Source: a virus. Taken from it: DNA of 64,000 bases. A model generated the notes under the pieces. The model searched no databases. It was given only the letters and a program-made list of their open reading frames with translations, and was not told where the DNA came from. The stretch covers positions 1 through 64,000 of IMG/VR virus record IMGVR_UViG_3300010885_055964; one strand, written 5' to 3'. The position numbers and the translations under genes were made by a program. Numbering within the stretch: the first letter of the stretch is position 1; the number at the start of each line of letters is the position of its first letter. Of this stretch, positions 1 through 64,000 are shown one piece after another.

Positions 1-630
1 CACCTCGTAAACCGCCCCAAAGCTTTTGCTCGCAAGCCAGCCATACAGGATGCCGCGGTCATACATGATCGCCCTGTAAACCACCTCTGCCGCGGCCTCA
101 ACGATGGCACTGTCGGACGCCCGCGTATCGCCGGTGACCGAGGGTGTGCGAGCCTCGTGTGCTTTCCCAGCGGCATGGTCCGCAGGGACCGCCGCCGGCG
201 CGGCGTCATGAGCGGTGGTGATGCGGCGGCGGTATGAGCGACCTTTGCCGGGCTCAACGACCCGGCCAACAACCCTCACGCGACTCCAGTGGTCGGGTTT
301 CAAGGCCCAAAACTCGTCCCCGTCTTCCGTTGTTTCTCCAGGCACCAAATAGCGCCACCCGCGTCCCGAGCCGTTCGCATCGCCATCGGCCAGCGCGTCG
401 GCAGCCGGCGCGGCGTCTAGATCAGTAGTGCCACGCGCGGCGAGTGTGGCGTCAATCGTCACCGTCACAGTGCCGTTACGCACTGATAACGTAGCGTCTT
501 GTTCTGCAAGTAGCCGAATGGCTTCACGTAATTTAACGATCTCTTCCCGGGCTGCATCCACGTCAAAAATCGTCACAGCCGTGTGGTCGGCCAATTTGTC
601 AACAATATCGTACCCCCAAACAGCGGGCAT
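1..630 (-). CDS. Hypothetical GC-rich phage protein, partial (runs off window start)
   Basis: Manually translated 210 open codons from ATG at 630 (MPAVWGYDIVDKLAD...GWRYLVPGETTEDGDEFW...). AAGGA RBS upstream. Absent from the ORF track because it has no stop in the window. Confidence 0.7.
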   Translation of the reverse strand, partial: MPAVWGYDIVDKLADHTAVTIFDVDAAREEIVKLREAIRLLAEQDATLSVRNGTVTVTIDATLAARGTTDLDAAPAADALADGDANGSGRGWRYLVPGETTEDGDEFWALKPDHWSRVRVVGRVVEPGKGRSYRRRITTAHDAAPAAVPADHAAGKAHEARTPSVTGDTRASDSAIVEAAAEVVYRAIMYDRGILYGWLASKSFGAVYEV

Positions 631-874
631 GGTGTTTCCTTTTTGACGCGTTGGTAGTGAAGCATCCAAGTCGGTATTATACTCTTGAAGTTGCTCGTCT
701 CTGCTCCGTTTTAAGAAGGTTCAATTATATACAGTAGCAAGGTTATGCTTATTATTAAAGCTACAGTTACGTAGTTGGGTAATTGGTCTAATATGTCTAA
801 TATGATCATTGTGGGTAGTCCATTCATACTAACGATAATTTTAATACATTCTTATACCTCAAGCCAAGGCATAA

Positions 875-2626
875 TTATGTTTTGACCATTTGGTATTTGA
901 TTACTTGGATATGTGTGGTGTTGCACCAATGTAATTTGATGCCTGTACCTTCTATTACTCTAAAACGACCTACTGGTGGTCTACCATGTACCACTAAATC
1001 AAGCATCTTATCATTGTCGTACCCCACAGTCACGAAAGTGACTTTGTAGGTTTTTGACTGTCCGTTCTTTGTTTTTCTCTCCCCGGTATATTTTCTATAA
1101 GTAGCGACTAATCCTCTGAATGTAACATAGGTTTTGTCATCTTCTCCTATCCATTCCTTGTAGTAACAACCATCTAGAAACTGATCATCTATCCAATACC
1201 CATATTTGGCCAGATCTGACTTTTGCCCGGATGAAGCGTAAGTTTCAATTCCGACTATAGTGTCGTGTTCAATACGCCATGGCGGCTTGCCTAGAGTCAA
1301 CTTCAGACCGGATGCGACAGCATGCCTAAAGAATACCCATTTTTCATACATTGATTCGCAATGATTCAATGCTGTTAACCAGAATTGTTGTGGTTGTCGG
1401 GCTTTCTGATAAGCGAGTGCCCATACCAATTGGCCGTAAGAAATAGCATGTGATTTGCAAAAAGAATATAATGATAGCCTTTTAAAATTATCTCTGATTA
1501 ACTGCTTATCTTCTTCTGATGCTATTCTAGACATCAGCTCTTCTATTTGGTCTTCTTTGTTTTTGGCGAACGCTCTTCTGTAATTGTCTGCTTGTGCTTC
1601 TGTGCAGCCAGTCAATTGTCTGAATTTATCTATCGCATCATCATCGAAAACCAATACAGGATCATGTCCATTTAATATTTTGTCTTTATTACCTTCGGCT
1701 GCTGCTGCCGGTCTTAGAAGTGCTAATGCAAAGGCTACATCCGATCGGCTTTTAGGCTTCATGGACGTGAATATCTTCCTCATAGCAGGTGACTCTGCTA
1801 TGGTGATACCCATATTATCGCCTCTTGATAACAGGTCGCTGGTCGCTGTATCCTCTTCTGGATATTCTGACAGACCTCGTGAGCTTAAATCGTTGAGCTG
1901 GGCTAATGCTCTATTAGATAGTATGTCTATTTTGATCAAGTTCTTCTGTTCAACTTGGTCCTTATTTAGCTTGATCTGATTTCCTTTGAGTATCCATTTG
2001 GGTGGGATGCGTTGATCGAAGATTACTATACCACCACAATGAAGTGAAAATCCTCTGAATGTGTTGCATAGTCCAGCTGCTGTTTGTATTACTTGCTCTA
2101 ATGTTTCTCTACCCAATATCTCCTCTAGATCTGCGTATTTGCCAAACTTTTTCCTATAACCATGTCTTCTAATGGCCTCTCGGATCGCTGATTTTTCTTT
2201 GTAGTATAGATGATTAGATATTCTTGCAACTCTGTGTTTGCCAAAGTGGTCATATATTCTTTGGAAGACATCTTCTCTTCTATTGTATGGAAAGTCTATA
2301 TCGATGTCTGGATTATCGATTCTTTCTTCGTGCATAAATCTGGCTAACGATATGTTATATAGTATTGGATCTATATCTGTTATTCCCAATAGATAGCATA
2401 CTAGTGAGCTACCTGCTGAACCTCTTATCACGTGGGGTATGTCTTTAGTTAACTCGAGTATGGTTTTTACTTGGATGAATGTATCGGTAAAATTCCTATC
2501 TCTGATTAATCGTAGCTCTTGCCTGAGCCTTTGTTTATATGTCTCGTTTTTGGGTAATCGTCTGGTGAAGCTAGATATAATAGTCTGCAGCTTAGATATA
2601 TCGTCTTTCATACTTATCAAATACAC
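875..2626 (-). CDS. dnaE: DNA polymerase III alpha (family C), minimal form lacking the PHP domain
   Basis: Motifs IRGSAGSSLVCYLLGITDIDP, PDIDIDF, LHCGGIVI, IKIDIL, YSFCKSHAISY; no PHP motifs; 583 aa. Confidence 0.88.
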   Translation of the reverse strand: MYLISMKDDISKLQTIISSFTRRLPKNETYKQRLRQELRLIRDRNFTDTFIQVKTILELTKDIPHVIRGSAGSSLVCYLLGITDIDPILYNISLARFMHEERIDNPDIDIDFPYNRREDVFQRIYDHFGKHRVARISNHLYYKEKSAIREAIRRHGYRKKFGKYADLEEILGRETLEQVIQTAAGLCNTFRGFSLHCGGIVIFDQRIPPKWILKGNQIKLNKDQVEQKNLIKIDILSNRALAQLNDLSSRGLSEYPEEDTATSDLLSRGDNMGITIAESPAMRKIFTSMKPKSRSDVAFALALLRPAAAAEGNKDKILNGHDPVLVFDDDAIDKFRQLTGCTEAQADNYRRAFAKNKEDQIEELMSRIASEEDKQLIRDNFKRLSLYSFCKSHAISYGQLVWALAYQKARQPQQFWLTALNHCESMYEKWVFFRHAVASGLKLTLGKPPWRIEHDTIVGIETYASSGQKSDLAKYGYWIDDQFLDGCYYKEWIGEDDKTYVTFRGLVATYRKYTGERKTKNGQSKTYKVTFVTVGYDNDKMLDLVVHGRPPVGRFRVIEGTGIKLHWCNTTHIQVIKYQMVKT

Positions 2627-2707
2627 TCGCGATATTTGATACTATAGTTGTATATGTCGGCTTATGCCAGGTTTATCTAGTCCCGCCAAAGACGTCAAAA
2701 CCCAGGT

Positions 2708-3049
2708 TTATGGCGTTTTGTATGGTCTTTTATCGCCGTTCGGATATTTGGATAGGATTAGACTGTTCACATTTTCTAATTGTCTTTCTAAATTCATCTT
2801 TGACAATGTCATAGCTTGATACTCGGTTACGAATTCACTCTCTGTAAACAGTAATTCACCCCCATGTACATATGATCTTCTATCACCGTATAAACTAGCG
2901 CTGACAGCACCTGCAACACCAGCGTATACAGAGTATACCCATTCTAGTCCCCTCTTGGATATACCGCTTATTCTTACTGGCTCGAGAAACCCTAATGCAG
3001 CTGATTCCCTTAGATACACTATATCATTAATTTCGTATACGGGCTTCAT
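2708..3049 (-). CDS. Hypothetical protein
   Basis: 113-aa ORF, GGAG RBS, co-oriented in a minus-strand run. Confidence 0.6.
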   Translation of the reverse strand: MKPVYEINDIVYLRESAALGFLEPVRISGISKRGLEWVYSVYAGVAGAVSASLYGDRRSYVHGGELLFTESEFVTEYQAMTLSKMNLERQLENVNSLILSKYPNGDKRPYKTP

Positions 3050-3059
3050 AGTAGTCTCC

Positions 3060-3338
3060 TTATATATTTTTGGTTCTATTGTCTTCGGAGCATCTGATAT
3101 ATTCTATCGTGTCTCTAAGTAGTGCTGTAAAATCCTGCAATTCTTTAGGAGTCAATTCAGCCCCAATGCAAGACATGTATTCTCTGACTTTAAGCATATT
3201 ACATTCGGCCTGGGCAACAGCTGGTTCTAAAATAGTTATGTGGGCTTTAACATAATTTAACCACATTTTGATTATTTCATCATCCATGATTATATCTCGA
3301 TTATTCTGATTTGCCCACGGTCGGTAATCGATAACCAA
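3060..3338 (-). CDS. Hypothetical protein
   Basis: 92-aa ORF tiling with neighbours. Confidence 0.5.
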   Translation of the reverse strand: MVIDYRPWANQNNRDIIMDDEIIKMWLNYVKAHITILEPAVAQAECNMLKVREYMSCIGAELTPKELQDFTALLRDTIEYIRCSEDNRTKNI

Positions 3339-3600
3339 GAGCCCATAAAACCCTAGATAAATCAGCAGCAGTTGCGGTCACACATTCTTCTGATACAATA
3401 TCAGGTCCCAATATAGCATGTAGGGCTTCGTGGCATTCAGTTTCTAATCTTACCCTGCCTTTTAATTTAGAATTAATTAATACTTTTCTATCTGCAAACA
3501 TCGTCCAGCCATCGGCTAGACCTTTGAGTGGTGAATATCGCCATAACCAACGGCGTTCAGACAGTCGAAAGTGGTGGTCTCTGTCTGCCATAATTACCAC
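3301..3600 (-). CDS. Small HExxH zinc metallopeptidase-like protein
   Basis: ECHEALHA motif preceded by a predicted strand (RKVLINSKL). Confidence 0.55.
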   Translation of the reverse strand: MVIMADRDHHFRLSERRWLWRYSPLKGLADGWTMFADRKVLINSKLKGRVRLETECHEALHAILGPDIVSEECVTATAADLSRVLWALGYRLPTVGKSE

Positions 3601-3705
3601 TGTTATTAACTCTTAATAACTACATCAACACTGGCCAATCATAAGGCCAGTCGTCCTCTCCGATGATCGATAAATCAATGTCTATCTCCATGACACCAGA
3701 CTCTC

Positions 3706-5070
3706 TTATTTATTACTAGCTGGTAGTCCCGTGTAAGTGTCTATATTAGACTGGAGTCGTGCTTCCGGCCCAGTATGATAATCCCAGACGAATGCCATAG
3801 CTCCCCGCTTCTGCCAATTAAATCCTTTAAGACGGTGCCACTGGTTAGGGGGAGTCAACGCTGGAAGATATTCCACACTTACTCCTTGCTCCTCCATACT
3901 ACTGGGTTTGCCTGACCCCTTACGATGTTGATCCCCTAAATGCCACTCTCGATATATCGTTTGAGACCAGTCAGCTGGCCTTTCATTCGCCATCAATGCT
4001 GGAAGTCTAGTGTTAGAGATATGATGGCCGTGTTCAAACCCTATTAGATTAACACCATATCTGTGAAATTTGTACGGCGAGCTATCAGCATCTACTATCA
4101 CATTTTGATCATTTCTATAGTAAGCATTTAAAACTCTGGCTAGGGTATAAGAAGAGTGATGATCATGGTTGCCAGGGATGCTAATTACTTTGACATTAGC
4201 TTCTCGTTTAAGTCTCTCTACCATATTTATGGCTAATATTTCTGCTCTCTCGTAGACGTAGCTCCATGAAATTCCTTCAGGTTGAGAGGTACCTTTTGTT
4301 GTTTCATGCTTCATGCCATCATGATGCATATAGTCATTGCCGAAAGGAAATATTATTTCCTCGAAAGGACCATGATGTTGAGCTTTGTGGATTAAGTCCT
4401 CGATAGCCCACATACACAAATCTTCACACTCTTCGAGGCTCCATTGCATGTCAGAGGACGGTTTGTAGCATTGCAAACCAAAATGTGGATCCATAATCGA
4501 GACTTCCAAAGAACGTTTCAGGTCCTTGGCTTTTTTAATAGTCTGCCTTTTGATTAAAGGCACCTGTTTCGATTTGCTACCAACCATTTCGATAAGTGAC
4601 TCTATCGCTAATCTCTCATCTGATTTTCTCCGCAATCTGATCTTTATTTGTCTTAGAGGCATCTTCCACAATCTTTGTGTGGCTCGCTCGTCAGATTCTC
4701 CTTTGTGATTAATCTTTCCACCTAATTCCCAATTATTTATGGTCACTTCTGCCACTTCCCATATGTTCAGATCTACCTTACTACTAGCTAATAATTCGTC
4801 AGATGTCTGTATGGAATTACCGACATATTCTATTATTATGTTGTTATCAGATTGTCTAATCTCTGTTTTCTCTGGCGTTTCTTCGCCAGCATGATCATTA
4901 CTATTTGCTTTCGGTGTGTCGCCTAATTTTCTCAGTGCTATTGCATATCGGTCGTAAATCGTACTTCTAGAGAGTCCTAATTGTTTAGCTGCTTTTGAAA
5001 AATTACCATTATTCGCTTCTACTGCGTTCTTCGCTTGTATTAATGATTCTAAGCTTACTTTAACTGGCAT
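3706..5070 (-). CDS. N-terminal HTH plus calcineurin-like metallophosphoesterase
   Basis: HTH (FSKAAKQLGLSRSTIY); DPHFG, GND, PGNHD, FEHGH and GDQH metal-binding motifs. Confidence 0.8.
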   Translation of the reverse strand: MPVKVSLESLIQAKNAVEANNGNFSKAAKQLGLSRSTIYDRYAIALRKLGDTPKANSNDHAGEETPEKTEIRQSDNNIIIEYVGNSIQTSDELLASSKVDLNIWEVAEVTINNWELGGKINHKGESDERATQRLWKMPLRQIKIRLRRKSDERLAIESLIEMVGSKSKQVPLIKRQTIKKAKDLKRSLEVSIMDPHFGLQCYKPSSDMQWSLEECEDLCMWAIEDLIHKAQHHGPFEEIIFPFGNDYMHHDGMKHETTKGTSQPEGISWSYVYERAEILAINMVERLKREANVKVISIPGNHDHHSSYTLARVLNAYYRNDQNVIVDADSSPYKFHRYGVNLIGFEHGHHISNTRLPALMANERPADWSQTIYREWHLGDQHRKGSGKPSSMEEQGVSVEYLPALTPPNQWHRLKGFNWQKRGAMAFVWDYHTGPEARLQSNIDTYTGLPASNK

Positions 5071-5171
5071 GTTTTACTCCGTACATGCTTCATTGATTAG
5101 ACAAGTTGTGCATATTATCTTCAGGCTTGCATGTCTTTTTTATACTCTTAATTCCACGAGAGCGGTGACGT

Positions 5172-5516
5172 ATGCTATGTGATATATGCCAGCAACCTCT
5201 TACAGCTCTAATCAGATATGATGATTATCCTTTTATAGATGGTAAGTATTATGACATTGTATGCCACATATGCCATAGTGTGCCTAGGACATGGCAATAT
5301 GACCAAGAAGGTAATGTTATATATTATGGATACTTAGATTGTACCCGACTAGCCTCTGTTCAGACACTCATGCGAGAGGGCTGGGACCAACAGCAAGCTC
5401 TATGCTCTATACGTGCCGTCAAAAAATTAATCAAATATAAAGAGTATAGTATTCACATCAGGCAATCATTCTTTATTATTAAACAATTGTATAACATGAA
5501 TGTCGAACTATGGTAA
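5172..5516 (+). CDS. Hypothetical zinc-finger protein
   Basis: CDIC and CHIC pairs; divergent from the 5070 gene. Confidence 0.55.
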   Translation: MLCDICQQPLTALIRYDDYPFIDGKYYDIVCHICHSVPRTWQYDQEGNVIYYGYLDCTRLASVQTLMREGWDQQQALCSIRAVKKLIKYKEYSIHIRQSFFIIKQLYNMNVELW

Positions 5517-5965
5517 CACAGGGTGGTAATAGTGATCACCCCTATCGACAATCGATACCTTTACTAATATTTAAAGATCTAGCTAAGCAATTCCGTAAGC
5601 AGCTGGGTATACAATTCGATATCAAAGCACATCCCATTAACGCCACGTCAGCTACATTAGTATTCAAAAATCCGGACCACAAAATATCATTCTACTTATT
5701 CGCTGGTAACTTAGACCTATTACTCGCCATAGTCAAATTGCTGTCGGTGCCTTATGTCAAGGCATGGGTAGATAAGCATAAATTATTTAGTCAACCATTT
5801 AATTCGGAAGCCAGCACCAGCAAATACATAATATCAGTAGATATAATCAAAGGTAACAAACTATCCAGTGCCAAGTCACCAGTACCCATTGGAATAGATT
5901 TGGCAGACCCAGACAGCATTTCAGAAATAAAAGACTGGATATCAGTCGTCGTTCAAAATGTTTAA
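5510..5965 (+). CDS. Hypothetical protein
   Basis: 151-aa ORF overlapping both neighbours. Confidence 0.5.
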   Translation: MVTQGGNSDHPYRQSIPLLIFKDLAKQFRKQLGIQFDIKAHPINATSATLVFKNPDHKISFYLFAGNLDLLLAIVKLLSVPYVKAWVDKHKLFSQPFNSEASTSKYIISVDIIKGNKLSSAKSPVPIGIDLADPDSISEIKDWISVVVQNV

Positions 5966-7328
5966 TTCACCATCTAATCTTAATCTTTTATTTATCATAA
6001 CTGATCAACAAAGATACGATGCTATAGGATATACAAACCATTTAGTCAAGACACCCAATTTAGATGGATTAGCTGATCAATCTATAGTTTGCCGTCAAGC
6101 GATAGTACAAAGCCCCCAATGCCAGCCTAGCAGGGCTTCTTTGTTGACTGGTCTTTATCCAGACAATATAAAAATGTGGTGGAATGAGACCACTCTCGAT
6201 CCAAAATACCGTACTATAGGCAACCATCTCATTGATAATGGTTATAATACTGGATACTTTGGCAAACTACACATTGATGGAGAACCTAACTACAAACAGG
6301 TGGCTAATCATTATGGATTTACCAACACATACTTAACTGAAGATTGGATAGGTTTAATCCAATCAAACAAAGATCATGCTGTGAATAAGGCCAAGCATGA
6401 ATTTTATTCACCGATGCAAACAGACATTCAAATATCTTTACCACTAAAGTACATGGCGCCATGGACAGGCAAACTCTCATCGAGCCAATCACATCACGAA
6501 GATGTAGTAGTTAATAATGCCATAAGATTCTTACAACAACAAAAATTACAACACAAACCTTTTGCTTGCTTCGTTAGTTTCCATGGTCCTCATCCTCCAT
6601 ATTGTTCACCGCCGCCATTTAATGATTTATATCGCTATGGCGACATACCTTTGCCAGATCAATTATCGACCACGTGGTTTGGTCATCAATTGTCTAAGAC
6701 CGATTGGCACAACATCAAAGCCCAATATTATGGTGCAATAGCATGGATAGATGATTATATCGGTCAGATATTGTCTACGGTAGACCTAAGTGATACTTTG
6801 GTCATATTCACATCTGATCATGGTGACATACTGGGTGATCATGGTTATTTTTCTAAAGGCGTTTTCACATATGAAGGAAATGTAAGAGTTCCATTAATTA
6901 TCCATTGGCCTGGGATGGGTAGGGTCGAATATCATCATCCTGTGCAGTTAATCGATATATTGCCGACTGTTATGGACATTATGGGTTTATCATTTAATGA
7001 TAAGATAGACGGGATAAATCTTTCTCAATCACTATTAAGCGATTCTCCAGTAAATGAATTCGCATTTAGTGCTATTGGTATTAATCCGCGTCATTATATG
7101 GCACGTCAATCCCAATATAAATACAATATTGGAGATAAGCAGCAATTCTACGATCTAGTGACTGATCCAGGAGAATCAGTTAATCACATAGACAATCCGA
7201 CATATGCTGAACAGCTTATGAAAATAAGAACAGGTTTATCTGATCACTTATCGAAGCTCAATAACCATCATTCACGTAATGCGAGTGATTGTATGAATAG
7301 AATGGCTAATGTCATATATTATTCTTAA
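5958..7328 (+). CDS. Sulfatase (formylglycine-dependent, choline-sulfatase/arylsulfatase-like)
   Basis: IITDQQR, CQPSRASLLTG signature, GKLH, PHPP, SDHGD, EGNVRVPLI, FYDLVTDPGE. Confidence 0.92.
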   Translation: MFNSPSNLNLLFIITDQQRYDAIGYTNHLVKTPNLDGLADQSIVCRQAIVQSPQCQPSRASLLTGLYPDNIKMWWNETTLDPKYRTIGNHLIDNGYNTGYFGKLHIDGEPNYKQVANHYGFTNTYLTEDWIGLIQSNKDHAVNKAKHEFYSPMQTDIQISLPLKYMAPWTGKLSSSQSHHEDVVVNNAIRFLQQQKLQHKPFACFVSFHGPHPPYCSPPPFNDLYRYGDIPLPDQLSTTWFGHQLSKTDWHNIKAQYYGAIAWIDDYIGQILSTVDLSDTLVIFTSDHGDILGDHGYFSKGVFTYEGNVRVPLIIHWPGMGRVEYHHPVQLIDILPTVMDIMGLSFNDKIDGINLSQSLLSDSPVNEFAFSAIGINPRHYMARQSQYKYNIGDKQQFYDLVTDPGESVNHIDNPTYAEQLMKIRTGLSDHLSKLNNHHSRNASDCMNRMANVIYYS

Positions 7329-7446
7329 TCATATAGAGGCTAATCTCCAGGACCTTTACTTGCCCTTAGGTGGCTTTATCCGCTTACTATCCACACGACG
7401 CTGTATAGCAGCGACCTGTTCAGCCCAACTACACCCACACTTAAAA

Positions 7447-8295
7447 CTAATTTTCTTGGTTATACTTAATAGTATGTGCTATATATTCTTGGATCATGAG
7501 TGGTGTGCTATTAACTATATCGACTCTTCCTATTGGTGTCCAACCCTGTCGAAATATTTTTGGTACTTTATTAGAACTAGCTAAAACAAATCCATCGTAG
7601 CTGGTCGTATGCGTGAGAAAATCAGATGAGACTATAATGTTATAATTATGATTAGTAATAATGCTTAAGACATCATCATGTAGTTCTTGAGAGTGGGTCG
7701 AAATGAACGCATAACCTATTTTCGAATTTTCAAATGCGATCTTTGCTTCCTCTAGCATATCGATTTCGTACCCTTGTATATCAGAATGTAGAATGTCTAT
7801 ATAATCTATATTGTTGTCCGACATTATCTTATCAACGTTTAGGTGGTTCTTGCCAATCAGTCCAGAGATATGAGTGGCTCGATAGTTATTCATCAATATG
7901 TTTAACTTGCCTACATCCATATGGTGGTCGTCTGGCTCTAATATGAAGCATTTTGCTTCCCTCCTTACCCTCATTAGCCACATAGAATAATGAGCCCAAT
8001 AAGCACCTAGCTCTAACATTGTAGGTGCAGCCGGCATTATTTTTAAGACCTGTTGAAAGCAATATTCTTCAAGCGGCTCATGCACACCACGGTTTAGTAT
8101 TAATATGTCACTAAATCTACCGTAGTAACTATCCAAAGACACAATATTTCCATTATGCAAAATTACACAATTATTGGCAACATAGCCAGCGTTCGGCACT
8201 CTTTCAATTAATATATTATGAGGGTCGGATATAATTTCCCTAAATCTATCATATTTAACATTAGCTTTTTCAGTATTTATCTTATGTATTAACAT
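7447..8295 (-). CDS. FkbM-like SAM-dependent methyltransferase
   Basis: MLELGAYWAHYS, LEPD, ILHSDIQGYE, FISTHS. Confidence 0.75.
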   Translation of the reverse strand: MLIHKINTEKANVKYDRFREIISDPHNILIERVPNAGYVANNCVILHNGNIVSLDSYYGRFSDILILNRGVHEPLEEYCFQQVLKIMPAAPTMLELGAYWAHYSMWLMRVRREAKCFILEPDDHHMDVGKLNILMNNYRATHISGLIGKNHLNVDKIMSDNNIDYIDILHSDIQGYEIDMLEEAKIAFENSKIGYAFISTHSQELHDDVLSIITNHNYNIIVSSDFLTHTTSYDGFVLASSNKVPKIFRQGWTPIGRVDIVNSTPLMIQEYIAHTIKYNQEN

Positions 8296-8321
8296 ACTGA
8301 CACGGTATGATATAGTTATGC

Positions 8322-8609
8322 TTAATTGGCTACGGAGTAATCCGTATACATTTTCAGCATATTAGTCTTACCGCTTTGTCTATATGTTCTATATATGAAT
8401 CGGAATTTGTCTATGTCGAGACCAGACCCATCAGGTCTGCGTGGAAGGTAAAAATCATCATCTTGGTTTAGGGGTAAATACCTCTCATCGAACGATTGAT
8501 TTTCTGGTAAATGATGCACGACATAACGCGAACCGTCCTTCACAGCGGCCATGGCCAATTTAGACATCATTGCTATAAATGGTAAACTTAAGAAGGCTCG
8601 ACGTCGCAT
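8322..8609 (-). CDS. Hypothetical protein with twin-arginine-like leader
   Basis: MRRRAFLSLPFIAMMSKLAMA. Confidence 0.55.
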   Translation of the reverse strand: MRRRAFLSLPFIAMMSKLAMAAVKDGSRYVVHHLPENQSFDERYLPLNQDDDFYLPRRPDGSGLDIDKFRFIYRTYRQSGKTNMLKMYTDYSVAN

Positions 8610-9247
8610 GTTTGATTCCCTTTTGGTTTATCTAGACCTAGTTGATGCCTCATTGTTGTTATTACTGCTACTGCTCCGCAGTGCCCATTTACTCCCAAAT
8701 GATTTAGTAAGTCTTTGTACATTTTTTCATAATCACCTAGAGGAGCTTGGTGATCATGAGTCGCTTCAACTGTAGGTGTAGTCTTTTCTCGTGATTTAAC
8801 TATTACTTGAGCCTCGAGCAGCTTTATAGTATTGTTAAATGCGGTTTTAAGTAGTTCTTCTGGCAATGTTATATCAGATAATTTACCGTTTCTAGCGAGC
8901 CCAGCCATCACACAATCAGATATGTATTCTATAACGTCGACCAAATTAACGTCGGCGGGTACGCCATCTGGGTTGTTAAGGTGATGACGATGTATCTTAC
9001 GGTGGTTATCCCACCACTCAGTCTGCCTAAAGCCAGTCATATAATCTTGGTAAAACCAATCTATTAATGTGAGCTTATCATAATCATGTGAGCCAGCGGC
9101 TTCCATCATTTTACCAGAGAAAAAAGCAAGAGCTTTGGACACATCTCCAATATGAAGGCGGCTTGATTCTAACAGTGTTTCTTTTTTAGTGTTTAGATAA
9201 GGACAATAGCGCGTATCAGCAGTAGGCGATTTCTGTATTTCTATCAT
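8588..9247 (-). CDS. HD-superfamily phosphohydrolase-like protein (DUF5662-like)
   Basis: H..., HDYDK, HRHH..NP, DVIEYISDCVMA pattern; coupled to the dUTPase gene. Confidence 0.65.
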   Translation of the reverse strand: MIEIQKSPTADTRYCPYLNTKKETLLESSRLHIGDVSKALAFFSGKMMEAAGSHDYDKLTLIDWFYQDYMTGFRQTEWWDNHRKIHRHHLNNPDGVPADVNLVDVIEYISDCVMAGLARNGKLSDITLPEELLKTAFNNTIKLLEAQVIVKSREKTTPTVEATHDHQAPLGDYEKMYKDLLNHLGVNGHCGAVAVITTMRHQLGLDKPKGNQTCDVEPS

Positions 9248-9993
9248 TTATTTAGTCCTATGTTCGGATTACTGACGTCCGTCGATGAACTCACTACCCA
9301 GTTCTTAGTCGCCACCCCAGTTGATCCAAACCCACCTTCTCCCCTCACCGTATCTTGGACTGCACCCTCTTCAATTATAGACTGATTAAATCCAAACATA
9401 ACACCCTGAACTAATCTATCACCATGTCTTATTGTGATAGGCTTGCTAGTATTGCGATTGTGTAGAACAGCCCACAATTCACCTCTGTAATCAGGATCGA
9501 TAATTCCAGTGCTATTGGCTAATTCTAACCCCATCATACCTATCGAACTTCTAATATGCAACATTAAAACATATGCTTTACTAAACTCACATTTGTATCC
9601 GAGAGACACCATTACAGTCTCCCTCGGATATATGATCAATTCTTTAGCATATGCCCCCATCGGTGTCGGAGCAGCACTTGCCCACCACTGTTTATCGCCT
9701 GGTCGATCTGGCGGGTAATAACTCTCAATGATCCCTTCCTCATAGAAATGTCTGAGTTCTAAAGCCCATCTATCAGGCAGGCTAATTAGCTTACCCGTCA
9801 GAGGATAAAAAGGTCTGGTCTCACTAAATTTTGCTGCCTCGGGAACCAACCTCTGTGGCCTAGTCAGACACGCTGGAAAGTCTACTCCAGCCGAATTGAT
9901 AGTTTCATATTTTGGTAATGGTAGATCATTACCTTCTAATCTTTCTAATATTAACCATTCTGTCATTTTTAAATGGTGGTCCATGTCGAGCAC
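9244..9993 (-). CDS. dut: Trimeric dUTPase with a ~50-aa insertion
   Basis: SAGVDF, RSSIG, GIIDPDYRGEL, GDRLVQ, RGEGGFGSTG. Confidence 0.9.
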   Translation of the reverse strand: MLDMDHHLKMTEWLILERLEGNDLPLPKYETINSAGVDFPACLTRPQRLVPEAAKFSETRPFYPLTGKLISLPDRWALELRHFYEEGIIESYYPPDRPGDKQWWASAAPTPMGAYAKELIIYPRETVMVSLGYKCEFSKAYVLMLHIRSSIGMMGLELANSTGIIDPDYRGELWAVLHNRNTSKPITIRHGDRLVQGVMFGFNQSIIEEGAVQDTVRGEGGFGSTGVATKNWVVSSSTDVSNPNIGLNK

Positions 9994-10006
9994 ACCTTGT
10001 TAGTGG

Positions 10007-10894
10007 TTATTTGATACAGTGACTACTTGTGATACGCGTCAGCTTTTGTAAAGCTTCTTTACGTTCCCTTGTATTCTCAATAAACTCTACCGCTTTTTCG
10101 ATGGTGTCGCATTCAGGGTTCGTATTATATATCTCCAGTGCTATCAGTTCTATGCGAGACAAAAACATTCCATATAACCGATAATCTTCAAACGCTTCCC
10201 ATACAAGAGGAAATAATGGCTTGACTATTTCTTCACCTATTATGGTTGCATATTGCCTGATTTCTAACTGTGCATGTGAGTCCATCCGTAATGCAAGGAA
10301 ATGCATCAGATTATGTAGGTCGATTTTCCAGTATGCCTCGGTATATGTTGATAATGGTAGGTCCTTTCTAGCTTGCTCTCTAGCCACACCGTTACTTATT
10401 CTATGCTCATAAACTTCTCTCGAGTAACTTAACAATTTAGCTTCTGCGTCTGATAATTGTGATCCGAGTGTCGTGTCTATATTGCCTTCCGAGCCTTGAT
10501 TGTTAGAAGACGATTGTATCCTCCAGCCATCTGGAGCAGTAGTAGAGGCTGAATCAATCGCATTCGAATAACGAGTACTATATTCATTGATATTAGCAGT
10601 TCTATGCCTGACCCATTGCCTCCAACAGTCCATAGGAACTCTAACAGCTAATTTAATTTCGGCCATTTCGAATGGAGTGCTATGCCGATGACGCATTAAG
10701 TATCTTATTAGATTTCTGTCATCATTAACATGCTTAGTACCATCTCCATAACTTACCCTAGCGGCCTGGACGATAGATGCGTCATTGCCCATCACATCCA
10801 CCAAACAAACGAATCCATCATCTAATACTTTAAACTTAACCCATTTGAGCTGGTCGAGTGACGTTTGTGCATTCGTTGCTGCTGCTTGATCCAC
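10007..10894 (-). CDS. thyX: FAD-dependent thymidylate synthase
   Basis: RHRHSTPFE, RQWVRHRTANINEYSTRYS, REQARKDLP; GTG start with AGGAG RBS. Confidence 0.95.
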   Translation of the reverse strand: MDQAAATNAQTSLDQLKWVKFKVLDDGFVCLVDVMGNDASIVQAARVSYGDGTKHVNDDRNLIRYLMRHRHSTPFEMAEIKLAVRVPMDCWRQWVRHRTANINEYSTRYSNAIDSASTTAPDGWRIQSSSNNQGSEGNIDTTLGSQLSDAEAKLLSYSREVYEHRISNGVAREQARKDLPLSTYTEAYWKIDLHNLMHFLALRMDSHAQLEIRQYATIIGEEIVKPLFPLVWEAFEDYRLYGMFLSRIELIALEIYNTNPECDTIEKAVEFIENTRERKEALQKLTRITSSHCIK

Positions 10895-11032
10895 TTTTTA
10901 TCTCCTTATTAGGATGCATAACATTTTTTTAATACTTCGTACTCTTCGATTGTGTCATAATCATCTGTCATAGCTCTTGATATGGGTTATTTCTGGACAT
11001 CAATGATTCGATTCTGCGTATTTAAATCAGAT

Positions 11033-11106
11033 GCTCCCGTAGCTCAGTTGGATAGAGCATGGGATTTCTAATCCCAGGGTCGTAGGTTCGAGTCCTACCG
11101 GGAGTA
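11033..11106 (+). tRNA. tRNA-Arg(UCU)
   Basis: Acceptor GCTCCCG/CGGGAGT, D-arm AGCTCAGTTGGATAGAGC, anticodon stem TGGGA/TCCCA with loop TT-TCT-AA, T-loop GGTTCGAGTCC; CCA not encoded. Confidence 0.95.
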
Positions 11107-11865
11107 TTTCGGTTTCTTATAAATACCAACTAATGACTCTACGTTCTTTAATTGTATATCGAACTGATGTACTGATGGCAGCCAACTCTGTTTGATGACG
11201 GTCAATTGTTTAGCCCAATCCAACAGCGTTTGTTTATACAGTTTGATAGGCCTTCTCTTGTCATAATATATGTCCGGTGTTAAATGCTTAGTACCTACCA
11301 TGCCATCGAACACTCTTTCCATAACAACAATGATACCACCAGGCTTAACTATCTTTATTAGATTATCCAACACCATCTCTGCATTAGACACATGCTCTAG
11401 ACAAGCTATACATAAAACAGTGTCGTATTCCTCACATATCATGACAGTCTCTGCAGAATCACATATCAATTCTGGTACATAATCTCCAAATCTTCCTGAG
11501 CGATATTCACATATTGGTAATTGGACTAGATTTTCCAACAATGGGTCTAATAGGGTTACATGTTCCATTTTCTTGGTAAAATGTGTTAACTGTGGACAAG
11601 GACCACAACCTATCTCGATAGTCTTACCCAAATTAGCTGGAATAGATCTATTAATCATCTTATAATCATAATATTGACAAGGGACTGACTCACTATTGGC
11701 GAACCAGTATTCTAACTCTTGTTTTTGAGCATCTCGCCATCTGCCAGGGTCTACTTTGAATATTCCTTTGGTTTTGTCCCAATACTTCTTATCATTCGAA
11801 GCACTCAATAGCTTTTTTGCTTCATCACCAGTCACTCTCTTGGTTACGTCAGTCCATGTAATCAT
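11095..11865 (-). CDS. Class I SAM-dependent methyltransferase
   Basis: IEIGCGP, YDTVLCIACLEHV, VKPGG. Confidence 0.8.
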   Translation of the reverse strand: MITWTDVTKRVTGDEAKKLLSASNDKKYWDKTKGIFKVDPGRWRDAQKQELEYWFANSESVPCQYYDYKMINRSIPANLGKTIEIGCGPCPQLTHFTKKMEHVTLLDPLLENLVQLPICEYRSGRFGDYVPELICDSAETVMICEEYDTVLCIACLEHVSNAEMVLDNLIKIVKPGGIIVVMERVFDGMVGTKHLTPDIYYDKRRPIKLYKQTLLDWAKQLTVIKQSWLPSVHQFDIQLKNVESLVGIYKKPKYSR

Positions 11866-12956
11866 GTGGCAAAACTTCCAGTGGTGCCATCAAATATCTT
11901 ATTAGCTTGGATATATGCCTGCAATACTTGCATGTTGGAAAATGTCTTAGATGGTTTTACTTTACCATCATAAGAGCCAGCGTGTGTCAAAACGAATCTT
12001 AGTTCATGTATGCCAAATTTTTTGGCCATATTTTGTGCTTGATTAAGTAGCTCATAATCATCGTTAACGTCGAATAATATGTATTTCCATATTATCTTAC
12101 AGCTAGATTCGAATTTCTTATTCATTTCCACACCGATCTTCATAAAATCCAAAGCTTTATCTAATACACCGCCAATGCGGTATTGTTGATATGAACTTTG
12201 TTCTACTCCGTCGATCGAACAATTGATCGTATCTAATAACATATATTCAGTCTTAAAATCTTGGTTGGCATTTGTATCCATACTAAGCCTGGTATGTGGC
12301 ATTTGACGGTTGACATACAATAGCATCTGAGGATAGGCCTTATTTAATGTAGGTTCTCCTCTGCCGACGAATCTAATCAGACCGAGTGATACGTCATGAT
12401 TCTGAATCGAATCGATTATTTTTACGAACCACTCGTAAGGCAGCACATATGGGGGATCCTCAGTCTTCAGTGGATTAGGCAACCCTTGCAGGCATCCACC
12501 ACATCTTAAGTTACATGGAAATGATGGCTCCATCTGTATTTCACTTATCTTGTCAATGCTACCAAAAGCCCAATTTCTTGCTTTACTCACATCACTTAAG
12601 TAATCAATAGCTGCTTGTGCCTTATGGTTAGATCGATCATCTATTAATTCATCTACACCAAATCGATAATGCTTGCCTCTGTTCTCATCAACCATACAAC
12701 AGCATGTTCCACATTCAGGGATATAATATTGATTATTTAGCAGTATTTTAGTGCGCATATCTCTCATATGCTGATGATTGAGTATGTCTGGCACAAAATC
12801 GCATTTTTCGAAATCTTTATTAGCTAGGATTGTATATTTCTCACCAGAATCACACCAACATGGTACCCGCCCATTCGATTTAATATAAACCTTGTCCCAA
12901 GCCCAGCAATACTTTCTGTTATTCAAAAACATATATTTAAGCCCTACTATATACAC
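11862..12956 (-). CDS. Radical SAM protein with N-terminal SPASM/Twitch domain
   Basis: CNLRCGGC, GRGEP, MDTN, CSIDG; N-terminal CWAWDKVYIKSNGRVPCWC...CGTCCC. Confidence 0.85.
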   Translation of the reverse strand: MYIVGLKYMFLNNRKYCWAWDKVYIKSNGRVPCWCDSGEKYTILANKDFEKCDFVPDILNHQHMRDMRTKILLNNQYYIPECGTCCCMVDENRGKHYRFGVDELIDDRSNHKAQAAIDYLSDVSKARNWAFGSIDKISEIQMEPSFPCNLRCGGCLQGLPNPLKTEDPPYVLPYEWFVKIIDSIQNHDVSLGLIRFVGRGEPTLNKAYPQMLLYVNRQMPHTRLSMDTNANQDFKTEYMLLDTINCSIDGVEQSSYQQYRIGGVLDKALDFMKIGVEMNKKFESSCKIIWKYILFDVNDDYELLNQAQNMAKKFGIHELRFVLTHAGSYDGKVKPSKTFSNMQVLQAYIQANKIFDGTTGSFAT

Positions 12957-13025
12957 CTAACAGTATAACCGATACATATTTGAACTTACTCCAACATACT
13001 TAAAGATGTATTATAGAACTTACAA

Positions 13026-13241
13026 ATGGCCCAGCAACCTAAAAGACAATCGGTCATAAAGCGATATTGTAATAGATGTAATGAGGAGAAACAATGTAAT
13101 AGACCTTGCCTTATTTGCGGCTGTCCTGAATTCAGGTTCGTTATACAAGAACGCACACATAACATACAAGACGTTGAGAACCGACCTAATAAAATCACCC
13201 CACCCGAAATACAAACAGCTACGGAACGGGTGGATGGTTAG
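13026..13241 (+). CDS. Small zinc-ribbon protein
   Basis: CNRC and CLICGC. Confidence 0.5.
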   Translation: MAQQPKRQSVIKRYCNRCNEEKQCNRPCLICGCPEFRFVIQERTHNIQDVENRPNKITPPEIQTATERVDG

Positions 13242-13516
13242 TCACCTAGATATTTTTTAATAGCATCGTCTCTTTCATTGGCCGTAGCATTTCTATCGAA
13301 TTCTATATATCGCACATTTAACATTATGTCTTCTAACTGTGGCAATATCGATTTGATAACCATCTGTCTGTGCTTAATCATGCTTTCTATTACATCTATT
13401 TGACTTAAAAAAGTATTGGATATGTCAGTCGGCAATTGGTTAATCATCTGCCTTAATACATATAACTGGTATTCTAATCCAAATTCACCATTAGGAGTCT
13501 GTTCCTTTGGCGTCAT
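13238..13516 (-). CDS. Hypothetical coiled-coil protein
   Basis: 92-aa helical ORF. Confidence 0.5.
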   Translation of the reverse strand: MTPKEQTPNGEFGLEYQLYVLRQMINQLPTDISNTFLSQIDVIESMIKHRQMVIKSILPQLEDIMLNVRYIEFDRNATANERDDAIKKYLGD

Positions 13517-13573
13517 CAGCGTAGACGTGGTTTTTTGCTCAGAAAGCGGAGTAGACCAGAACTATCGGATTTT

Positions 13574-13759
13574 TTATTTATACGGCTTGGCAGAAATCGC
13601 CTTCGTTGCTGCTTCATTTATCTCTGCGCGGAATACTGGCAGTTCGCGTGGTGCATCAATACTGATTCTTACTCGATTACCTTGTATAGCTAAAACAGTG
13701 ATAGTAATCTTATTGTCAATTACTATTTGTTCGTTCAATTTTCTAGTAAGGACTAACAT
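13574..13759 (-). CDS. csrA: Carbon storage regulator CsrA/RsmA homolog
   Basis: [15 protein letters not shown]...[19 protein letters not shown]; start moved to ATG 13759, GAGG RBS. Confidence 0.92.
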
Positions 13760-14173
13760 ATATGCCTCATTACTTACGAACATTCATTAAATAGGCGAAT
13801 TATAGCACCGATGAATCCGCGACGATCCATGCTCAAATCCACTCCTGTAGCGGTTGCCAAAAGTCAGTCGTTCTGACCGAACCGACGACCGTCGGTAAGT
13901 ATTGTATGGGGTATACTACGGCGTCTCTCAATCACGGAACGTAATACGGATCAGCCGGCAACTCGGCTTCTTTGCCGATAAAAATGAAAGCTTGCGATTC
14001 AGTTCTATCCGTCTGCTAACCTATCGCGTGGATTTCGACGGAACACCGCTCGATAAGCGGATCCAGCGTAAACTCAAACCGCCACGTAGGAAGGCCCGCG
14101 CACCATACAGGCGAACTCGGAGACGGTTGCCATAAAAATCGATTTGGTAACGACATGCAGCGTGTCTGCCATA

Positions 14174-15001
14174 TCACACTTTCTCATACCCATTCTTCTT
14201 GAGCTGTGCACGAGCCTTGTCCAAGTCTTTGATAGCAAACCAAGGCTTGTGTGCCGCCTTGTCTGTAGTGGTCACTTCCCGATCATGGATAAAAGCATCG
14301 ACTGGCAAAGAAGTCGACTTCTTTCCCAATGCACCATCATACGTGTTAAAGCACAGCTTACGTGGATTATTCCCTGAGAAAATCAGGGCATGTGCCTGTA
14401 CGTCCACCTCCACATGGTCAAACTTGACAGACTTCTTAGTCCACAACTCCAAGTGGGGCTTGTGGGCCAAGCTGGCTAGATCGACCTTCGGACTGGGCTG
14501 TGTCTCTTTCTTCAATACGGTCTGTGGCTTATCCATCTTATTCGCCTGTGGCTTGGGGTTTGAGGATTTGGTCTTGGGAACATTATGTACGGCGTGACCA
14601 GTCGTATCAGTCGTTGCGGAATCCTTCATCGGTCTATCTCCTATCCAAAAAAGTGGTAGTGCTGTCGAGCACTTGGGACAAGTAATTTCTTCAATCGAGC
14701 CAGTTACCTCTAATACATGCTGGCATTTGTTGCAGACTACTCTGTACTTATTTCCAGATTCAATTACAGGCACTCGATTTCCGACACTAACTGGTAAAAT
14801 ACGTCTAGACTGGATTCTCAATTCCTTCTTATCGACGGTACTCTTTACAAGCACTAATCCTTTTCTATCGGCTACGATTACGTCATTAGGATTGTCTGGA
14901 TCTAAGAGGTATTCCTGATCGGACACACTACCCCGCAATGTGATGTACCTAACTTTCTGACCCCTAGGGAATTTGTTTCGGCCGCCATTATTGCTTTTCA
15001 T
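14174..15001 (-). CDS. Hypothetical protein with SH3-like N-terminus and zinc ribbon
   Basis: CNKC...CPKC; 275 aa. Confidence 0.6.
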   Translation of the reverse strand: MKSNNGGRNKFPRGQKVRYITLRGSVSDQEYLLDPDNPNDVIVADRKGLVLVKSTVDKKELRIQSRRILPVSVGNRVPVIESGNKYRVVCNKCQHVLEVTGSIEEITCPKCSTALPLFWIGDRPMKDSATTDTTGHAVHNVPKTKSSNPKPQANKMDKPQTVLKKETQPSPKVDLASLAHKPHLELWTKKSVKFDHVEVDVQAHALIFSGNNPRKLCFNTYDGALGKKSTSLPVDAFIHDREVTTTDKAAHKPWFAIKDLDKARAQLKKNGYEKV

Positions 15002-15028
15002 GAATATCTCGTAGGGTTAAGGGTGGGA

Positions 15029-15214
15029 TCACCTATCCTTTGGTGGTGATGGTATACCATTAGTACGCGATTTTTTAGCGGCATCTGATTTGGCCACGAT
15101 ACCCATTGCTGCCTTCACATCAGCTTCCACTTGCTTTGAGCCAGGCATCAACTGTTTTGCGAGGTCGCTAAGTGCTATGATAGCAGCCCGTTCTGGCCCG
15201 GTAAGGTATTCCAT
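15029..15214 (-). CDS. Hypothetical protein
   Basis: MEYLTGPERAAII...; AGGAAAGGA RBS before ATG 15214. Confidence 0.5.
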   Translation of the reverse strand: MEYLTGPERAAIIALSDLAKQLMPGSKQVEADVKAAMGIVAKSDAAKKSRTNGIPSPPKDR

Positions 15215-15467
15215 CACATTTTCCTTTCCTAGGGGTAACCCTGCATCAAACTCTGTGTTACAGCCGCCGAATACCATGTTTAGTTACAAGGACACGACCG
15301 GGCAGCGGGCGATGCCAGCGTCCGGCCCCCGGGTTGACCCGGTTCCGGCAATCGGAGGAGGACGCCGCGTTGTTGCATCAAATAAATATCTAATGAATTC
15401 GGCCGCATGTTTATTCGACTACAGTGTCTACTTCTATATCTCACGAGTAGAAGATAGGTGTGAATGA

Positions 15468-15516
15468 TCAGGACAATAATACAAGCGTATCTCAGGACAA
15501 TAATACAAGCGTATCT
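15468..15516. repeat. 24-bp perfect tandem duplication
   Basis: TCAGGACAATAATACAAGCGTATC x2. Confidence 0.9.
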
Positions 15517-15705
15517 GATTATCGGATGATCCTGGATAACTGTAGGTTCCACACTGGATCCATCCTGAATGGTCACCAGGTAATACATTACCATCACAAC
15601 CTGTAGCATCGCACTCTATTCGTACGAGTTACTCTGCGGCCATTATTCTCTTCGACTGCGTACACTCTACCCATATCCTTCTCCTATAACTATTGGCAGA
15701 TATAT

Positions 15706-15963
15706 CTATCTTAACCTTAAGCCGTCCATTAGTATTCTATCAAACCTACCTGAAGTTATCAATTCACATTTATGAAGATTAGGCATCTTCACAGTTAAAT
15801 TAGACAACAGAGCACTAATTTGCTCTTCTAATACGGCCAATTCTGCAGGCTCGAGTGGTGCTAAACTCAAGACATCTATCACCATGCAATCCCGACTGTA
15901 CCCACTTGTAGATTTCACCGACAGATAATTAGGGGGATACCCTGGATAAACTTTCTTCATCAA
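15706..15963 (-). CDS. Hypothetical protein
   Basis: 85-aa ORF, ATGA-coupled to the upstream gene. Confidence 0.5.
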   Translation of the reverse strand: MMKKVYPGYPPNYLSVKSTSGYSRDCMVIDVLSLAPLEPAELAVLEEQISALLSNLTVKMPNLHKCELITSGRFDRILMDGLRLR

Positions 15964-16643
15964 AACCCCATGATTGATTTTATATATTCCCTGATAGCAT
16001 CGCCACCACGCTTGGGTAACAATATTTCAATAATCCTCAAATACGTTGATTTAAGTATGATGCCGGCAGACAACAAAGAGGCCACGTCATCACCTCTATT
16101 GTCTGTTTTCATCAGCTTACATACTGGTATAACATTAGCAGGAACATTGGGTGAATCCACTGTCAAATTAAATGCATGCGTTAAAGCGTCTGCTTGGTTG
16201 CCCCAACATGATTTGCTTTGATCGCAGTATGCACACATGCCGTTAAAGTTTTTAATCGTAGTTTGAACGTCTTGTATCGTTAGGTCACTGGGTATTTGCT
16301 TCTTGCTAGCTCTGTATCTTGCTTGACGTATCCAATTACTTACTGATTTATTATCCATGAGCCGCCCTGCTTCTGATTTTCTAGCCACTTGACCAGTCGA
16401 CTGGTCTTCCATTGTATATTCGCCTGCATGGGTAATTTCTCCTATAGGACCTAACAATTCTGGTATGGCCTTAACGACTAAATCGATCTCAAAATCGATC
16501 GGATAATGTCTTAGTAGTGAGCGTGCTTGCTCTCTGACCTCTCGTTTGACGCCCTTTATGCCACCACCATATGGTGATATAAGCCTTAGTAAAAAGGCAC
16601 GTGTCAGCAAAATCGATCTCGTACGCTGGTATGGTAATGTCAT
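15960..16643 (-). CDS. Protein with degenerate C-terminal HNH-like domain
   Basis: DLTIQD...CAYC...H...NVPANVIPVCK. Confidence 0.55.
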   Translation of the reverse strand: MTLPYQRTRSILLTRAFLLRLISPYGGGIKGVKREVREQARSLLRHYPIDFEIDLVVKAIPELLGPIGEITHAGEYTMEDQSTGQVARKSEAGRLMDNKSVSNWIRQARYRASKKQIPSDLTIQDVQTTIKNFNGMCAYCDQSKSCWGNQADALTHAFNLTVDSPNVPANVIPVCKLMKTDNRGDDVASLLSAGIILKSTYLRIIEILLPKRGGDAIREYIKSIMGF

Positions 16644-16863
16644 ATGTTATCTACATAGATGGATATCACATGATTTATGTACATAATACGTATGTCTGAC
16701 ATTAACTTTTCTAATGAGACAGAAGTACCGATAGAGCCTCCTGTAGACATGCCTCAATTAACACCACAATATACAAATCTAAACCATCCTCTTAATCCTT
16801 ATTATTATGAAGAAAGCGATCTATATCAATGCTTTGACGTTAATCAAGAATATACGTCTTAGA

Positions 16864-17262
16864 TCATTCAGCGGTCGCCGATTCGATAACTCCGATCGCT
16901 TCTTCTATACTATAACTTTTATTAATTATAGTCTCCATATTCGAAAAATGTTTAGCTAATTTGCCGATCGCCTCTTCAGCATCCTGACCCAACGGAGAAG
17001 GATTATATATAATATTCACTAAGGGCTGTAATACTCCAATCATCTTTAGCATATCAGTGGCATATTTCGTATTGTTACATATTTGTATTTGTAATTCCTC
17101 CTTATCGATTAATAGATCTTTGAATAATGATTTGAAGCTTTTGACGAATTCGCTAGCTAATATAGGTTCACTGAATATTGGTAATTTGAGTATGCCGTCT
17201 TCTTCCCATGTGCATAATTTTTTCGACAACCCATAAGTAATTAATATAAGTGGGATTCTCAT
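16864..17262 (-). CDS. Hypothetical protein
   Basis: 132-aa ORF. Confidence 0.55.
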   Translation of the reverse strand: MRIPLILITYGLSKKLCTWEEDGILKLPIFSEPILASEFVKSFKSLFKDLLIDKEELQIQICNNTKYATDMLKMIGVLQPLVNIIYNPSPLGQDAEEAIGKLAKHFSNMETIINKSYSIEEAIGVIESATAE

Positions 17263-17282
17263 TTGTTACTCAAAAATAAATT

Positions 17283-19085
17283 ATGAGGATTCAGAACATC
17301 ACATCGGGCGGGTTTGCCCATTCTCAGCGAATTCGAATTATATACGGTTCGTATAATCCTCTGGTAGAAGCATCTTCTCGCAGCACTACTCCGCTTTCAT
17401 ATATATTTATCGAGTCAGTTGTTGATTGTTGTGTGGTAGAATCTAGCTATTTGTCCCAACTGCTTAATTCAGGTCTTAGTCAGCTTCGTGCAGCTATGAC
17501 TGCGGATTCTGCTCAAGATCTAAATATATTACTTCAATTTATGGGCACAGATGAAGGACTACTTCAATTACCAGCTATACTCAATCAGGCTAAATCTGGC
17601 GATAATATAATCGATAACCAACAATGGTGGGATCAACTATTTCAAGCTACGGGTATTATAGATGATCAGGTCAAGGATTCTATACGAGATCAAGTTAAGA
17701 ATCTAATGAAGCCGCCCACCGTAGCTAGTCAGTCATATAGCCAAAGATTGAAGCAAGCCAGACAGGATGACCCATCACAAACTGATTCACCTACTAGCAC
17801 ACAAACAGATCCGGCCGGTCAGACTACTCCAACTACTTCTAATGATATACAGAGACAACAACAACAAGAGCAGACATATAATAATTATTTAGGTCAACAA
17901 CTCACCAAATTACAAGCTGGTCGAGAGGCTAACAGGGCCGAGATACAGAAGTTGCTGAAGGCCTTAGAGGACAAAAAGAAAGCGGCACAGACAGAGTCTG
18001 TGTGCAATTATTTAGCAAGCACACTATTAGAAAATGATCAAGTCGTTAATAATCTCAGCCTTATTAACGATATCATGGCACGAAAAATCGGTATCGAATA
18101 CAGATGCCATTATATGCCTATATTAGAAGCTGGTGCATTAAACAGGCTGAAACGAGCGTTTAGCGATACAGCGAATATAGTGGCTAATCCTCAACTTTTA
18201 AATGCAAATAAATCGCAATATGATAGTCAAAGGGCTGGTAAGTTAGCTGTACAATTAATCACTAGACATCTAAGAACCCAGTTTAATAGTAAGTTGCAGG
18301 CGGCCAAGATGACGCCTGATGATATTATAGCCGATTACCAGAAATTATTATCTTTAAATAAACTACCTAAGAAGGTTCAGCAGGATCCTGCAACTACTCA
18401 ACAGATTAATCAGTTGGTCGATAAGATGAAGAATGTGCAACAGCTATTTGGCAGAGTAGCACCCGATTCTCAAGCAGAAGCAGGTGTTCAGCCCGATTCT
18501 CTGTCTGTAGCTGGTCCTAGTGGGGTTGAGGCACAAGAAGACCAGTCACAATCACAGACTACACAGCAGGCAGATCCTAAACATAAGTTCACGCCTGAAC
18601 AAAAACGATACGGAAAACAACTGTTGTCTTTGATGATACAAGCTGGCCAACAAGCAGCTAGTAATTTCAAGCTCGGATTTTTTGATGACAGTGAAGAATA
18701 TTATAAAGTCGATGATCATGAAACTTGGATACCACTCAAGCTAGCTATTATTGATGCTGTTTCTTTGTTCAAAAAAGGCGTAGCCTATGACTCGCACGAC
18801 TTGCCCCCCGATATTCCGCGTCCTTCCCCTGATGATTATAAAAAGATAGCTAATATCGCTTTCAGATACTTCATGAATGGACCAGGATTTGATAGCAGAT
18901 ACACGCCGGTCTACGATTTGGCTCTCGTTGGTGATAAGCAGAAGCTAGCCGATAAATCGCCGTTTTACATTATATATCGTAACGAAGTCAATGCTAGGAA
19001 GCAGGCGGCAAAAGAACGTAAACAGGCACAACTTAAACAACAACGCCTTAAGTCAGGATTGCTCGGCTGGTTACGCCGAAAATAA
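17283..19085 (+). CDS. Gln-rich, low-complexity helical protein (possibly virion-internal)
   Basis: 600 aa with Q/T-rich linkers; no catalytic motif recognised. Confidence 0.65.
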   Translation: MRIQNITSGGFAHSQRIRIIYGSYNPLVEASSRSTTPLSYIFIESVVDCCVVESSYLSQLLNSGLSQLRAAMTADSAQDLNILLQFMGTDEGLLQLPAILNQAKSGDNIIDNQQWWDQLFQATGIIDDQVKDSIRDQVKNLMKPPTVASQSYSQRLKQARQDDPSQTDSPTSTQTDPAGQTTPTTSNDIQRQQQQEQTYNNYLGQQLTKLQAGREANRAEIQKLLKALEDKKKAAQTESVCNYLASTLLENDQVVNNLSLINDIMARKIGIEYRCHYMPILEAGALNRLKRAFSDTANIVANPQLLNANKSQYDSQRAGKLAVQLITRHLRTQFNSKLQAAKMTPDDIIADYQKLLSLNKLPKKVQQDPATTQQINQLVDKMKNVQQLFGRVAPDSQAEAGVQPDSLSVAGPSGVEAQEDQSQSQTTQQADPKHKFTPEQKRYGKQLLSLMIQAGQQAASNFKLGFFDDSEEYYKVDDHETWIPLKLAIIDAVSLFKKGVAYDSHDLPPDIPRPSPDDYKKIANIAFRYFMNGPGFDSRYTPVYDLALVGDKQKLADKSPFYIIYRNEVNARKQAAKERKQAQLKQQRLKSGLLGWLRRK

Positions 19086-19087
19086 TA

Positions 19088-19738
19088 TCATGCGTCGAAG
19101 TCTATAGTTATGAATCGACATTGATGCTGACTTAAATATTTACTGGCTTTGGGGCTAATATTTGGAGCAGCGATATACCCTTTGGCCCCCGGTATACATT
19201 CTAAATACTTTCTTAATTGCGTTACATCTTTGATAGACGCTTTTCTTCTTTTTACTTCTACTACGTGTTTACAATCAAATATGTCTACCCCTACCAAATC
19301 AACAGGTCCATAGTCGGTTGAATATTCACGTACGATAGTATGGCATTCTACATCAATAAAATATTGCCAATCATGCAATAGTTTTTCTACTAATTCTTTC
19401 TCTGTCTTATTAATGACAATCGAGTGATCAGACCATTCCTGCAGTGGTAATAATTGTAATATCTGATTTATGTTTACCAAGATCTTTTCACGCTTATTAT
19501 GTGACACTAATTGCCGACCATCAAAAGATAATCTAGATTTGGCCCCCTGATAATTTCTAGGCATTATCTTATCAGCTCCATGTATCTGCAATGAACCATC
19601 TGATTTATAAATCGTTAGAAAATTCCCATCACTTAATAAGCTACTAGCTCTACCATCGTATACGACATTACAGTTAGCATATAAAACGAAAGGCGTATTA
19701 GAAGCTACATAACTAGCTAAAACTGGTAACAATATCAT
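19088..19738 (-). CDS. nucS: NucS/EndoMS mismatch-specific endonuclease
   Basis: CNVVYDGRASS, KSDGSLQIH, PRNY N-domain; EKEL, REY.TDYGPVDL, VEVKRR, QLRKY nuclease motifs. Confidence 0.85.
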   Translation of the reverse strand: MILLPVLASYVASNTPFVLYANCNVVYDGRASSLLSDGNFLTIYKSDGSLQIHGADKIMPRNYQGAKSRLSFDGRQLVSHNKREKILVNINQILQLLPLQEWSDHSIVINKTEKELVEKLLHDWQYFIDVECHTIVREYSTDYGPVDLVGVDIFDCKHVVEVKRRKASIKDVTQLRKYLECIPGAKGYIAAPNISPKASKYLSQHQCRFITIDFDA

Positions 19739-19759
19739 AACATATTTACGTTGTACCTG

Positions 19760-19795
19760 TCTAATATGAATATCTATCTAATATGAATATCTATC
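19760..19795. repeat. 17-bp tandem duplication spanning the sulfotransferase stop codon
   Basis: TCTAATATGAATATCTA x2. Confidence 0.85.
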
Positions 19796-20485
19796 GATAC
19801 TGTCATGATAGAAGTCACTTAATAGTAATATTTCTGGTTCAAGCAATTTCCGTATATTGTTTATCGTCTGTTTAGATATTTTCAATTGGCTGCTATTAGA
19901 TTGATTCTCGCAGACTTCTTTTAAAACTAAACCGAAAGGATTTATATCGTTGAATCGGTCCACACAGTTTTTCAGGTCCTCCGATTTAAAAATGAAATTG
20001 TATCTGTCTAATTCTTCTCTAGCTAAATTAAATCTAGTTTCTATGTCCAATATCTGATCTTGGTATCTTATATGTGTTAAACAATTAATGAACACCATCC
20101 CATACTGTTCAGCTTTATCTTTTAATACTTTGTAGGAACATTGCTGCGGATTTATCTTGTCGAAGTAGTACATGTGGCTGATGAATCTATCTATTGGGTT
20201 ACGTATATTAATCATACGATATGTATTATTGATATCTAAATTAAATCTATCTTCAAAATAATATGTATTACTATGGTCAATAAATACCTTACTACCATTA
20301 TGTACGACAGTCGTCGCATCTGGTCGTTCTTGTAAACATATGTTCTCATGCGTATAAGGAGGAATGAACATTGGCGACCGACTAAATATGGCATTATCCA
20401 AGCAAGCTTGATAGAACATGTGCCTTAGGCTGGTACCAGCACATTTGGGTATATGATTCAATACTATGTGAGTATATTGACTCAT
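19778..20485 (-). CDS. Sulfotransferase family 2 protein
   Basis: HIPKCAGTSL (5'-PSB loop) and IRNPIDRFISHMYY (3'-PB); start moved to MSQY at 20485. Confidence 0.85.
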   Translation of the reverse strand: MSQYTHIVLNHIPKCAGTSLRHMFYQACLDNAIFSRSPMFIPPYTHENICLQERPDATTVVHNGSKVFIDHSNTYYFEDRFNLDINNTYRMINIRNPIDRFISHMYYFDKINPQQCSYKVLKDKAEQYGMVFINCLTHIRYQDQILDIETRFNLAREELDRYNFIFKSEDLKNCVDRFNDINPFGLVLKEVCENQSNSSQLKISKQTINNIRKLLEPEILLLSDFYHDSIDRYSY

Positions 20486-20492
20486 ATGGGCC

Positions 20493-23400
20493 TTACCAAC
20501 ATTGGTCTGGCTTAGTGGGATCACAATCCGGCCAGTTAAAGCGATTAGGCAAGATCTCGTTCGAGCGTATATGAGCAAGTATCCTATTGATACTACTCGT
20601 ATCGTTTATTTGTTTATGAATCAAGACTATTCTCATTTTTGTAGATGTTACCGTGCTAAAATCAGTCTCAAATATCTCAGCCCCATCCCGTAAATATGGA
20701 ACATATTCATTAGGTCTGAGTCCCTTAGACGCAGCTAATTGTTTTATCGTCCTGTTATTACTCGGGTCGAATAGATCTCTTTCGATCTTGATTCTCGTAG
20801 AAACATTTAGTATGTCTGGTATCGAATCTGGACCACAACAAGGCTCTAGTACAACTGGTGCATCTCCTGGTTCAGGGTGGCACAACAGGGGGCCATTATC
20901 ATAATCGTACTGTTGTCCGTTGTCACATGTCGGCAAAGGATATAAATATGGTGGTGATAATACTTTCTGTAATGCTGATGGGTCGCATATGAGAGTCTGC
21001 TCAAACACTGGTTCTACTATAGGCACGTTACCGAATTTGCTTTTAAACTCAATTAAATAACGATAATTCTGTTCCGATAGTGTCCTCGAACGCTCAGCGA
21101 TTGTTACGTCTCCTACGACGAAAGGAGGTAATGCGGTAATGATCTGCTGTAACGCTTCTGTCGACACGTTCCAAGGTATAGCAGGTGTCTGGTAGGTATT
21201 GGGCCCGACTGTTATCTTCAATGTGTAAGTGCCTCTATTGGCACGTGATACAGTTAATAATTGCTGCTCTCTGATACCGTTGCCCTGCTCTAATACTCGT
21301 ACAGTCGCGGTGCCGCCTTTAAGTTGGATGCCATTTAGCTGCGTCAACGGAATATTCTGTCTTACATATTGACCTTTGAACTCTAATTTATATGTATAAA
21401 TTCCGTTGTTGGCATCTCTAATGACGCTGGTTACCGATAAATCATTAGCTGTTAACCATGGTATTACCGTAACTATGGCTGTCTTCAATTGGGAAGGTGT
21501 CGCATTGAAAACTATACTATTGGTATTGTATGTGATTGGACTGGTAGCTGGACTGGTAAATGAAAGCTCATATGTACCATCTTTAGCATTTACTGTCACT
21601 AACTGCTGCTCATTCACGCCACCGCCCACACCTCCATTCCAGTCGGTAATAATCGTATAGTCAGGTTGTGGTTGTATTGTCATCTCACCCACGTTTTGCC
21701 TGCTATAGTCTCCGATGAATGATAACCTATATGGTCCTCGGTAGACAGCATCGCGGTCACTTATGTCCCCATCTACCCTTAGGTTACCTGAACCTATATT
21801 AGACATACCAGTCAATATGCTGGTTATCTGATTCAATGAGGCGTTGTGTTGTATGTTCTGACTGGTTATACCGCCAAATGTTACAGTAAAGTTGCTTGTG
21901 CTTTGATTTGTATTGGTGATAGTCTTCTGTTCATTAGTAGTGCCGTCTACGATTTTGCTCACGAATGAGTCTGAAGTGCCTAATAACCTTGACACATCTA
22001 CGATAATGGTGTTCTGGTTAATTGATCCTAATTCGTTAATGAATTCTATTACATAAGGGTCGAGTGCGGTACCCTCACCAGTCACTAATATATTATTACG
22101 ACCACCAGTGATAGATAGGCTACCGAATCTATTCCTTACGACGCTTGCAGTAGCACCGTACTCTATTAACACCGATTGTGTCTGGCCTGCATTTCTCCAC
22201 CTTAGTTCCCACTGACCACTAACTGCATTCGGTAGTGTGATAGATTGCTTCTCATTAACACTTAAACCATCTACTACCAAATCGATTTTCACATTAGCAC
22301 TACAAGGATCGTATACTACTCCTTTGCCGGTTATAGTTAATCGATTCAAAGACAGGTCACCGTTGCCTTCTGGCTTATTACAAGCAAATGTAGTAATATT
22401 GGCTGGGTTACCATTAATAACACCATTGCCAGACGCATCAGCCATTACTTGAGCAGGTGCATCATCGCTCTGTGTTGCATATTCCCAATAACCCGGATTG
22501 TCGCCATTATAGTAAGCTGCCTTGTACCATTCAGCTTCTGTAGGTAGATGGTACTTAGCATTTTCATTAGGTTCTACGACATTAGTGCCTTGCAAATGAT
22601 ATGCTCCGTCCTCTGTGGTGGTTAGATCCTGTTGACCACTGGGCTGGCCATTATGTAACCAATTGCAATATCTAGCGCTTGCAAACCAATCTACATAGAC
22701 TACAGGTTTGTCATCCATATCCTCAATTATATCATACGTATAGTTGCCCTGTGTCCCACTCCTGGTTATTCCTCCATAAGTTGGCGACCCAGCTGGTCGA
22801 CCCATTCTTATGTCATACAATCCATATGTGTCTGTCTTAGCGATACTATTTAGAAAGACTACATAATCACAGTTGGTTACAGCGAATTTGGCGATATGGT
22901 AAGGATATGATACGGCACCAACACCTGACGAGTCATTCTGATTGTCAATATCTTCTACGCTTACCATTTGTGGTAAGTCGAATGGATTTGGACTTTCGTA
23001 ACGACTGGCTATTCTAAATCCTATATTGTATTTCTTGTCTGATGCAGTTAGCGTATCTTTATATCTCTTAAATAATGATTCTGGCGTGCTTACATTAGCA
23101 CCTCTGACACTGCTTTTGTCTGTATCACTCGCTTGTGCGGTGATCCCAGCGTCATCGCTCATACCATTCTTTAAGCTGAAGCTAGTTAACGTAATCGATG
23201 CGCCTATATAATGGCTTATTCCATTGCCTGCACATATCTTTATATTACTGTCAATGTCGACTATTTTAGTCAATGGTAATGAACTGAATCTTTGTCCACC
23301 CCAAAACCATACTTGGCCATTTCTTATACCCAAAGAATGAGCATATCCAGCACTTATCTTAGTCCATCCGGTAGAACTCGCAGGAGGGCGTACTTGAGAA

Positions 23401-25571
23401 GGATAATTCCTGGATATCCAATTATTGATACCATCGGCATTAACACCATCGAGTTGCCCATAAATGTTATTTCCCCATGACCATGCATCACCTCCAATAC
23501 TTAATGCCAGGGAATGTTTTGTACCAGCAGCTACTTCGAACCAATTTTGTGTGCCGGATATTAATACTGGAGAATTTCTATCTACGTAAGTGTTATCGCC
23601 TAGTTGGCCAAGATAATTACTACCCCAAGACCACAATGTTTTATCGGACTTGATCGCCAATGTATGGCACGGAAAACCTTCCTGGGAAGCAGAATAATTA
23701 CCATAAGCATTACTAGCTGAAATAGATATCCAAATACTCGAGCTAATTTGAGTTGGCACTAACTTATCCGCATTAGTACCATCTCCTAATTGGCCGAAAC
23801 GATTATACCCCCAAGCCCATAATGTCCCGTCAGATCTGATAGCTAACGAATAACCATAACCAGCACTAATGCTTTTCCACGTGTCTGTGCCGATTTGGGA
23901 AGGTAAAGAACCATTGTTAGTAGTTCCGTTTCCTAATTGTCCGTATCTGTTATCTCCCCAAGTCCAAAGAGTACCATTCGATTTAATAGCTAAATAATGA
24001 TCTTCGCTAGATGATATGTTAGCCCAGTCCGTATCTGTCCCCACTTGCACAATAGGGTAAGATTTGGATAACCCAAGGTATCTCGACCCCCAAAGAGAAC
24101 CGTCACTTTTTATCCCAATATCCGACGAAATTTCTATCCATGTGTCTAGTCCTATCCGCACTGGATTCGGTCGTTCACTGCTGCTGGTTGGTGGTGGGAG
24201 ATCTATATCCGGCTGATACCCCCATCCCCATAGTGCACCGGATGGAATCGGCGGAGGTGGTGGTGGTGGTGGTGGTGGTGGTGGTGGTGGTGGTGGTGGT
24301 GGTGGTGGCGGCGGCGGCGGAGGTGGCGGCGGCGGCGGAGGTGGCGGCGGCGGAGGTGGCGATGTAACTGTAACCGAAGCTGTATTGCTTAATAATGTTA
24401 TATTGGCAGATTGTGTATCCATTACTATGAATACGCGTACTAACCACCCATCGACATATGATGGGACATTTATTAGGTCAAAGTAAAACCTGTTCGTATA
24501 CGGAGCTATAGTACCTGGAGTATCCCAAGTTATACCTCCATCTCTGCTAACAGTCCAATTGTATATTAGGGCGGAACCATTAGATGCATTCGCTGACACA
24601 GAAAAACTAGCAGTGCCACCAACCGATATTGTCTGATTCTGTGGCTGTTGCGTTATAATTATACTTGGAGCCTGAGGGGCAGTTACAGTCAGAACAGCGG
24701 AATTACTTATAACCTCGCTTACTACTCCCAGCGAGTTTACAACTGTAACAACTACGCGTATCAAGCTTATCCTGGGGTAAGGACGGATAAATGATGATGT
24801 CGGTAACGTTAATTTAATACCGAACTTACCTACATAACTTCCCAAACTTACCCAATTAATTCCATCATCATAGCTGATTTGCCAATTGGATGTTATCGTA
24901 ACATCATCAAATGTAGCGTTAGATATGTTGATAGCTATGCTAAAAGTAGCATCAAGACCAACAGTTACCGTCTGGTTCTGTGGCTGCTGAGAGATACTGA
25001 TAATGGTGGGAAGTGGCGGTGGAATAATAGTTTCACACCATTCGGATACGTTCCCATCCTGATCACATGTTCCATAATAACTAGGGCCACCGTTACTTCC
25101 CACAGTGGTCAAATTACCTATCGTAGAGCCATTCCATTGAGCAACACCATTGTAATTAGCGCTATTGCTTTGACTCACATTACCTAAATCTACTCGTACA
25201 GCTAATAGTGATTCACGACTAACAGCTATATCATTAATAATGGCCTTGCGTAATGTATCATTAGTTAGCTGTGAAGCGGTAATGTCGTAGTTATGTGACG
25301 CATATTTAATATCATATTTCACACCTGGTATGACGGATTGCTTGGCTACCAGCTCAGGCTCCGGGGATACAGTTCGAAGTAGCTGGTTAGTGCAATCAAC
25401 GCCGAAGGCCACTCGCCTCAGAGATGTCTGCACATCAGGAGTATTGTTCCTGATAGCTGGTGCTACCTCGCACTCTTTTGCCCACACTAACTCGACAAAT
25501 GTGGGTTGACCTATTTCGGTCGACCCATCGTTATCTGGTTTGGCTATACCATCAAAAGGATCTGTAGCCAC
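20493..25571 (-). CDS. Large virion/tail adhesin: permuted FGE-sulfatase (C-type lectin) domain, two Ig-like domains, poly-Pro, RCC1 repeats, repeated structural domains
   Basis: QQPQNQTV Ig starts; GTLWxWGxNxxGQLG RCC1 repeats; PVVYVDW and LPTEAEWYKAAY FGE motifs. Confidence 0.85.
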   Translation of the reverse strand: MATDPFDGIAKPDNDGSTEIGQPTFVELVWAKECEVAPAIRNNTPDVQTSLRRVAFGVDCTNQLLRTVSPEPELVAKQSVIPGVKYDIKYASHNYDITASQLTNDTLRKAIINDIAVSRESLLAVRVDLGNVSQSNSANYNGVAQWNGSTIGNLTTVGSNGGPSYYGTCDQDGNVSEWCETIIPPPLPTIISISQQPQNQTVTVGLDATFSIAINISNATFDDVTITSNWQISYDDGINWVSLGSYVGKFGIKLTLPTSSFIRPYPRISLIRVVVTVVNSLGVVSEVISNSAVLTVTAPQAPSIIITQQPQNQTISVGGTASFSVSANASNGSALIYNWTVSRDGGITWDTPGTIAPYTNRFYFDLINVPSYVDGWLVRVFIVMDTQSANITLLSNTASVTVTSPPPPPPPPPPPPPPPPPPPPPPPPPPPPPPPPPPPPPIPSGALWGWGYQPDIDLPPPTSSSERPNPVRIGLDTWIEISSDIGIKSDGSLWGSRYLGLSKSYPIVQVGTDTDWANISSSEDHYLAIKSNGTLWTWGDNRYGQLGNGTTNNGSLPSQIGTDTWKSISAGYGYSLAIRSDGTLWAWGYNRFGQLGDGTNADKLVPTQISSSIWISISASNAYGNYSASQEGFPCHTLAIKSDKTLWSWGSNYLGQLGDNTYVDRNSPVLISGTQNWFEVAAGTKHSLALSIGGDAWSWGNNIYGQLDGVNADGINNWISRNYPSQVRPPASSTGWTKISAGYAHSLGIRNGQVWFWGGQRFSSLPLTKIVDIDSNIKICAGNGISHYIGASITLTSFSLKNGMSDDAGITAQASDTDKSSVRGANVSTPESLFKRYKDTLTASDKKYNIGFRIASRYESPNPFDLPQMVSVEDIDNQNDSSGVGAVSYPYHIAKFAVTNCDYVVFLNSIAKTDTYGLYDIRMGRPAGSPTYGGITRSGTQGNYTYDIIEDMDDKPVVYVDWFASARYCNWLHNGQPSGQQDLTTTEDGAYHLQGTNVVEPNENAKYHLPTEAEWYKAAYYNGDNPGYWEYATQSDDAPAQVMADASGNGVINGNPANITTFACNKPEGNGDLSLNRLTITGKGVVYDPCSANVKIDLVVDGLSVNEKQSITLPNAVSGQWELRWRNAGQTQSVLIEYGATASVVRNRFGSLSITGGRNNILVTGEGTALDPYVIEFINELGSINQNTIIVDVSRLLGTSDSFVSKIVDGTTNEQKTITNTNQSTSNFTVTFGGITSQNIQHNASLNQITSILTGMSNIGSGNLRVDGDISDRDAVYRGPYRLSFIGDYSRQNVGEMTIQPQPDYTIITDWNGGVGGGVNEQQLVTVNAKDGTYELSFTSPATSPITYNTNSIVFNATPSQLKTAIVTVIPWLTANDLSVTSVIRDANNGIYTYKLEFKGQYVRQNIPLTQLNGIQLKGGTATVRVLEQGNGIREQQLLTVSRANRGTYTLKITVGPNTYQTPAIPWNVSTEALQQIITALPPFVVGDVTIAERSRTLSEQNYRYLIEFKSKFGNVPIVEPVFEQTLICDPSALQKVLSPPYLYPLPTCDNGQQYDYDNGPLLCHPEPGDAPVVLEPCCGPDSIPDILNVSTRIKIERDLFDPSNNRTIKQLAASKGLRPNEYVPYLRDGAEIFETDFSTVTSTKMRIVLIHKQINDTSSINRILAHIRSNEILPNRFNWPDCDPTKPDQCW
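24249..24359 (-). repeat. Poly-proline tract (37 CCN codons) including a long (GGT)n run
   Basis: Direct reading of NGG triplets on the + strand. Confidence 0.95.
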
Positions 25572-25609
25572 AATCTACCTCGCTTACCAGTATTTATTTT
25601 AGGTTTGAA

Positions 25610-26056
25610 TTATAAATTAGATACATTAGTATTGCCATGGTCATCTAACCCGTATTTCTGCTTAATCAATTCCTTATTTTCCCTTTTTACTTGTTCTATC
25701 AATCGAATCACTTCTGGAGCGTTAGCTCGCATTTTAGTGGCATACTTTTCTTTGATCTGATCGCGATCCCATTTTGCTACAAGTAATGGGTCGATATTCC
25801 TGATTCTGGATACGGCTATTTCTAATTGTAATCGATACCATTCATCTTCTTGATCCCATGGTTCTCCCAAATCTGGACAACCGACTTCTTTTAAGCACTC
25901 GATAAATATGCTATATTTTATAGTCTCTTCAACTATTAATTCCCATTCTTTATCGGTAACCTGTGTATGCAGTTGTAACATAGTTCCATCATCATAATAT
26001 CTAGGAGTACCTTCAAATACGAATAAGGTAGGATGATTTTCTTTTTTCTTGCTCAT
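25610..26056 (-). CDS. Hypothetical protein
   Basis: 148 aa, AGGAG RBS. Confidence 0.6.
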   Translation of the reverse strand: MSKKKENHPTLFVFEGTPRYYDDGTMLQLHTQVTDKEWELIVEETIKYSIFIECLKEVGCPDLGEPWDQEDEWYRLQLEIAVSRIRNIDPLLVAKWDRDQIKEKYATKMRANAPEVIRLIEQVKRENKELIKQKYGLDDHGNTNVSNL

Positions 26057-26147
26057 AGATTATCTCCTAATATTAACTACCAGCATCGATATTCGCTGTG
26101 ATATTCGGTCTTGCGATGTATAATATTATATAATCTGATCCTTGGTC

Positions 26148-26540
26148 TTACCCATGTAAGTAATATCGTACTCTTTGCGAACCAATGTCTAATACTAATG
26201 TCCCGGAATGATCGTACCACTCGATAACAACATTGCCGCATGGTGATGCGACTATGTTTGAGGGAGGTTGCATATATAAGCGGTCCCTCATATCGCGGAT
26301 AATAGTGGTAGCAGTCGCTATAGCTTGCTGAGATGGCTTTGCAGCTCCATCTCCATCCCAATCTTCAGTCAGCTCTCGCAGAGCTGATAACCACTGCATT
26401 GCTATGTGCCACGAAGTATTGTTGGCAATGTGCATAACTACCTTATGATTGCTTCCGCCCGTCTTTAGAGCTTGGAACGATACGGCGGCGCTTAGACACA
26501 CGAGAGGTAGTAACTGTGCCGATTGGTGTCCATATACCAT
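26148..26540 (-). CDS. Hypothetical phage protein (WDGDGA motif)
   Basis: EDWDGDGAAKPS...GNVVIEW; true start may be internal. Confidence 0.55.
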   Translation of the reverse strand: MVYGHQSAQLLPLVCLSAAVSFQALKTGGSNHKVVMHIANNTSWHIAMQWLSALRELTEDWDGDGAAKPSQQAIATATTIIRDMRDRLYMQPPSNIVASPCGNVVIEWYDHSGTLVLDIGSQRVRYYLHG

Positions 26541-26637
26541 CTGGCTCTGCTACGTACATTCCTAGGACGAGATTTTCGATTCTAACTCGACGTCGACGAC
26601 TCGATGGCCGCGTCCTTCTCATGATCGTATTCACTAA

Positions 26638-27177
26638 CTATTTTTTGCCAGCTCGTGCTAACCATTTTTTTAACATGTTCAGTATTCTGGTACGTTCTTT
26701 TTCAGCAGCTAATCTCGTATCCATAAGATTAGATTGAGGCATCCATTCATCGTTATCGTTGCCGTAGTAGTATTCGCCTGTCTGATTATTACGAGATATA
26801 TGACAAATTCGAAATTGTTCTACCATCAAATCAGAAGTCAATAATGAAACTATGCCTATAAAGTCCATATGGTGCAATTTCGGCAGTTTTTGATGCTTGT
26901 CCCAGGCAGTTTTATAAGGACCTCTTGTATATAGTTCTTTGGCATGGCAATCGAACATCCATTGATATTCTGTAGGTATATCTTGCTCATCCATGATAGG
27001 AGCTTTAATATACCTTATAGCCACCCACCACGCTATGTCATCTATTTGATATCTACCTAATTCTAGTACAGATCTCACCTTACGATGATGATCTAGCCTA
27101 GAATGACGTTGTTGGTCGCCTGGCTTATGATATCGTCTGCTATTTTCTTGTTCGGACATTCTGCTATTACCACCCAA
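26638..27177 (-). CDS. Hypothetical protein
   Basis: 179-aa ORF; start uncertain. Confidence 0.55.
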   Translation of the reverse strand: MGGNSRMSEQENSRRYHKPGDQQRHSRLDHHRKVRSVLELGRYQIDDIAWWVAIRYIKAPIMDEQDIPTEYQWMFDCHAKELYTRGPYKTAWDKHQKLPKLHHMDFIGIVSLLTSDLMVEQFRICHISRNNQTGEYYYGNDNDEWMPQSNLMDTRLAAEKERTRILNMLKKWLARAGKK

Positions 27178-27308
27178 ATGTTGTTTTCTTTGATTTCGAT
27201 TTGATAAGATCCGCTGTGGACATTCTGTCCTTGCATAGGAACCGATCTAACATTGGTAGTACCAGCTGCTTTTATCCTGTTAACAGCCTCATTAACATTA
27301 ACTGGCAT
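27093..27308 (-). CDS. Small hypothetical protein
   Basis: 71 aa, AGGAG RBS. Confidence 0.6.
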   Translation of the reverse strand: MPVNVNEAVNRIKAAGTTNVRSVPMQGQNVHSGSYQIEIKENNIWVVIAECPNKKIADDIISQATNNVILG

Positions 27309-27327
27309 GATTGCTCCTAAATTAGGT

Positions 27328-28203
27328 TTAAATTGTGACTCTAGATTTTCCTAAAACGCTGAGCAAACCTTCAACGGCGTAAGAGAAAGTATCTTCTTTG
27401 GTAGTAGCTGATCCGAATTTTCTACCGAATGATGGTTCAATAGCAAACCATCCTTTATATTTATTATCGACAGCATCATTGATCGTCATATCAATTCTCG
27501 AGTCACCGTGGCCCACTACTTTAAAACCCTGTCCTATCTTTAGGTCACGTACATCTATTATATGCGTATAATTCCTCAATAAAGGCCAATGTTTAATGAA
27601 CGGATTGAAGTTATGCTTGATTATCAAACCAGCTGCATCATATATCAAACCGATATTATTATCTTTAATCAGTTTAATCGTTTCCACTGCATCAAAAATC
27701 GTAGAATCACTAGTTATTTCATATAAGCATTGTATGCCATTTAACAAGCTGATCTCAGACACTCGGCGTATCCAAGCGTCAACCATAACCATATTCACAG
27801 AGTTGTTAAATTTATCCTTTTCCCCAACAAAAATCCTTAAATAATTGCATCTGTAATACTTACATATATTCATCGCATCGGTTATCTGCTGGTCTGTAAT
27901 AGTAGACAGACTTCTATAATCTATTTTTCCTAATGTAGATGCTATCATTATAGTTTGGATGCCATAATCAGATAGTATAGATTTCAATTTACCATGACCA
28001 GAATCAGACATGCTGCATACATTACCGGACCAAGCTTCTCTTAATATAGCGTGTTTAATATTGTGTTGCGTTAATGTCTTACATGCTGATAAAGGATCTT
28101 CGCCTGCTTCATCTAAATAAGCAGCTATGTTATTTTGCACTATACACCCATTTATCTCTAGGTTCATTCGCTGATTCCTCTCTTGGAGGTGAGAGCATAT
28201 CAT
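27328..28203 (-). CDS. Sugar-phosphate isomerase/epimerase-like TIM barrel (AP_endonuc_2 family)
   Basis: LYEI, IYDAAG, HIIDVRD, GHGD, YKGWFAIEP. Confidence 0.7.
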   Translation of the reverse strand: MICSHLQERNQRMNLEINGCIVQNNIAAYLDEAGEDPLSACKTLTQHNIKHAILREAWSGNVCSMSDSGHGKLKSILSDYGIQTIMIASTLGKIDYRSLSTITDQQITDAMNICKYYRCNYLRIFVGEKDKFNNSVNMVMVDAWIRRVSEISLLNGIQCLYEITSDSTIFDAVETIKLIKDNNIGLIYDAAGLIIKHNFNPFIKHWPLLRNYTHIIDVRDLKIGQGFKVVGHGDSRIDMTINDAVDNKYKGWFAIEPSFGRKFGSATTKEDTFSYAVEGLLSVLGKSRVTI

Positions 28204-28603
28204 CTATAATCTGATGAGCAGATGTAGCAGTAATCGTATATTGATATTTTATTTCATGCCTGACGATTCTAGTTAGTATACCAAATCGTGGCATTGGGAT
28301 CTTTAATGGTAGATTATTTGAAACTACTTCATCTTCGGCAGCAGCGTGGAACCACCATCTGAGTGCTTGAGCTGATGCATAACTATATAAGCCGCAGTTT
28401 ATCATTTGACCAGAGCTATCATAACAACCCGGATTAGGCACACCCTTATCACCGCGTGAAAATTCTAACTTAACCCATTTATCTCCGATCATATTACCAT
28501 TAACTAAAGTAGGCCCATGCGGAGAACGTGCCTCGACAGTATATCCTATTTTGGTGCCGGATCCATTACTTCGATCTGCTTTGTAATCATCTTCTAAATT
28601 CAT
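28130..28603 (-). CDS. Hypothetical protein coupled to purZ
   Basis: ATG overlaps the purZ stop (ATGA). Confidence 0.55.
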   Translation of the reverse strand: MNLEDDYKADRSNGSGTKIGYTVEARSPHGPTLVNGNMIGDKWVKLEFSRGDKGVPNPGCYDSSGQMINCGLYSYASAQALRWWFHAAAEDEVVSNNLPLKIPMPRFGILTRIVRHEIKYQYTITATSAHQIIDDMLSPPREESANEPRDKWVYSAK

Positions 28604-29877
28604 TGCTCGCTCCTAAACGCAGTGTCGCGAAAGCAAACATGATTGTTTTGCGGGCCGGTACCGACAATAGTAACAGGAATCTGTGCTACATCCTCGACTC
28701 GCTTAATGAACTGCTTCACCTTGGTCGGAAGTCCATCGAAATCATTTGTTCCATAGCATGACCAATCAATATAGTTTGCGAAGTTGAGTGCTATCTGAGT
28801 GGCACCATTAATCGTTACAGCGTCACGTAGCTGTTCATCCGAGAAGGTGAATACTCTACGTAATCTTTTGGTTACAGTCGTTAGTTCTTTGTCGGCCAAC
28901 GTTGGAGGTGCACCAGCTTGTTCAGCAACTTCTTTCCAACTGATTTCCTTCTGTCCTTCATAAACACCACCAGAGTGACCGACTACTACACCATCTTCAA
29001 CCACGTTACCAACTCGGATTGGGTATGGCCTGATGACCAAATACACATCTCCCATACGCTTGGCTGACAGACCCATATCAGCTAAGTTCTGTACAGCTGT
29101 GGTTCCTCTACTGGTGCACTGAGGGTAATGAGAACCGTGATTAATATCTAACGAAAACCCTTGTGATCCTTCATGCAGAATAGTAAAGCCATCACTCAAC
29201 AACATATCCAAAGACACAGCTATATTCCAGGGCCAAATGTAATTATTATATCCTCCAGCAACCACATACTTTGCTAATTCGGGGCAATCTCTAGCCAATA
29301 TCAGCCCGACCCGACGCATAACTTTATCTGCAAGAAACGCACCACATCCTTGCATCGTACTAGCTATATGCTTTGTACCATCAGTTGAGTTATTTTCTCT
29401 GATTCTTTGTTCATCAGTTATTACTCCTGCTCTTTCGTGAATCCAGATCTTGTTTTCAAGATTGCATTCCTGTATCTCTTGTAACAGCCTTTCAAGGTGA
29501 AATGCGGCTGTTGCGCCTATATAGATTAATGGTCTGTAAGGAATTGGGATGTTGTTATTCACAGCATTCACAGCTTCATCAACTGAATCACAAGGTATTG
29601 GATCAGTAGCGTTATGACTTCCCTCCCTCCACCCGGTCAATCTAGGCTTGACTACCCAAGGCTGAGCAGCCCATTTATTAATAGCCGCACACGATGGAAC
29701 TGCCTTAGCAACAAATGCATCACCTAGATTATTGACTGCGGTATGGCCGGCATTAGCCATGTTAGTGGTTGATATGATTTGTGGTTGATAGCGGTACGCC
29801 AAAGCAGTAGAAATCAAGCCTTTACCGCAAGAACCCCATTGTCCGTCTGTCACAACATTAAACTTTTGCTTCTGCAT
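28600..29877 (-). CDS. purZ: PurA-family synthetase with PurZ (2-amino-dAMP pathway) signatures
   Basis: GQWGSCGKG (Ser at PurA Asp13), NMANAGHT, EGSQGFSL, YPQCTSR, YPIRVG, ELTTVTKRLRRVFTFS, LNFANY. Confidence 0.82.
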   Translation of the reverse strand: MQKQKFNVVTDGQWGSCGKGLISTALAYRYQPQIISTTNMANAGHTAVNNLGDAFVAKAVPSCAAINKWAAQPWVVKPRLTGWREGSHNATDPIPCDSVDEAVNAVNNNIPIPYRPLIYIGATAAFHLERLLQEIQECNLENKIWIHERAGVITDEQRIRENNSTDGTKHIASTMQGCGAFLADKVMRRVGLILARDCPELAKYVVAGGYNNYIWPWNIAVSLDMLLSDGFTILHEGSQGFSLDINHGSHYPQCTSRGTTAVQNLADMGLSAKRMGDVYLVIRPYPIRVGNVVEDGVVVGHSGGVYEGQKEISWKEVAEQAGAPPTLADKELTTVTKRLRRVFTFSDEQLRDAVTINGATQIALNFANYIDWSCYGTNDFDGLPTKVKQFIKRVEDVAQIPVTIVGTGPQNNHVCFRDTAFRSEQ

Positions 29878-29933
29878 TTGTTACTCCGATTAATAGTTTA
29901 TCTAACTTGTAATCTAATACACCAACCGAGATA

Positions 29934-30371
29934 CTAAATACCAGATGACCTTAACAATTTGGACGAATCTACATCATATCCATCTTTTAGCCAATCTGAT
30001 ATGTGCTTCCGAAAATTTTTCCTGCCGACTATATTACTACTATCGTCTAATAGATCAATAGCGTCTGGCAACGATAATATTTTGATCATTATGTCCCTTA
30101 TACAACCATTTTCGTTTTTGATAATATGTTTAACAGCTACCATATTCTTGCTCTGCAATAGTCTTTTTATCTTCATAGCTAGAAGAATTCTCTCTAGATC
30201 CTTTACTTTTTCATCTATGTCTGTAGACAAAGACACTCGTTCCTGATTCAACCATTCATCTGTTTTGGTGATCAGGTCTAATTCATTCTTCAACTGTTTA
30301 GTCAATACATCTAAATCTTCTTTATACATGTCTGTCCACCCATTCGTTAGGCATCCATATCCTAATACCAT
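29934..30371 (-). CDS. Hypothetical coiled-coil protein
   Basis: 145-aa ORF. Confidence 0.55.
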   Translation of the reverse strand: MVLGYGCLTNGWTDMYKEDLDVLTKQLKNELDLITKTDEWLNQERVSLSTDIDEKVKDLERILLAMKIKRLLQSKNMVAVKHIIKNENGCIRDIMIKILSLPDAIDLLDDSSNIVGRKNFRKHISDWLKDGYDVDSSKLLRSSGI

Positions 30372-30648
30372 TCACTTCCAATCTAACATGCTTGTGTTTA
30401 ATACCGCAAACCAGTGCTATTTCTTGATAGTAAGGATGCTCCATATTGTTTATTATTACACTCTCGCCCATACGTAAATCTGATACAATAATATGTTGAC
30501 TTACGTCATCCGTTTCTGGCCTTACTATGCATAATTCGATCGACTTAAAGGGCCTGAGGTCTGTAATAGGCTTATTGCACACTGGACACATATCATCTTG
30601 AATATCTATCGTACTACTACAATTGGGGCATGATATATTATTCTTCAT
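30322..30648 (-). CDS. Zinc-ribbon plus SH3/KOW-like protein
   Basis: CPNC...CPVC; short beta-rich C-terminus. Confidence 0.55.
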   Translation of the reverse strand: MKNNISCPNCSSTIDIQDDMCPVCNKPITDLRPFKSIELCIVRPETDDVSQHIIVSDLRMGESVIINNMEHPYYQEIALVCGIKHKHVRLEVNGIRIWMPNEWVDRHV

Positions 30649-31330
30649 ATAATAGTTTTCTTAGCTCCTCCGCTGGCTGACTTTGATATTCTTTAATTAT
30701 AGTCTTAGCTTGGGATAGGTTAACAGCGAATCTTTTAGCTCTCTTACATTGAATCAAAGCCCTAAAGTTACTTATGTTGCCTGATACTTTGATAGGTGTT
30801 TTGACGGTGGCAGATACCTTATCTATAAAGTCATTATGTGTTTCAGAATTAGCCTTGATGATCTGTGTTTTGAGCAAAGCATCATTTCGAATGAAACTCG
30901 GAGCCCTGACTGTTTTAATGGCCTCGCAAAGTAGCTGAATATTCTCATCACTTCGTGAAAAAGTGCCTAAAACGAATCTGATTTCATGTAGCTCAGTTAG
31001 GTGATTTCTAATAAAATCAGTCAAGGCTTTGATTTCATTTTTCGTTTCTGCCATGTTCTTCTTGTCGGTGAGCAATATCTCAAATCCTTCAACTTCCAGA
31101 GCATCTGTAGATAAACCTCTCATCTTGAGCAACCCATAATTGTTGCCCTTAGGCCAATCAATCGGTGTAATTATTTTATAATTAGCTTGTTGCTGTGCTC
31201 TAAGGATATAAGCCTCACTAGATAGGTCGGGATGCACTACCATAGCAGGCAATTTGTACTTGGCACTTATTTGCGAGGCTTCTTGTAATTCATTAGCCTG
31301 CATTACGTCGATTTCTAATGTAGTAATCAT
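30638..31330 (-). CDS. DeoC-like (deoxyribose-phosphate aldolase fold) TIM barrel, probably divergent
   Basis: VVHP, TPIDWPKG...K, IKVSGNI, KRFAVN. Confidence 0.55.
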   Translation of the reverse strand: MITTLEIDVMQANELQEASQISAKYKLPAMVVHPDLSSEAYILRAQQQANYKIITPIDWPKGNNYGLLKMRGLSTDALEVEGFEILLTDKKNMAETKNEIKALTDFIRNHLTELHEIRFVLGTFSRSDENIQLLCEAIKTVRAPSFIRNDALLKTQIIKANSETHNDFIDKVSATVKTPIKVSGNISNFRALIQCKRAKRFAVNLSQAKTIIKEYQSQPAEELRKLLYEE

Positions 31331-31453
31331 CTAGTCATCCTCGTTACGTTAATTAGCATTCATTTATAATACGATTCAAAACCGACATTGTAGCAATTTA
31401 TTATTCAACGACGATTACTATAATAATATTCGTGATTATCTGAATCTAGAGCG

Positions 31454-31732
31454 TTAGTCTTGTTTAGTATTTCTCTCGCGAACTGCTTTTTTCAAAGTCT
31501 CAAACTCTTCAATGCTCATTGGGCACTCAGGGCACTTTGATATTGGCTTGTGAGGTCCTTTATCATAAGATCTCCATTCAGTACCGCACCCACTGCACAC
31601 AGTAATTACTGGCTCAGGCTGTACGGGGATAGGTTGTGGTGTCTGCTGAGGATTGCATCCAGAAAAAATGCTAACCACCAGTATACATAACGATACCACA
31701 CCAGCTAAGAAATGTCTCATATTAAGCTCCAT
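31454..31732 (-). CDS. Putative lipoprotein with zinc ribbon
   Basis: Hydrophobic leader ending FSGC; CSGC...CPEC. Confidence 0.6.
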   Translation of the reverse strand: MELNMRHFLAGVVSLCILVVSIFSGCNPQQTPQPIPVQPEPVITVCSGCGTEWRSYDKGPHKPISKCPECPMSIEEFETLKKAVRERNTKQD

Positions 31733-31799
31733 AATTCATTGTTTGTGTGTCAACAGGATCATCCGAGGTCAGCAATAGCTTGTGGCAAGTCTTTATCCG

Positions 31800-33479
31800 T
31801 CATGGAGAAGGGTCCACAGGCCCAGGAGGAGGTGGCTGAGAAGTGTTATCGCTGCAAGGAGGATCCTGAACATTCGGGCACCAGAAAAAAGGCTCCTGAC
31901 AGCATTCATCAGCTGGTGGTGCTTTAGGTCTCTGTATCCTCCAAGGATATTTAGAGGCCCTGACACCATTAGGGCCGAACCATCTGCCCTTTTCCGCACA
32001 AGGTCCAATTGCCGTAGCAGGAATCCAATTAAATTTGTGCCTATTGAAATTTCTCTTCTTCACACAGCCTGGTTGAGGTTCCCAGTTTGGTAACTCGAGT
32101 TCAGGCACTTCTTCTTGTTGTAGATCTATTCGATAAGATGTGATCTTCTTACATTCGTCCAAAGTCGTTTCTAAAGCTACAAATGTGCTTGTAAAGGCTG
32201 GTGCGTCTGATATTATATCAGCATTTGGAGATATGTTTATAAAACGAGCACATATACTTGTGATCAAATCAGAACACAATGTATAAATCACATCATCTTC
32301 ACAATCTAACCGCACATTGATTATGGGGCAATCAGCTCTGATGCTTTCAGTATCTATCTCGCAATTAACTAGTCTTATCTTACAATCGCCAGGATCACCA
32401 CTTACACCATCAGGCCCTTTTTGCCTTGATTTAATGCCCACTCCTGCCACAAACAATTTATCCCACGAACTGCCTACTGGCAAATAGATAGACCCGCACA
32501 CTATATTAGTATTTCGATCATATTTGATAGATTTTAAGGTATTGTCTAATGACAGTTTATCACTGGGTACGTCAGATCTGAAGCTAACTGTTACTTTATT
32601 AGGTTCAATAGGATCTATTTCGACTATAACCACAGGTTCTAGCTGTGTGGTGACTTCACCATTCATGACCTTACTTAATTTGATCCCACATAAACTAGAA
32701 ACAGATGGCTTAACGCCCATGCTCTGTTGTTGGTAAGCCCATCTAGTTTTCGTAAAATCCTGATATAACTCTGGCCTGCTATCCTTTAAAGGTGCCAAAG
32801 TAGCTTCTAAATAAGCTAATTGCAAAGATTCATTCGATTTCTGGGCAGAGATAGTAGATTTAGGAGGATCAATAGCGTAAACTCTAACAGATATTTCAGG
32901 CACATGATCATTAGGGAGAGGAACAGGTCCTCCTAGTTTTAAGGGAGTAGGGGTAAATATGGCAAAATCTAATCGATTAGTGTTTATGGTGCTAGGGCTA
33001 TAATAAGGTTCAGGCACTGCATGCCTGCCAGAAGGTCCACGATCTCCAGGATCACCTTGAGGACCCCTGGGGCCAGGACACTTATTTTTAAGCAATATTT
33101 GGTAGATTCTTGCTTTATCGACTTCAATCCTGAGCTGATTTTCGCCTTCGGCTTTGAATTTAATCAGTTTATCACTGGACTTAAAATAATACCAATAAGC
33201 ATCACTACCAGGTAATATCTTTAAAGGACGTAGATCAGGATTATTTTTAGTAAAAGCTTCGAGTTTTAATAATTGGTCATAGATATTAGGAGTAATAATA
33301 CCATCTTTATTTTCACTAACTGTATCAGGTAGAGCAATAGTACCTCTACTAATCCAAGCATCTTGACCGGCGTCATATTGATAACGATTGCCATAAGAAT
33401 CACATATTTCGTCACCATGATTAGCTGATAGGGGAAGGTTATCTATTTTACCAGATTTGCAAAAAGGTTGATTTGACAT
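31800..33479 (-). CDS. Virion structural protein with collagen-like segment
   Basis: GPRGPQGDPGDRGPSG and GPDGVSGDPGD; Cys/Pro-rich C-terminus. Confidence 0.65.
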   Translation of the reverse strand: MSNQPFCKSGKIDNLPLSANHGDEICDSYGNRYQYDAGQDAWISRGTIALPDTVSENKDGIITPNIYDQLLKLEAFTKNNPDLRPLKILPGSDAYWYYFKSSDKLIKFKAEGENQLRIEVDKARIYQILLKNKCPGPRGPQGDPGDRGPSGRHAVPEPYYSPSTINTNRLDFAIFTPTPLKLGGPVPLPNDHVPEISVRVYAIDPPKSTISAQKSNESLQLAYLEATLAPLKDSRPELYQDFTKTRWAYQQQSMGVKPSVSSLCGIKLSKVMNGEVTTQLEPVVIVEIDPIEPNKVTVSFRSDVPSDKLSLDNTLKSIKYDRNTNIVCGSIYLPVGSSWDKLFVAGVGIKSRQKGPDGVSGDPGDCKIRLVNCEIDTESIRADCPIINVRLDCEDDVIYTLCSDLITSICARFINISPNADIISDAPAFTSTFVALETTLDECKKITSYRIDLQQEEVPELELPNWEPQPGCVKKRNFNRHKFNWIPATAIGPCAEKGRWFGPNGVRASKYPWRIQRPKAPPADECCQEPFFWCPNVQDPPCSDNTSQPPPPGPVDPSP

Positions 33480-33539
33480 AATAACCTCATTATATATTTA
33501 ATTACAATATAATCAGTCGAAAGAAGACAATCAGATAGT

Positions 33540-34030
33540 CATAATATATGGAAAAGGCTTCCCCGTACTAGTTAAAAACCAAAAATCTGATGAACTTTTT
33601 TGGTTTTAATAAGTCGAGACAGGAACTTACTTATAGTTCCTCTTTAACTCCGACACAAGCACCAACTTTGCCTTTTTGGGGAAGTTTCGTTGGTCGAAGT
33701 GTCGTGTCCTTCTCCTGCCCGTGTCACATTCTGCCAAGAATGTCGAACACTCTATCAGTTTCGGTGCCTCAGGAGATTCGAGTTATTTAGATTCTGTCTA
33801 TTACTGTCAGTCCTTACAATCGTACCTTGGCTTTACATGCTAAGAGCTTTGATGCTGGTACTCATGTCGCAAAACTGATAGACCCCAGGTGGAATCTAAA
33901 CTCGTGACTAATCAACAATTTGACCTGAAGCCTATTGCTTCTCTAGTGTCGGGTGATACTTTTAATCTACAACCTCTTGTTGTAATAGCTATGACAGGTG
34001 GCCCATTACGAAACCCGTTCTATTGCTAGA
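33540..34030. ncRNA. Candidate large structured non-coding RNA (class unassigned)
   Basis: At least 7 inverted-repeat stems, several nested, in an ORF-poor gap between two minus-strand genes. Confidence 0.4.
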
Positions 34031-34167
34031 ACAAGAACACCCTAAAGAACCTATCATAACCCATTGACAGTCACGATACCAACCTAACAGCAAACAGAGC
34101 TGTTATAAATGACTTGATTGTCATAACGATACTGGGATATCGTTAAAAACTCAAATACTTGTAAGAT

Positions 34168-34683
34168 TCACAGTTCTATATAATCTACTTTTGATAACAT
34201 TTCCAAATATTCTTCTGGTATGTTTCTATCATTATTGGTGCTAAATCTCATTAATATACCGTCTTCTTCTCCGAATAAATATTTAGCTATCCCTATAGCC
34301 TTGAACTCATTCTTTTTGAGTAACATGAGCATGGGTAATTTTGTTTCGTTGACCCAAGCATCAATACTACTATTATATATATTATTTAAATCAGTTCGGA
34401 ACATATCTGCTATTAGATATGTTGCTATCTTTTTTCTTCTTTTCTTGGGGTTAACTGTTAGATTAATTATTTGATAATATTTTTCATTCACACTGTAGAA
34501 ATTATATGCTTCAACTTTGTTATTAACTTCAGCTACTTTTGAACTTACATTTTCGTCAAAGAATAGATTAGTTAATGTGTCTATATCCCATGGATGTTGA
34601 TACGATTTGTTTTCTAAATCTAACACTCTATCCACATCAGTATCTACCATCTGCCTCACCGATATATCAATTTTAGCTACCAT
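34168..34683 (-). CDS. GNAT acetyltransferase (RimI-like)
   Basis: LDLENKSYQHPW, INLTVNPKKRRKKIATYL, NEFKAIGIAKYLF. Confidence 0.8.
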   Translation of the reverse strand: MVAKIDISVRQMVDTDVDRVLDLENKSYQHPWDIDTLTNLFFDENVSSKVAEVNNKVEAYNFYSVNEKYYQIINLTVNPKKRRKKIATYLIADMFRTDLNNIYNSSIDAWVNETKLPMLMLLKKNEFKAIGIAKYLFGEEDGILMRFSTNNDRNIPEEYLEMLSKVDYIEL

Positions 34684-34765
34684 TGATATACCTCCTGTTT
34701 ATTTTATATTTTCATATTTCTTATCTCCAGATATATCTATTATATATTACGGGAAAACATATGCA

Positions 34766-35881
34766 TCATACTTCTTCGGTTGATTCCAAAGAATATATCT
34801 CGTCACCTTCATGTACCACTTCAGAGTTACACCTTGTTAGGATTGCTATATCTAAATCTTTGATATTATTACTGTCATCTCTTATCCATGCAGCGAACAT
34901 ATCATTGTTAGTAGTTGGTATATGAGATTGCTTATCCGATTCTTTAGATATTTTTACCTGCTTATTGTATAAATCCATCCATCTAACACTATTAGCCCCT
35001 AGAGCTAATATTCTTGTTTTTAAATCATTCTTTTCATTAGGAGTATATTCTCTTTGTAATGCGATTCTTACTATACAATTTTGGATATCTTGTTGTGTTT
35101 TATTATCTATTTCTGTGTCTAATATGGTTGTGAACTGTGGAGGAGCAGTTAGTTCTGGGAAGAATTTTTCACCAGCTCTCCATATATTAATGAATTTATG
35201 TGTGTCTGCCTCTGTATCGTAAACATAGAATCCATGTGGTACGTCCCCCTCATCGAATTTAAAAGGAATTGGGGAACCTGGATACCATACATTATCTCCT
35301 ATCTGTTGCTTACTATGGAAATGTCCAGTATAAATCCTATGAAATGGCATACCTTCGAAAGATACTATAGACCAATCTTTGATCAAGAAACAGGTATTAA
35401 GTGTAGCGCTGCGAACTCCAATATGTGTGAGTAGATTATCTGTAGGTAAAAATGATGGATGCTTGATGATCGATTTAATAACTTTCATATATGTCTTTTC
35501 GTACGTTATGAATGGCACTATCCAAAATCTGGTACCTTGTATTTCTAAGATGCATATGTCTTCTATTACAGTTAGATGTTTACGTAATGGCGAAAGGCTA
35601 TTGATTTCCCAAGAATGTCTTAAGAACATATCATGGTTACCAGGAAACACGACCCATTGTTGATTATATTGTTCTTTGGTTTGCTCGAAGAAAGCACAGA
35701 CCTTGGAATTGATATCTATTTCTATCGATTGTCTATTATGATATAGGTCACCTAGAACTATGATGGTATCTATGCCAAAAACTCGGCAATATTCTCTGAT
35801 TACTCGGCAAGCCCACAATATATCATCTGTACGGCCAGGCACACCAAAATGAATATCTGCTGTGATACATATCTTTGCCAT
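34766..35881 (-). CDS. sbcD: Mre11/SbcD-like nuclease (T4 gp47-like)
   Basis: ADIHFG, LGDLYH, PGNHD, TGHFH, YPGSP. Confidence 0.9.
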   Translation of the reverse strand: MAKICITADIHFGVPGRTDDILWACRVIREYCRVFGIDTIIVLGDLYHNRQSIEIDINSKVCAFFEQTKEQYNQQWVVFPGNHDMFLRHSWEINSLSPLRKHLTVIEDICILEIQGTRFWIVPFITYEKTYMKVIKSIIKHPSFLPTDNLLTHIGVRSATLNTCFLIKDWSIVSFEGMPFHRIYTGHFHSKQQIGDNVWYPGSPIPFKFDEGDVPHGFYVYDTEADTHKFINIWRAGEKFFPELTAPPQFTTILDTEIDNKTQQDIQNCIVRIALQREYTPNEKNDLKTRILALGANSVRWMDLYNKQVKISKESDKQSHIPTTNNDMFAAWIRDDSNNIKDLDIAILTRCNSEVVHEGDEIYSLESTEEV

Positions 35882-35945
35882 TTTTACTCCTCTATATTGA
35901 TAGGATGACTTTAATTAATTCTAATACATGTAGGCTCTGGATATA

Positions 35946-37013
35946 GTGATACACAATATGCCAATAAATAAATTAACTATAAAAGATAGAAAAACTATTT
36001 ATAGTTACGTGGAGATATTTAATACCTTATATGAGGATTTTGGAATTAAATTGTTCGCTATTGGTGGGACATTATTAGGTGCGATGCGAGAACATGACGT
36101 GATTGAATGGGATGATGATATAGATTATGGTTTGTGTGTAGATGATTTTAAGAAGATGTACGATACGAAGCTTATAAGATTTTTAAATGACAGAGGGTTG
36201 GTCTTATTTAAAAAGAAAGGAATCAAATATGACCACATTTGGCATTTGTTTAAAACAAATACGGGCTTTAGACAAGACGATGTGATAAACATAACCCATT
36301 CCGATTACCATAATATAATGGGTCACAGGCATGGCGATGTGATACCTGAGAATAATATCTGTGCTGATATGTTTGGGTATCAATTATATGATGGTCGATA
36401 TTACTTAAAAAGGGATGGAAAGTACATTCAACCTATATCCTCGAGTGCTATTGAACATGATTTGGTCAAATACCAATTTGGTAAAACTAATATTTTTTCT
36501 ATATGTGAGCCTACGGTTTATCTTACCACTACTTATGGTCCTGATTGGATGACTCCCAAGGCACACCAAGTACATCGCAAACATTTTATAAGAGATAACG
36601 TTGATATAATATATATTATTGGTGTCTTCGACGTGTTGCATTCCGGTCATTATAATTTGTTTCATAGATGCAAATCTTCGAATTGTAAGATAATTATAGG
36701 CGTGTGCTCAGATAGGTTGGTACGATTGACAAAAGGACTTGAATGCTTATTTGATCAACAGCTCAGATCTAGCATGATTGAGCGATTGGACATTGTACAA
36801 CAAGTAATAATATATGATGAAATGGATCAGTCTATTAATCTGATAAGACACAATGTGGATGTCTTTGTAGTCCCGCCTGATTATGGTAGTTTAGAGGGCC
36901 ACGCTCAAGGCTTGTTATTGTGTGATAGGTTAGGAATCAAGGTGCAAAGATTACCGAGAACCAATGGGATTAGTAGCTCGCATATCAAAGAAGCGATAAG
37001 AAAGTCGATGTAG
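35946..37013 (+). CDS. LicD phosphotransferase fused to a cytidylyltransferase
   Basis: GGTLLGAMREHDVIEWDDDID, YLTTTYGPDW; C-terminal GVFDVLHSGH, RTNGISSS. Confidence 0.88.
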   Translation: MIHNMPINKLTIKDRKTIYSYVEIFNTLYEDFGIKLFAIGGTLLGAMREHDVIEWDDDIDYGLCVDDFKKMYDTKLIRFLNDRGLVLFKKKGIKYDHIWHLFKTNTGFRQDDVINITHSDYHNIMGHRHGDVIPENNICADMFGYQLYDGRYYLKRDGKYIQPISSSAIEHDLVKYQFGKTNIFSICEPTVYLTTTYGPDWMTPKAHQVHRKHFIRDNVDIIYIIGVFDVLHSGHYNLFHRCKSSNCKIIIGVCSDRLVRLTKGLECLFDQQLRSSMIERLDIVQQVIIYDEMDQSINLIRHNVDVFVVPPDYGSLEGHAQGLLLCDRLGIKVQRLPRTNGISSSHIKEAIRKSM

Positions 37014-37015
37014 TA

Positions 37016-37666
37016 ATGACTAAAGATCAGATCAACTTAGAGACAGTAGCCCGTCTTTTTTGGCAATCTAGGTCTACATATCCTAACTATGGGTTTATTA
37101 AGAGAAGAAGGTTTTATGAGGTGTCATATATTCTTGAGAAAGTAAGCTTTAAGCGTATCGATAAATTAGTAGATTTAGGTTGTGGTGATGGTGGTTTGGT
37201 TAAATGCTTAGATAACTTTTTAGATATCGGCCACATATATTGTTATGACTATTCTGTTTCTCTGATGGATAATATATATGATCCTAAAATCGACAAGCAT
37301 CTATTCGACATAAATGATTTTGCTTATTATAGGAATCTACCCAAGTGTGATTTATTAGTGTTCGGGGGCGTTCTTAATTTCATGTTTGATGATCGTGTGG
37401 CCGTACATTTGTTGGCTCATTTCGATGCTGAGCATATTTTTATCAGGTGTCCTTGTACACAAAAGCCAGATGATGAGGTGGTTAATGTATTCAGTGACCA
37501 ATTGAATTCTTACTACTCGAGCGTGTATAGGACAGTAAAAAATACTATACGATTAATTGAGCAATCTGGCTTGACGATAAATCAGTGTGTCAGAATTTAT
37601 CCTGATGATATAGAGAGCAGCTTTGGTACTAAGCAACAGATGTTTTACTGCACCAGAAAAGGGTAA
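37016..37666 (+). CDS. Class I SAM-dependent methyltransferase
   Basis: VDLGCGDG, CYDYS, GGVLNF. Confidence 0.75.
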   Translation: MTKDQINLETVARLFWQSRSTYPNYGFIKRRRFYEVSYILEKVSFKRIDKLVDLGCGDGGLVKCLDNFLDIGHIYCYDYSVSLMDNIYDPKIDKHLFDINDFAYYRNLPKCDLLVFGGVLNFMFDDRVAVHLLAHFDAEHIFIRCPCTQKPDDEVVNVFSDQLNSYYSSVYRTVKNTIRLIEQSGLTINQCVRIYPDDIESSFGTKQQMFYCTRKG

Positions 37667-37671
37667 ATTAA

Positions 37672-38160
37672 ATGTTTAATGCCGCACTAATATCTTTAAC
37701 AGGCGGGCAGTCATACAAGTCAGTCGAAATATGTGAGTTTAAAGATTTTGATAAGTTGGGTATCCAACCAATATTAGGTCAAAGTACTTCTTGTTTTTAC
37801 AGTGACCGCAAATGTATTGTATTGCATAATTGGTCTATTGCTTTGATTCATTTAAATAAAGATCATATCAAGTCTGGTATATATATAAATAGGTTGATTT
37901 TGTCAGGTGGTATTTCTTTTTCTGATGTTACGTTGATAGACCAATCTAGATTAGGTGATCTGAATATTCCTGATTATTTTAATAATGAACAAAACCAATT
38001 CACATTTTCGCACAGAGAAGGAACGTTTTTGACCAATTCTAATCATGTGATCACGGCGGATATGCCTAATAATAGATTTGTTGGATTGACTAAGAAGTTC
38101 AGTTATAGCCAGAAAACCGTCAAGCAGAGTATACAACCTAGAATCAATAATGCTAAATAG
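37672..38160 (+). CDS. Hypothetical protein
   Basis: 162-aa ORF in the plus-strand run. Confidence 0.5.
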   Translation: MFNAALISLTGGQSYKSVEICEFKDFDKLGIQPILGQSTSCFYSDRKCIVLHNWSIALIHLNKDHIKSGIYINRLILSGGISFSDVTLIDQSRLGDLNIPDYFNNEQNQFTFSHREGTFLTNSNHVITADMPNNRFVGLTKKFSYSQKTVKQSIQPRINNAK

Positions 38161-38282
38161 ATTAGGTCGATTGCCACATATTACGTGTATTTGACATAAA
38201 CACACCCGTCGTACCTCTCCCATCTACGGAAGGTGACGTACATCAAGGACGGGTTTATATTCTCGATTAATAGGACCATTTC

Positions 38283-40001
38283 ATGTTACAGCTTGATTGT
38301 ATAGACCAGCACTTTCCAAAGGCTACTTATCGAGAAGGTCAGAAGGAATCTATACAGTTCGCTGTTGAAGCTTTCAATTCTGGTAAAAAGGTAGTCATAC
38401 TCGAATGCCCAACTGGCAGTGGTAAGTCAGCTATAGGCATGACTTTAGCTAATATGTTTGGAAACAGCTACTATTTAACCATAACTAAAATATTACAGGA
38501 TCAGTTAGTCGATGACTTTGGTGATGCTATTGTGGAACTTAAAGGAAGAAATGCTTATCCTTGCACATTCTATGACAGATATGGTGCCAAGCTAGTAGAA
38601 AGAAAACTGTGGTCGACAGATCAACTAGATAGACTTAGAGATAAAGCTAATTGTTCGAGTGGATTTTGTCGCACTAAATTCAACCAAGGTGATGATAAGT
38701 TCAAATGCAGTAAGTGTTTTTTGGAATCAGGTGTAGACGGTAACCCAAAGCCAAAAGGTGAATTAAAACAGCTACCAGTTGGCATGCAATATAGTGCGTG
38801 TCCTTACTATGAACAAGTTTACAAGGCGATCCGCTCTAGCAGAGTGGTTATGAACTTCTCTAGCTTTTTATTTCAGACTCAGATGACCAAGAGGTTCGAT
38901 CTACCTAGAGATTTAATGATTATAGATGAATGTCATAATATTGAACCACAGTTACTAGAGTTCGTTAGTTTTAGCATTAATGATCAGCATTTAAGCACAG
39001 CTGGTATTCAAATTCCGGAATTAGATACGGCTAAAGAATATAGAGATTGGATGTTAGAAGCTAGCATCAAAGAAGTCTTATTTGATCGTATCAAATTAGC
39101 TTCTAGCCAAGGTGACGCAAAATTAGAAGATGATTTATCTAGATCGCTCAAAAAGTACCAGATGTTTATTGATAATATGCAGGAAGAAGATGCAGAATGG
39201 ATATGTGAATACGAGCAAGTCGGCAGCCATGTATCAGCTTATCGTAAGGTAACTCTTAAGCCTGTCTTTGTAAAGAAATTCGTTCATAAGTTACTATTCA
39301 AGTATGCTACTAATATTTTAATGATGAGTGCTACAGTGTTGGATGTGAATGTTATGTGTGGTGCGTTGGGTATAGATAGAGAACATGTGGCTGCTTACCG
39401 CGTTAAGAATAGGTTTCCTAAAGCTAATAGACCAATATTTCTTCAAACTGTTGCTAAGATGACTGGTGGTAAGCAAAGGATGGCAGAGTGGGGTCCGCCT
39501 TTACTAAAGAAAGTGGTAGAAATAGTACGCAAGCACCAGGGCCAGAAGGGTATTATACATACGCATAATTTCGCTATCATGGATATTATATTAAATAAGA
39601 GTGACCCTGATGTGCGAAAGAGATTTCTGGATCAGCGAGATTTTAAAGACAAGAAAGAATTAATACAATACCACAGTCAGTCAAAGCAAGACACTGTGCT
39701 TGTAGCCCCAGCAATGCACGAAGGAGTAGATCTAATAGGAGATCTAAGTAGATTCCAAATAATATGCAAGGTTCCTTATCCTAATTGCTTTGATGATAAG
39801 CAATTAGCACGTAGGGTAGAATTAGATAGAAAGTATTACACTTGGTTGACTACATTAAAGCTAATTCAATCTTATGGCCGATCGATTAGAAGTGTAGAAG
39901 ATCGTGCCGATACATACATTTTAGATGAGTCAATTTACAAACTACTCAAGGACGCGGGTAAGATGATTCCCGCTTGGTTCACCGAAGCCATAGTGGAATA
40001 A
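38283..40001 (+). CDS. DinG/Rad3-like SF2 helicase
   Basis: PTGSGKS, ELKGRNAYPC, Cys cluster, IDECH, MSAT, EGVDL, QSYGRSIR. Confidence 0.9.
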   Translation: MLQLDCIDQHFPKATYREGQKESIQFAVEAFNSGKKVVILECPTGSGKSAIGMTLANMFGNSYYLTITKILQDQLVDDFGDAIVELKGRNAYPCTFYDRYGAKLVERKLWSTDQLDRLRDKANCSSGFCRTKFNQGDDKFKCSKCFLESGVDGNPKPKGELKQLPVGMQYSACPYYEQVYKAIRSSRVVMNFSSFLFQTQMTKRFDLPRDLMIIDECHNIEPQLLEFVSFSINDQHLSTAGIQIPELDTAKEYRDWMLEASIKEVLFDRIKLASSQGDAKLEDDLSRSLKKYQMFIDNMQEEDAEWICEYEQVGSHVSAYRKVTLKPVFVKKFVHKLLFKYATNILMMSATVLDVNVMCGALGIDREHVAAYRVKNRFPKANRPIFLQTVAKMTGGKQRMAEWGPPLLKKVVEIVRKHQGQKGIIHTHNFAIMDIILNKSDPDVRKRFLDQRDFKDKKELIQYHSQSKQDTVLVAPAMHEGVDLIGDLSRFQIICKVPYPNCFDDKQLARRVELDRKYYTWLTTLKLIQSYGRSIRSVEDRADTYILDESIYKLLKDAGKMIPAWFTEAIVE

Positions 40002-40002
40002 A

Positions 40003-41835
40003 ATGTTAGAAATCAAAAGTGTCGAATGGCGTAACTTTATGTCTTACGGTGATTACGATACCGTTATAGACATAGATACTTTAGGACAATGCTTAATAAC
40101 TGGTGAAGTAATTGGCCAAGATAAATTGGTATATGACGAAAGTAATATCATCAAGAAATCGAATGGTGCGGGTAAGTCTACTATTCCGAATGTTATATTA
40201 TGGACTCTGTTTGGTCGCACTATGCATTCTCATAACCCAGGCGACAAAGTAATCAATTGGTTTACTGGCTCTGATTGCAGATGCAAAGTCACATTCACCA
40301 ATGGCGATTACATCATTCGGACAAGGAAATCCGATGGTAAAAACGAATTAGCTTTGGTTAAGGATGGAGATGAAACCAATCTGGTTTCAGATACGCTTTC
40401 TACTCTTAAAAATCAACAGAAGTTGATTAATCAAATATTCGATCTTGATTGGGAGTTATTATGTGGTTCCATGTTCTTCAATCAATATAGTAAACCATGG
40501 ATGGAAATGGCTGATTCTACTAGGAAGAAAGCAATTGAGAGAGCTTTACATGTAGATAGATTTGAATATAGAGCTAAAGTAGCAAAGAATAAAAAAGACT
40601 ATTTAGACAACCAAGTAGAATCCAAAAAACGAGAAATAGATGACCTCAATAGGGAGACTGACCGATTATCACAGGAGCTTATTAGAGTTAAGCAAGCTTG
40701 CGAGAGCTTTGATACGAGTAGAAGTGAGCGGAAACAAAAAGCTTTGGAAAATGCAGCATTAGCACAGAAGAATAGAGACGATATAACCAAACCCGATTTG
40801 GAAAAATTAAGAGCCAAGTGGGACATAGTCAAAAAAGTCCGTGAAAAAATCCAGATTATGCAGGATCAGGCTAATGATCTGTCTAGATCTATAGCTACAT
40901 TAGAAGGATCGGTTTCAAGCGATAGACAAAAAATATCTTTATGGCGTTCTAAAGCTGGAAAGATATGCAGCAGCTGTGAGCAGTCTGTGCCCGACGGCCA
41001 TACCCATGACAAGATCAAGCCTTATGAAGACCATTTAGCTGAAACGTTATCCAAGATAACTGAGAAGCAGGAGTCTGCCACTCAAGTAGCTGCAATGATG
41101 GATAAGGCTAAGCAGTTATTAAAGGATAAAACTCCTGATATGACTATGAGCGATGCTGCTTCTATTATTGACAGATGGAACATACAAGATAAAGACATAC
41201 AGAGATACCTTGATCTTGCCAAGGAGATACAGACAGAAGACAATCCGCACCAAAAGTCTATTAATAACGTTGAGCTGCTTATACAAAAAATAACCGTTAA
41301 ATTAGCTGAAGCTCATAGTGAAATAGAAAAATTAGATTATCTTAATAGGCATTACCATTATGTGTACAAGGCGTGGAGCGATCGTACCAAAATTAAGAGC
41401 TTTGTGTTTAAAGAGCATATACCTTATATCAATGAGAGGCTCAAGCATTATTTGAATGTTTTTGGTTTAGACATACAGATCGAATTAACTGCAGCATTGG
41501 GTATCAGTAGTAACCTATGGGGATACGAGTTTGAGTCAGGTGGTGAACGTAAAAGAACTGACGTTGCTTTTATGCTTTCGATGTTTGACTTTCACGAGCA
41601 GATGTATGGCCGTCAATCGAACTTATTGGTGTTAGATGAGGTCGACGGCAGGTTAGATGACGATGGTATAGATTCTCTAATCAATATCATCAAGAATGAC
41701 CTGGCACCCAAGGTAGAATCGGTGTTGATCATATCACATAGAAATATGATGCATGACACTTTTGCCAGAGAACTAGTGGTTAAACGTGAGGGGGCTGATG
41801 ATTTTAGAGGTTTTTCTCGTTTAGAACTGGTATAA
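40003..41835 (+). CDS. sbcC: Rad50/SbcC-like ATPase (T4 gp46-like)
   Basis: SNGAGKST, coiled coil with CSSC hook, ESGGE, LLVLDEVD, ISH. Confidence 0.92.
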   Translation: MLEIKSVEWRNFMSYGDYDTVIDIDTLGQCLITGEVIGQDKLVYDESNIIKKSNGAGKSTIPNVILWTLFGRTMHSHNPGDKVINWFTGSDCRCKVTFTNGDYIIRTRKSDGKNELALVKDGDETNLVSDTLSTLKNQQKLINQIFDLDWELLCGSMFFNQYSKPWMEMADSTRKKAIERALHVDRFEYRAKVAKNKKDYLDNQVESKKREIDDLNRETDRLSQELIRVKQACESFDTSRSERKQKALENAALAQKNRDDITKPDLEKLRAKWDIVKKVREKIQIMQDQANDLSRSIATLEGSVSSDRQKISLWRSKAGKICSSCEQSVPDGHTHDKIKPYEDHLAETLSKITEKQESATQVAAMMDKAKQLLKDKTPDMTMSDAASIIDRWNIQDKDIQRYLDLAKEIQTEDNPHQKSINNVELLIQKITVKLAEAHSEIEKLDYLNRHYHYVYKAWSDRTKIKSFVFKEHIPYINERLKHYLNVFGLDIQIELTAALGISSNLWGYEFESGGERKRTDVAFMLSMFDFHEQMYGRQSNLLVLDEVDGRLDDDGIDSLINIIKNDLAPKVESVLIISHRNMMHDTFARELVVKREGADDFRGFSRLELV

Positions 41836-41892
41836 ATATATCTTTTAGCATATTACTAACCAAATATATATTGATAGAAATAGGAGCCAAAG

Positions 41893-42432
41893 ATGGATTC
41901 TTACGTCACAGATAGAATCAGGTATAGAGCGAATGCAGAGGTAGTACGTCGTCTGTTGATTAAATACTTTATGGAAAAGGGATATAATGAGTCATTTGAT
42001 AGGCAATTATACCCATGTATAATACAGGATCTACCTATGGTTATACCAGTATTATCTTCTAAGGTAGAAATAATTCCTCATATGGAAAATTTAGATAATA
42101 TACAAGGCAAAGCTGTTCTAGGATGGAATCTATTTGTGCTCGGAAATCAGCGAATGTATCTAGGTGACACATATCACAACGACCTGCAAACATTAGCTAG
42201 ACAAATCAAATCTAAGACTTTTTTGATACCTGAGGGAGTTAATCCTAATGCTACAAGGTTATCGACACCTCGCCGCATTATTCATTTTATAATGCGGGCG
42301 TTACAAGGTCATGAGGGAGGGTACGTAGATTTAGCTGCTCCCACTCACACGAACACTTTCCGAATGGGTGCTAATTTCAACGGCTTGGGTATGCAACCTC
42401 AGTTTTATAACCGTAGCGGATATGGGACTTAA
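41893..42432 (+). CDS. Hypothetical protein
   Basis: 179 aa, AGGAG RBS. Confidence 0.65.
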   Translation: MDSYVTDRIRYRANAEVVRRLLIKYFMEKGYNESFDRQLYPCIIQDLPMVIPVLSSKVEIIPHMENLDNIQGKAVLGWNLFVLGNQRMYLGDTYHNDLQTLARQIKSKTFLIPEGVNPNATRLSTPRRIIHFIMRALQGHEGGYVDLAAPTHTNTFRMGANFNGLGMQPQFYNRSGYGT

Positions 42433-42436
42433 AATC

Positions 42437-42859
42437 ATGCACATTGGAAAAGTATATGTAGCAGGTATGTTAGGAAATAATCAAGAGATCAGAATGATCC
42501 AAGATATGTTGAGAGCCAATCAAATACTAATAACATATGATTGGACCACTCACGGTCGGGTAAATGATAGAAGCCAACTTACAGAGATAGCAAAGAAAGA
42601 ACAACAAGGCGTGTCCGATTGCGATGTATTCTTTGCTGTATTGCCAGGCGGTGGAGGTACCCATTGTGAGCTTGGTATGGCTATAACACTAAATAAGCAG
42701 ATTATATTATTAGAAACTGGTAATGTAGAGGAGAAATCTTTTTATAATTTGCCAAATATTCACAGAATCCAAAACGTTGGTCCGGGTTATGAGTCGATAT
42801 ATGACGCCGTACGGCAGACAGTACTATTATTAAACCGTATCAATCAAAACGATAATTAG
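42437..42859 (+). CDS. Nucleoside 2-deoxyribosyltransferase / DNPH1-like N-glycosidase
   Basis: KVYVAG, YDWT, D..GVSDCD, GGGTHCELGMA. Confidence 0.78.
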   Translation: MHIGKVYVAGMLGNNQEIRMIQDMLRANQILITYDWTTHGRVNDRSQLTEIAKKEQQGVSDCDVFFAVLPGGGGTHCELGMAITLNKQIILLETGNVEEKSFYNLPNIHRIQNVGPGYESIYDAVRQTVLLLNRINQNDN

Positions 42860-42890
42860 AAGATAAAATATACTTCATACACAAACATAA

Positions 42891-42898
42891 TATAAATA
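42891..42898 (+). promoter_or_regulatory. Possible T4-type late promoter TATAAATA
   Basis: Exact match to the T4 late consensus just upstream of the GGAGG RBS of 42912; single occurrence noted in an AT-rich context. Confidence 0.3.
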
Positions 42899-42911
42899 AT
42901 GGAGGATAATT

Positions 42912-44504
42912 ATGTTAGTATGGTCATTATCTGTGACTGTAACCTATACTGATGGTTCGTGGTCAGGTACTGATTATACTTATCATAGAGGCACATTGAT
43001 AATTAACGGTCCAGATGTAGCGTCACTTACGCGAGTCAAATCATTGTGGGCCATTCTGGGCATGAATCCTAGTTCAGAATCACCTACTAGAACCGACGTT
43101 ACGGACGTAGTTTTTAGGTTTATGTCAATCTATACTAACTCATATATTAACGTTCTAGGATCTAATGAATCGTTAGATATTCAATCTAACGATACCCAGG
43201 CCGTGATTCAAGCTTTGCAAAATAACCCTGAGTTTAGTGAAAAGTTTTTAAGCAATTCATATGCTTTGATATTTGGGGCAGATAATGAATCGGGCTTATA
43301 TACTTATCCTCAGAGTGTGACAGCAGACACGTCAGGAGTATACTCATTATCTCGTTTAGATGGCCAGAGTAATGTAATAGTAGTAAGAAAATTGAGCGGC
43401 TCCCAAATACTATGGACCACATCTTTAGATAGCTTGGCTGATCATTCACCTAGTCGTATTAGGATTAATCCAGTCGATGGCTATTTATATGTGCTCGTTG
43501 CCAGCGGTATCATTAAAATATCGCCGGATAACGGGAATGTGGCTTGGTCTTATTATGATCAAAACGGTGGCATTAATAACTTGTTCTATAGTATAGGATT
43601 TAAATCTAACGGCGATTTGATAACTGTTAGCAGCGGGAACGCCCCCTTTGCTGCTAACAAGATAATCATAGCGACTTGGAGGGGATTCTCTATTTCAGCA
43701 GTTAAGTTATCCGAACACGAAATATCATTAGCTGGACCTCGAGAATTATATATCAACGCTGATATTCTTGTGGATTCATCGGACAATGTCATAATACCAA
43801 TAGACTATTATAGTAATGGTTATGGTACTATGGTCGTAAAATGGAATACATCATCCGCCAGTGTAATTTGGCAATATAATATTTATGAATCTTATTACGA
43901 TGATCAAGATCAAGATTGCACTGCCTGTGGTATGGACGATTTAGGGAATATTTATATAAATGGTTATGGTAGAGGTCTAACTAAACTCAGTCCCGATGGT
44001 AATCTTATATGGGCCAGACTGATTAATAGATATATGCCGGGAATGGGTGTATTTAGCAATGGTGATTGTATAATGTATGGTGATCCAGGTAATGATTTAA
44101 GCCTAGTTAAAATAAATGCACAAGGAGCGATTGAGTGGGCCACGGTGATAACGTCTACTCATGATTTAGATAATGGTGGATGGTACCTGTCGGCTAATTC
44201 GATGGCTCAAGTAGTTAATAATAGATTGTATTTGGTAGCTGGATATACTGTTTATGGTGAACATGAATTAATTATTAATCTTGGCTCTAATCAGGATCTG
44301 GGCACATACTCAGCTATCGATGGCCTAAATACTTTAGATCTAACGTTTACAGATAATGCTAGCGATTTGAGTATCGAGACTGTAACGCCAGTAAATGATC
44401 ATATAAGCATTACACATGTGCCTTCGACTAACTTAGTAGAAGCTATGATCAATCCGATAATTGTTACGACTAGTCAGACAGTAACCAAGATAAGCATAGG
44501 GTAA
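42912..44504 (+). CDS. Beta-propeller repeat protein (probable virion component)
   Basis: Repeated LxKlxxdGxxxW blades. Confidence 0.7.
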   Translation: MLVWSLSVTVTYTDGSWSGTDYTYHRGTLIINGPDVASLTRVKSLWAILGMNPSSESPTRTDVTDVVFRFMSIYTNSYINVLGSNESLDIQSNDTQAVIQALQNNPEFSEKFLSNSYALIFGADNESGLYTYPQSVTADTSGVYSLSRLDGQSNVIVVRKLSGSQILWTTSLDSLADHSPSRIRINPVDGYLYVLVASGIIKISPDNGNVAWSYYDQNGGINNLFYSIGFKSNGDLITVSSGNAPFAANKIIIATWRGFSISAVKLSEHEISLAGPRELYINADILVDSSDNVIIPIDYYSNGYGTMVVKWNTSSASVIWQYNIYESYYDDQDQDCTACGMDDLGNIYINGYGRGLTKLSPDGNLIWARLINRYMPGMGVFSNGDCIMYGDPGNDLSLVKINAQGAIEWATVITSTHDLDNGGWYLSANSMAQVVNNRLYLVAGYTVYGEHELIINLGSNQDLGTYSAIDGLNTLDLTFTDNASDLSIETVTPVNDHISITHVPSTNLVEAMINPIIVTTSQTVTKISIG

Positions 44505-44508
44505 GAAC

Positions 44509-44778
44509 ATGAAATCACTAGTAGAACAGAGTATTACTATAAAGAGCACGAGCAAGGGTCCGAAAGTTAAGACTATCTTCGATCAGGTAGAAAGAGGCCT
44601 GTCTAAATATTTAGACATATCAGAATTATCTGGTAAGTCTGCTGTCGTAGAATATCAATATGTGGAGGCACAGCTGACCAGTTCGCAAGTATCATATATA
44701 TCAATACCAGCAGACCTAGATGAATTAGGTGTAAAAGAATATATCATAGCAGCAATTACTCAAACATTAAATAATTGA
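44509..44778 (+). CDS. Hypothetical protein
   Basis: 89-aa ORF. Confidence 0.5.
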   Translation: MKSLVEQSITIKSTSKGPKVKTIFDQVERGLSKYLDISELSGKSAVVEYQYVEAQLTSSQVSYISIPADLDELGVKEYIIAAITQTLNN

Positions 44779-44867
44779 AGGTCATAAGAATTGTAACCAG
44801 ATAAGTCTGAATAAAAGTATATATGACCAGCTAAGGCACCAGATATTAAGCACATAGAGAGACAGAC

Positions 44868-45566
44868 ATGACTATTAATTCCCTTTGGGTGGCTGGCGAA
44901 TTACTACCAATTAACCATCTCACGATCGCTTCTTTCAAAGCTAATGGGCATGAATTTGTTCTATGGACTTATGAAAATGATTTGAAAGCTGATTGTATCA
45001 TTAAGGACGCTCGCACTATATTACCAGATACAGAAATATTTTATTATAAGAATATGAATGGAGGTGGGCCTCAGTGGAAATTCGGTGGTATATCTGATAG
45101 GCTTCGTGCTGAATTGATATATGCTATCGGAGGGTGGCATGTAGATTTAGATGTCACTTGTTTGAGGCCGTTTGACGATTTGAATGATGAGTATGTTTTT
45201 GCACCACACCCGCTAGGAATAGTAGCGAATATTATAAAAGCACCCAAAGGCTCAGAATTCGCTAAACGTTATGTAGAACTTACAAAGAAAGTCGATGCAG
45301 ATAACACCAAATGGACTAAATCTTTTGACGGTCTTATTGATATAGTCAAAGAGTTAGAACTTGAACGATATATACAGCCTATTTCGACTTTTGGGATAGA
45401 TGAAGATGCCTATATAGTCCCATTATTAAAAGATTCTAAAATAGCTCCTTCAAAGGAGAGACACGCGATTCATTGGTGTGGTGCCATGCAATGGTATCAA
45501 AATAATGAGGCAGGCTCTTTTTATTCGTTACTACTCGAGAAATATAATGTTACTACTGAGCGATAG
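44868..45566 (+). CDS. DXD glycosyltransferase (GT32-like)
   Basis: SLW, SDRLRAELIYAIGGWHVDLDV, HWCGA. Confidence 0.85.
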   Translation: MTINSLWVAGELLPINHLTIASFKANGHEFVLWTYENDLKADCIIKDARTILPDTEIFYYKNMNGGGPQWKFGGISDRLRAELIYAIGGWHVDLDVTCLRPFDDLNDEYVFAPHPLGIVANIIKAPKGSEFAKRYVELTKKVDADNTKWTKSFDGLIDIVKELELERYIQPISTFGIDEDAYIVPLLKDSKIAPSKERHAIHWCGAMQWYQNNEAGSFYSLLLEKYNVTTER

Positions 45567-46242
45567 AGTTAGTATAGTCATACCATGTTACAACCAAGGA
45601 CACTTTTTGCATGATGCTATAGAATGCTCTCTAAATCAAACTCACAAGAACATAGAAGTAATAGTGGTGAATGATGGTAGTACTGATAATACACGCGATG
45701 TGGCCCACTCATATGGCCCAAAAATCATATATATAGAACAAGAGAATCGAGGATTGAGCGCAGCCAGAAACTTAGGGATCAGATTATCGACTGGTAAATG
45801 GATTATTGCGCTTGACGCTGATGATAAGATACATTTGGATTATGTCAAAAGGTTGATAGGAGTAGACGATATTGTATGTTCCTATCTCCGTTGCTTTGGA
45901 GATAATTATGATGAATGCAAGCTTCCGAAAGCACACCCTACCCATAATGATTTTCTACTACAGAATCATTTGTATTATAGCGCTATGTTTAAGAAGGAAA
46001 TTTGGGAGAAGATAGGAGGTTATGACGAACAGCAATTTATACGTGGAGAACAGAGAGTAAATGGTTTTGAAGATTATAAGTTTTGGCTACGGGCCACTAA
46101 AGCAGGTTACACAATTACTGTTGTTCCAGAATTTATGTTCTTCTATCGTAAACACGGCAGAAGCATGATAAGTGAGGCAAATATCAATAGGGATAAGATA
46201 TTAGCATACATGCGACAAGAATTCCCATTAATAAATCAATGA
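45547..46242 (+). CDS. GT2 glycosyltransferase
   Basis: SIVIPCYN, VNDGSTD, GLSAARN, LDADD, EDYKFW; start moved to 45547. Confidence 0.92.
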   Translation: MLLLSDRVSIVIPCYNQGHFLHDAIECSLNQTHKNIEVIVVNDGSTDNTRDVAHSYGPKIIYIEQENRGLSAARNLGIRLSTGKWIIALDADDKIHLDYVKRLIGVDDIVCSYLRCFGDNYDECKLPKAHPTHNDFLLQNHLYYSAMFKKEIWEKIGGYDEQQFIRGEQRVNGFEDYKFWLRATKAGYTITVVPEFMFFYRKHGRSMISEANINRDKILAYMRQEFPLINQ

Positions 46243-46243
46243 T

Positions 46244-46759
46244 ATGGGCAGACTCAGAAACATATACGAAGAAGATTCTGATTTTAATCTAAGCATATTC
46301 GACCAGCCCAGACGCAAAATATTAAGAATAGATCCTGATGACTCGAGAAGATTTACACTAGAGTTGTATCGTGGCTTTGACGCTGATTTAAGTAAGATAC
46401 AAAAAGATAAGAATGGATCTTTAATTTTTAGCCCTAAGAAAAGCCAACAGGGTTTGATTTGGTTTACGCATCAGATGATTAGTCATCATGATCCTGTTGA
46501 ATATGCTAAGGCTCATGGCGAATGGTTATTAACATATCCTTTAGAGTGCATTAGGCATTTTACTAGGCGTTGGTATGATGACGGTGACTATTATGACGAT
46601 ATACCAGAGAGCATTAAAAAGCAGACTGTACACACAGAGAATTGTAGATATTATATGGGTATAGAGTTGCCTGAAGGTTGGGTTTTTAGTTATAAAACAC
46701 AAAAATTCATTGGTTGCTCTAACGAGTTGTTGGTGAGTGCCGATATGATATCCAAGTAA
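46244..46759 (+). CDS. Hypothetical protein (LYRG...WFT pattern, weakly ART-like)
   Basis: 171 aa; motif resemblance only. Confidence 0.5.
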   Translation: MGRLRNIYEEDSDFNLSIFDQPRRKILRIDPDDSRRFTLELYRGFDADLSKIQKDKNGSLIFSPKKSQQGLIWFTHQMISHHDPVEYAKAHGEWLLTYPLECIRHFTRRWYDDGDYYDDIPESIKKQTVHTENCRYYMGIELPEGWVFSYKTQKFIGCSNELLVSADMISK

Positions 46760-47544
46760 TGATACTACCACACGATAAAAACGAATATCTTATATCTAAA
46801 CGATTAGTAGTAGCGATGGTTGAATATACGAGTAGGTGTAATTTAAGATGCTCATATTGTAAAGTAAGCCAACGCGATTGGGTCGGTGTAGACTTATCTG
46901 AAGACATGGCCACTATGGTCACGAATCAGATAATCAAGGCCGCTCCAAATGTGGTTATAATGCATGGTCATGGTGAAACGACTATGCTTAAGAATTGGGT
47001 AGAACATGCTAGTTATTTAGAACGTGCTGGAATTAAATTAAGTATTTGTAGCAATCTGTCTAAAGAATATGATGAGCAAGAGTTACTAGCTCTATCTAAA
47101 TTCGCACATATAGCAGTAAGTATTGACACAGTAAACGCGTCGTTATTTAAAACACTACGCAGAGGTGCCGACATCTATAGAGTATTATATAACATAGTCC
47201 GTATAAAGATGATAGCTGCTAGCTATGATAGGCAGATATTTATTACATGGAGCATTGTGTGTTGTGATAAAACATTACCAGGATTATTAGAGCTAGTCCG
47301 TTACGGTATAGAACTGGATATCAATGGATTTACTTTTTGTAATTTGACCGTTTATGATAATTTGAGCAATGATATGAATCTAATACATATATCGGAGTTA
47401 TCTATTGACGACTGTGTCCGAGCTTTAGATATATTCGACCAAATAAAAGAATTATGTGGTAATAATAATAAGGTCTGCCAAATAAGCGCTGGTATCATCG
47501 ATACAATAGTTCAAAAATTAGAGTCATCAGGAGCTAACATATAA
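46759..47544 (+). CDS. Radical SAM core domain (no SPASM)
   Basis: CNLRCSYC, GHGE, CSN, VSID. Confidence 0.88.
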   Translation: MILPHDKNEYLISKRLVVAMVEYTSRCNLRCSYCKVSQRDWVGVDLSEDMATMVTNQIIKAAPNVVIMHGHGETTMLKNWVEHASYLERAGIKLSICSNLSKEYDEQELLALSKFAHIAVSIDTVNASLFKTLRRGADIYRVLYNIVRIKMIAASYDRQIFITWSIVCCDKTLPGLLELVRYGIELDINGFTFCNLTVYDNLSNDMNLIHISELSIDDCVRALDIFDQIKELCGNNNKVCQISAGIIDTIVQKLESSGANI

Positions 47545-47864
47545 TGAATAATGAGACTAAGTACTATTCGGTAGCACCTCCTGCTGGGATGACTCGCTTG
47601 TGCTTAGATGCTTGGGGCAAGTGCTTCGTTAAATCCAACGGCGATGTGTGGTTATGTTGTAACAGTACTTTGGTAGGCAATATAAAAAATGACGAATTGA
47701 TGGATATACTCAATAATGTTCAAGCTCAGGCATATAGAAAAGGGCTATTAGACGGTGTTCTACTGCCTGTATGTAAGAATTGCATAGACAAACCAATATG
47801 CACGGTAGAAGCATTATCTTCTGCCGTGAAGGCTTTCTACCACTTCGGTCAATTCGATTATTAA
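47544..47864 (+). CDS. Stand-alone SPASM/Twitch Fe-S domain
   Basis: CLDAW...KSNGDVWLCC...VGNI...CKNC; TAATG-coupled to the rSAM gene. Confidence 0.82.
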   Translation: MNNETKYYSVAPPAGMTRLCLDAWGKCFVKSNGDVWLCCNSTLVGNIKNDELMDILNNVQAQAYRKGLLDGVLLPVCKNCIDKPICTVEALSSAVKAFYHFGQFDY

Positions 47865-47866
47865 TA

Positions 47867-49207
47867 TTATGACTCTGGGAACATGCCGTGGGCCAGCATG
47901 TTGATTCTTATGGTCTCTTTATGTTGATTAACTGCTCGAGTTGTTATCCGCATATGACGAGCGATATGATTGATGCATGCCCTCTTATCACCATATTGTT
48001 TAGTGAACTCGATGAAAGAGTCACCTCGACCAGCCCAAATATCGAACACAAGTTGACATTCTCCATCCGGCAGAGAATTTCTTATAGCTGTTAATACATC
48101 TTCGTTGTCTATAGTCGCGGTGTGACTTTCTTGGTACATTTGCTCAGCTCCAATGGTTCTGTAAGAGACCTGTGAAATGGTAAAACTTTGACCTTCATCA
48201 TCATCATCCGAATTGTTTGGGCCATTGAGCATTAGAACATGCTCAGATTTAGTGACATATGCTTCCAGGAAAGGCACATCATCACTCTTACGAATAATAA
48301 TACTGTTATCACTAGTTATGATAGGGATATTATTACTTTCCGCCTTACACAATATATCTAAGAATTCCGCTGTAAACTCTGGTGGAGTTTTCAGGCCAGA
48401 CACGATAATAACATATTCTTTCTTGGTGCGTGTATCTTTATCATAATGATGTTCTATTTTCATCTTGGAGCAAAGGCACAATATTTCTTCTAATATGATT
48501 TCATCACCAGGCCCATGTATAAATTGAGGGCCTTTATGATGCTCAAACCTGCTATTCTCCTTGAGCATCTGTCGGAAATAGTTCCACAAGTATTCGCTGA
48601 AGAATTTAACCAACTGATCATCATCATTCAATATATTGTCAGGGTTATCGAATCTAGTGCTTATCACATGGTAAGATATTGTGGTTTTACACTCTGGGGT
48701 TATCTGTTCGCAGTTGAAATCTGCGTAGGCTTTTTGGTATTGAGCATGATCAACATACTGGCCGACAGTGAATGCAGTATCGCCAGACTTAATTATTTCA
48801 ACGCAGTTACAAGATGGGCAGATGGGATATTGTCTGTCGAACTCTTTATTACGACCATTTTTACCGATATAAGAAGACTTTAGACAGTGCCTGCAAGAGA
48901 ATCTGTATTTGTTATGGTATATTAGATCAACTGCACCTCTCCATATTGCTATTTGAAACTCTTCTTCGGCCACTGCACGGTCATCTTTATAATCAGCACC
49001 AATGGTGCTGCCTAGCTCTTTGATAAACCTAGCTTTGTGGTTAGCCATTTTAGGATGGCTCGATATCCTCTCTATTGTTTTTTCGATATATTTTTGCTGT
49101 TCTTGAGTTAGGTTAGCCATCGTGACATTAGCGAGAGAACCACGAAGCAGTAATTGGCTCATCTGACGTACTATCGACATCGACTTACTCCTTGTCGTTG
49201 TGGACAT
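47867..49207 (-). CDS. Zinc-ribbon protein with C-terminal sigma-region-4-like HTH
   Basis: CRHC and CPSC; INHIARHMRITTRAVNQHKETIR. Confidence 0.55.
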   Translation of the reverse strand: MSTTTRSKSMSIVRQMSQLLLRGSLANVTMANLTQEQQKYIEKTIERISSHPKMANHKARFIKELGSTIGADYKDDRAVAEEEFQIAIWRGAVDLIYHNKYRFSCRHCLKSSYIGKNGRNKEFDRQYPICPSCNCVEIIKSGDTAFTVGQYVDHAQYQKAYADFNCEQITPECKTTISYHVISTRFDNPDNILNDDDQLVKFFSEYLWNYFRQMLKENSRFEHHKGPQFIHGPGDEIILEEILCLCSKMKIEHHYDKDTRTKKEYVIIVSGLKTPPEFTAEFLDILCKAESNNIPIITSDNSIIIRKSDDVPFLEAYVTKSEHVLMLNGPNNSDDDDEGQSFTISQVSYRTIGAEQMYQESHTATIDNEDVLTAIRNSLPDGECQLVFDIWAGRGDSFIEFTKQYGDKRACINHIARHMRITTRAVNQHKETIRINMLAHGMFPES

Positions 49208-49284
49208 TAAGGGATTAATGTCCGTTATAGTAAACTACTCCCGTATTACTGAATTAACACCTTTGGATAATAACAGGAGCTAAC

Positions 49285-50133
49285 GTGGGACAATACTGCG
49301 ACACAAAGGTCCTTGAGAAAAACTGGTTCCATTGGCTACTGTCGTCATCTGTGCCTGATCTCGAATTATATCGGGAACATGGCTTGTTATGGACAAAAGT
49401 GATTGGTTCTAACCAGTCTAGCAGGCATTTACCTAACCCGAGAAGTCCTGAACGAACACATTGCATAGCCTTAGCTAATCCGATTTACATTGACAGCAGC
49501 AATGGAAGATTACGAAGACAAGGGCATGTGGAATATGCCATTGCTTCTCGAGCACTTAGGCAAGCACATCCTCAAGGTACAGTTATCCAAGGCAAGCACA
49601 AAAGAGTAGACTTGCCTAAGCAAGTACATCCCCAAGGTACAGTTATTATCCAAGGCAAGCACAAAAGAGTAGACTTGCCTAAGATAGAAGATCTGAGCCT
49701 CCTTTCCGATAGTTGGTTGCACGATTTGAACCATCCTCTGAGACAGATCGACGAAGTTATTCCTGCATTGCTGTCTAAAGGCTACATCCTTGAATTGCCT
49801 ACTAAAACGACATGGCATTCGATGTTGGACGATATCAACAAAATGTGCCATGGCATCGCTGTAAGGTTTAAACAACCCACTGACGAAGAACAAGCAGACT
49901 TGGCCAATGAAGCCCTGATACAAGTAATACGTAAACTCGTAGATTACAAATTGGTCTATACGCCGGGACTTGCCCCAGTATTCAATCTGTTGACTACAAC
50001 AATCCATCGTTGCATGTATAGTATTATGAACCGCCGCAAAACCCAAAGAACAGGATTACAGAAGTTTAGCGATGAGGTTCAGGCTGGCATCGTCCCTGGC
50101 TACAAGTCAAACGTAAGGATCAAATCCTGCTGA
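49285..50133 (+). CDS. Sigma-factor-like protein (region 2; T4 gp55-like) with internal insertion
   Basis: INKMCHGIAVRF...DLANEALIQVIRKL..Y.P...PVFNLLTTTIHRCMYS; GTG start with GGAG RBS. Confidence 0.6.
   Translation: MGQYCDTKVLEKNWFHWLLSSSVPDLELYREHGLLWTKVIGSNQSSRHLPNPRSPERTHCIALANPIYIDSSNGRLRRQGHVEYAIASRALRQAHPQGTVIQGKHKRVDLPKQVHPQGTVIIQGKHKRVDLPKIEDLSLLSDSWLHDLNHPLRQIDEVIPALLSKGYILELPTKTTWHSMLDDINKMCHGIAVRFKQPTDEEQADLANEALIQVIRKLVDYKLVYTPGLAPVFNLLTTTIHRCMYSIMNRRKTQRTGLQKFSDEVQAGIVPGYKSNVRIKSC
49561..49683 (+). repeat. In-frame 60/63-bp tandem duplication
   Basis: QAHPQGTVIQGKHKRVDLPK / QVHPQGTVIIQGKHKRVDLPK. Confidence 0.9.
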
Positions 50134-50218
50134 AGACATTAAAACATACCCGATCGAGGTACACAAGATAGGGGTCCAGACTCCATACCGGTCCTCGATA
50201 GAATTATTGTGAACGTAT

Positions 50219-50500
50219 TTGAAAATAAGAGATCTAAAACCATACCTCTTGAGGACCCGACGAATGAACAAGTTGGTCAAAAGAGGCAAGGATGCCGATA
50301 GTATTCCTAATAGCGTTCTACAGGTACTCTCTCAGAATAAAGAAGTGTTAATTATCACTGCTAACCCGTGCCAAGGCGAATCTAATATAGCGGTATACAC
50401 CAAATTATTAGATGATAATGGGGTGTTGGCCAACACCTTAGTAGAGATACTTACCAATATAATGTTGACGGCCAATAGAAATGGTAAATGTACGACTTAA
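50219..50500 (+). CDS. Hypothetical protein
   Basis: 93-aa ORF. Confidence 0.45.
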   Translation: MKIRDLKPYLLRTRRMNKLVKRGKDADSIPNSVLQVLSQNKEVLIITANPCQGESNIAVYTKLLDDNGVLANTLVEILTNIMLTANRNGKCTT

Positions 50501-51440
50501 AACACAGCCCCAACTGATTCGCAAGCGTACAATAGTAGCCGTTCCGCCCAATATAGTGGTTAGTCATGCTAGATCACGTATGAGGAGCATACGTGATATA
50601 GCTGTACACCCTGCGACACAACCGCCTAAACATATACCAATACCGGTAGCTGTCGTTTCAGCAAAAAAGACTAGGTCTACGAAGAATATTTATATAGACG
50701 GATCTAATCAAGAACCTAAAGTCAGAAGACCCAAGATTATATATAAAACAAGTGATCCATCCCCAGACTCACGATCCAAAATACTAAAGTTAAAGAATGT
50801 CGGCCTAAACAAGGCCCTGTTGATTATAGGAAATGGTCCATCCATAAATGAAGTAGATTTCACATCTATTAAATCAATACCCAATATTCATACATTGTCC
50901 ATCAACAAGCCTGATCCACGTTTGTGGCCAACCAATTATTGGGCTTTTTTCGACACGTCGCAAGTAAGAAGACACAAGAATCTGTGGGATAGTTATGATG
51001 GCATAATATTTAACAGTACGGCCATAAAGAATCAGAAACCTAGTTCTATGCAATTTAAGAATATCGGCGGGAAAGGATTTAACCTAGACCCATCCCAAGG
51101 CATATATATTGGAAGATCATCAGTCTACGCTGCAATGCAAATAGCCATATGGATGAATTATCTAGAGATTTTTATTTTCGGTTGTGATATGAATCCTGCT
51201 GGCATCAATGGAGTATTACATTTCTATGGCGATAATCCAGATGTAAACCCAGTAGTGAGAAAGAATAGATTCAAGAACGAGGCTGAATACTATGATTTGG
51301 CGGCCGAAACATTAGACGAGCCATTAAGAAAACGGATATATTTTTGTTCTACTTATAATCACTGGAGCTTTGTAAGAAGATTTAATTCACTAGATCACAA
51401 GGAGGCTGTTGATTATATAGTAAATAAATACCAACAATGA
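50481..51440 (+). CDS. DUF115/MAF_flag10 (MptE-like) glycosylation-associated protein
   Basis: LLIIGNGPSI, SSVYAAMQIA, IFIFGCDM. Confidence 0.78.
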   Translation: MVNVRLKTQPQLIRKRTIVAVPPNIVVSHARSRMRSIRDIAVHPATQPPKHIPIPVAVVSAKKTRSTKNIYIDGSNQEPKVRRPKIIYKTSDPSPDSRSKILKLKNVGLNKALLIIGNGPSINEVDFTSIKSIPNIHTLSINKPDPRLWPTNYWAFFDTSQVRRHKNLWDSYDGIIFNSTAIKNQKPSSMQFKNIGGKGFNLDPSQGIYIGRSSVYAAMQIAIWMNYLEIFIFGCDMNPAGINGVLHFYGDNPDVNPVVRKNRFKNEAEYYDLAAETLDEPLRKRIYFCSTYNHWSFVRRFNSLDHKEAVDYIVNKYQQ

Positions 51441-51461
51441 TACTATAAATGGAGCTGAGCA

Positions 51462-52889
51462 ATGGCATCGCTTATATTTTATTTTAATCAGCAAGAATTT
51501 ATCGCTGAAACTTTAGATGATCTGTGTGATAAGACGGATATGAGTGACTTAGAAGTGATAATATGTAACGATACTGGCACTTTGATAAATGGCATACAAA
51601 TTAATCCATTGATACGTGAGAAGGTGAGAGTAATCGACAGTAACCGTGTGGGAAGGGCTAAGTCCTGGGCAGCCGCAGCGGATCAAGCTTATAATAAACA
51701 ATTAGTTTTCATAGGAGGAATTACCAAATTTTCGGAAGGATGGTTGCCTTACCTAATCGACCAACTAGATGATACTGCTATCTTGACACCTGTCATTCAT
51801 TTATTAGACACCAACATATGGCAAAGTCAAAGCAATAGATGGCAAAAGATTGGGTGGCAATGGGATCTAGAATTATGTAGTAAACCATTATCCAATGATA
51901 ATTTAACGGCAACTGTTACTTCCTATTGTTTTGCTATTGCCAAGCAGCGATACGACCAGATAGGAGGTTTAGATCTCGGCATGGACGTAGGAGGTGGTGA
52001 AGATATTGAAATATCATACAGGAATTGGATATTTGGTGGCTATTGTGCTGTAGTGCCTAAATCAGTCATAGCCACGGCAGCCCAACGAACCCCTGCAGCT
52101 AATTCATTAAGAAATATACATCGTATCATACAAGCTTGGCTACCAGAATACGAAACATATGTAAAGAGTCATTATGGAGAATTACCAGACACGGGTAAAT
52201 TTAACGATTTGCTACAGCTCGAGAGACTAAGAGTTAAATCTAACCTCGATGTGATACAGCAATTACAACCAGAGCTGCTGGGTGTTTATTCTTTGCGGCA
52301 GTCGATACAGGGCCGCTCCTTGGCCATAGTAGCTCCTGGACATTCATTCGATTATACAGACAAATCTTCGATCAATCGTAATCAAGTAGTGGTAGGTATC
52401 GATTATGTTGGTATGTGCATAGATTGCGATTATGTCATAACCGATAATGTGGATATCGCATTAGAGTTAATGAAGAAATATGAGGCCAATAAATTAATAT
52501 TACCAACAGTCATACGGAACAGGATAATAGGCCGATACGAATTCGCTGCAGAAATTTGCCCTGGAAGTATCGTTTTCGAATTAAAACAGTTTGGCCATTT
52601 AGACATATCTATCCATCCGCCATTCATAAATATAGATGATATAGTGGTAACAGCCGTGCACATGGCTTTATTTATGAAACCATCGAACATTAATTTATAT
52701 GGGGTCGATTATAGATTGATAAATTATAAGAGCCACGCTGCTAAGATTGGATATTATGAAGATGGATCAATGTTGGCTGATTCGGAGACTACTACAAACA
52801 AGTTTAGATTCAGCGAATACGCACTACATAAAATTGGAGATATAGCAGTGATCGCCGGAATACCTATTATGAGGATAAATCATTTGTGA
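51462..52889 (+). CDS. GT-A glycosyltransferase (ppGalNAc-T-like) fused to a DUF115-like domain
   Basis: TPVIHLLD; GGLDLGMDVGGGEDIEISYRNWIFGG; C-terminal IVAPGHS, NLYGVDY. Confidence 0.72.
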   Translation: MASLIFYFNQQEFIAETLDDLCDKTDMSDLEVIICNDTGTLINGIQINPLIREKVRVIDSNRVGRAKSWAAAADQAYNKQLVFIGGITKFSEGWLPYLIDQLDDTAILTPVIHLLDTNIWQSQSNRWQKIGWQWDLELCSKPLSNDNLTATVTSYCFAIAKQRYDQIGGLDLGMDVGGGEDIEISYRNWIFGGYCAVVPKSVIATAAQRTPAANSLRNIHRIIQAWLPEYETYVKSHYGELPDTGKFNDLLQLERLRVKSNLDVIQQLQPELLGVYSLRQSIQGRSLAIVAPGHSFDYTDKSSINRNQVVVGIDYVGMCIDCDYVITDNVDIALELMKKYEANKLILPTVIRNRIIGRYEFAAEICPGSIVFELKQFGHLDISIHPPFINIDDIVVTAVHMALFMKPSNINLYGVDYRLINYKSHAAKIGYYEDGSMLADSETTTNKFRFSEYALHKIGDIAVIAGIPIMRINHL

Positions 52890-52923
52890 ATGGTATCGAG
52901 TATTGATAATTCAAACATAATAT

Positions 52924-53253
52924 ATGGACATTATACACATCATATTATGTTTGCTAGTGTTATCACAAGTAATCGCGCAACTCATCACATTGGTACTACT
53001 ATACAAGATATATTACATTTTTGATAGATTTAGATTTCCCTGGGAAGAGATCAAGGCTATAACAAATGCTTGGAAAACCACAATACCCCCAAGCGATTTC
53101 TCGTCAAACAAGGATATTACGCCAACTACGGGAGCTAAAGCAGCTAGCACAGTTAAAGAACTCCCACCAGAAGCAATTGCCCCCAGTCTTAAAAGAATGC
53201 AAAGAACATCAGGCTTCGGTTCCGGTATTAGTGACAAGAACAGTGATACATAA
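52924..53253 (+). CDS. Single-pass membrane protein
   Basis: N-terminal hydrophobic helix. Confidence 0.55.
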   Translation: MDIIHIILCLLVLSQVIAQLITLVLLYKIYYIFDRFRFPWEEIKAITNAWKTTIPPSDFSSNKDITPTTGAKAASTVKELPPEAIAPSLKRMQRTSGFGSGISDKNSDT

Positions 53254-53425
53254 GTTTACTCAACAGGTGACCGTACGCAGAGAGATTAAAGTAATAATCA
53301 ATAGCGATCGTCCAAGACCATGCCAATTACCAAAAGATAGTGCGATACAGCCTGATATTGACCACGCGGTTGATGAGTTACAAGTATATAGGCTAGGTGA
53401 TGTCTTCAACGGCAGGAGAGTAGTT

Positions 53426-54508
53426 ATGCAACACTTAGGCATCGATGTGGGCACTAAGACTATAGTTTTAGCATATAGATCAGATGATAAGGTAGGATAT
53501 CTGTCAGAAATTAATGGCTATTACCCTTTCGAAAGGTGTACACCATTTATCAAGAATATGCTCAATGATCCGAATAAGGTACGGTCTGATGGCACCAAGA
53601 GACCAGCTAGGTGGTTCGAACACGATGGTAAGGCGATCGTATTAGGTAGAGATGCTGAAGAATTCGCATATGCTAAGAACGATACATTATTGAGACCAAT
53701 GGCTGAAGGCGGCATAGCAGCAGATGAAGCGGCTATGACCGTGTTAGCTGCTATAGTTCAGGGTTTAATGACTATGGCTGAGCATGATGTAGGAAAGTTC
53801 GATGATCAAGTTAAGCTATGTTATTGTACTACTGCTAAAGCGATAAACAAGCATTCGAATATAGATTATCATCAGAGAGTCGTTAATTTGGTTCTCGAGG
53901 GTTATGATACCAAGGCCAAGCTATCATATAATTCGATATATGAATCCCACGCTATTGTTATAGACATGAGTGAAGACGGTACTGGAATAGGGATATCATG
54001 GGGGGCAGGTACTGTAACTGTTAGCTACGTCAAGTACGGTTTAGAAGTATACTCTTTCTGTTGGGTAGGTGCCGGTGATTGGATAGACTCACAAGTAGCA
54101 TCTAGGCATGGGTATGATCCAAATGCTGTAAACACTATGAAGAAAAAGGCGAAGGAAACGCCGACAACTGTGGCCAAGAAGAAGACTGAAGTAGACTTGA
54201 CTCCGGGTGTAGATTATAGTAATGATAGATTAGCGATGGATATAGTGCTTCATTACGACGTGCTTATAAATCAAGTGATAGAAGGCATTGTTGAAGGCTT
54301 TAAGCAGAACGAGTCTGAAGCGAGAATTGAAGGTGCTGTGCCTATATTTATGGCTGGCGGCACCTCGTCGCCAGTTGGTTTCGTAGAAAGATGCGCTGAA
54401 AAGTTAAATCAATTAGAACCGCCTTTTGAAGTAGGAACTATCAAAAGGGCCGAACAGCCATTGTATTCCGTAGCGACTGGCTGCCTAAAGGCAGCTGAAA
54501 TGTTTTGA
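53426..54508 (+). CDS. Actin-like ATPase (MamK/ParM/MreB superfamily)
   Basis: GIDVGT, LLRPMAEG, ESHA, SWGAGT, AGDWID, MAGGTS, YSVATG; AGGAG RBS before ATG 53426. Confidence 0.82.
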   Translation: MQHLGIDVGTKTIVLAYRSDDKVGYLSEINGYYPFERCTPFIKNMLNDPNKVRSDGTKRPARWFEHDGKAIVLGRDAEEFAYAKNDTLLRPMAEGGIAADEAAMTVLAAIVQGLMTMAEHDVGKFDDQVKLCYCTTAKAINKHSNIDYHQRVVNLVLEGYDTKAKLSYNSIYESHAIVIDMSEDGTGIGISWGAGTVTVSYVKYGLEVYSFCWVGAGDWIDSQVASRHGYDPNAVNTMKKKAKETPTTVAKKKTEVDLTPGVDYSNDRLAMDIVLHYDVLINQVIEGIVEGFKQNESEARIEGAVPIFMAGGTSSPVGFVERCAEKLNQLEPPFEVGTIKRAEQPLYSVATGCLKAAEMF

Positions 54509-54613
54509 CATAATATGTGACGGACTGCATTTGTATTCTGGTTAGTATTGATATGTGTTTGTATCGAAGTGGCCATTGTATTCAAAAGCAAAAACTTTCA
54601 ATAGATATGAACA

Positions 54614-56062
54614 ATGGCATATGATCCCAAAGATTATAGTGGTTCTACGCAATTTGTACATTTGCACAATCACACTGTATTTTCTGCTCTGGATGGTGTA
54701 GCCACTCCAGAACAATACGCTAAATTATGCTCTGAGCGTGGGTATCCTGCTATGAGTGCTACTGAGCACGGGCATATGGCATCGGTACCCGACATGTACT
54801 TGGCGTTTAAAAAATATGGAATCAAGTATATTCCAGGATGTGAAATATATTATAATGACTGGGAACCGCATAGACAAACGCTGGAACAAAGCGGAACAAA
54901 GGTCAGATCTCCCGAATGGAGAAAAAATAATCCTGATATTTCTGCTAGGATATCTAGAAACAGACATTTAACTATATTATGTAAAAACGAAGTAGGATAC
55001 CATAATTTATTAAAACTTACTACTCAAGCATATGAGACTGGTTTATTCGGCATGGGTAGGACGCAGTATAACCGAATATGGTTTGAAAAGCTATGTGAGT
55101 ATAAAGAAGGTCTTATTATATTATCAGGCTGCTTAAATGGCCCAATTAGTCATGAACTTAGGCATCGCTTCCTTAAGGATAAAGAAGGCGTCAAGATTTT
55201 CGAACGAGATAAACAACAAGCTTTCAATGATGCTATAAAATATGTAAAGATGTTTAAAAAAGAATTTGGTGATGACTATTATATAGAATTACAGATGCCT
55301 GGTATTGAAGCCATTGATAAGTGGGGCGAAAAAACGGTAAGTGATGATGCTGTCTTCAAGTGGTCAATAGCTATAGCCGATAAATACAATATACCTGTCG
55401 TTTTGACCAATGATTGTCATTATTTAGATCGCAAAGACTTCGAATTGCAAAAGCTTATGATGGCTGTGGCTCAAGAAACAACTATGGATTCTCCCGATTT
55501 ATTTCATGTTAATAGTAGTGAGCAATTCGTACAATCTAGAGCTGAATTGTGGTCTAGATTTAAAAACAATAAATATAGCGAAGGTATAGACGATAGAATA
55601 TTTGAAGTGATGTGTGATAATACATTGAAAATAGCAGAAAAATGCGTAGCATTTGATGTAGACACGTCCCCTAAGATACCTGAAATAGATAATGCTGATG
55701 ATTCTATCAAGCAGATCGTAGCCAAACGCTTAAAGGAAGGTGGATACGATAAAATAACTAAGAGATATTTAATAGACGGAAAAGAAGTGACATACGTTGA
55801 GCAAGCTAAAATAGAATTAAATAGATTTATCGATAAGGGATATTCGAGTTATTTTTTAATAACTCAAGATCTTGTTAACTATGGTAGACAAAGAGGTTGG
55901 CCGTTTAGCCCAAGAGGCAGTGCTGGTGGTTCTTTGGTGTGTTTCTTGATGGGCATCCATACGTTGAATCCTATGTTGTGGGGTCTATCGTTTGATAGGT
56001 TTTTATCACCTAGTAGAGGTGGTTATATGTTAAACGTAGACATGCCAGATCCAATCAGTTGA
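54614..56062 (+). CDS. dnaE: Split DnaE, N-terminal part: PHP domain plus GS-motif palm segment
   Basis: HLHNHT, TEHG, GCEIY, SGCLNG, TNDCHY; RGSAGGSLVCFLMG..NP and FDRFLSPSR; ends DMPDPIS. Confidence 0.9.
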   Translation: MAYDPKDYSGSTQFVHLHNHTVFSALDGVATPEQYAKLCSERGYPAMSATEHGHMASVPDMYLAFKKYGIKYIPGCEIYYNDWEPHRQTLEQSGTKVRSPEWRKNNPDISARISRNRHLTILCKNEVGYHNLLKLTTQAYETGLFGMGRTQYNRIWFEKLCEYKEGLIILSGCLNGPISHELRHRFLKDKEGVKIFERDKQQAFNDAIKYVKMFKKEFGDDYYIELQMPGIEAIDKWGEKTVSDDAVFKWSIAIADKYNIPVVLTNDCHYLDRKDFELQKLMMAVAQETTMDSPDLFHVNSSEQFVQSRAELWSRFKNNKYSEGIDDRIFEVMCDNTLKIAEKCVAFDVDTSPKIPEIDNADDSIKQIVAKRLKEGGYDKITKRYLIDGKEVTYVEQAKIELNRFIDKGYSSYFLITQDLVNYGRQRGWPFSPRGSAGGSLVCFLMGIHTLNPMLWGLSFDRFLSPSRGGYMLNVDMPDPIS

Positions 56063-56088
56063 TTTATTACAATTGCTGGAGTCATTAA

Positions 56089-56580
56089 ATGACAGAGACA
56101 AAAGATTTAGAAATAGCGATTAGCGAACTTAAGCATTCTATAAAGATTCATCTGTTAATAATGGCAGGTCCGAGCCAGCAGCTTTGTGCTTTTTTGGTAA
56201 AAACGATCGATTTATTAGAAGATGATGATATTCAAAGGAAAAAGCAGGAAACATTGTTGTTGGCCTTTAGTATCGTAGAGGCAATAGCGGTGCATGTTCA
56301 ACAGGCGATTGATGCGAGGGGCCAAGTAGCGAAAAACAAAGGTAATCATATGCCAGAGAATGTCAGATCTTATTCTGATAATATATTAATAACGTTAGGC
56401 CAGGTAAGAGGACTAAATGACAAGAGGGTGGCTAAAACGGCTGTGCTTGTCGCTATAGGCAAAGCATTAGATGCTCTGGGGACATTTACTGGCGCAGTAT
56501 ACCCTACGATTTTTGAAGTTGATGGACGTCAGCTGAATAATCACCAGACAAGACCCGGAGAACAAGCGGAGACATTATGA
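56089..56580 (+). CDS. Hypothetical helical protein
   Basis: 163 aa, GGAG RBS. Confidence 0.6.
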   Translation: MTETKDLEIAISELKHSIKIHLLIMAGPSQQLCAFLVKTIDLLEDDDIQRKKQETLLLAFSIVEAIAVHVQQAIDARGQVAKNKGNHMPENVRSYSDNILITLGQVRGLNDKRVAKTAVLVAIGKALDALGTFTGAVYPTIFEVDGRQLNNHQTRPGEQAETL

Positions 56581-56831
56581 AGGATTTTAGCTGGTACACC
56601 GCCGTTATTGTATTCGTTATATATATATTATTCGATATATTATATGCTCTTTATGTCATGTGTGTTAGTCAACAAAGAGCTTTGCGGGCTAGTGTTATAA
56701 GCTCGATATTATATAGCATAGGTGCATATGGGGTTATGAATTATTTAGAGAATCCATTGTACATTATTCCCTTAGCATGCGGTGCGTTTATAGGCACTTT
56801 TATTGCTGTGAAATATATGGGCCATTTGTAA
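56577..56831 (+). CDS. Small three-helix membrane protein
   Basis: 84 aa, almost fully hydrophobic. Confidence 0.65.
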   Translation: MKDFSWYTAVIVFVIYILFDILYALYVMCVSQQRALRASVISSILYSIGAYGVMNYLENPLYIIPLACGAFIGTFIAVKYMGHL

Positions 56832-56840
56832 TTAGGCAGA

Positions 56841-57293
56841 TTGAATAGCGGAATAACGTGTATTAGGAAGAACATGAACATCAATTATGAGAAGACTGCC
56901 TTTGTGCTGATCAAACCTCCTTCTAAGGTAGTTTCTACACATAAGATCAACAACAGGCATGAGCATATCAAGCTAATCGAGACAGCTAAACATAATGAAT
57001 TGTTGCTATATTATTCCCATGTCATAAAAAAAGGAAATAAATATTACACTGATCAACCGTTAATAGTTGATGAAGAATCAGCTAAAAACTATATCGATAT
57101 GTTCTCTGACAACACAGAGAAGGAGGACAGTGTTGAAGTTCAGCCCAGTGTTCAGGTCGCACCGCCAATCACAGAAGAACGGTCGCTTGTATGTCCTTTT
57201 TGTAATAAAAAAATGTCAAGCACACCGGGGCGGACTTTACACATTAAATCTAAACATCCCGATAAGTTAGATGAGTACAAGGGCATGCTATGA
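56841..57293 (+). CDS. Protein with C-terminal C2H2 zinc finger
   Basis: CPFC...LHIKSKH. Confidence 0.65.
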   Translation: MNSGITCIRKNMNINYEKTAFVLIKPPSKVVSTHKINNRHEHIKLIETAKHNELLLYYSHVIKKGNKYYTDQPLIVDEESAKNYIDMFSDNTEKEDSVEVQPSVQVAPPITEERSLVCPFCNKKMSSTPGRTLHIKSKHPDKLDEYKGML

Positions 57294-59995
57294 AGAATTG
57301 GGATCAGATAAAGGAATTAGCTTATCGAGTAGTGTCCGATCGTGGTCTAGATAAAAAATATCAAGAACGTTTGGCTTTTGAAATTATTGAAATAGAAAAA
57401 CAAGGTGCTAGTGCTAAGTGGGAAATATATTATAACGATAATAAGAAATTCGCTACCAATCCAAATAATTTAGTGTTACCGTGGTTATTAAATATGGTTA
57501 ATGAGGATCCTATACTTAGTAGGAATGATATTATATTAAACACAGTTAGAGCATCAAAAGTCAAAGAATACCGAGCCAAATATGGGAGTATTCCTTCTGA
57601 TTTTATTAAAGATACAGACATGCCAGACATTGATCTAGATTGCTTACCAGAAGCTAGAGATCCTATTAAAGAATATGCCGCTAAGACATATAGTATGGGT
57701 ATAACGGATGGATATGGTCCTGTCTGTTCTGTAGGAACTTGGCAGACTTATAAATTCAAAAACGCTATTATTGATGCTTGTGCTGGAACAGGATTGGTGG
57801 ATAGAAGTGTAGCTTTCGAGCTGACTACTCAATTGCCAGATGAAGTCGATCAATTAAAAGACGGAGGTGAGGCCGCTTGCAAAAACCGCATTATTGATAA
57901 TGGAGAGGAAAAAGAATGCGGATTTATTCATAGCTTAACCGAATGCCCAAGATGTGGTTCAGCAGACACTGATGCCCCAACCATAGGTAAGTTATTACAA
58001 GAATACGAAATATTAAGAAATTTCGCTTCTACGCATAAAACAGTAGTTGGATATGCTGTTAAACTGGTGGGTCGTGTGCGTAATATGGGCATGCATGCTG
58101 GTGCTCTCATAATAGCAGATAGGTCACTATTCGGTAATATCCCAATGGCTAAAAGCAGCAGCAAAGGCTATTGGGTCAGTATGTGGACAGAAGGCCGCAA
58201 TGCTCAATTATCTAAATTTGGATATAATAAATGGGATATACTTGGTCTCAAAACACTTAAATATATTTTTGAATGTTGTAAATTGATAGAAGCCAATCGC
58301 GGTATATCTTTCGGACCTAACATGGAAGGATGGGACTATAACGATCCCGAAACCGGGATAGCAGGATGGTATATTGATGGAACCGGAAAGAAATGTGATA
58401 TATTACTTAATGACGAACATACCTTAAGATTAGCTAACGAATTAAAAACAGATGGTGTTTTCCAATTCGACACAGATTTAGCTAAACAAATATTATCGAA
58501 TGGTGTACGCAACTTCGATGACTTAATGTTGTTTAATGCTATGGGCCATCCAGGCCCAATGGCTTCGATTCCAGAAGCAGTAGAAAATAGAGATAATTTC
58601 AAGAAAGATTGGCGATCTGCTTTGCCTAAACCTATTTATGAAATATTAAAGTATACATATGGTGTAATCGTTTACCAGGAGCAATTGCAAGCTATTTGGC
58701 AGATAATGGCAGGGTTTACAGCTCCCGAGGCCCAAGAAGCACGTAAGGCTGTAGCCAAAAAATGGACTCATAAACTAAAACCCATAAGAGAAAAATGGCT
58801 TAAGGGTGCGAGCAGGTCTATGAGTGATAAGGATGCAGAAGCATGGTGGGCCAAAATGGAGACATTCGGTCGTTATGCTTTCAATAAAAGCCACGCCGTC
58901 AGTTATTGTTTGGTAGCTCATAGATGTCTTTGGCTCAAAGCTCATTTTACACCAGAATGGTGGGCCGCAGTGATGAGCGATTGCCACCAAGAAAAGCTAG
59001 TAAGATATATGGGGATAGCTAGGTCTGAAAAATGGAGGCCGACCGAAATCACTTATTCTGGGAAACATCGTCCTGCTAAAAAATCGGATGGAGTCATATT
59101 TGATACGCTAAATTTAGAAAATATGACAAGGAGTTTCACTGTAACAGGAGACACGGTCAATCAGGGCTTAATCGGAATAAAAGGTATAGGGGAAACAGCT
59201 GCTGTAAAGTACGAGCGAAAAGGCGTTTATGCGGACATCGACGAGTTTATTACAAAAACAGGTGGAAAAGATAAAGCCGCATGCGAGCGGTTCATAAAAT
59301 TGGGTGCTTTCAAATATATGCAAGGACATAGCAATTCGAAGGCTGTATGGACATGGTATCAATATAAATATTGCAGTGGGAAAGATATTACTGCACTTAG
59401 GACAACTATCAAAGAGCAATTACTAGCTGCAGAAGGATGGAATGATCAGACTATCGAGCAAGAGAGAAAAAGGCAGATCACTGAATACAAGAAGGCTTAT
59501 CCTAATAGAAGGAAAGTTCCTGAAAAGCTAATAAATTGGAAACCGAGTCCAAATGATTCTCGTGATAATGTAATGGCATTGGTAACTGAAGACTTCTCTC
59601 TTGTGGAAGTGCTGCAGTTTGAGAAAGACTATTTAGGGTATTATTTACATTCTCCTTTAGATCTATACGAGTGTAAGGGACAATGCTCTATTGAAACAGC
59701 TAAAGATTATTCTACTAAAGACACATCAACCAGATTAGAAGGAGTTATCGTAAGCGTAGATTATGGTAAGACCAAAAATGATAAAGATTTCGCTAAGATA
59801 ATAATAAGTGATGGTATACAACAGACATTAGTCTTAATGTGGGAGTCAGAAATCAAACATCAAAATCAAGATACATTAAAACCAGGCGTAGGAGTACAAT
59901 TATACGTCAATTATGACCCTACTAGAAATATCTTCTCAGTAGCAAGAAATGAAGCTATTCTTAGACTAAAACGGAAGCAACATGCAACTAGTTAG
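57290..59995 (+). CDS. dnaE: Split DnaE, C-terminal part: catalytic Asp residues, thumb with Zn-ribbon insert, fingers, HhH, OB fold
   Basis: PDIDLD, MHAGALII, KWDILGL, IVYQEQ, FNKSHAVSY, GIKGIGE. Confidence 0.92.
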   Translation: MKNWDQIKELAYRVVSDRGLDKKYQERLAFEIIEIEKQGASAKWEIYYNDNKKFATNPNNLVLPWLLNMVNEDPILSRNDIILNTVRASKVKEYRAKYGSIPSDFIKDTDMPDIDLDCLPEARDPIKEYAAKTYSMGITDGYGPVCSVGTWQTYKFKNAIIDACAGTGLVDRSVAFELTTQLPDEVDQLKDGGEAACKNRIIDNGEEKECGFIHSLTECPRCGSADTDAPTIGKLLQEYEILRNFASTHKTVVGYAVKLVGRVRNMGMHAGALIIADRSLFGNIPMAKSSSKGYWVSMWTEGRNAQLSKFGYNKWDILGLKTLKYIFECCKLIEANRGISFGPNMEGWDYNDPETGIAGWYIDGTGKKCDILLNDEHTLRLANELKTDGVFQFDTDLAKQILSNGVRNFDDLMLFNAMGHPGPMASIPEAVENRDNFKKDWRSALPKPIYEILKYTYGVIVYQEQLQAIWQIMAGFTAPEAQEARKAVAKKWTHKLKPIREKWLKGASRSMSDKDAEAWWAKMETFGRYAFNKSHAVSYCLVAHRCLWLKAHFTPEWWAAVMSDCHQEKLVRYMGIARSEKWRPTEITYSGKHRPAKKSDGVIFDTLNLENMTRSFTVTGDTVNQGLIGIKGIGETAAVKYERKGVYADIDEFITKTGGKDKAACERFIKLGAFKYMQGHSNSKAVWTWYQYKYCSGKDITALRTTIKEQLLAAEGWNDQTIEQERKRQITEYKKAYPNRRKVPEKLINWKPSPNDSRDNVMALVTEDFSLVEVLQFEKDYLGYYLHSPLDLYECKGQCSIETAKDYSTKDTSTRLEGVIVSVDYGKTKNDKDFAKIIISDGIQQTLVLMWESEIKHQNQDTLKPGVGVQLYVNYDPTRNIFSVARNEAILRLKRKQHATS

Positions 59996-60551
59996 TAAAG
60001 ATGGAATAGCATGTGATCAATGTGGTACCACTCATAAATTAGACTTTACATATTATTCGTTCGATTTCAGGGTCGTATCCGTCATATCAGGTAGAAGGTT
60101 AGCTTTAAGGGAATTATTAAGATCTAAGATAGTTCACTCGCTGGACATATGCCAGCAATGCTATGACAATATAAAAATGGAAGTGATTAAAAACTATCAA
60201 TCTACTATGACTAATGATGTGAGAAAACGGGGTACGAGTAATACGGTAATTTGCGAAATTAGTGGTAGGAAAATATTAGGTGCTAACTATAATTATTATT
60301 TATGTTGTGTGACAGAAGTAAATGTGTCTACATCAGGCCAGCCCAACATTTGCACAACATGCAGACAACAGACTAGAGATAGTGATAAAATATGTAGCAA
60401 TTGCAAAGGTAGCTCGTTTACAAGGACAGCTAATACCTCGACATACGATAGATTACTCGATATAAATGTATGTCAGGAGTCATTTAAAGATATGGTAAAT
60501 AAGTCAGAGTTGGTGAAAAAACAAGCGTCAGAGTGGTCTACTAATAGTTAG
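59982..60551 (+). CDS. Cys-rich zinc-binding protein
   Basis: Multiple CxxC pairs. Confidence 0.6.
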   Translation: MQLVSKDGIACDQCGTTHKLDFTYYSFDFRVVSVISGRRLALRELLRSKIVHSLDICQQCYDNIKMEVIKNYQSTMTNDVRKRGTSNTVICEISGRKILGANYNYYLCCVTEVNVSTSGQPNICTTCRQQTRDSDKICSNCKGSSFTRTANTSTYDRLLDINVCQESFKDMVNKSELVKKQASEWSTNS

Positions 60552-60559
60552 GGATAAAA

Positions 60560-61156
60560 ATGTATAATCCATATGACCTAGTTAAGATCAAGATAAATGG
60601 CAAAGAGACATATGGTAGACCTGTGGCATTCGACTCTGACCCAATAAACATACATACTTTGAAAAATAAGGATGGTGAGCTAATTAAGCCGATTTTATTG
60701 ACTAGTGCCTGTCCAGATTGTGGCCAAGGCCTTGAGATTAATATAAGCCAGGGTGAATGCCCATCAGGAGTGTATATTGAATGCCACCTGTGTAAGGATA
60801 AATCGAAAATCAAGGTCGGAACCGTTAATAGGTTCAGGAAAAATGAGGAAGCACCAACAGATGAACCACTGCTTTGTAAAAATAATGATATTTGCAATAT
60901 CGACACGACAGTAGAACAAAGATTCGATATGCCTGAAGAACAACACCCAGATGTCGCTTCTGAGACTAAAGACGAACCCAAGCAGAACATAAAGAAAAAT
61001 AAGAGAAGTAAGAAGAAGACAGACATTAATGAGCAAACCAATGCCGACCCAGTAGGATTCGTTAATGTACCTCCATTAAAGAAGAGGATCGAATCAGCTC
61101 AAGGCTTAACAGAGGAAGTAGAAATAGACGACGCAGACATGGTCGAATTAGAATGA
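60560..61156 (+). CDS. Zinc-ribbon protein with acidic tail
   Basis: CPDC...CHLC. Confidence 0.6.
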   Translation: MYNPYDLVKIKINGKETYGRPVAFDSDPINIHTLKNKDGELIKPILLTSACPDCGQGLEINISQGECPSGVYIECHLCKDKSKIKVGTVNRFRKNEEAPTDEPLLCKNNDICNIDTTVEQRFDMPEEQHPDVASETKDEPKQNIKKNKRSKKKTDINEQTNADPVGFVNVPPLKKRIESAQGLTEEVEIDDADMVELE

Positions 61157-62100
61157 AAATCATATTAGGTTCAGGCATAGTAGGACTAATAGCTAAGTTG
61201 ATATTAGGTCCCTCGTGGACGATAATCCCGTTTTATAGAAGCAGGTTTTATAGCTTTAATCCTTCACTAGATGATAACTTCATAATAAGGGATGAACTAA
61301 TAGATGATGTTATAAAGCAGATAACGCAAGAAATCAAATTGTCAGTGTTCGAATATAAAAGAGCTTGGTCGATTGGCGGGCAAATATTACCAGACTGGAA
61401 TGAAGCTATATGTAGTGATTGGTTATACAAGATATTTGGCGATAAGATACCTCCACAATCACAGATTTATAATAAACAAAAAATGACTTTTGGTGTATAT
61501 GATTTGAGAATAAATGATCTATATTCTAAATTAACTAACATATATATAGATGAATTAAAACAGCAATCGGCAGTAGGTAAAGTTACAGAGATAGGAGATC
61601 ATTATATAGTAAGGAACGGTGTGAAGAGCGATTTTGAGCAGGCCATAAACACCATACCTTTAAACCACCTGGCGAGCCTATGTAAGTTATCTATAAATCT
61701 TCCTTGTAAAGATATTCATTACTGGCATGTAAGAACTAATGATTTAAATTTTGAAGGATATAATCAGTTATTGGTCGCTGATCGTCTGTTCGGCTTTTAT
61801 AAAGTGACTAATATAGCACCTGGTAGATTTATGTTTTATTGCCACGAAGACATACCGAATCCTGGTACGTATCTAATGGGATTTATGCAAAAGTTCGAGA
61901 TAATCGATGGTACATCTATTCCGGAGGCGATGCCTTTAGGCCCGATGCCAGAATTGCAAATATTGGATCAAATGGGCATATTTAATGTCGGAAGTTATGC
62001 ACAATGGGATTGGTGCTCTGATGTGGGTAGCAATATACTAAAATTAGTAAGGTTTGCTAATAGGGGCTATGTCAATGCTAAACCAAAATATATTCACTGA
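61153..62100 (+). CDS. FAD-dependent oxidoreductase-like protein (UDP-galactopyranose mutase/HemY fold)
   Basis: N-terminal ILGSGIVG Rossmann motif, INTIPL, VGSYAQW. Confidence 0.65.
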   Translation: MKIILGSGIVGLIAKLILGPSWTIIPFYRSRFYSFNPSLDDNFIIRDELIDDVIKQITQEIKLSVFEYKRAWSIGGQILPDWNEAICSDWLYKIFGDKIPPQSQIYNKQKMTFGVYDLRINDLYSKLTNIYIDELKQQSAVGKVTEIGDHYIVRNGVKSDFEQAINTIPLNHLASLCKLSINLPCKDIHYWHVRTNDLNFEGYNQLLVADRLFGFYKVTNIAPGRFMFYCHEDIPNPGTYLMGFMQKFEIIDGTSIPEAMPLGPMPELQILDQMGIFNVGSYAQWDWCSDVGSNILKLVRFANRGYVNAKPKYIH

Positions 62101-63242
62101 TACATAATAGGATAAGAACGATTTAGCACAGTTAGTCTATTATATAATAATCGGTGTATCATAAACATGTCGAATAATATAGACTGATCAACCATACCAG
62201 CACCTAGTAGAGAAAGATGTTCGACAATACATTGTTCCTGCTCGGTGATATTAGATAATACGAATTTCCACTCTTTAAGTGGGATATTCGATTTAGCCAT
62301 TAGATGATCTCGAGTATCGATGGGTTCGAGTATTCCGCCTAATGAACTAAATGACTCATGAGTAATGAACCCTTTTACTTTATTCCACAGGTGGGCACCA
62401 CCATGATTAGAGCAATGATTGTCTTGCCATAATAAATGTGGAGCGGTATTCCTTTGATTAGAAAAAGGTGCTGTGTCTATCTCAATCGCATATGCATTAA
62501 CAGCACCACGCCAATAAGACGACTTAGGAGGAAAACGCCCTTCGTCGGTGTATGGCTCTGTCAATCGTTCATATCCATGCCTGATGAATATGGAATCTCG
62601 ATTAATATAAAAATATGACAGGACAGGCCTTAAATATAAATAGAATGCATCAATAGTCGATTTAATGTCTTTATCTAAAATGCCATATGTATATGCATAT
62701 CTGCCATCCACCCATTGTCGATGGTCATCATATCTTCTTAATTCTATGCGATCCGCCTTGACTAATGTCCATTCGGTCTGTTGATCAACTACACCAGAAT
62801 GGCGGTATGTGATAGGTTGCAATTGATTGTAGAAGTACTCGAGATGTGTGTCATGGAGTGGTTGTGCATAGCCATTTGTTTTAAGGAAATCGTGCAGAAT
62901 GATTGATACCCAAGTATGTGGATTGATAGTTGAATCTATAAGATAAGCGATAATGCAGCTGCAGATGCCATGGAAGAATCCATGTTCGACATCGTTAAAG
63001 TATGCTTGTATCATTGATTGGTCGAATGGCTTAAATGGGGTTAGATATTTGTTTATTTTGCTATAGTTATGGATTACATTTTTTTTATTAGTATGGGCCA
63101 ATCCTAGCTCGGTTAGGTATTTGATGTTACCGAAAGAACACCTAGTGCATAGGTCATATTTGATCTTTTTGAGACAGACAGATATAGAAGTGTATTGTTT
63201 AAGACATAATTGTCCACGTATATGTTGGTCGAGAGAGGCCAT
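62094..63242 (-). CDS. HD-domain phosphohydrolase-like protein
   Basis: EHGFFHG, LHDFLK, RHS, KADR pattern; GGAG RBS before ATG 63242. Confidence 0.55.
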   Translation of the reverse strand: MASLDQHIRGQLCLKQYTSISVCLKKIKYDLCTRCSFGNIKYLTELGLAHTNKKNVIHNYSKINKYLTPFKPFDQSMIQAYFNDVEHGFFHGICSCIIAYLIDSTINPHTWVSIILHDFLKTNGYAQPLHDTHLEYFYNQLQPITYRHSGVVDQQTEWTLVKADRIELRRYDDHRQWVDGRYAYTYGILDKDIKSTIDAFYLYLRPVLSYFYINRDSIFIRHGYERLTEPYTDEGRFPPKSSYWRGAVNAYAIEIDTAPFSNQRNTAPHLLWQDNHCSNHGGAHLWNKVKGFITHESFSSLGGILEPIDTRDHLMAKSNIPLKEWKFVLSNITEQEQCIVEHLSLLGAGMVDQSILFDMFMIHRLLYNRLTVLNRSYPIMYQ

Positions 63243-63303
63243 GTGATTCTCCACTTAAGTATATTTTAGTGATATGTAGCACAAGTAATTATATTGGTGT
63301 ATT

Positions 63304-64000
63304 ATGAAGCATAGTAGTCGTAGAAGCTTTTACGAATCAGGTTTGAGGATAAATAAGCACTCTAATGATAGGTTATCGGAAGAGATAGAAGAATTCGATT
63401 GGCACAATAAGAATATTATAATAACAAAGGTTAATAAACCTAAACAATTGATAGTCGCTGGTTTAACCGAAACAGAAGTAGAGCAGAAGGATAAATTTAT
63501 AGGACAGTTATACACCGCATGTATGACTTGCTCTATTTGCCCTATCGGAACCGAGTGTGTTAGTAAAGACGGTATTTATAGGGATCCTCACTTATTGAGC
63601 AATAGAAATATTTCGAAATATGTTATGGTGTGTGATAGACCAACGTGGGATGATATTACTAATAGGGATAATGATGGGCATGCTAGCGAAATAGAAAAGT
63701 TAACGCAGGTCAAAGAAATATTAGATAGATTATATATAACATATCTTGTTAAATGTAGTAGCATTGATAGAGGTGATTATTACGAAAATTGTCGCCCATT
63801 TATACAATTAGAAATGAATATATTAAAACCCACATTAATCATATCATCAGGTCAGGAACCTTTCGATAGACTCAAGGCAGATAGTAGTTTAGAATATAAA
63901 GATAATGTTAAGAAGATAACGAATAGTATATTTAATATTAAAATGCTAACCATAGCGGATATATCTGACGTACGATTTATTGATCATATAAAAATAGTAA
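63304..64000 (+). CDS. Family-4-like uracil-DNA glycosylase fold protein, partial
   Basis: Manually translated, open to window end: CMTCSIC, YITYLVKC, NCRPFIQLEMNILKPTLIISSGQEPF. Confidence 0.68.
   Translation, partial: MKHSSRRSFYESGLRINKHSNDRLSEEIEEFDWHNKNIIITKVNKPKQLIVAGLTETEVEQKDKFIGQLYTACMTCSICPIGTECVSKDGIYRDPHLLSNRNISKYVMVCDRPTWDDITNRDNDGHASEIEKLTQVKEILDRLYITYLVKCSSIDRGDYYENCRPFIQLEMNILKPTLIISSGQEPFDRLKADSSLEYKDNVKKITNSIFNIKMLTIADISDVRFIDHIKIV

Follow-up and report, generated by a model that had tools for sequence, protein, structure and literature searches.

To our knowledge, all of the experimentally characterised phages with a 2-aminoadenine (Z) genome are small siphoviruses or podoviruses. 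Small phages employ PurZ-type enzymes to exchange adenine for Z in their DNA. Characterised Z phages encode either DatZ and MazZ or DutZ and DmtZ, and usually the family A DNA polymerase DpoZ. DatZ is an HD/YfbR-like dATP triphosphohydrolase, MazZ a (d)GTP pyrophosphohydrolase of the MazG or DUF550 type, DutZ a Dut-fold pyrophosphatase of dATP and dGTP, and DmtZ an NDT-superfamily hydrolase/transferase of dAMP. In the PurZ0 systems of the actinophages Ghobes (Gordonia) and Wayne (Arthrobacter), PurZ0 occurs with DutZ and DmtZ (PMC12884076), and the removal of dATP/dAMP is supplied by NDT-like and Dut-like enzymes (PMC12884076). Regarding PurZ itself, S14, F12, and T262 of VpPurZ form the pocket for dGMP's 2-amino group, while F295 and Y298 stack on ATP (bioRxiv 10.1101/2025.10.22.683976).

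In the present study, we analysed a stretch of 64,000 nucleotides of viral DNA (the window), in which a sequence-only reading had placed a PurZ-type synthetase on an AT-rich large phage. The proposed synthetase was borne out by motifs, family matches, and residues (Table 1). The minus-strand ORF of 425 codons contains GQWGSCGKG, YPIRVG, ELTTVTKRLRRVFTFS, and ALNFANY, and thus all of the features listed in that reading, including Ser for Asp in GSCGKG and LNFANY for TKLD. Its product matched PF00709 (E 7.6e-33) and PHROG 1211, annotated as '2-aminooxy adenylosuccinate synthetase' (E 1.5e-57), and these family matches were far above the chance level. It also matched the solved structures of the PurZ proteins of S-2L (7odx, E 1.4e-34) and phiVC8 (6fko, E 4.4e-34); PurZ and PurA entries in the PDB were matched with E values of about 1e-34 to 1e-38, and the highest score was obtained by the short PurA of the archaeon Pyrococcus horikoshii. 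Judged by its sequence, the ORF is a genuine and intact PurZ-type homolog of adenylosuccinate synthetase.

Table 1. Features of the window discussed in the text, with positions, strands, and the basis of each assignment
Feature	Position	Strand	Basis
Second DnaE-like ORF, palm and fingers only	875..2626	-	PF07733 (E 3.7e-47), PF17657, PHROG 405
Divergent dUTPase-family paralog, candidate DutZ-like dNTP pyrophosphatase, 249 aa	9244..9993	-	PF00692 (E 1.5e-13)
ThyX, flavin-dependent thymidylate synthase	10007..10894	-	PF02511 (E 6.7e-50); beside the Dut paralog
F4, conserved protein, core a small Tudor/SH3-like beta-barrel	26638..27177	-	Synteny (13/14 loci); model
F3, xylose-isomerase-like TIM barrel, sugar-phosphate isomerase/epimerase family	27328..28203	-	PF01261, Atlas, synteny
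157-aa ORF between purZ and F3	28130..28603	-	ORF list
purZ, PurZ-type 2-aminoadenylosuccinate (dSMP) synthetase, 425 aa	28600..29877	-	Families, solved structures, residues, tree
In-frame loop insertion in purZ, about 40 aa, residues 73-112	29542..29661 (about)	-	Alignment with relatives
F1, conserved small protein	29934..30371	-	Directly upstream of purZ (14/14 loci)
F13, small zinc-ribbon protein (5/14 loci)	30322..30648	-	Weak zinc-ribbon Pfam matches; synteny
F0, DERA-fold TIM barrel (deoxyribose-5-phosphate aldolase-like), 230 aa	30638..31330	-	Model, Foldseek
F9, NDT-superfamily protein, DmtZ-like candidate dNMP N-glycosidase/transferase	42368..42859	+	Pfam, PHROG, profile, synteny
Pol III alpha (DnaE), N-terminal piece: PHP domain and start of palm	54614..56062	+	PF02811 (E 4e-35); PF07733 positions 4-99
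Pol III alpha (DnaE), C-terminal piece: palm, fingers, HhH	57290..59995	+	PF07733 positions 99-260, PF17657, PF14579, PHROG 405

In the P-loop, Ser occupies the position of the catalytic Asp of PurA (Asp13); this Ser does not vary within the clade and is found in every recognisable P-loop among the 150 nearest cluster representatives. The loop LNFANY stands in place of the guanine-specific LTKLD of PurA ((T/N)KxD) and is unlike the base loop of PurZ0, L(T/S)(M/F)(L/A)DQ. The TSR motif is present, and SSN and RRTGWLD of PurA are changed to SRG and RRVFTFS, respectively. The residues in the PurZ state are S16, W14, T333, F366, Y369, W314, Y306, and P286, among which S16, W14, and T333 are the equivalents of the dGMP pocket of VpPurZ, and F366 and Y369 those of its ATP-stacking residues. 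All five of these mechanistically assigned residues are conserved or conservatively swapped, with position 14 being aromatic and F in some clade members, and conservation extends to W252 and Y244, the discriminating residues of highest rank. All motif states of the protein were PurZ-type and none matched PurZ0 or PurA. Across 11 clade members, PurZ has 122 invariant columns, and intein-like insertions interrupt two active-site motifs in PurZ homologs. Intein-like insertions at active-site motifs are typical of indispensable genes.

The phylogeny of PurA, PurZ, and PurZ0 that had been suggested as a check was inferred with IQ-TREE (LG+G4, 46 rows, bootstrapped). The tree was rooted on E. coli PurA alone because a profile scan of species genomes found no relative and, thus, provided neither a clue to the host nor an archaeal outgroup. 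With this single long outgroup branch as a caveat, the first split separated PurZ0 (support 100/100), the protein of the window fell within the PurZ side (99/97), and its own clade was supported at 97/92. This subclade is uncharacterised and is set apart from every assayed PurZ in the tree; the genome is not a lone representative, since the lineage comprises at least 19 viral contigs. Diagnostic residues and phylogeny together support the assignment of the predicted synthetase to the PurZ type, and not to PurA or PurZ0.

The insertion that follows the AVPS motif is real, and its length of about 40 aa is slightly shorter than the estimate of about 45 aa made initially. It is missing from 13 close clade relatives, phiVC8, and a Bacillus phage homolog, and is unique to this copy of purZ. 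The inserted DNA is not repeated elsewhere and is compositionally ordinary, its GC content matching that of purZ. We rejected a mobile element or intein remnant as its source, considering the lack of repeats and a length far below that of inteins; an intein remnant also fails on position, the insertion lying at neither of the two intein sites of the homologs.

The phage is an uncultured, contractile-tailed giant (jumbo) phage of about 360 kb. The host record is a fragment of 178,026 bp with a CheckV completeness of about 49%, and complete relatives are 354-408 kb, which agrees with the large genome that had been predicted; the predicted AT richness is moderate and not strong, since the GC content of the record is 41.2%. 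The freshwater-type jumbo phages of this lineage have contractile tails, a gp23-like capsid, and Pol III alpha as the replicase. No GenBank phage was matched when 24 kb of the window were used as a megablast query, and the huge phage in GenBank that is nearest by capsid has neither purZ nor the NDT-like gene. An alternative genetic code is not required for this genome. Glycosyl-, sulfo-, and methyltransferases are abundant in it.

Regarding replication, the main replicase is, from its domain content, a split Pol III alpha of the bacterial type. No DpoZ (a family A polymerase that has a 3'-5' exonuclease) was found in the 178-kb fragment; 14 of 16 relatives have a short, divergent PolA-like ORF (390-470 aa), which matches the C-terminal polymerase part only (21-40 bits) and is likewise missing from the fragment. 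DatZ was not found by tblastn or phmmer with the phiVC8, PMBT28, and Barton proteins; the record lacks the HD families PF01966 and PF13023, and PF12917 is absent from all 16 clade contigs, three complete genomes included. The ORF at 8588-9247 has an HD-like dipeptide and a sub-threshold match to DUF5662 only, and a very divergent HD protein may have escaped these searches. Another protein of about the size of DatZ (F7) was rejected as a candidate on inspection because it has no HD signature. MazG (PF03819) is absent from the record, with phmmer using the PMBT28 and Barton proteins also being negative, and none of 16 contigs has DUF550 (PF04447) in a search that also matched no control genome. 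No phage PurB was detected.

The purZ gene lies in a block that is conserved in 19 large viral contigs and contains the NDT-like (DmtZ-like) protein, the DERA-fold protein F0, F1, PurZ, the sugar-phosphate-isomerase-like TIM barrel F3, and F4, a conservation that could reflect common ancestry in one lineage and not common function. F0 occurs in viral contigs only beside purZ (17/17 loci). Its model (pLDDT 86.8, pTM 0.85) retrieved DERA structures as all of the best 50 or so Foldseek matches in the PDB (E about 1e-11, TM 0.72-0.78). The fold search alone worked: F0 had no sequence-level match, a comparison of its family with E. coli DeoC by hhalign was without signal, and the F0 profile matched no PDB sequence. 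K201 of DERA aligns with the invariant K181 of F0; the strand register of the modelled F0 puts E84, R118, and R148 at the positions of D102, K137, and K167, hhalign and MAFFT having provided no reliable alignment of strands 4-6 with DERA. In this model, the Schiff-base Lys of DERA (K167 of E. coli, on strand 6) appears to be lost and replaced by Arg, and F0 may not be an aldolase for this reason.

F3 matched PF01261 with an E value of 1.9e-6, slightly under the Pfam cutoff, its best 30 look-alikes in the Atlas all belonged to PF01261 (score 0.96), and its place downstream of purZ is kept in 13 of the 14 loci. The model of F4 (pLDDT 72.5) retrieved generic small barrels only (Z below 7), and its profile matched the PDB at the chance level. 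No family match and nothing usable from the Atlas were obtained for F1. The 157-aa ORF also had no family matches and clusters with no relative, and so is not conserved.

The NDT-superfamily protein F9 matched PF05014 (E 1.6e-6) and PHROG 1817, and its family profile matched the CMP N-glycosidase 4jen (3e-6) and NDTs (5e-5); its match to Ghobes gp53 was marginal (E 0.35). It shares the nucleophile Glu and a WT(L/T)HG motif with DmtZ of Ghobes and has the N-terminal Tyr, and the middle position of the Tyr/Asn/Glu triad of DmtZ is variable. F9 adjoins F0 in the relatives and is parted from it by an inversion in the present genome. The divergent Dut paralog was found with Ghobes gp55 as a query. 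Complete genomes of the clade have two Dut genes, and the paralog in the window is the ortholog of the divergent copy (39-45% identity). It may be an ordinary dUTPase because it retains all canonical dUTPase motifs and adjoins ThyX.

Considering these results together, the reading that we favour, with a probability of roughly 0.6, is that a functional PurZ-type synthetase acts with an adenine control resembling that of PurZ0 phages, so that Z would take the place of all or most A in the DNA. The substrates and the roles of the helper genes are those that we infer, as is the proposed, plausible occurrence of Z in the DNA of the virions. PurZ would most likely convert dGMP and aspartate, with ATP, to N6-succino-2-amino-2'-deoxyadenylate, from which PurB and kinases of the host would form dZTP. 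The adenine pool appears to be controlled as in PurZ0 phages and not by DatZ and MazZ. The divergent dUTPase paralog would convert triphosphates to dAMP and dGMP, and the DmtZ-like enzyme would cleave or trans-glycosylate dAMP. The DERA-fold protein and the isomerase-like TIM barrel may handle the released deoxyribose-5-phosphate. The net outcome would be the whole or large exchange of A for Z in the DNA.

In its most specific form, which we regard as tentative and rather doubtful, the proposal would be that a jumbo lineage of 350-410 kb has a Z genome, a family C (DnaE-type) replicase, and a new route of dAMP destruction instead of DatZ, in which the Dut paralog provides dAMP, the DmtZ-like NDT cleaves it, and DERA-derived and isomerase-like barrels dispose of or recycle the deoxyribose-5-phosphate.

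The alternative that survives best, an unlikely one in our estimation, is that a true PurZ makes dZ nucleotides and the substitution of A is only partial, or that the dZ pool has another use, such as poisoning the replication of the host or evading nucleotide-sensing defences. The lack of a detected DatZ or other strong dATP-exclusion enzyme and the unspecialised appearance of the Pol III alpha are consistent with this alternative; the NDT-like and Dut-like genes could nevertheless remove dATP/dAMP, as in PurZ0 phages (PMC12884076). The composition of the genome bears on both sides: the A-containing site GAGCTC is fully avoided (0 observed against 17.8 expected), which points to the continued exposure of some sites with A, whereas A/T-containing 6-mer palindromes overall are not depleted (median O/E 0.98). 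Palindromes of G/C only are depleted (median O/E 0.62), and this contrast is an indirect signal for the favoured reading, as is the joint lack of purZ and the NDT-like gene in the capsid-nearest huge phage.

A somewhat less likely alternative is that the enzyme is derived from PurZ, has another substrate or product, and forms a new pathway of purine or sugar modification with its DERA-fold and isomerase-like neighbours. The separation of its subclade from every assayed PurZ points in this direction, as do the abundance of modifying transferases in the genome and the tight linkage to two barrels of the sugar-phosphate type and two function-unassigned proteins, which have no counterpart in known Z clusters. 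The conservation or conservative exchange of the residues contacting dGMP and ATP in PurZ argues for the original substrates, and the NDT-like partner resembles DmtZ, a known helper of the Z pathway. An ordinary PurA-type auxiliary metabolic gene that raises the formation of AMP from IMP and GTP in the course of infection would account for PF00709 and the P. horikoshii match, and is highly improbable given the Ser in place of the catalytic Asp, the changes at TKLD, SSN, and RRTGWLD, and the nesting of the protein among Ser-type sequences.

If the lineage uses Z as favoured above, base replacement would reach genomes of ten times the size, Pol III alpha of the bacterial type would be able to replicate Z-DNA, and adenine would be excluded from DNA by a new means. 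The PurZ subclade, the DmtZ-like enzyme, and the DERA-derived protein would be candidate new enzymes for the production of Z-DNA. The occurrence of a cultured phage, MaF61, in the wider subclade makes the question of Z directly testable.

In comparison with characterised PurZ proteins, the protein of the window has the same fold and the same states GS(T/C)GKG, TSR, RRVF(S/T)FS, and LNFxNY, and lies on the same side of the split between PurZ and PurZ0; it differs from them in an identity of about 29-33%, in its separate and well-supported subclade, and in the loop of about 40 aa, which is unique to it. Characterised PurZ phages have genomes of 38-67 kb, whereas the present lineage has genomes of 350-410 kb and a contractile tail. 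The canonical Z cluster consists of purZ, datZ, and mazZ, with or without dpoZ, whereas DatZ, MazZ, and a PolA-type DpoZ are absent beside purZ here. F0 shares its TIM-barrel fold with DERA/DeoC, and its WPKGN resembles FPHGN of DERA.

The PurZ0 systems seem to have a similar helper logic, with an NDT-superfamily protein and a Dut-family paralog being present here too, and neither they nor, it appears, this lineage use DatZ or MazZ. Their synthetase has GSEAKG, TS(S/N)D, and L(T/S)xxDQ, whereas the one described here is of the PurZ type. Unlike in those systems, the NDT-like and Dut-like genes are unfused and about 20 kb or more from purZ, DUF5664 is absent, and DERA-fold and TIM-barrel partners are added.

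The novelty initially attributed to PurZ in a large phage is qualified by Flavobacterium phage MaF61 (PQ858689), a cultured 168-kb myovirus from lake water, which already has a PurZ-type gene in its GenBank entry, a gene not discussed in the MaF61 paper. Its protein has GSSGKG, TSR, and MNFVNY and belongs to the same broad subclade, with 28% identity to the protein of the window and a long branch. The purZ gene of MaF61 is located among head and terminase genes, and MaF61 is without an NDT of the F9 type.

Regarding the identity of the synthetase, the ORF recognised by the sequence-only reading was present in the window with all of its motifs (GQWGSCGKG, YPIRVG, ELTTVTKRLRRVFTFS and ALNFANY). 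Its product matched the Pfam family Adenylsucc_synt (E 7.6e-33) and PHROG 1211, "2-aminooxy adenylosuccinate synthetase" (E 1.5e-57). Among solved structures, it matched a short archaeal PurA of Pyrococcus (8e-38), S-2L PurZ (7odx, 1.4e-34) and phiVC8 PurZ (6fko, 4.4e-34), and more weakly PurZ0 (7vf6, 2e-17) and E. coli PurA (5e-15). Considering these motifs and matches, the ORF is judged to be real, far beyond chance.

Discriminating synthetase residues were previously listed from contigs experimentally found to be Z-enriched versus unmodified contigs (bioRxiv 10.1101/2025.10.22.683976). Aligned with phiVC8 PurZ, the window protein carried S16, W14, T333, F366, Y369, W314, Y306 and P286. In a side-by-side alignment, it showed the PurZ state at each diagnostic block (GS(C/T)GKG, TSR, RRVF(S/T)FS and LNFxNY); these blocks read GSEAKG, TS(S/N)D, RRVGxF(E/D) and L(T/S)(M/F)(L/A)DQ in PurZ0 of Ghobes, Wayne, Hiyaa and Goodman, and GDEGKG, TSSN, RRTGWLD and LTKLD in E. 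coli PurA, confirming the proposed replacements of the catalytic Asp by Ser and of TKLD by LNFANY. HMMER, run exhaustively against 1.84 billion cluster representatives, returned 295 matches below 1e-30, and Ser occupied all recognisable P-loops among the best 150 of them. The suggested PurA/PurZ/PurZ0 phylogeny was inferred with IQ-TREE (bootstrapped, 46 rows) and rooted on E. coli PurA, a single long outgroup branch that calls for caution. PurZ0 split off first (100/100), and the window protein grouped with PurZ (99/97). The large subclade that contains it (98/100) is uncharacterised and separate from the phiVC8/PMBT28/Acinetobacter subclade (100/100); the protein's own clade was supported at 97/92. 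This bootstrap-supported placement is a new result, and these sequence comparisons support the reading of a PurZ-type synthetase in a large phage.

The proposed insertion of ~45 aa proved to be an in-frame loop absent from all relatives, but with a length of ~40 aa (residues 73-112). Its DNA was of ordinary composition, no repeats of the insertion were found, and its position differed from both intein-like sites of database homologs; most simply, it would be a lineage-specific surface loop. Among the 150 nearest PurZ cluster representatives, 13 (P0001, P0003, P0006, P0014, P0016 and others) were 710-1197 aa long. Their extra 350-410 aa were inserted in conserved motifs of the active site, either following NAGH (before T) or between YPxC and TSR, and both insertions occurred together in one homolog. 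These insertions appear intein-like, in the classic intein pattern; we found no literature report of inteins in PurZ, and the sites are putatively new from the present analysis.

The window covers the first 64 kb of a 178,026-bp record rated 49% complete, with the standard genetic code. The phage had been described as large and AT-rich; its size agrees with this, since three complete or near-complete lineage genomes measured 355,825 bp (with terminal repeats), 408,349 bp and 354,091 bp, but at 41.2% GC it is not strongly AT-rich. Viral contigs with a PurZ at 49-59% identity numbered 13, and additional searches brought the lineage to 19. The nearest GenBank capsid (37% identity) belonged to an uncultured 595 kb phage, in which neither purZ nor the NDT-like gene was found. 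Characterised Z phages had been regarded as small-genome phages; a PurZ/PurZ0 homolog occurred in 200 records of the GenBank phage collection, and the 100 whose sizes were listed spanned 38-83 kb with the single exception of MaF61 (168 kb), which carries a PurZ-type gene. In the full-text literature, we found no paper connecting Z or PurZ with jumbo phages.

The record encodes a tail sheath, a gp23-like major head protein, SbcCD, a helicase, NucS, ThyX and many transferases. Two of its proteins, the large terminase (1040 aa) and the ribonucleotide reductase (1147 aa), far exceed the usual length, and their family matches are broken up into separate segments, which suggests inteins or inserted domains. 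The halves of the split Pol III alpha are parted by ~1.2 kb with small ORFs. A 480-aa protein encoded just upstream of DnaE matched Volactin (PF25216, E 7e-43); as Volactin is an archaeal actin homolog, it looks like a phage-encoded actin-like protein.

Coordinates of features in the window, its record (L007) and compared contigs
Feature	Position	Strand	Remark
Second DnaE-like ORF	875-2626		palm and fingers only; window start
HD-like ORF, 219 aa	8588-9247	-	
dUTPase-family gene	9244-9993		adjoins ThyX; all canonical motifs, internal insertion
tRNA-Arg(TCT)	11032-11107	+	between ThyX and methyltransferase gene
NucS/EndoMS mismatch endonuclease	19088-19738	-	both domains
Giant protein, 1692 aa	20493-25571	-	RCC1-like repeats, Ig-like segments; after purZ block
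F3	27328-28203		xylose-isomerase-like TIM barrel, sugar-phosphate isomerase/epimerase family
purZ	28600-29877	-	425 aa, PurZ-type synthetase
F0	30638-31330		DERA-fold protein in purZ block
F9	42368-42859		nucleoside 2-deoxyribosyltransferase-superfamily protein
Volactin-matching protein	53066-54508	+	
Pol III alpha (DnaE), split	54614-56062; 57290-59995		replicase, two ORFs
Ribonucleotide reductase	L007:5358-8801		
Large terminase	L007:13593-16715		
PolA-like ORF, relative G008	L018:18932-20113	+	also in 13 other clade contigs
PurZ-type gene, MaF61 (PQ858689)	L023:8983-10326		

In all relatives, purZ lies in a block of protein families (F-numbers) in the order helicase, SbcC, F7, F8, F5, F6, F9, F0, (F13), F1, PurZ, F3, (F17) and F4, often ended by a giant protein (1650-1980 aa) that about half of the relatives have kept. 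The window carries an inversion that leaves F0-F4 on the minus strand (26.6-31.3 kb), apart from helicase-F9-F6 on the plus strand (38-51 kb). F9 matched PF05014 (E 1.6e-6) and PHROG 1817, and its family profile matched the CMP N-glycosidase 4jen (3e-6) and several NDTs (about 5e-5). It shares the nucleophile Glu, an early Tyr and a WT(L/T)HG motif with Ghobes DmtZ (triad Y6/N77/E103), DmtZ-like features that appear to be new from this analysis. No family was found for F0 by sequence, and its model (pLDDT 86.8) retrieved deoxyribose-5-phosphate aldolases as all of the top ~50 PDB matches (E about 1e-11, TM about 0.75). F0 has an invariant Lys at the position of E. coli K201, and canonical Schiff-base chemistry is doubtful because, by strand register, E84, R118 and R148 appear to replace D102, K137 and K167; the Schiff-base Lys of DERA thus seems to be missing, which would also be new. 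F0 occurred in viral contigs beside purZ only (17/17 loci), and in metagenomes its family comprised at least 250 clusters, on contigs of up to 439 kb. A fold search of F4 and an Atlas search of F1 yielded no explanation.

Regarding the known helpers of the Z pathway, neither homology searches nor HD, HD_3 and YfbR-like profiles revealed a DatZ-type protein in the record or in 16 clade contigs, no MazG was found in the record, and DUF550 was not found in a search that had no positive control. No PurB was found either; like known Z phages, this one would therefore depend on the lyase of its host. PolA was absent from the 178 kb fragment; this applies only to the part of the genome in hand, since in 14/16 relatives a short PolA-like ORF that lacks an exonuclease domain gave a weak match, a finding new from this analysis. 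These ORFs (390-470 aa) are very divergent, with a DWLSADF-like motif A and an HDS-like motif C.

Two Dut genes were found in at least three clade genomes, of which two are complete, and the window Dut is the ortholog of the divergent copy (39-45% identity versus 27-34% to the canonical copy), a second paralog that appears to be new. The 219-aa ORF translationally coupled to it has an HD-like GSHDYDKL...HRKIHRHH pattern and a sub-threshold DUF5662 match, and may encode a divergent metal-dependent phosphohydrolase. In a more distantly related PurZ lineage, seen in a 40 kb Logan contig (L076; PurZ P0004, 49% identity), an adenosine-deaminase-family gene lies directly upstream of purZ, and NDK, a dNMP kinase and, once more, a DnaE (full-length) are encoded on that contig. 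The deaminase-family gene may provide another route to adenine-nucleotide removal, and the different partners suggest several independent solutions.

Protection of A:T pairs would predict depletion of G/C-only 6-mer palindromes and not of A/T-containing ones. Across the whole record, the former were depleted as a class (median O/E 0.62) and the latter were not (O/E 0.98); the tetramer GCGC had an O/E of 0.47 (z -8.3). The pattern is suggestive and fits such protection, though GAGCTC was absent (0 seen, 17.8 expected). A Z genome would be plausible for this phage but is not proven, and its helpers are not the canonical set.

PurZ0 phages use a Dut-like DutZ and an NDT-like DmtZ both to clear dATP and dAMP and to supply the synthetase with dGMP (PMC12884076). 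With its Dut paralog and NDT-like gene, the present lineage resembles the PurZ0 type in helper logic, combined with a PurZ-type synthetase. Flavobacterium phage MaF61, a cultured 168 kb myovirus, carries its PurZ-type gene (GSSGKG, TSR, MNFVNY), which is not discussed in its paper, between the scaffold and terminase genes, and could conveniently serve to test for Z-DNA in large phages.

Follow-up and report, generated by a model that had tools for sequence, protein, structure and literature searches.

The Z-cluster of phages phiVC8, S-2L and SH-Ab 15497, in which PurZ is accompanied by DatZ and MazZ and by either DpoZ or PrimPol, is among the closest described systems. Another described system, found in Arthrobacter phage Wayne and Gordonia phage Ghobes, comprises PurZ0, DutZ, DmtZ, DUF5664 and DpoZ-1, and NDT-family enzymes have been linked earlier to Z synthesis through DmtZ (PMC12884076; also bioRxiv 10.1101/2025.10.22.683976). 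S-2L, which has a non-selective PrimPol and obtains selectivity by pool cleaning, is a precedent for a Z genome without a Z-selective family A polymerase. The window analysed here covers the first 64 kb of an IMG/VR phage record; the record, 178 kb long, makes up about half (about 49%) of a ~360-kb genome, and absences reported at the level of the record cover that share. The source lineage consists of uncultivated phages of ~340-410 kb, the genome analysed here being ~8 times larger than those of Z-cluster phages, and its core genome includes a PurZ-type enzyme. Judging from sequence, Z-DNA may thus extend to giant phages.

The PurZ-type synthetase

A PurZ-type succino-amino-deoxyadenylate synthetase of 425 aa is encoded at 28600..29877 on the minus strand, with matches to Pfam PF00709 (114 bits) and phrog_1211, and the PurZ reported in the first-pass annotation is confirmed by these matches, by PurZ-specific motifs and by its side of the tree. 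In that tree the window clade (SH-aLRT 100) fell on the PurZ side, and branches of 96 separate it from PurZ0. The enzyme is 29-33% identical to the PurZ proteins of the Z-cluster, which are of the same ATP-using type, and 24-26% identical to the GTP-type PurZ0. Its P-loop reads GSCGKG, replacing GDEGKG, and all three PurZ-specific positions that contact the substrate (S23, T273 and Q308; PMC8342488) are present.

The protein could alternatively be a diverged PurA-type auxiliary metabolic gene product that interconverts purines and is not a Z enzyme, since Pyrococcus PurA, by a narrow margin over PurZ, is its best match in the PDB, its score with the NCBIfam PurZ model NF038379 is 212 bits, under the cut-off of 300 and tied with its score for archaeal PurA (211 bits), and purine biosynthesis genes have been reported in huge phages (PMC7162821). 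We consider this very improbable, because the catalytic Asp13, kept in 99% of PurA (PMC12884076), is replaced by Ser in the window protein and in 119 of 119 close relatives; all phage PurZ-group sequences (100%; PMC12884076) carry Ser there as well. Furthermore, GSCGKG, TTVTK and LNFANY agree with S-2L and phiVC8 PurZ and not with PurA: the GTP-specificity motif TMLD of PurA is replaced by the ATP-type NFAN of PurZ, and its TVTG by TTVTK. No further gene of the purine pathway was seen in the window ORFs scanned. By these motifs, the window enzyme is a genuine PurZ type, and it would use dGMP, aspartate and ATP to make the dZMP precursor.

The closest relative of the synthetase in an isolated phage (34.8%) belongs to the cultured Bacillus phage vB_BpsS-140 (55 kb). 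It shares the P-loop Ser and the NFAN motif, whereas its T273-equivalent motif is PurA-like (TVTG); no report on the DNA composition of this phage was found in the literature searched.

The purZ operon and its partner genes

Relatives carry purZ in fifth place in an operon whose co-directional order is NDT-superfamily glycosidase, DERA-fold protein, zinc-ribbon protein, 145-aa protein, PurZ and TIM-barrel protein. A single purZ operon headed by the NDT-like and then the DERA-fold gene, always in the same gene order, was found in 10/10 relatives, the sequences of which are only 49-59% identical. The distance between purZ and the NDT-like gene is ~1 to 1.6 kb in three complete genomes. The window holds a rearranged copy of this operon, in which the NDT-like gene has been displaced from the operon head; the earlier statement that the association did not come from an operon is corrected accordingly.

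The NDT-superfamily (d)NMP N-glycosidase-like gene is located at 42368..42859 on the plus strand (probable start 42437) and was assigned by PF05014, profile search and synteny, the DERA-fold gene being the next one downstream in 10/10 relatives. The protein reached 28.7 bits with PF05014 against a cut-off of 28.8, and a profile of 10 orthologues matched NMP N-glycosidases and NDTs of the PDB at E 1e-6, including the CMP N-glycosidase 4jen (E 1e-6), BlsM and MilB, so that the superfamily proposed for it in the first pass is upheld. Tyr7 and the Glu of G-x-H-x-E-L-G are invariant in the orthologues, and correspond to the N-terminal Tyr and catalytic Glu of DNPH1, MilB and BlsM, although overall sequence similarity to these enzymes is marginal. 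Genetic linkage of the synthetase to an NDT-superfamily enzyme is shared with the PurZ0 system. The NDT-like protein here is not fused to Dut, and phmmer detected no similarity between it and DmtZ.

The neighbouring protein of 230 aa (30638..31330, minus strand) is modelled as a TIM barrel with the fold of deoxyribose-5-phosphate aldolase (DERA). Its AF2 model (pLDDT 86.7, pTM 0.84) retrieved only DERA structures among the top ~30 Foldseek matches in the PDB (E to 4e-12, TM 0.73-0.79), and a DeoC cluster was matched in the ESM Atlas (TM 0.79/0.77), while no match was obtained at sequence level, DeoC included. Arg148 apparently occupies the expected site of the Schiff-base Lys, and the protein is therefore possibly not an aldolase.

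The remaining operon genes are all on the minus strand. A small zinc-ribbon protein (30322..30648), recognised by sub-threshold zinc-ribbon matches, has an orthologue in the same slot in 6/10 relatives tabulated. The helical protein of 145 aa encoded just before purZ (29934..30371) is represented by orthologues in 8 relatives, and few of its polar residues are invariant. Directly downstream of purZ, a xylose-isomerase-like TIM barrel (27328..28203; PF01261 28.2 bits, cut-off 31.1) keeps its slot in 9/10 relatives tabulated.

The product of the N-glycosidase class is the substrate of the DERA class, and the strict NDT/DERA-fold/PurZ order at 49-59% identity argues for coupled function. We propose the two proteins as new candidate helper enzymes of the purZ operon, one by its predicted fold and the other by its N-glycosidase profile. 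From a deoxynucleoside monophosphate, which by comparison with DmtZ would be dAMP, the NDT-like enzyme would release the base and deoxyribose 5-phosphate. This sugar phosphate would be bound or consumed by the DERA-fold protein, and host PurB and kinases would complete dZTP. Such a module would take another route than DatZ and MazZ to raise dZTP and lower dA nucleotides, sharing with the Z-cluster, by analogy, the logic of dZMP made from dGMP combined with A depletion. For the proposal as a whole, a PurZ module with NDT-like and DERA-fold partners serving DNA copied by DnaE, we put the chances at about even. In vB_BpsS-140, no NDT- or DERA-type gene is listed in the annotated purA-flanking part of the record.

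Nucleotide-pool genes

The DatZ families PF01966 and PF12917 and the MazZ families PF03819 and PF04447 were absent from the 178-kb record, and in complete relatives none of them is conserved. Neither DpoZ homologues in the record nor DUF550, DUF5664, DpoZ-1 or a recognisable dATP-removing triphosphatase were found. These absences, with an NDT-type gene at the operon head, favour the non-canonical pool cleaning suggested in the first pass, but the two HD hydrolases it had named were not confirmed, since no PF01966 or PF12917 match exists anywhere in the record. The likeliest candidate for one of them, a DUF5662-like protein (8588-9247, minus strand; ESM Atlas), has an invariant cluster of His and Asp, and a fold search gave no match. 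It belongs to a nucleotide operon (8588..10894, minus strand) that also encodes ThyX (10007-10894; Thy1 170 bits) and a dUTPase with an insertion of ~70 aa (9244-9993; dUTPase 51 bits). While a dUTPase homologue is shared with the PurZ0 system, the one here lies 20 kb away, and of canonical Dut (98 bits) and Wayne DutZ (E 1.4e-9) it scores closer to the former.

A phage without a dedicated dATP-removing enzyme might make dZ nucleotides and replace adenine only in part, with the NDT-like and DERA-fold genes serving general salvage or recycling of host DNA. The lack of DatZ, MazZ and DUF550 and the canonical-looking dUTPase are consistent with this, as is the partial substitution obtained in E. 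coli by purZ expression with non-selective polymerases (PMC8342488). We nevertheless regard it as unlikely, given the strict operon order and the precedent of DmtZ, an NDT-family enzyme that is dAMP-specific in PurZ0 phages (PMC12884076).

DNA polymerases and repair genes

DnaE is encoded by two genes on the plus strand. DnaE-N (54614..56062, 482 aa) carries the PHP domain (121.9 bits) and the first third of the palm (PF07733 positions 4-99; DnaE model positions 4-398), and DnaE-C (57290..59995, 901 aa), after an N-terminal extension of 109 aa, carries the catalytic palm, fingers and HhH (PF07733, PF17657 and PF14579; PF07733 positions 99-260; DnaE model positions 400-1040). The split is conserved among relatives, in one of which the halves are 58 kb apart. 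Three small ORFs of 163, 84 and 150 aa without Pfam or PHROG match lie between the halves (56089..57293, plus strand), the last with a C2H2-like zinc finger at its C terminus. For the first and third, same-slot orthologues occur in 4 to 5 of six relatives tabulated, and the middle slot holds an ORF of 139-154 aa in 4/6, with no detected similarity to the 84-aa ORF of the window. Like bacterial DnaE1 of Mycobacterium and Thermus, known for PHP proofreading, the split DnaE combines PHP, palm, fingers and HhH, and its nine canonical PHP metal ligands are all invariant in 7 orthologues, so it probably proofreads. It resembles the cyanobacterial split-intein DnaE in being encoded by two genes, but it has no intein signature, is divided at palm position ~99 of PF07733, and has conserved small genes between the halves.

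As the only polymerase found with all four domains, and with PolB looked for and not found, the split DnaE is probably the principal replicase. No beta-clamp gene was found. A and Z are not told apart by most polymerases (PMC8342488), and a DnaE would accordingly need no special adaptation. S-2L, by comparison, relies on DatZ, and the polymerase here is of family C.

The first-pass annotation described a Z system built on DnaE, without PolA. The Z-pathway reading is strengthened by our results, but this description is only partly right: no PolA gene lies within the window, yet a conserved PolA-like gene of 398 aa is present at 70413-71609, 6.4 kb past the window end in the same record, between DnaB and SSB/FEN. 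It retains motif A (D-W-x-x-A-D-x-R), the Arg and Lys of motif B and the Asp of motif C, lacks an exonuclease domain, and by phmmer matches neither DpoZ-1 nor DpoZ-2; by sequence it is not a DpoZ orthologue. All 8/8 complete relatives carry purZ, split DnaE and small PolA together, which exceeds chance, although these are not independent events because all belong to one lineage. Outside this lineage, the purZ-DnaE pairing is known from one case, vB_BpsS-140, a small siphovirus that independently combines a PurZ-like gene with a two-gene dnaE, split between PHP and palm and not within the palm, and has no PolA (PMC6375668).

The small PolA might itself be the Z-dedicated enzyme and, as a functional DpoZ analogue, insert Z:T pairs or extend them, with DnaE merely an inherited replicase unrelated to Z. 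Most described Z phages use PolA, the known exception being S-2L with PrimPol (PMC8342488, PMC12884076); moreover, the small PolA keeps its catalytic motifs, is tied to purZ as tightly as the split DnaE, and appears lineage-specific, as no match occurs among 50,697 GenBank phages. Against this, the Z preference of DpoZ has been attributed to exonuclease-linked backtracking (PMC8599892), for which this protein has no domain, its similarity to DpoZ is undetectable by phmmer, its place beside SSB and FEN resembles that of an Okazaki-processing enzyme, and a distant homologue occurs in G028, a 97%-complete genome without purZ. We consider a Z-dedicated PolA improbable, and infer instead that the two-gene DnaE would copy the DNA, any Z included, together with DnaB, a gp32-like SSB, FEN nuclease and the small PolA, which most likely would fill gaps.

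The other unusual DnaE of the first pass was likewise confirmed. This mini-DnaE (875..2626, minus strand, 583 aa) consists of palm and fingers (PF07733 161.6 bits, PF17657 50.6 bits) without PHP or C-terminal domains, is present in only two clade records (G000 and G006), and has its best GenBank phage match (38.6%) in an uncultured 484-kb phage. Near it, the minus strand encodes at 3706..5070 a 'DNA repair exonuclease' of the metallophosphoesterase type that has an HTH at its N terminus (phrog_704, E 2.8e-59; Metallophos and Mre11 matches weak). The reported UDG-like protein stays unconfirmed: within an ORF that extends beyond the window end (63304..63999, plus strand), the stretch 63727-63879 gave a weak PF03167 match (11.9 bits, E 0.017), and no Pfam match was obtained at E 0.01. 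The NucS/EndoMS-type endonuclease (19088..19738, minus strand) was verified, with PF01939 (52.6 bits) and PF21003 (43 bits) both above the Pfam cut-off and 122 bits with NF003270, for which the cut-off is 216.

Identity of the phage synthetase

The PurZ call of the first-pass annotation was borne out by a PurA/PurZ homologue at 28600-29877(-). The protein has the adenylosuccinate synthetase fold, with a PF00709 match of 114 bits (cut-off 27), PHROGs agreed, and its PDB matches were PurA and PurZ at E 1e-34 to 1e-38. Its P-loop reads GSCGKG against GDEGKG in PurA, with Ser in place of Asp13, and GS[CT]GKG was found in all 119 full-length proteins among the best 120 database relatives (54-73% identical). 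Asp13 is conserved in 99% of PurA, and phage proteins of the PurZ group have Ser without exception (100%; PMC12884076). The PurZ-specific residues that touch the substrate are S23, T273 and Q308 (PMC8342488), and we used T273 and N305/F306/Q308 (S-2L numbering, PMC8342488) to tell an ATP-type donor pocket from the GTP motif. The window protein carries TTVTK and LNFANY at these sites, aligned with TTVTK/LNFAQY of S-2L and TTVTK/LNFCNY of phiVC8; Pyrococcus PurA has TVTG and TMLD. PurZ0 proteins retain the GTP-type motif LTMLD in the alignment, and the window synthetase is thus predicted to be an ATP-type PurZ.

The score of the window protein with NF038379, the NCBIfam PurZ model built on PurZ of small phages, was 212.4 bits, below the cut-off of 300 and tied with that of the archaeal PurA model NF003295 (211.1 bits), and the protein shares only 29-35% identity with characterised PurZ, both of which count against PurZ membership. 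In a quick maximum-likelihood tree, the root of which is unreliable because its sole outgroup has a very long branch, the huge-phage synthetases fell as one clade (SH-aLRT 100) to the PurZ side of the branches (96/96) that set PurZ0 apart; the neighbours of this clade were vB_BpsS-140 and a group that includes Flavobacterium phage MaF61. Two scans of 185,579 genomes for cellular homologues returned only three short MAG contigs, and thus no archaeal outgroup was available and archaeal PurA was left out of the tree.

Two relatives showed unusual synthetase genes. In G016 (105000-110000; L110) the ORF of the PurZ orthologue is 1173-1232 aa long; a large segment is inserted straight after the first P-loop residues and may be an intein. 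A second, very divergent PurA-like gene of 471 aa was present besides purZ in the complete 408-kb relative G018 (257800-260400; L109).

The purZ operon and nucleotide-pool genes

Comparison of 10 related IMG/VR loci, in which PurZ is 49-59% identical, gave an order common to all 10 on one strand, namely NDT-like gene, 230-aa gene, zinc-ribbon gene, 145-aa gene, purZ and TIM-barrel gene, with the zinc-ribbon and 145-aa genes undetected in some of the loci. In three complete genomes, some 1 to 1.6 kb separate purZ from the NDT-like gene. In the window the NDT-like gene is located at 42368-42859(+), 12.5 kb away and on the opposite strand; a rearrangement has displaced it, and the operon was thereby hidden. 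The stretch at 31454-42367, which parts it from the other operon genes when compared with the 10 relatives, encodes a 559-aa protein without an assigned role, a GNAT protein, an SbcD-like phosphoesterase, a LicD/cytidylyltransferase, an XPD-like helicase and an SbcC-like ATPase, contains an ORF-free gap of 688 bp, and marks a local inversion or rearrangement.

That the window encodes an NDT-type N-glycosidase, as first annotated, was upheld at the level of the superfamily by profile matches. The NDT-like family profile matched CMP N-glycosidase, BlsM, MilB and nucleoside deoxyribosyltransferases (4jen, 5vto and 4jem among them) at E 1e-6 to 1e-4, and the Pfam score of the window protein was 28.7 bits against a cut-off of 28.8. 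Both Y7, the N-terminal Tyr, and E78, the catalytic Glu, are invariant among the orthologues. No phmmer similarity to DmtZ of Wayne or Ghobes was found; the family is genetically linked to purZ.

The 230-aa protein (30638-31330(-)) had no sequence match in Pfam, PF01791 included, or in the PDB. Its AlphaFold model (pLDDT 86.7) gave only deoxyribose-5-phosphate aldolases as top Foldseek matches (E 4e-12, TM 0.73-0.79), and ESM Atlas agreed (TM 0.79), so that the protein is predicted to have the DERA TIM-barrel fold. By the order of strands in the model, strand 6 ends in the invariant Arg148, with the invariant Lys154 and Lys181 nearby. The position of the Schiff-base lysine thus seems to hold an invariant arginine in the model, which makes aldolase activity of this protein doubtful. 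NMP and dNMP N-glycosidases yield (deoxy)ribose 5-phosphate, and the substrate of DERA is deoxyribose 5-phosphate; the NDT-like and DERA-fold genes therefore fit consecutive steps of one pathway.

Known pool-cleaning enzymes were searched for in the available 178-kb record, and neither datZ nor mazZ was found: the DatZ families PF01966 and PF12917, of HD or YfbR-like dATPases, and the MazZ families PF03819 and PF04447, of MazG or DUF550 dGTP/dATP pyrophosphatases, had no match (PF04447 being searched without a positive control). The two HD hydrolases of the first-pass annotation were therefore not sustained, PF01966 and PF12917 being without a match in the whole record. Searches by phmmer with DatZ, MazZ and DpoZ of phiVC8 and with the accessory proteins of Wayne and Ghobes matched only by general dUTPase similarity. 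In the complete relatives, where neither the DatZ nor the MazZ families are conserved, there was one HD protein (in G009) and one MazG (in G024), and we regard these genes as sporadic.

Two individual candidates were also considered. The product of 8588-9247(-), whose gene is directly 3′ of the dUTPase gene, belongs to a very conserved phage family of about 152 aa in which 1509 homologues share 60-70% identity and a cluster of His and Asp residues is invariant; neither Foldseek nor VIA-align (best Z 4.0) matched its AF2 model (pLDDT 73.8) to a PDB fold, and its assignment as an HD hydrolase is possible but unproven. The window dUTPase was rejected as DutZ: what looks like an extension at its N terminus is sequence inserted between motifs, and by score it is closer to canonical Dut.

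DNA polymerases and their co-occurrence with purZ

Both DnaE systems of the first-pass annotation were confirmed, and one is split and one short. The products of 54614-56062(+) (DnaE-N) and 57290-59995(+) (DnaE-C) cover positions 4-398 and 400-1040 of the DnaE model, respectively, and profile matches identified PHP, palm with catalytic aspartates, fingers and HhH. The nine canonical PHP metal ligands (H18, H20, D27, H52, E77, H118, C173, D267 and H269) are invariant, a set that we take to mark an active proofreading PHP domain, as in DnaE1 enzymes. The split is kept across the lineage, with conserved small ORFs between the halves, which are 1.2 kb apart in the window and 58 kb apart on opposite strands in the related record G001; thus, this DnaE is a real two-subunit enzyme. 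The second DnaE, at 875-2626(-), has 583 aa with palm and fingers only, and a phrog_704 exonuclease gene (3706-5070(-)) is found about 1 kb from it. Neither the beta clamp N-domain (PF00712) nor PolB was detected in the record or in eight complete relatives.

Several features of the split dnaE region were observed in addition. An exact 12-bp direct repeat, AGACATGCCAGA, is present at 56038-56049, near the end of DnaE-N, and at 57616-57627, at the catalytic motif of DnaE-C (0.02 expected by chance), and suggests an insertion or a partial duplication as the origin of the split. The repeat itself is real, and the DnaE-C N-terminus was rejected as a duplicated palm segment, the BLAST comparison being not significant. 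Immediately upstream of DnaE-N, 53066-54508(+) encodes a protein of the Volactin family, archaeal actin-like (PF25216, 147.7 bits). The MazG gene of G024 (L097 2287-2748) occupies a slot between the two DnaE halves, and the HD-domain gene of G009 (305502-305876) directly follows DnaE-C, which places nucleotide-pool enzymes within the polymerase operon. Prompted by the former, we aligned the first ORF between the halves with MazG, and the alignment was poor.

The first-pass annotation had seen no PolA gene in the window, and the search for polA or dpoZ beyond it gave a polA-type gene at 70413-71609 of the record (L027:6413-7609), 6.4 kb past the window end, without kinship to DpoZ. This small polymerase of 398 aa was matched by PF00476 at 28.5 bits, weak matches of the same family were found in an ORF of about 400 aa in 9 of 13 relatives, and all 10 orthologues matched (best 3e-13). 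Its profile matched Taq polymerase at E 1e-10, with only residues ~155-390 aligned, to palm and fingers. Motif A, the Arg and Lys of motif B and the Asp of motif C are invariant; motif C reads HDS, not HDE, and the Phe and Tyr of the O-helix are replaced. There is no exonuclease domain in the protein, and phmmer gave no match to DpoZ of phiVC8, Wayne or Ghobes at E 0.01. It occurs at 63 loci in IMG/VR and in none of 50,697 GenBank phages, and its neighbours (RecA, DnaB, a gp32-like SSB and a 5′-3′ exonuclease) suggest gap filling.

The IMG/VR record, of which the window is the first 64 kb, is linear and 178,026 bp long, and the phage genome would be roughly 360 kb, since CheckV rates the record 49% complete; the relatives are a lineage of phages of about 340-410 kb. 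Searches seeded with PurZ found DnaE in 10 of 13 records and the small PolA in 9, the records without them being short fragments. Seeding with the small PolA gave 17 long records, with a PurA-like gene in 9 and DnaE in 12, and seeding with DnaE-N gave 12 further long records, with PurZ in 10 and the small PolA in 11. Of the genomes that have a close DnaE, 8 are complete or nearly so, and all 8 contained the three genes (G009, G018, G020, G024, G032, G034, G035 and G038); purZ was absent from two near-complete genomes, G028 with only a distant small PolA and G039 with only a distant DnaE-N. This shows that the three genes form a core of the lineage and do not represent repeated independent association; the proposed link between purZ and split dnaE in IMG/VR thus holds within the lineage, not as independent events. 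An independent case is Bacillus phage vB_BpsS-140, which has a PurZ-like gene and DnaE and no PolA, and whose authors give dnaE_1 and dnaE_2 as separate genes (PMC6375668). Its feature table has no CDS over the DnaE genes (L004, MH884512.1 48892-52494), and their presence is shown by an open frame of 853 aa and the original paper. This phage is cultured, which makes the pairing of purZ and split dnaE directly testable at the bench.

Proposed pathway and genomic setting

What is shown are the identities, motifs, folds, gene order and co-occurrence given above. In the pathway that we propose on top of these, PurZ would make dSMP from dGMP, the NDT-like glycosidase would remove a dNMP, for which dAMP is the probable candidate on the analogy of DmtZ (PMC12884076), the DERA-fold protein would handle the sugar phosphate, host enzymes would finish dZTP, and the split DnaE would copy the genome, with the substrates of the operon enzymes assigned by analogy. 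Most polymerases make no distinction between A and Z (PMC8342488), and the Z preference of DpoZ is owed to exonuclease-linked backtracking (PMC8599892); on these grounds we speculate that an active PHP domain could bring a DnaE to the same bias. Taken as a whole, it is possible, and in our judgement rather doubtful, that ZTGC genomes are found throughout this lineage of ~340-410-kb phages. Adenine would then be excluded by a third strategy, not described before, in which an NDT-type dAMP N-glycosidase is coupled to a DERA-fold enzyme removing deoxyribose 5-phosphate, in place of DatZ/MazZ or DutZ/DmtZ. Replication would be the work of a family C polymerase encoded by two genes, with its PHP exonuclease providing the bias in proofreading for which DpoZ has its exonuclease domain.

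Z genomes in the open literature are those of siphoviruses and podoviruses, which replicate by DpoZ (family A) or PrimPol, and the described Z phages clean the pool with DatZ/MazZ or DutZ/DmtZ. In comparison, the huge-phage lineage differs in both accessory genes and polymerases from the phages with PurZ/DatZ/MazZ/DpoZ-2 and from those with PurZ0/DutZ/DmtZ/DUF5664/DpoZ-1. The phage records of PurZ or PurZ0 type that we retrieved are about 38-83 kb in length, and a divergent synthetase is encoded besides by a Flavobacterium phage of 168 kb. No paper tying PurZ to jumbo or huge phages was found in the open literature, and one paper of 2026 (PMC13122594) contains 'PurZ' and 'DnaE' once each. The link of NDT enzymes to Z dates only from 2025-2026 (bioRxiv 10.1101/2025.10.22.683976; PMC12884076), and synthetase genes of this kind in huge phages have been read as purine biosynthesis (PMC7162821). 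If the lineage does use Z, aminoadenine DNA would reach huge phages of a kind common in environmental metagenomes, with a third accessory-enzyme solution for Z and the first instance of Z-DNA being copied by a family C replisome, and 'adenylosuccinate synthase' annotations in huge phages would have been misread as purine-biosynthesis genes.

The GC content of the window is 36-43%, the coding strand flips near 36 kb, and most of the window ORFs tested had no match in PHROGs. The annotated NucS (19088-19738(-)) was verified by matches above cut-off to both its N-terminal PH-like domain (PF21003, 43 bits) and its C-terminal nuclease domain (PF01939, 52.6 bits); the UDG-like protein was not borne out, its match being one of 11.9 bits. 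The window also encodes a sulfatase (5958-7328), a sulfotransferase (19778-20578), a 1692-aa RCC1-repeat protein with an FGE-sulfatase domain (20493-25571), many glycosyltransferases and a radical SAM/SPASM pair (44868-47864), which together suggest an elaborate glycan or sulfation system.

Follow-up and report, generated by a model that had tools for sequence, protein, structure and literature searches.

In cyanobacteria, dnaE is reportedly carried as two genes whose products are joined by a naturally split intein, the N- and C-intein fragments ligating the two DnaE halves by protein trans-splicing into a single chain (Wu et al. 1998; Caspi et al. 2003, cited in PMC3919608). In the so-called genes in pieces, an essential enzyme is cut within a conserved region and the pieces assemble non-covalently: the nrdA gene of Aeromonas phage Aeh1 is said to be split by the free-standing homing endonuclease mobE (Friedrich et al. 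2007), gp43 is reportedly split in some T4-like phages (Petrov et al. 2006) and PolB is likewise said to be split in Methanothermobacter (Kelman et al. 1999). The closest published precedent for the locus described here is the split "minimal" Pol III alpha predicted in group 2.2 (T4-like) jumbo phages (Iyer, Anantharaman, Krishnan, Burroughs, Aravind, Viruses 2021;13:63, PMC7824862). In these phages an N-terminal NTP-binding subdomain and a C-terminal Mg2+- and template-binding subdomain, with no intein, derive from distant genes that occur alongside a family B replicase; the halves make up a stripped core without PHP or other Pol III domains and have been proposed, as a prediction only, to reconstitute one enzyme (PMC7824862).

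Here we analyze a locus from the genome of an uncultured giant phage, in which a bacterial-type replicative DNA polymerase is encoded as two proteins. The window analyzed comprises positions 1 to 64,000 of IMG/VR record IMGVR_UViG_3300010885_055964, and the features under study are collected in Table 1. The two genes lie 1.2 kb apart on the same strand; gene 1 is terminated by a stop codon after residue 482, and 1227 nt with three ORFs follow before gene 2 begins. The Pfam profile PF07733 (260 positions) is matched by gene 1 over positions 4-99 and by gene 2 over positions 99-260, starting at residue 109 of the latter, and of the full-length phage DnaE profile PHROG 405, gene 1 covers positions 41-444 and gene 2 positions 440-1068. 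The cut is therefore exact, with the RGS motif on one side and the catalytic strand on the other. A first-pass annotation, made from the sequence alone, had placed the PHP domain and the RGS and F-D-R-F-L motifs in a gene 1 that ends before the catalytic aspartates, and had proposed that the active site is divided between two genes; both observations are borne out by the profile boundaries and by the location of RGS in gene 1 and of D115, D117 and D316 in gene 2. A DnaE-type polymerase carries its catalytic core on one polypeptide, but here the core is made up of two ORFs, and the GS motif and three catalytic carboxylates that define family C are supplied by the two proteins jointly and by neither singly. 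The DnaE-type domain set (PHP, fingers, helix-hairpin-helix [HhH] and C-terminal OB) is present across both genes. We interpret this locus as the product of an ancient, stable fission of a family C DnaE into two never-joined, non-covalently assembling subunits, a reading to which we assign a probability of about 0.7.

Table 1. Features of the split dnaE locus and of a second dnaE gene, in coordinates of the window.
Feature	Position	Strand	Remarks
One-piece compact DnaE (P0331)	875-2626	-	second DnaE inside the window
Gene 1 (P0001, 482 aa)	54614..56062	+	PHP domain and N-terminal, nucleotide-binding half of the Pol-beta-like palm
PHP domain (gene 1 residues 16-227)	54659..55294	+	Pfam PF02811, E 4e-35
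Palm-N segment (gene 1 residues 374-469)	55733..56020	+	PF07733 positions 4-99
RGS motif, gene 1	55913-55921	+	inside the palm-N segment, with the F-D-R-F-L...R motif
12-bp direct repeat, copy 1	56038..56049	+	exact; encodes part of D-M-P-D in the gene 1 tail
orfA (P0003, 163 aa)	56089..56580	+	function-unassigned ORF
orfB (P0004, 84 aa)	56577..56831	+	hydrophobic; variable slot
orfC (P0005)	56841..57293	+	C2H2-type zinc-finger protein
Gene 2 (P0002, 901 aa)	57290..59995	+	putative catalytic subunit
N-extension (gene 2 residues 1-108)	57290..57613	+	conserved, GS-less, remote palm-N copy
12-bp direct repeat, copy 2	57616..57627	+	exact repeat of copy 1
Catalytic strand (gene 2 residues 113-117; D115, D117)	57626..57640	+	invariant in 83 relatives
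Four-cysteine cluster (C197, C210, C219, C222)	57878..57955	+	insertion in the palm/thumb region
K314-W315-D316	58229..58237	+	third catalytic carboxylate and phosphate-contacting lysine
Fingers domain (gene 2 residues 352-509)	58343..58816	+	PF17657, E 5e-29
HhH DNA-binding region (gene 2 residues 614-680)	59129..59329	+	PF14579, E 4.5e-6, above gathering score
C-terminal OB fold (about gene 2 residues 797-896)	59678..59977	+	model compared with many OB folds

The locus shares with the split Pol III alpha of group 2.2 phages its family C affiliation and an intein-less cut that separates the NTP-binding subdomain from the one binding Mg2+ and template. It differs from that system in encoding a full-size enzyme (PHP, fingers, HhH and OB), in keeping both genes in one operon with conserved ORFs between them, in the extra, apparently vestigial copy of the NTP-binding segment carried by gene 2 and in the lack of any detected family A or B polymerase on the contig, which is about 49% complete. 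Compared with the single-chain DnaE1 and Pol III alpha enzymes of known structure (7pu7, 5lew; 2hpi, 3e0d, 2hnh, 5fku), domain order is identical, and the nine PHP ligands and the RGS, D-x-D and K-x-D motifs of M. tuberculosis DnaE1 and of T. aquaticus and E. coli Pol III alpha are all found. The solved enzymes, however, consist of one polypeptide rather than two, have neither the duplicated palm-N nor the four-cysteine insertion present in gene 2, and share only 25-33% sequence identity with the products of genes 1 and 2.

The best solved relative of gene 1 is M. tuberculosis DnaE1 (7pu7; E 7e-44). All nine metal ligands of the PHP domain are present (H16, H18, D27, H52, E77, H118, C173, D267 and H269, the last two slightly outside the Pfam PF02811 envelope); they align with the ligands of M. 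tuberculosis DnaE1 and are 94-100% conserved in 117 gene 1 relatives. Because this metal site is intact, the domain is probably a proofreading 3'-5' exonuclease, by analogy with M. tuberculosis DnaE1. The palm-N segment is the best-conserved portion of gene 1 in the same 117 relatives, in all of which R434, G435, S436, G439, S440, F460, R462, F463 and R468 are invariant, and the last conserved block ends 14 residues before the C-terminus. Inteins usually home to sites under functional constraint, and in some gene 1 relatives they are inserted precisely at P-R-G/S, where the slash marks the insertion point.

Gene 2, whose start codon overlaps the orfC stop (ATGA), contains a catalytic strand aligned to M-P-D-I-D-x-D in the Pol III alpha structures and a K-W-D motif that aligns with the K-x-D of the M. 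tuberculosis and T. aquaticus enzymes. Residues D113, D115, D117, K314 and D316 are invariant in 83 gene 2 relatives, in agreement with the earlier assignment of all catalytic aspartates, here D115, D117 and D316, to this gene. The aspartate of the IIADR stretch, which could easily be mistaken for the third carboxylate, is not that residue; D316 is the one that aligns with K-x-D. The four clustered cysteines are also invariant in the 83 relatives, and small beta hairpins are formed around them in the AlphaFold model of gene 2 (pLDDT 87.7). In comparisons of this model with the Pol III alpha structures 4iqj, 3e0d, 5fku and 2hnh, 487-610 residues are matched with Z scores of 20-21, and its OB region resembles many OB folds (Z about 10, rmsd 2-3 A).

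The N-terminus of gene 2 had been described as a degenerate, GS-less copy of the palm. BLASTP and Pfam searches with the N-extension detected no resemblance to palm-N, so that the description does not hold at that level, but it is sustained by profile comparison. Homology with palm-N is supported by hhalign (P 5.6e-8 and 2.4e-6), the former value, with a probability of 94.7%, corresponding to the alignment of a 108-sequence N-extension profile with the canonical palm-N profile; against the whole 1143-column DnaE profile, the sole match of the N-extension is to columns 296-420. MAFFT aligned the N-extension onto the gene 1 segment unprompted, and the N-extension, modelled at pLDDT 89-96, fits onto PolC residues 825-964 with a Z of 6.7 and an rmsd of 3.2 A over 84 residues, a weak structural match to the same region that is matched by the palm-N segment of gene 1 (PolC 823-937). 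The N-extension was found in 84 representative clusters, every time at the protein N-terminus, with a conserved core at residues 21-76 (mean top-residue frequency 0.64). In one related locus (L010) it is encoded as a protein of its own, 130 aa in length, and it can hence be regarded as a separable module. A K-K-F-x-S-N-P-N loop is conserved at the position of the GS loop, and a divergent nucleotide-binding role for the N-extension is therefore possible.

Taken further, such a role would make gene 2 a self-sufficient polymerase, with the N-extension as its working, GS-less nucleotide-binding subdomain and gene 1 as a separate PHP subunit that proofreads or acts as a pyrophosphatase, its palm-N segment serving as a mere docking handle. 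The palm-N fold and register of the N-extension, its very high modelling confidence along with the rest of gene 2, the conserved basic and asparagine-bearing loop and two structural alignments that start within it, at roughly the canonical place, all speak for this interpretation. We nevertheless regard it as unlikely. If the segment were a mere docking handle, there would be little reason for R-G-S, G-S and F-D-R-F...R to stay unchanged in 117 relatives, for no other part of gene 1 to be as well conserved or for inteins to be drawn to the RGS codons. The N-extension itself has none of the known triphosphate-contacting residues, offers no strand in the model to pair with the catalytic strand and is detached as a small protein in L010. 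Most rigid alignments of the gene 2 model to whole Pol III alpha have their starting point at model residues 106-113, equivalent to residue 398 in E. coli, and this hints that the modelled N-extension does not fill the canonical palm-N site; its placement is uncertain, because the alignments to 2hqa and 4jom begin at model residue 34, paired with chain residue 327.

Pfam searches of all five ORFs and of the isolated junction segments returned no Hint or intein domain, and no Rfam match at E<=1 was found on either strand of positions 53000-61000. The first-pass annotation is thus upheld in its claim that the split involves no intein, and neither intein nor intron elements, which it had named as evidence against its interpretation, were detected in these searches. 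A split intein would end the first half with an N-intein and open the second with a C-intein; genes 1 and 2 have neither, and the first 108 residues of gene 2 are a palm-N homologue, not a Hint fold. Like cyanobacterial split DnaE, this polymerase is encoded by two dnaE genes, but it has no Hint domain at either end and is cut elsewhere in the protein.

The halves might still be rejoined into one DnaE by deletion between the 12-bp repeats, a cryptic intron, a split intein or ribosomal bypass. The two exact repeat copies lie 1578 nt apart and in frame, and deletion of this interval would yield a continuous, canonical junction. The repeat and its in-frame spacing were not found, however, in six related loci (L004-L009), among them L007, which at 85% identity has a different frame and a spacing of 1604 nt, and we estimate the identity of codons at the two D-M-P-D sites to be a coincidence of only about 1 in 30. 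Gene 1 extends just 14 residues past its last conserved block. Intact, conserved ORFs occupy the interval, and protein-level conservation of the gene 2 frame sets in at its own start codon, with the first residues of the N-extension. Together with the negative Hint and Rfam searches, and given that we know of no precedent for ribosomal bypass of 1.5 kb, these features make rejoining very improbable.

Since the split runs through the catalytic centre and nothing was found to splice the halves, one composite active site built from both chains is the most likely arrangement. In the two-subunit enzyme that we propose, both proteins would be made from one tightly packed operon. Subunit 1 would supply the PHP domain and the palm strand-helix unit whose RGS and F-D-R-F-L...R residues are predicted to hold the dNTP triphosphate, and subunit 2 the next strand, with its two metal-binding aspartates, the K-x-D strand and the four-cysteine insertion, as well as the fingers, HhH and OB domains. 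We infer that the two chains form a physical heterodimer, assembling non-covalently as the palm-N segment of gene 1 completes the palm sheet of gene 2. With less confidence, the N-extension may be viewed as a vestigial palm-N copy that now acts as an assembly or scaffolding module and not in catalysis. A single-chain AlphaFold chimera, in which 409 read-through residues link gene 1 residues 355-482 to gene 2 residues 1-330, yielded pLDDT values of 46-83 in the gene 1 segment and under 50 in the catalytic strand; no confident docking of the gene 1 segment was obtained.

The split is widespread, with hundreds of metagenomic relatives: gene-1-type proteins form 520 clusters at E<=1e-60, on contigs of up to 438 kb, and gene-2-type proteins at least 120 clusters with 46-85% identity and 97-100% coverage, on contigs of up to 408 kb. 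No unsplit relative was found above 33% identity; longer proteins at >=41% identity all lack the fingers domain and owe their surplus length to inteins, and the next matches are cellular DnaE at 33%. The layout of gene 1, two to three small ORFs and gene 2 recurs in all seven related loci examined (L004-L010). Judged from these comparisons the split is old and clade-wide, and they support purifying selection on the two-gene arrangement throughout a large clade, a point in favour of a functional two-chain enzyme.

The same conservation bears on whether the locus could be a recently disrupted, decaying dnaE in a phage that depends on another polymerase. The window does encode a second, one-piece DnaE, and the contig represents only half of the genome. 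Searches of the 178-kb contig, which is only about 49% complete, yielded no PolA, PolB or DnaQ, and the lack of a match to PF00136 (family B) on it is provisional at that level of completeness, so that another polymerase may be encoded elsewhere in the genome. Against decay, both ORFs are intact and the catalytic and PHP residues are kept across hundreds of relatives, down to 46% identity, a form in which a pseudogene is not expected to persist; we find this explanation scarcely credible.

Searches of Pfam, PHROG and Atlas identified no nuclease domain in the three ORFs between the halves. In two relatives, an HNH-motif ORF (L008) and a DUF7487 nuclease gene (L010) adjoin the catalytic strand of gene 2, the position immediately upstream of this strand serving in relatives as an entry site for selfish nuclease genes, which suggests that the original fission may have been caused by a mobile insertion. 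Such linked nuclease genes are a point in common with the genes in pieces generated by homing endonucleases; unlike in those systems, the window has no nuclease gene between the halves, and unlike in the Aeh1 type the split has become fixed in a large clade instead of a single phage and the locus retains a duplicated segment. Insertion of a mobile element carrying a foreign dnaE fragment is one example of a candidate origin alternative to the duplication and subfunctionalisation first put forward.

The intervening ORFs, described initially as three unrelated ORFs, do number three, but orfA and orfC are conserved in relatives and the middle one alone is variable; with two of them conserved, they are not random filler. 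Counterparts of orfA, 44-71% identical, occupy the same place in L004-L007, and searches of Pfam, PHROG, PDB and Atlas gave no lead on its function. The true start of orfC is probably the ATG at 56874; in Atlas the protein is listed from residue 12 onwards, and the named clusters closest to it consist of viral C2H2 proteins. In L004-L006 the C-P-x-C...H...H finger of orfC is kept without variation, as is an S-T-P-G-R-T-L-H block, and a homologue was also detected in L008. Of the relatives, only L007, the closest one, has a homologue of orfB (71% identity), and others carry an ORF of ~150 aa in its slot, the counterpart in L010 giving a weak Pfam match to RNase H (E 0.0036).

The source contig of the window is a 178-kb IMG/VR viral sequence, about 49% complete by CheckV, in which the two halves of a DnaE-type polymerase (gene 1 and gene 2) and the three ORFs lying between them (orfA, orfB and orfC) follow one another on the plus strand with successive junctions of 26, -4, 9 and -4 nt. 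The first-pass annotation had proposed that the active-site motifs of this enzyme are divided between the two genes, and domain searches confirm the partition. In Pfam, gene 1 carries a PHP domain plus positions 4-99 of the 260-position PF07733 model, which gene 2 picks up at position 99 from its residue 109 before continuing into fingers and HhH domains; on PHROG 405, a full-length phage DnaE profile, gene 1 spans 41-444 and gene 2 spans 440-1068. The two profiles therefore place a clean cut between the RGS motif, retained by gene 1, and the strand bearing the first two catalytic aspartates. For gene 2 the catalytic set comprises D115, D117, K314 and D316, the last within a K-W-D motif aligned to the K-x-D of solved Pol III alpha structures. 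The best solved relative of gene 1 is M. tuberculosis DnaE1 (E 7e-44), and all nine PHP metal ligands match. Between its catalytic and K-x-D strands gene 2 has an invariant four-cysteine insertion, probably a zinc ribbon, for which no counterpart aligned in E. coli or T. aquaticus Pol III alpha. A scan for promoters and terminators returned counts not above those of shuffled sequence.

Coordinates of the features discussed, in the window or in related loci (L004-L010)
Feature	Locus	Position	Strand	Remarks
Second family C polymerase (P0331)	window	875-2626	-	583 aa, compact, one piece, without PHP
Volactin-family (actin-like) gene	window	53066-54508		PF25216, E 7e-43
Gene 1	window	54614-56062	+	482 aa
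12-bp direct repeat, first copy	window	56038-56049
orfA	window	56089-56580	+
orfB	window	56577-56831	+	84 aa, hydrophobic
orfC	window	56841-57293	+	likely true start ATG at 56874
Gene 2	window	57290-59995	+	901 aa
12-bp direct repeat, second copy	window	57616-57627
Four-cysteine cluster of gene 2	window	57878-57955		C197, C210, C219, C222
Middle-slot ORF	L004	5913-6365
Middle-slot ORF	L005	5983-6423
Middle-slot ORF	L006	5766-6227
Middle-slot ORF	L010	3913-4449
Gene 1 with an intein	L006	2621-5260
Gene 1 with an intein	L008	2310-4880
Uncalled ORF upstream of gene 2	L008	5957-7001
ThyX gene	L009	1304-2287
Adenylosuccinate-synthetase-family gene	L009	3486-4628
N-extension protein	L010	4456-4848		130 aa; about 55 residues beyond the N-extension, with a faint intein-like match
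DUF7487/endonuclease-I-like nuclease gene	L010	4808-5686	-	opposite strand
Catalytic piece	L010	5863-8124		begins a few codons before the D-I-D-I-D strand; without C-intein

Searches for a splicing device around this cut bear out the earlier claim that no intein is present. Pfam and PHROGs report no Hint/intein or nuclease domain in the five ORFs, no Rfam family matches either strand of 53000-61000 at a permissive threshold (E<=1), no intein or intron element having thus been detected, and gene 1 stops 14 residues past its last conserved block. The window does contain an exact 12-bp direct repeat, with copies spaced 1578 nt apart, in frame and encoding the same four residues. Repeat-mediated rejoining of the halves was nonetheless rejected, as neither the repeat nor the in-frame spacing is conserved: at equivalent places in six related loci the longest common word is 4-10 nt, and gene 1 and gene 2 differ in frame in four of these loci, one of them L007 (85% identity, spacing 1604 nt). 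Joining of the halves through deletion, bypass or splicing is accordingly no conserved trait and was rejected as well. The motifs for one Pol-beta-like active site are split over two conserved proteins with no joining device.

The catalytic subunit moreover bears a conserved pseudo-copy of the unit it is missing. The N-terminus of gene 2 (residues 1-108, the N-extension) had been read as a degenerate, GS-less copy of the nucleotide-binding palm segment of gene 1 (palm-N); the proposed register matches, at profile level. Neither a BLASTP comparison of gene 1 with gene 2 nor a Pfam search with residues 1-115 of gene 2 detects similarity; the duplication is visible only in profile-profile comparison, which settles the homology. 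A profile of 108 extension sequences matches the canonical palm-N profile with a probability of 94.7% (P 5.6e-8) and, when compared with a whole 1143-column DnaE profile, has its sole match at columns 296-420 (P 2.4e-6; runner-up P 0.19). In this register the Y-x-x-R-L helix and the D-P-I turn match, N-P-N-x-L-x-L-P-W-L-L falls on the helix after the GS motif, and the GS loop is replaced. Unprompted, MAFFT set the N-extensions of 45 relatives on the palm-N columns of gene 1, a further hint of homology. A second model offers structural support: its N-extension superposes on PolC 825-964 (Z 6.7, rmsd 3.2 A over 84 residues) as well as T. aquaticus Pol III alpha 299-458 (Z 5.8), and the gene 1 segment on the same PolC region (823-937, Z 4.4); these modest Z values are informative because the matches fall on the homologous region of chains of more than 1000 residues. 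Within the N-extension, E31, Q38 and L61 are invariant and eleven further positions reach at least 90% conservation; in the gene 2 model it has pLDDT 89-96. HMMER, run exhaustively over 1.84 billion representatives, matched it in 84 proteins, in every case at the protein N-terminus and never within a one-piece DnaE.

The split is clade-wide among metagenomic relatives. We found at least 120 gene-2-type clusters (90% identity), 46-85% identical to gene 2 and on contigs of up to 408 kb, with full-length members spanning 97-100% of gene 2, N-extension included, and 520 gene-1-type clusters (E<=1e-60; 265-844 aa), on contigs of up to 438 kb. Among proteins longer than 845 aa, all relatives of gene 1 with at least 41% identity are without a fingers domain, their extra length consisting of inteins where Pfam domains are recorded, and the score then falls from 367 bits to the 186 of cellular DnaE (33% identity); hence, no unsplit close relative was found. 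In L004-L010, all seven of the loci compared, gene 1 is followed by two or three small ORFs and these by gene 2 (46-85% identical where measured). None of the RGS, G-S and F-D-R-F...R residues varies across 117 gene-1 relatives, in which the protein always ends 8-18 residues past the S-R-G-G block, palm-N being the most conserved stretch of gene 1 (mean top-residue frequency 0.86 versus 0.77 for PHP). Among 50,697 phage records, no split form was found in cultured or deposited phages, blastn of the locus gave no match, tblastn returned only one-piece DnaE genes of cultured phages (24-32% identical), and the stand-alone 130-aa extension protein had no match; exact peptide patterns searched in IMG/VR for related loci likewise found nothing. 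Gene 1 matches PHROG 7513 ('unknown function', 461 positions) end to end (residues 12-468, E 1e-62), and a gene-1-type truncated DnaE may therefore already be present, unremarked, in a sequenced phage.

The most likely reading has the products of gene 1 and gene 2 joined non-covalently in a single, composite polymerase whose active site would draw on both chains; the PHP domain of gene 1 would serve as proofreader and the N-extension of gene 2 would act in assembly. Gene 2 might instead work alone through its GS-less site, with gene 1 as a tethered proofreader only; we regard this as unlikely, since a polymerase of gene 2 alone would give little reason for the RGS and F-D-R-F...R residues of gene 1 to be invariant. 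The gene 2 model (pLDDT 87.7) gives eleven alignments to DnaE-type Pol III alpha, of which seven start at model residue 106-113 (E. coli 398) and leave the N-extension outside, a weak hint that it may lie outside the canonical palm-N site; two others, however, start at residue 34 and two at 85-87. A single-chain chimera of gene 1 residues 355-482, a 409-residue read-through and residues 1-330 of gene 2, folded from an alignment with three rows only over the gene-1 segment, reached a mean pLDDT of 56, with 46-83 in that segment and less than 50 in the catalytic strand, low-confidence values that carry no information on docking. In a far more speculative variant of the composite enzyme, the N-extension would be a second partner available to the catalytic strand, and the enzyme would switch between the RGS site of gene 1 and the GS-less site of its own extension; this switch might gate polymerisation versus PHP proofreading or assist the selection of an unusual dNTP pool. 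L009 (52% identity) has an adenylosuccinate-synthetase-family (PurZ/PurA-like) gene two genes before gene 1 and a ThyX gene nearby, which might point to a family C replicase suited to 2-aminoadenine DNA, an idea that, like the switch itself, we consider very improbable.

Related loci reveal further interruptions of the same enzyme. L010 encodes a three-piece DnaE, gene 2 having been cut again into a stand-alone N-extension protein and a catalytic piece, with a nuclease gene on the opposite strand; this separate protein shows that the N-extension works as a separable module, and the stand-alone kind (128-138 aa) makes up about 18 of the 84 representative clusters. In L008, the most distant relative examined, gene 2 is immediately preceded by an uncalled ORF bearing an HNH-type motif (H-x-x-x-x-x-D-H ... 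N ... C-x-N-C). Gene 1 of L006 and L008 contains inteins with Hint, LAGLIDADG or intein-splicing Pfam matches, and in some gene-1 relatives (P0209, P0222, P0223, P0229 and P0230) an intein sits exactly at P-R-G|S; several of these proteins stop inside the intein, and some of the inteins are apparently split. With inteins and nuclease genes at one spot, the active-site codons have evidently been hit more than once, a pattern that would fit a fission brought about by insertion of a mobile element. The three-piece fission and the repeated invasion at the same codons make the clade well suited to tracing how core replication genes are reshaped by selfish elements.

All bacterial chromosomes are replicated by family C polymerases, the structures of which have been studied as single chains. 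If the composite enzyme is real, a Pol-beta-like palm can be assembled in trans, with motif and aspartates on separate polypeptides in a natural and widespread form; the clade would offer a ready-made system for studying communication between a PHP proofreader and the polymerase site, and gene fission via partial duplication could reach fixation in an essential enzyme. Among published cases, the split 'minimal' Pol III alpha predicted for the T4-like jumbo phages of group 2.2 (Iyer et al. 2021, PMC7824862) comes nearest. The cut falls between the same two subdomains in both, but the minimal enzyme is without PHP or any other domain, has its halves on distant genes and occurs beside a family B replicase, whereas the window enzyme is full size, operon-encoded and endowed with a duplicated palm-N segment. 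Unlike cyanobacterial split DnaE, it is without an intein. A full-text literature search returned no description of a full-size, operon-encoded split form without an intein, only the prediction of Iyer et al., made computationally for a far smaller enzyme.

Of the ORFs between the halves, orfA has counterparts 44-71% identical in L004-L007 and orfC in L004-L008, with its C2H2-type finger invariant; their fixed position suggests, from synteny, that both may be polymerase partners. Pfam, PHROGs, a PDB sequence profile and the ESM Atlas gave no lead on orfA function, and for orfC Pfam, PHROGs and the ESM Atlas give nothing past 'viral C2H2 zinc finger'. The middle slot is variable, with the 84-aa ORF in the window and L007, an ORF of about 150 aa in L004-L006 and one of 178 aa in L010, which has a weak RNase H Pfam match (E 0.0036). 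The half-genome contig available (about 49% complete) yielded neither a family A or B polymerase nor a beta clamp nor DnaQ. The second family C polymerase of the window, P0331, starts exactly at the palm-N segment, carries RGS and D-I-D-I-D on one chain and matches PF07733 at positions 14-259 (E 4e-47), plus fingers. The Volactin family is found upstream of gene 1 in the window and in L004, L007 and L010.
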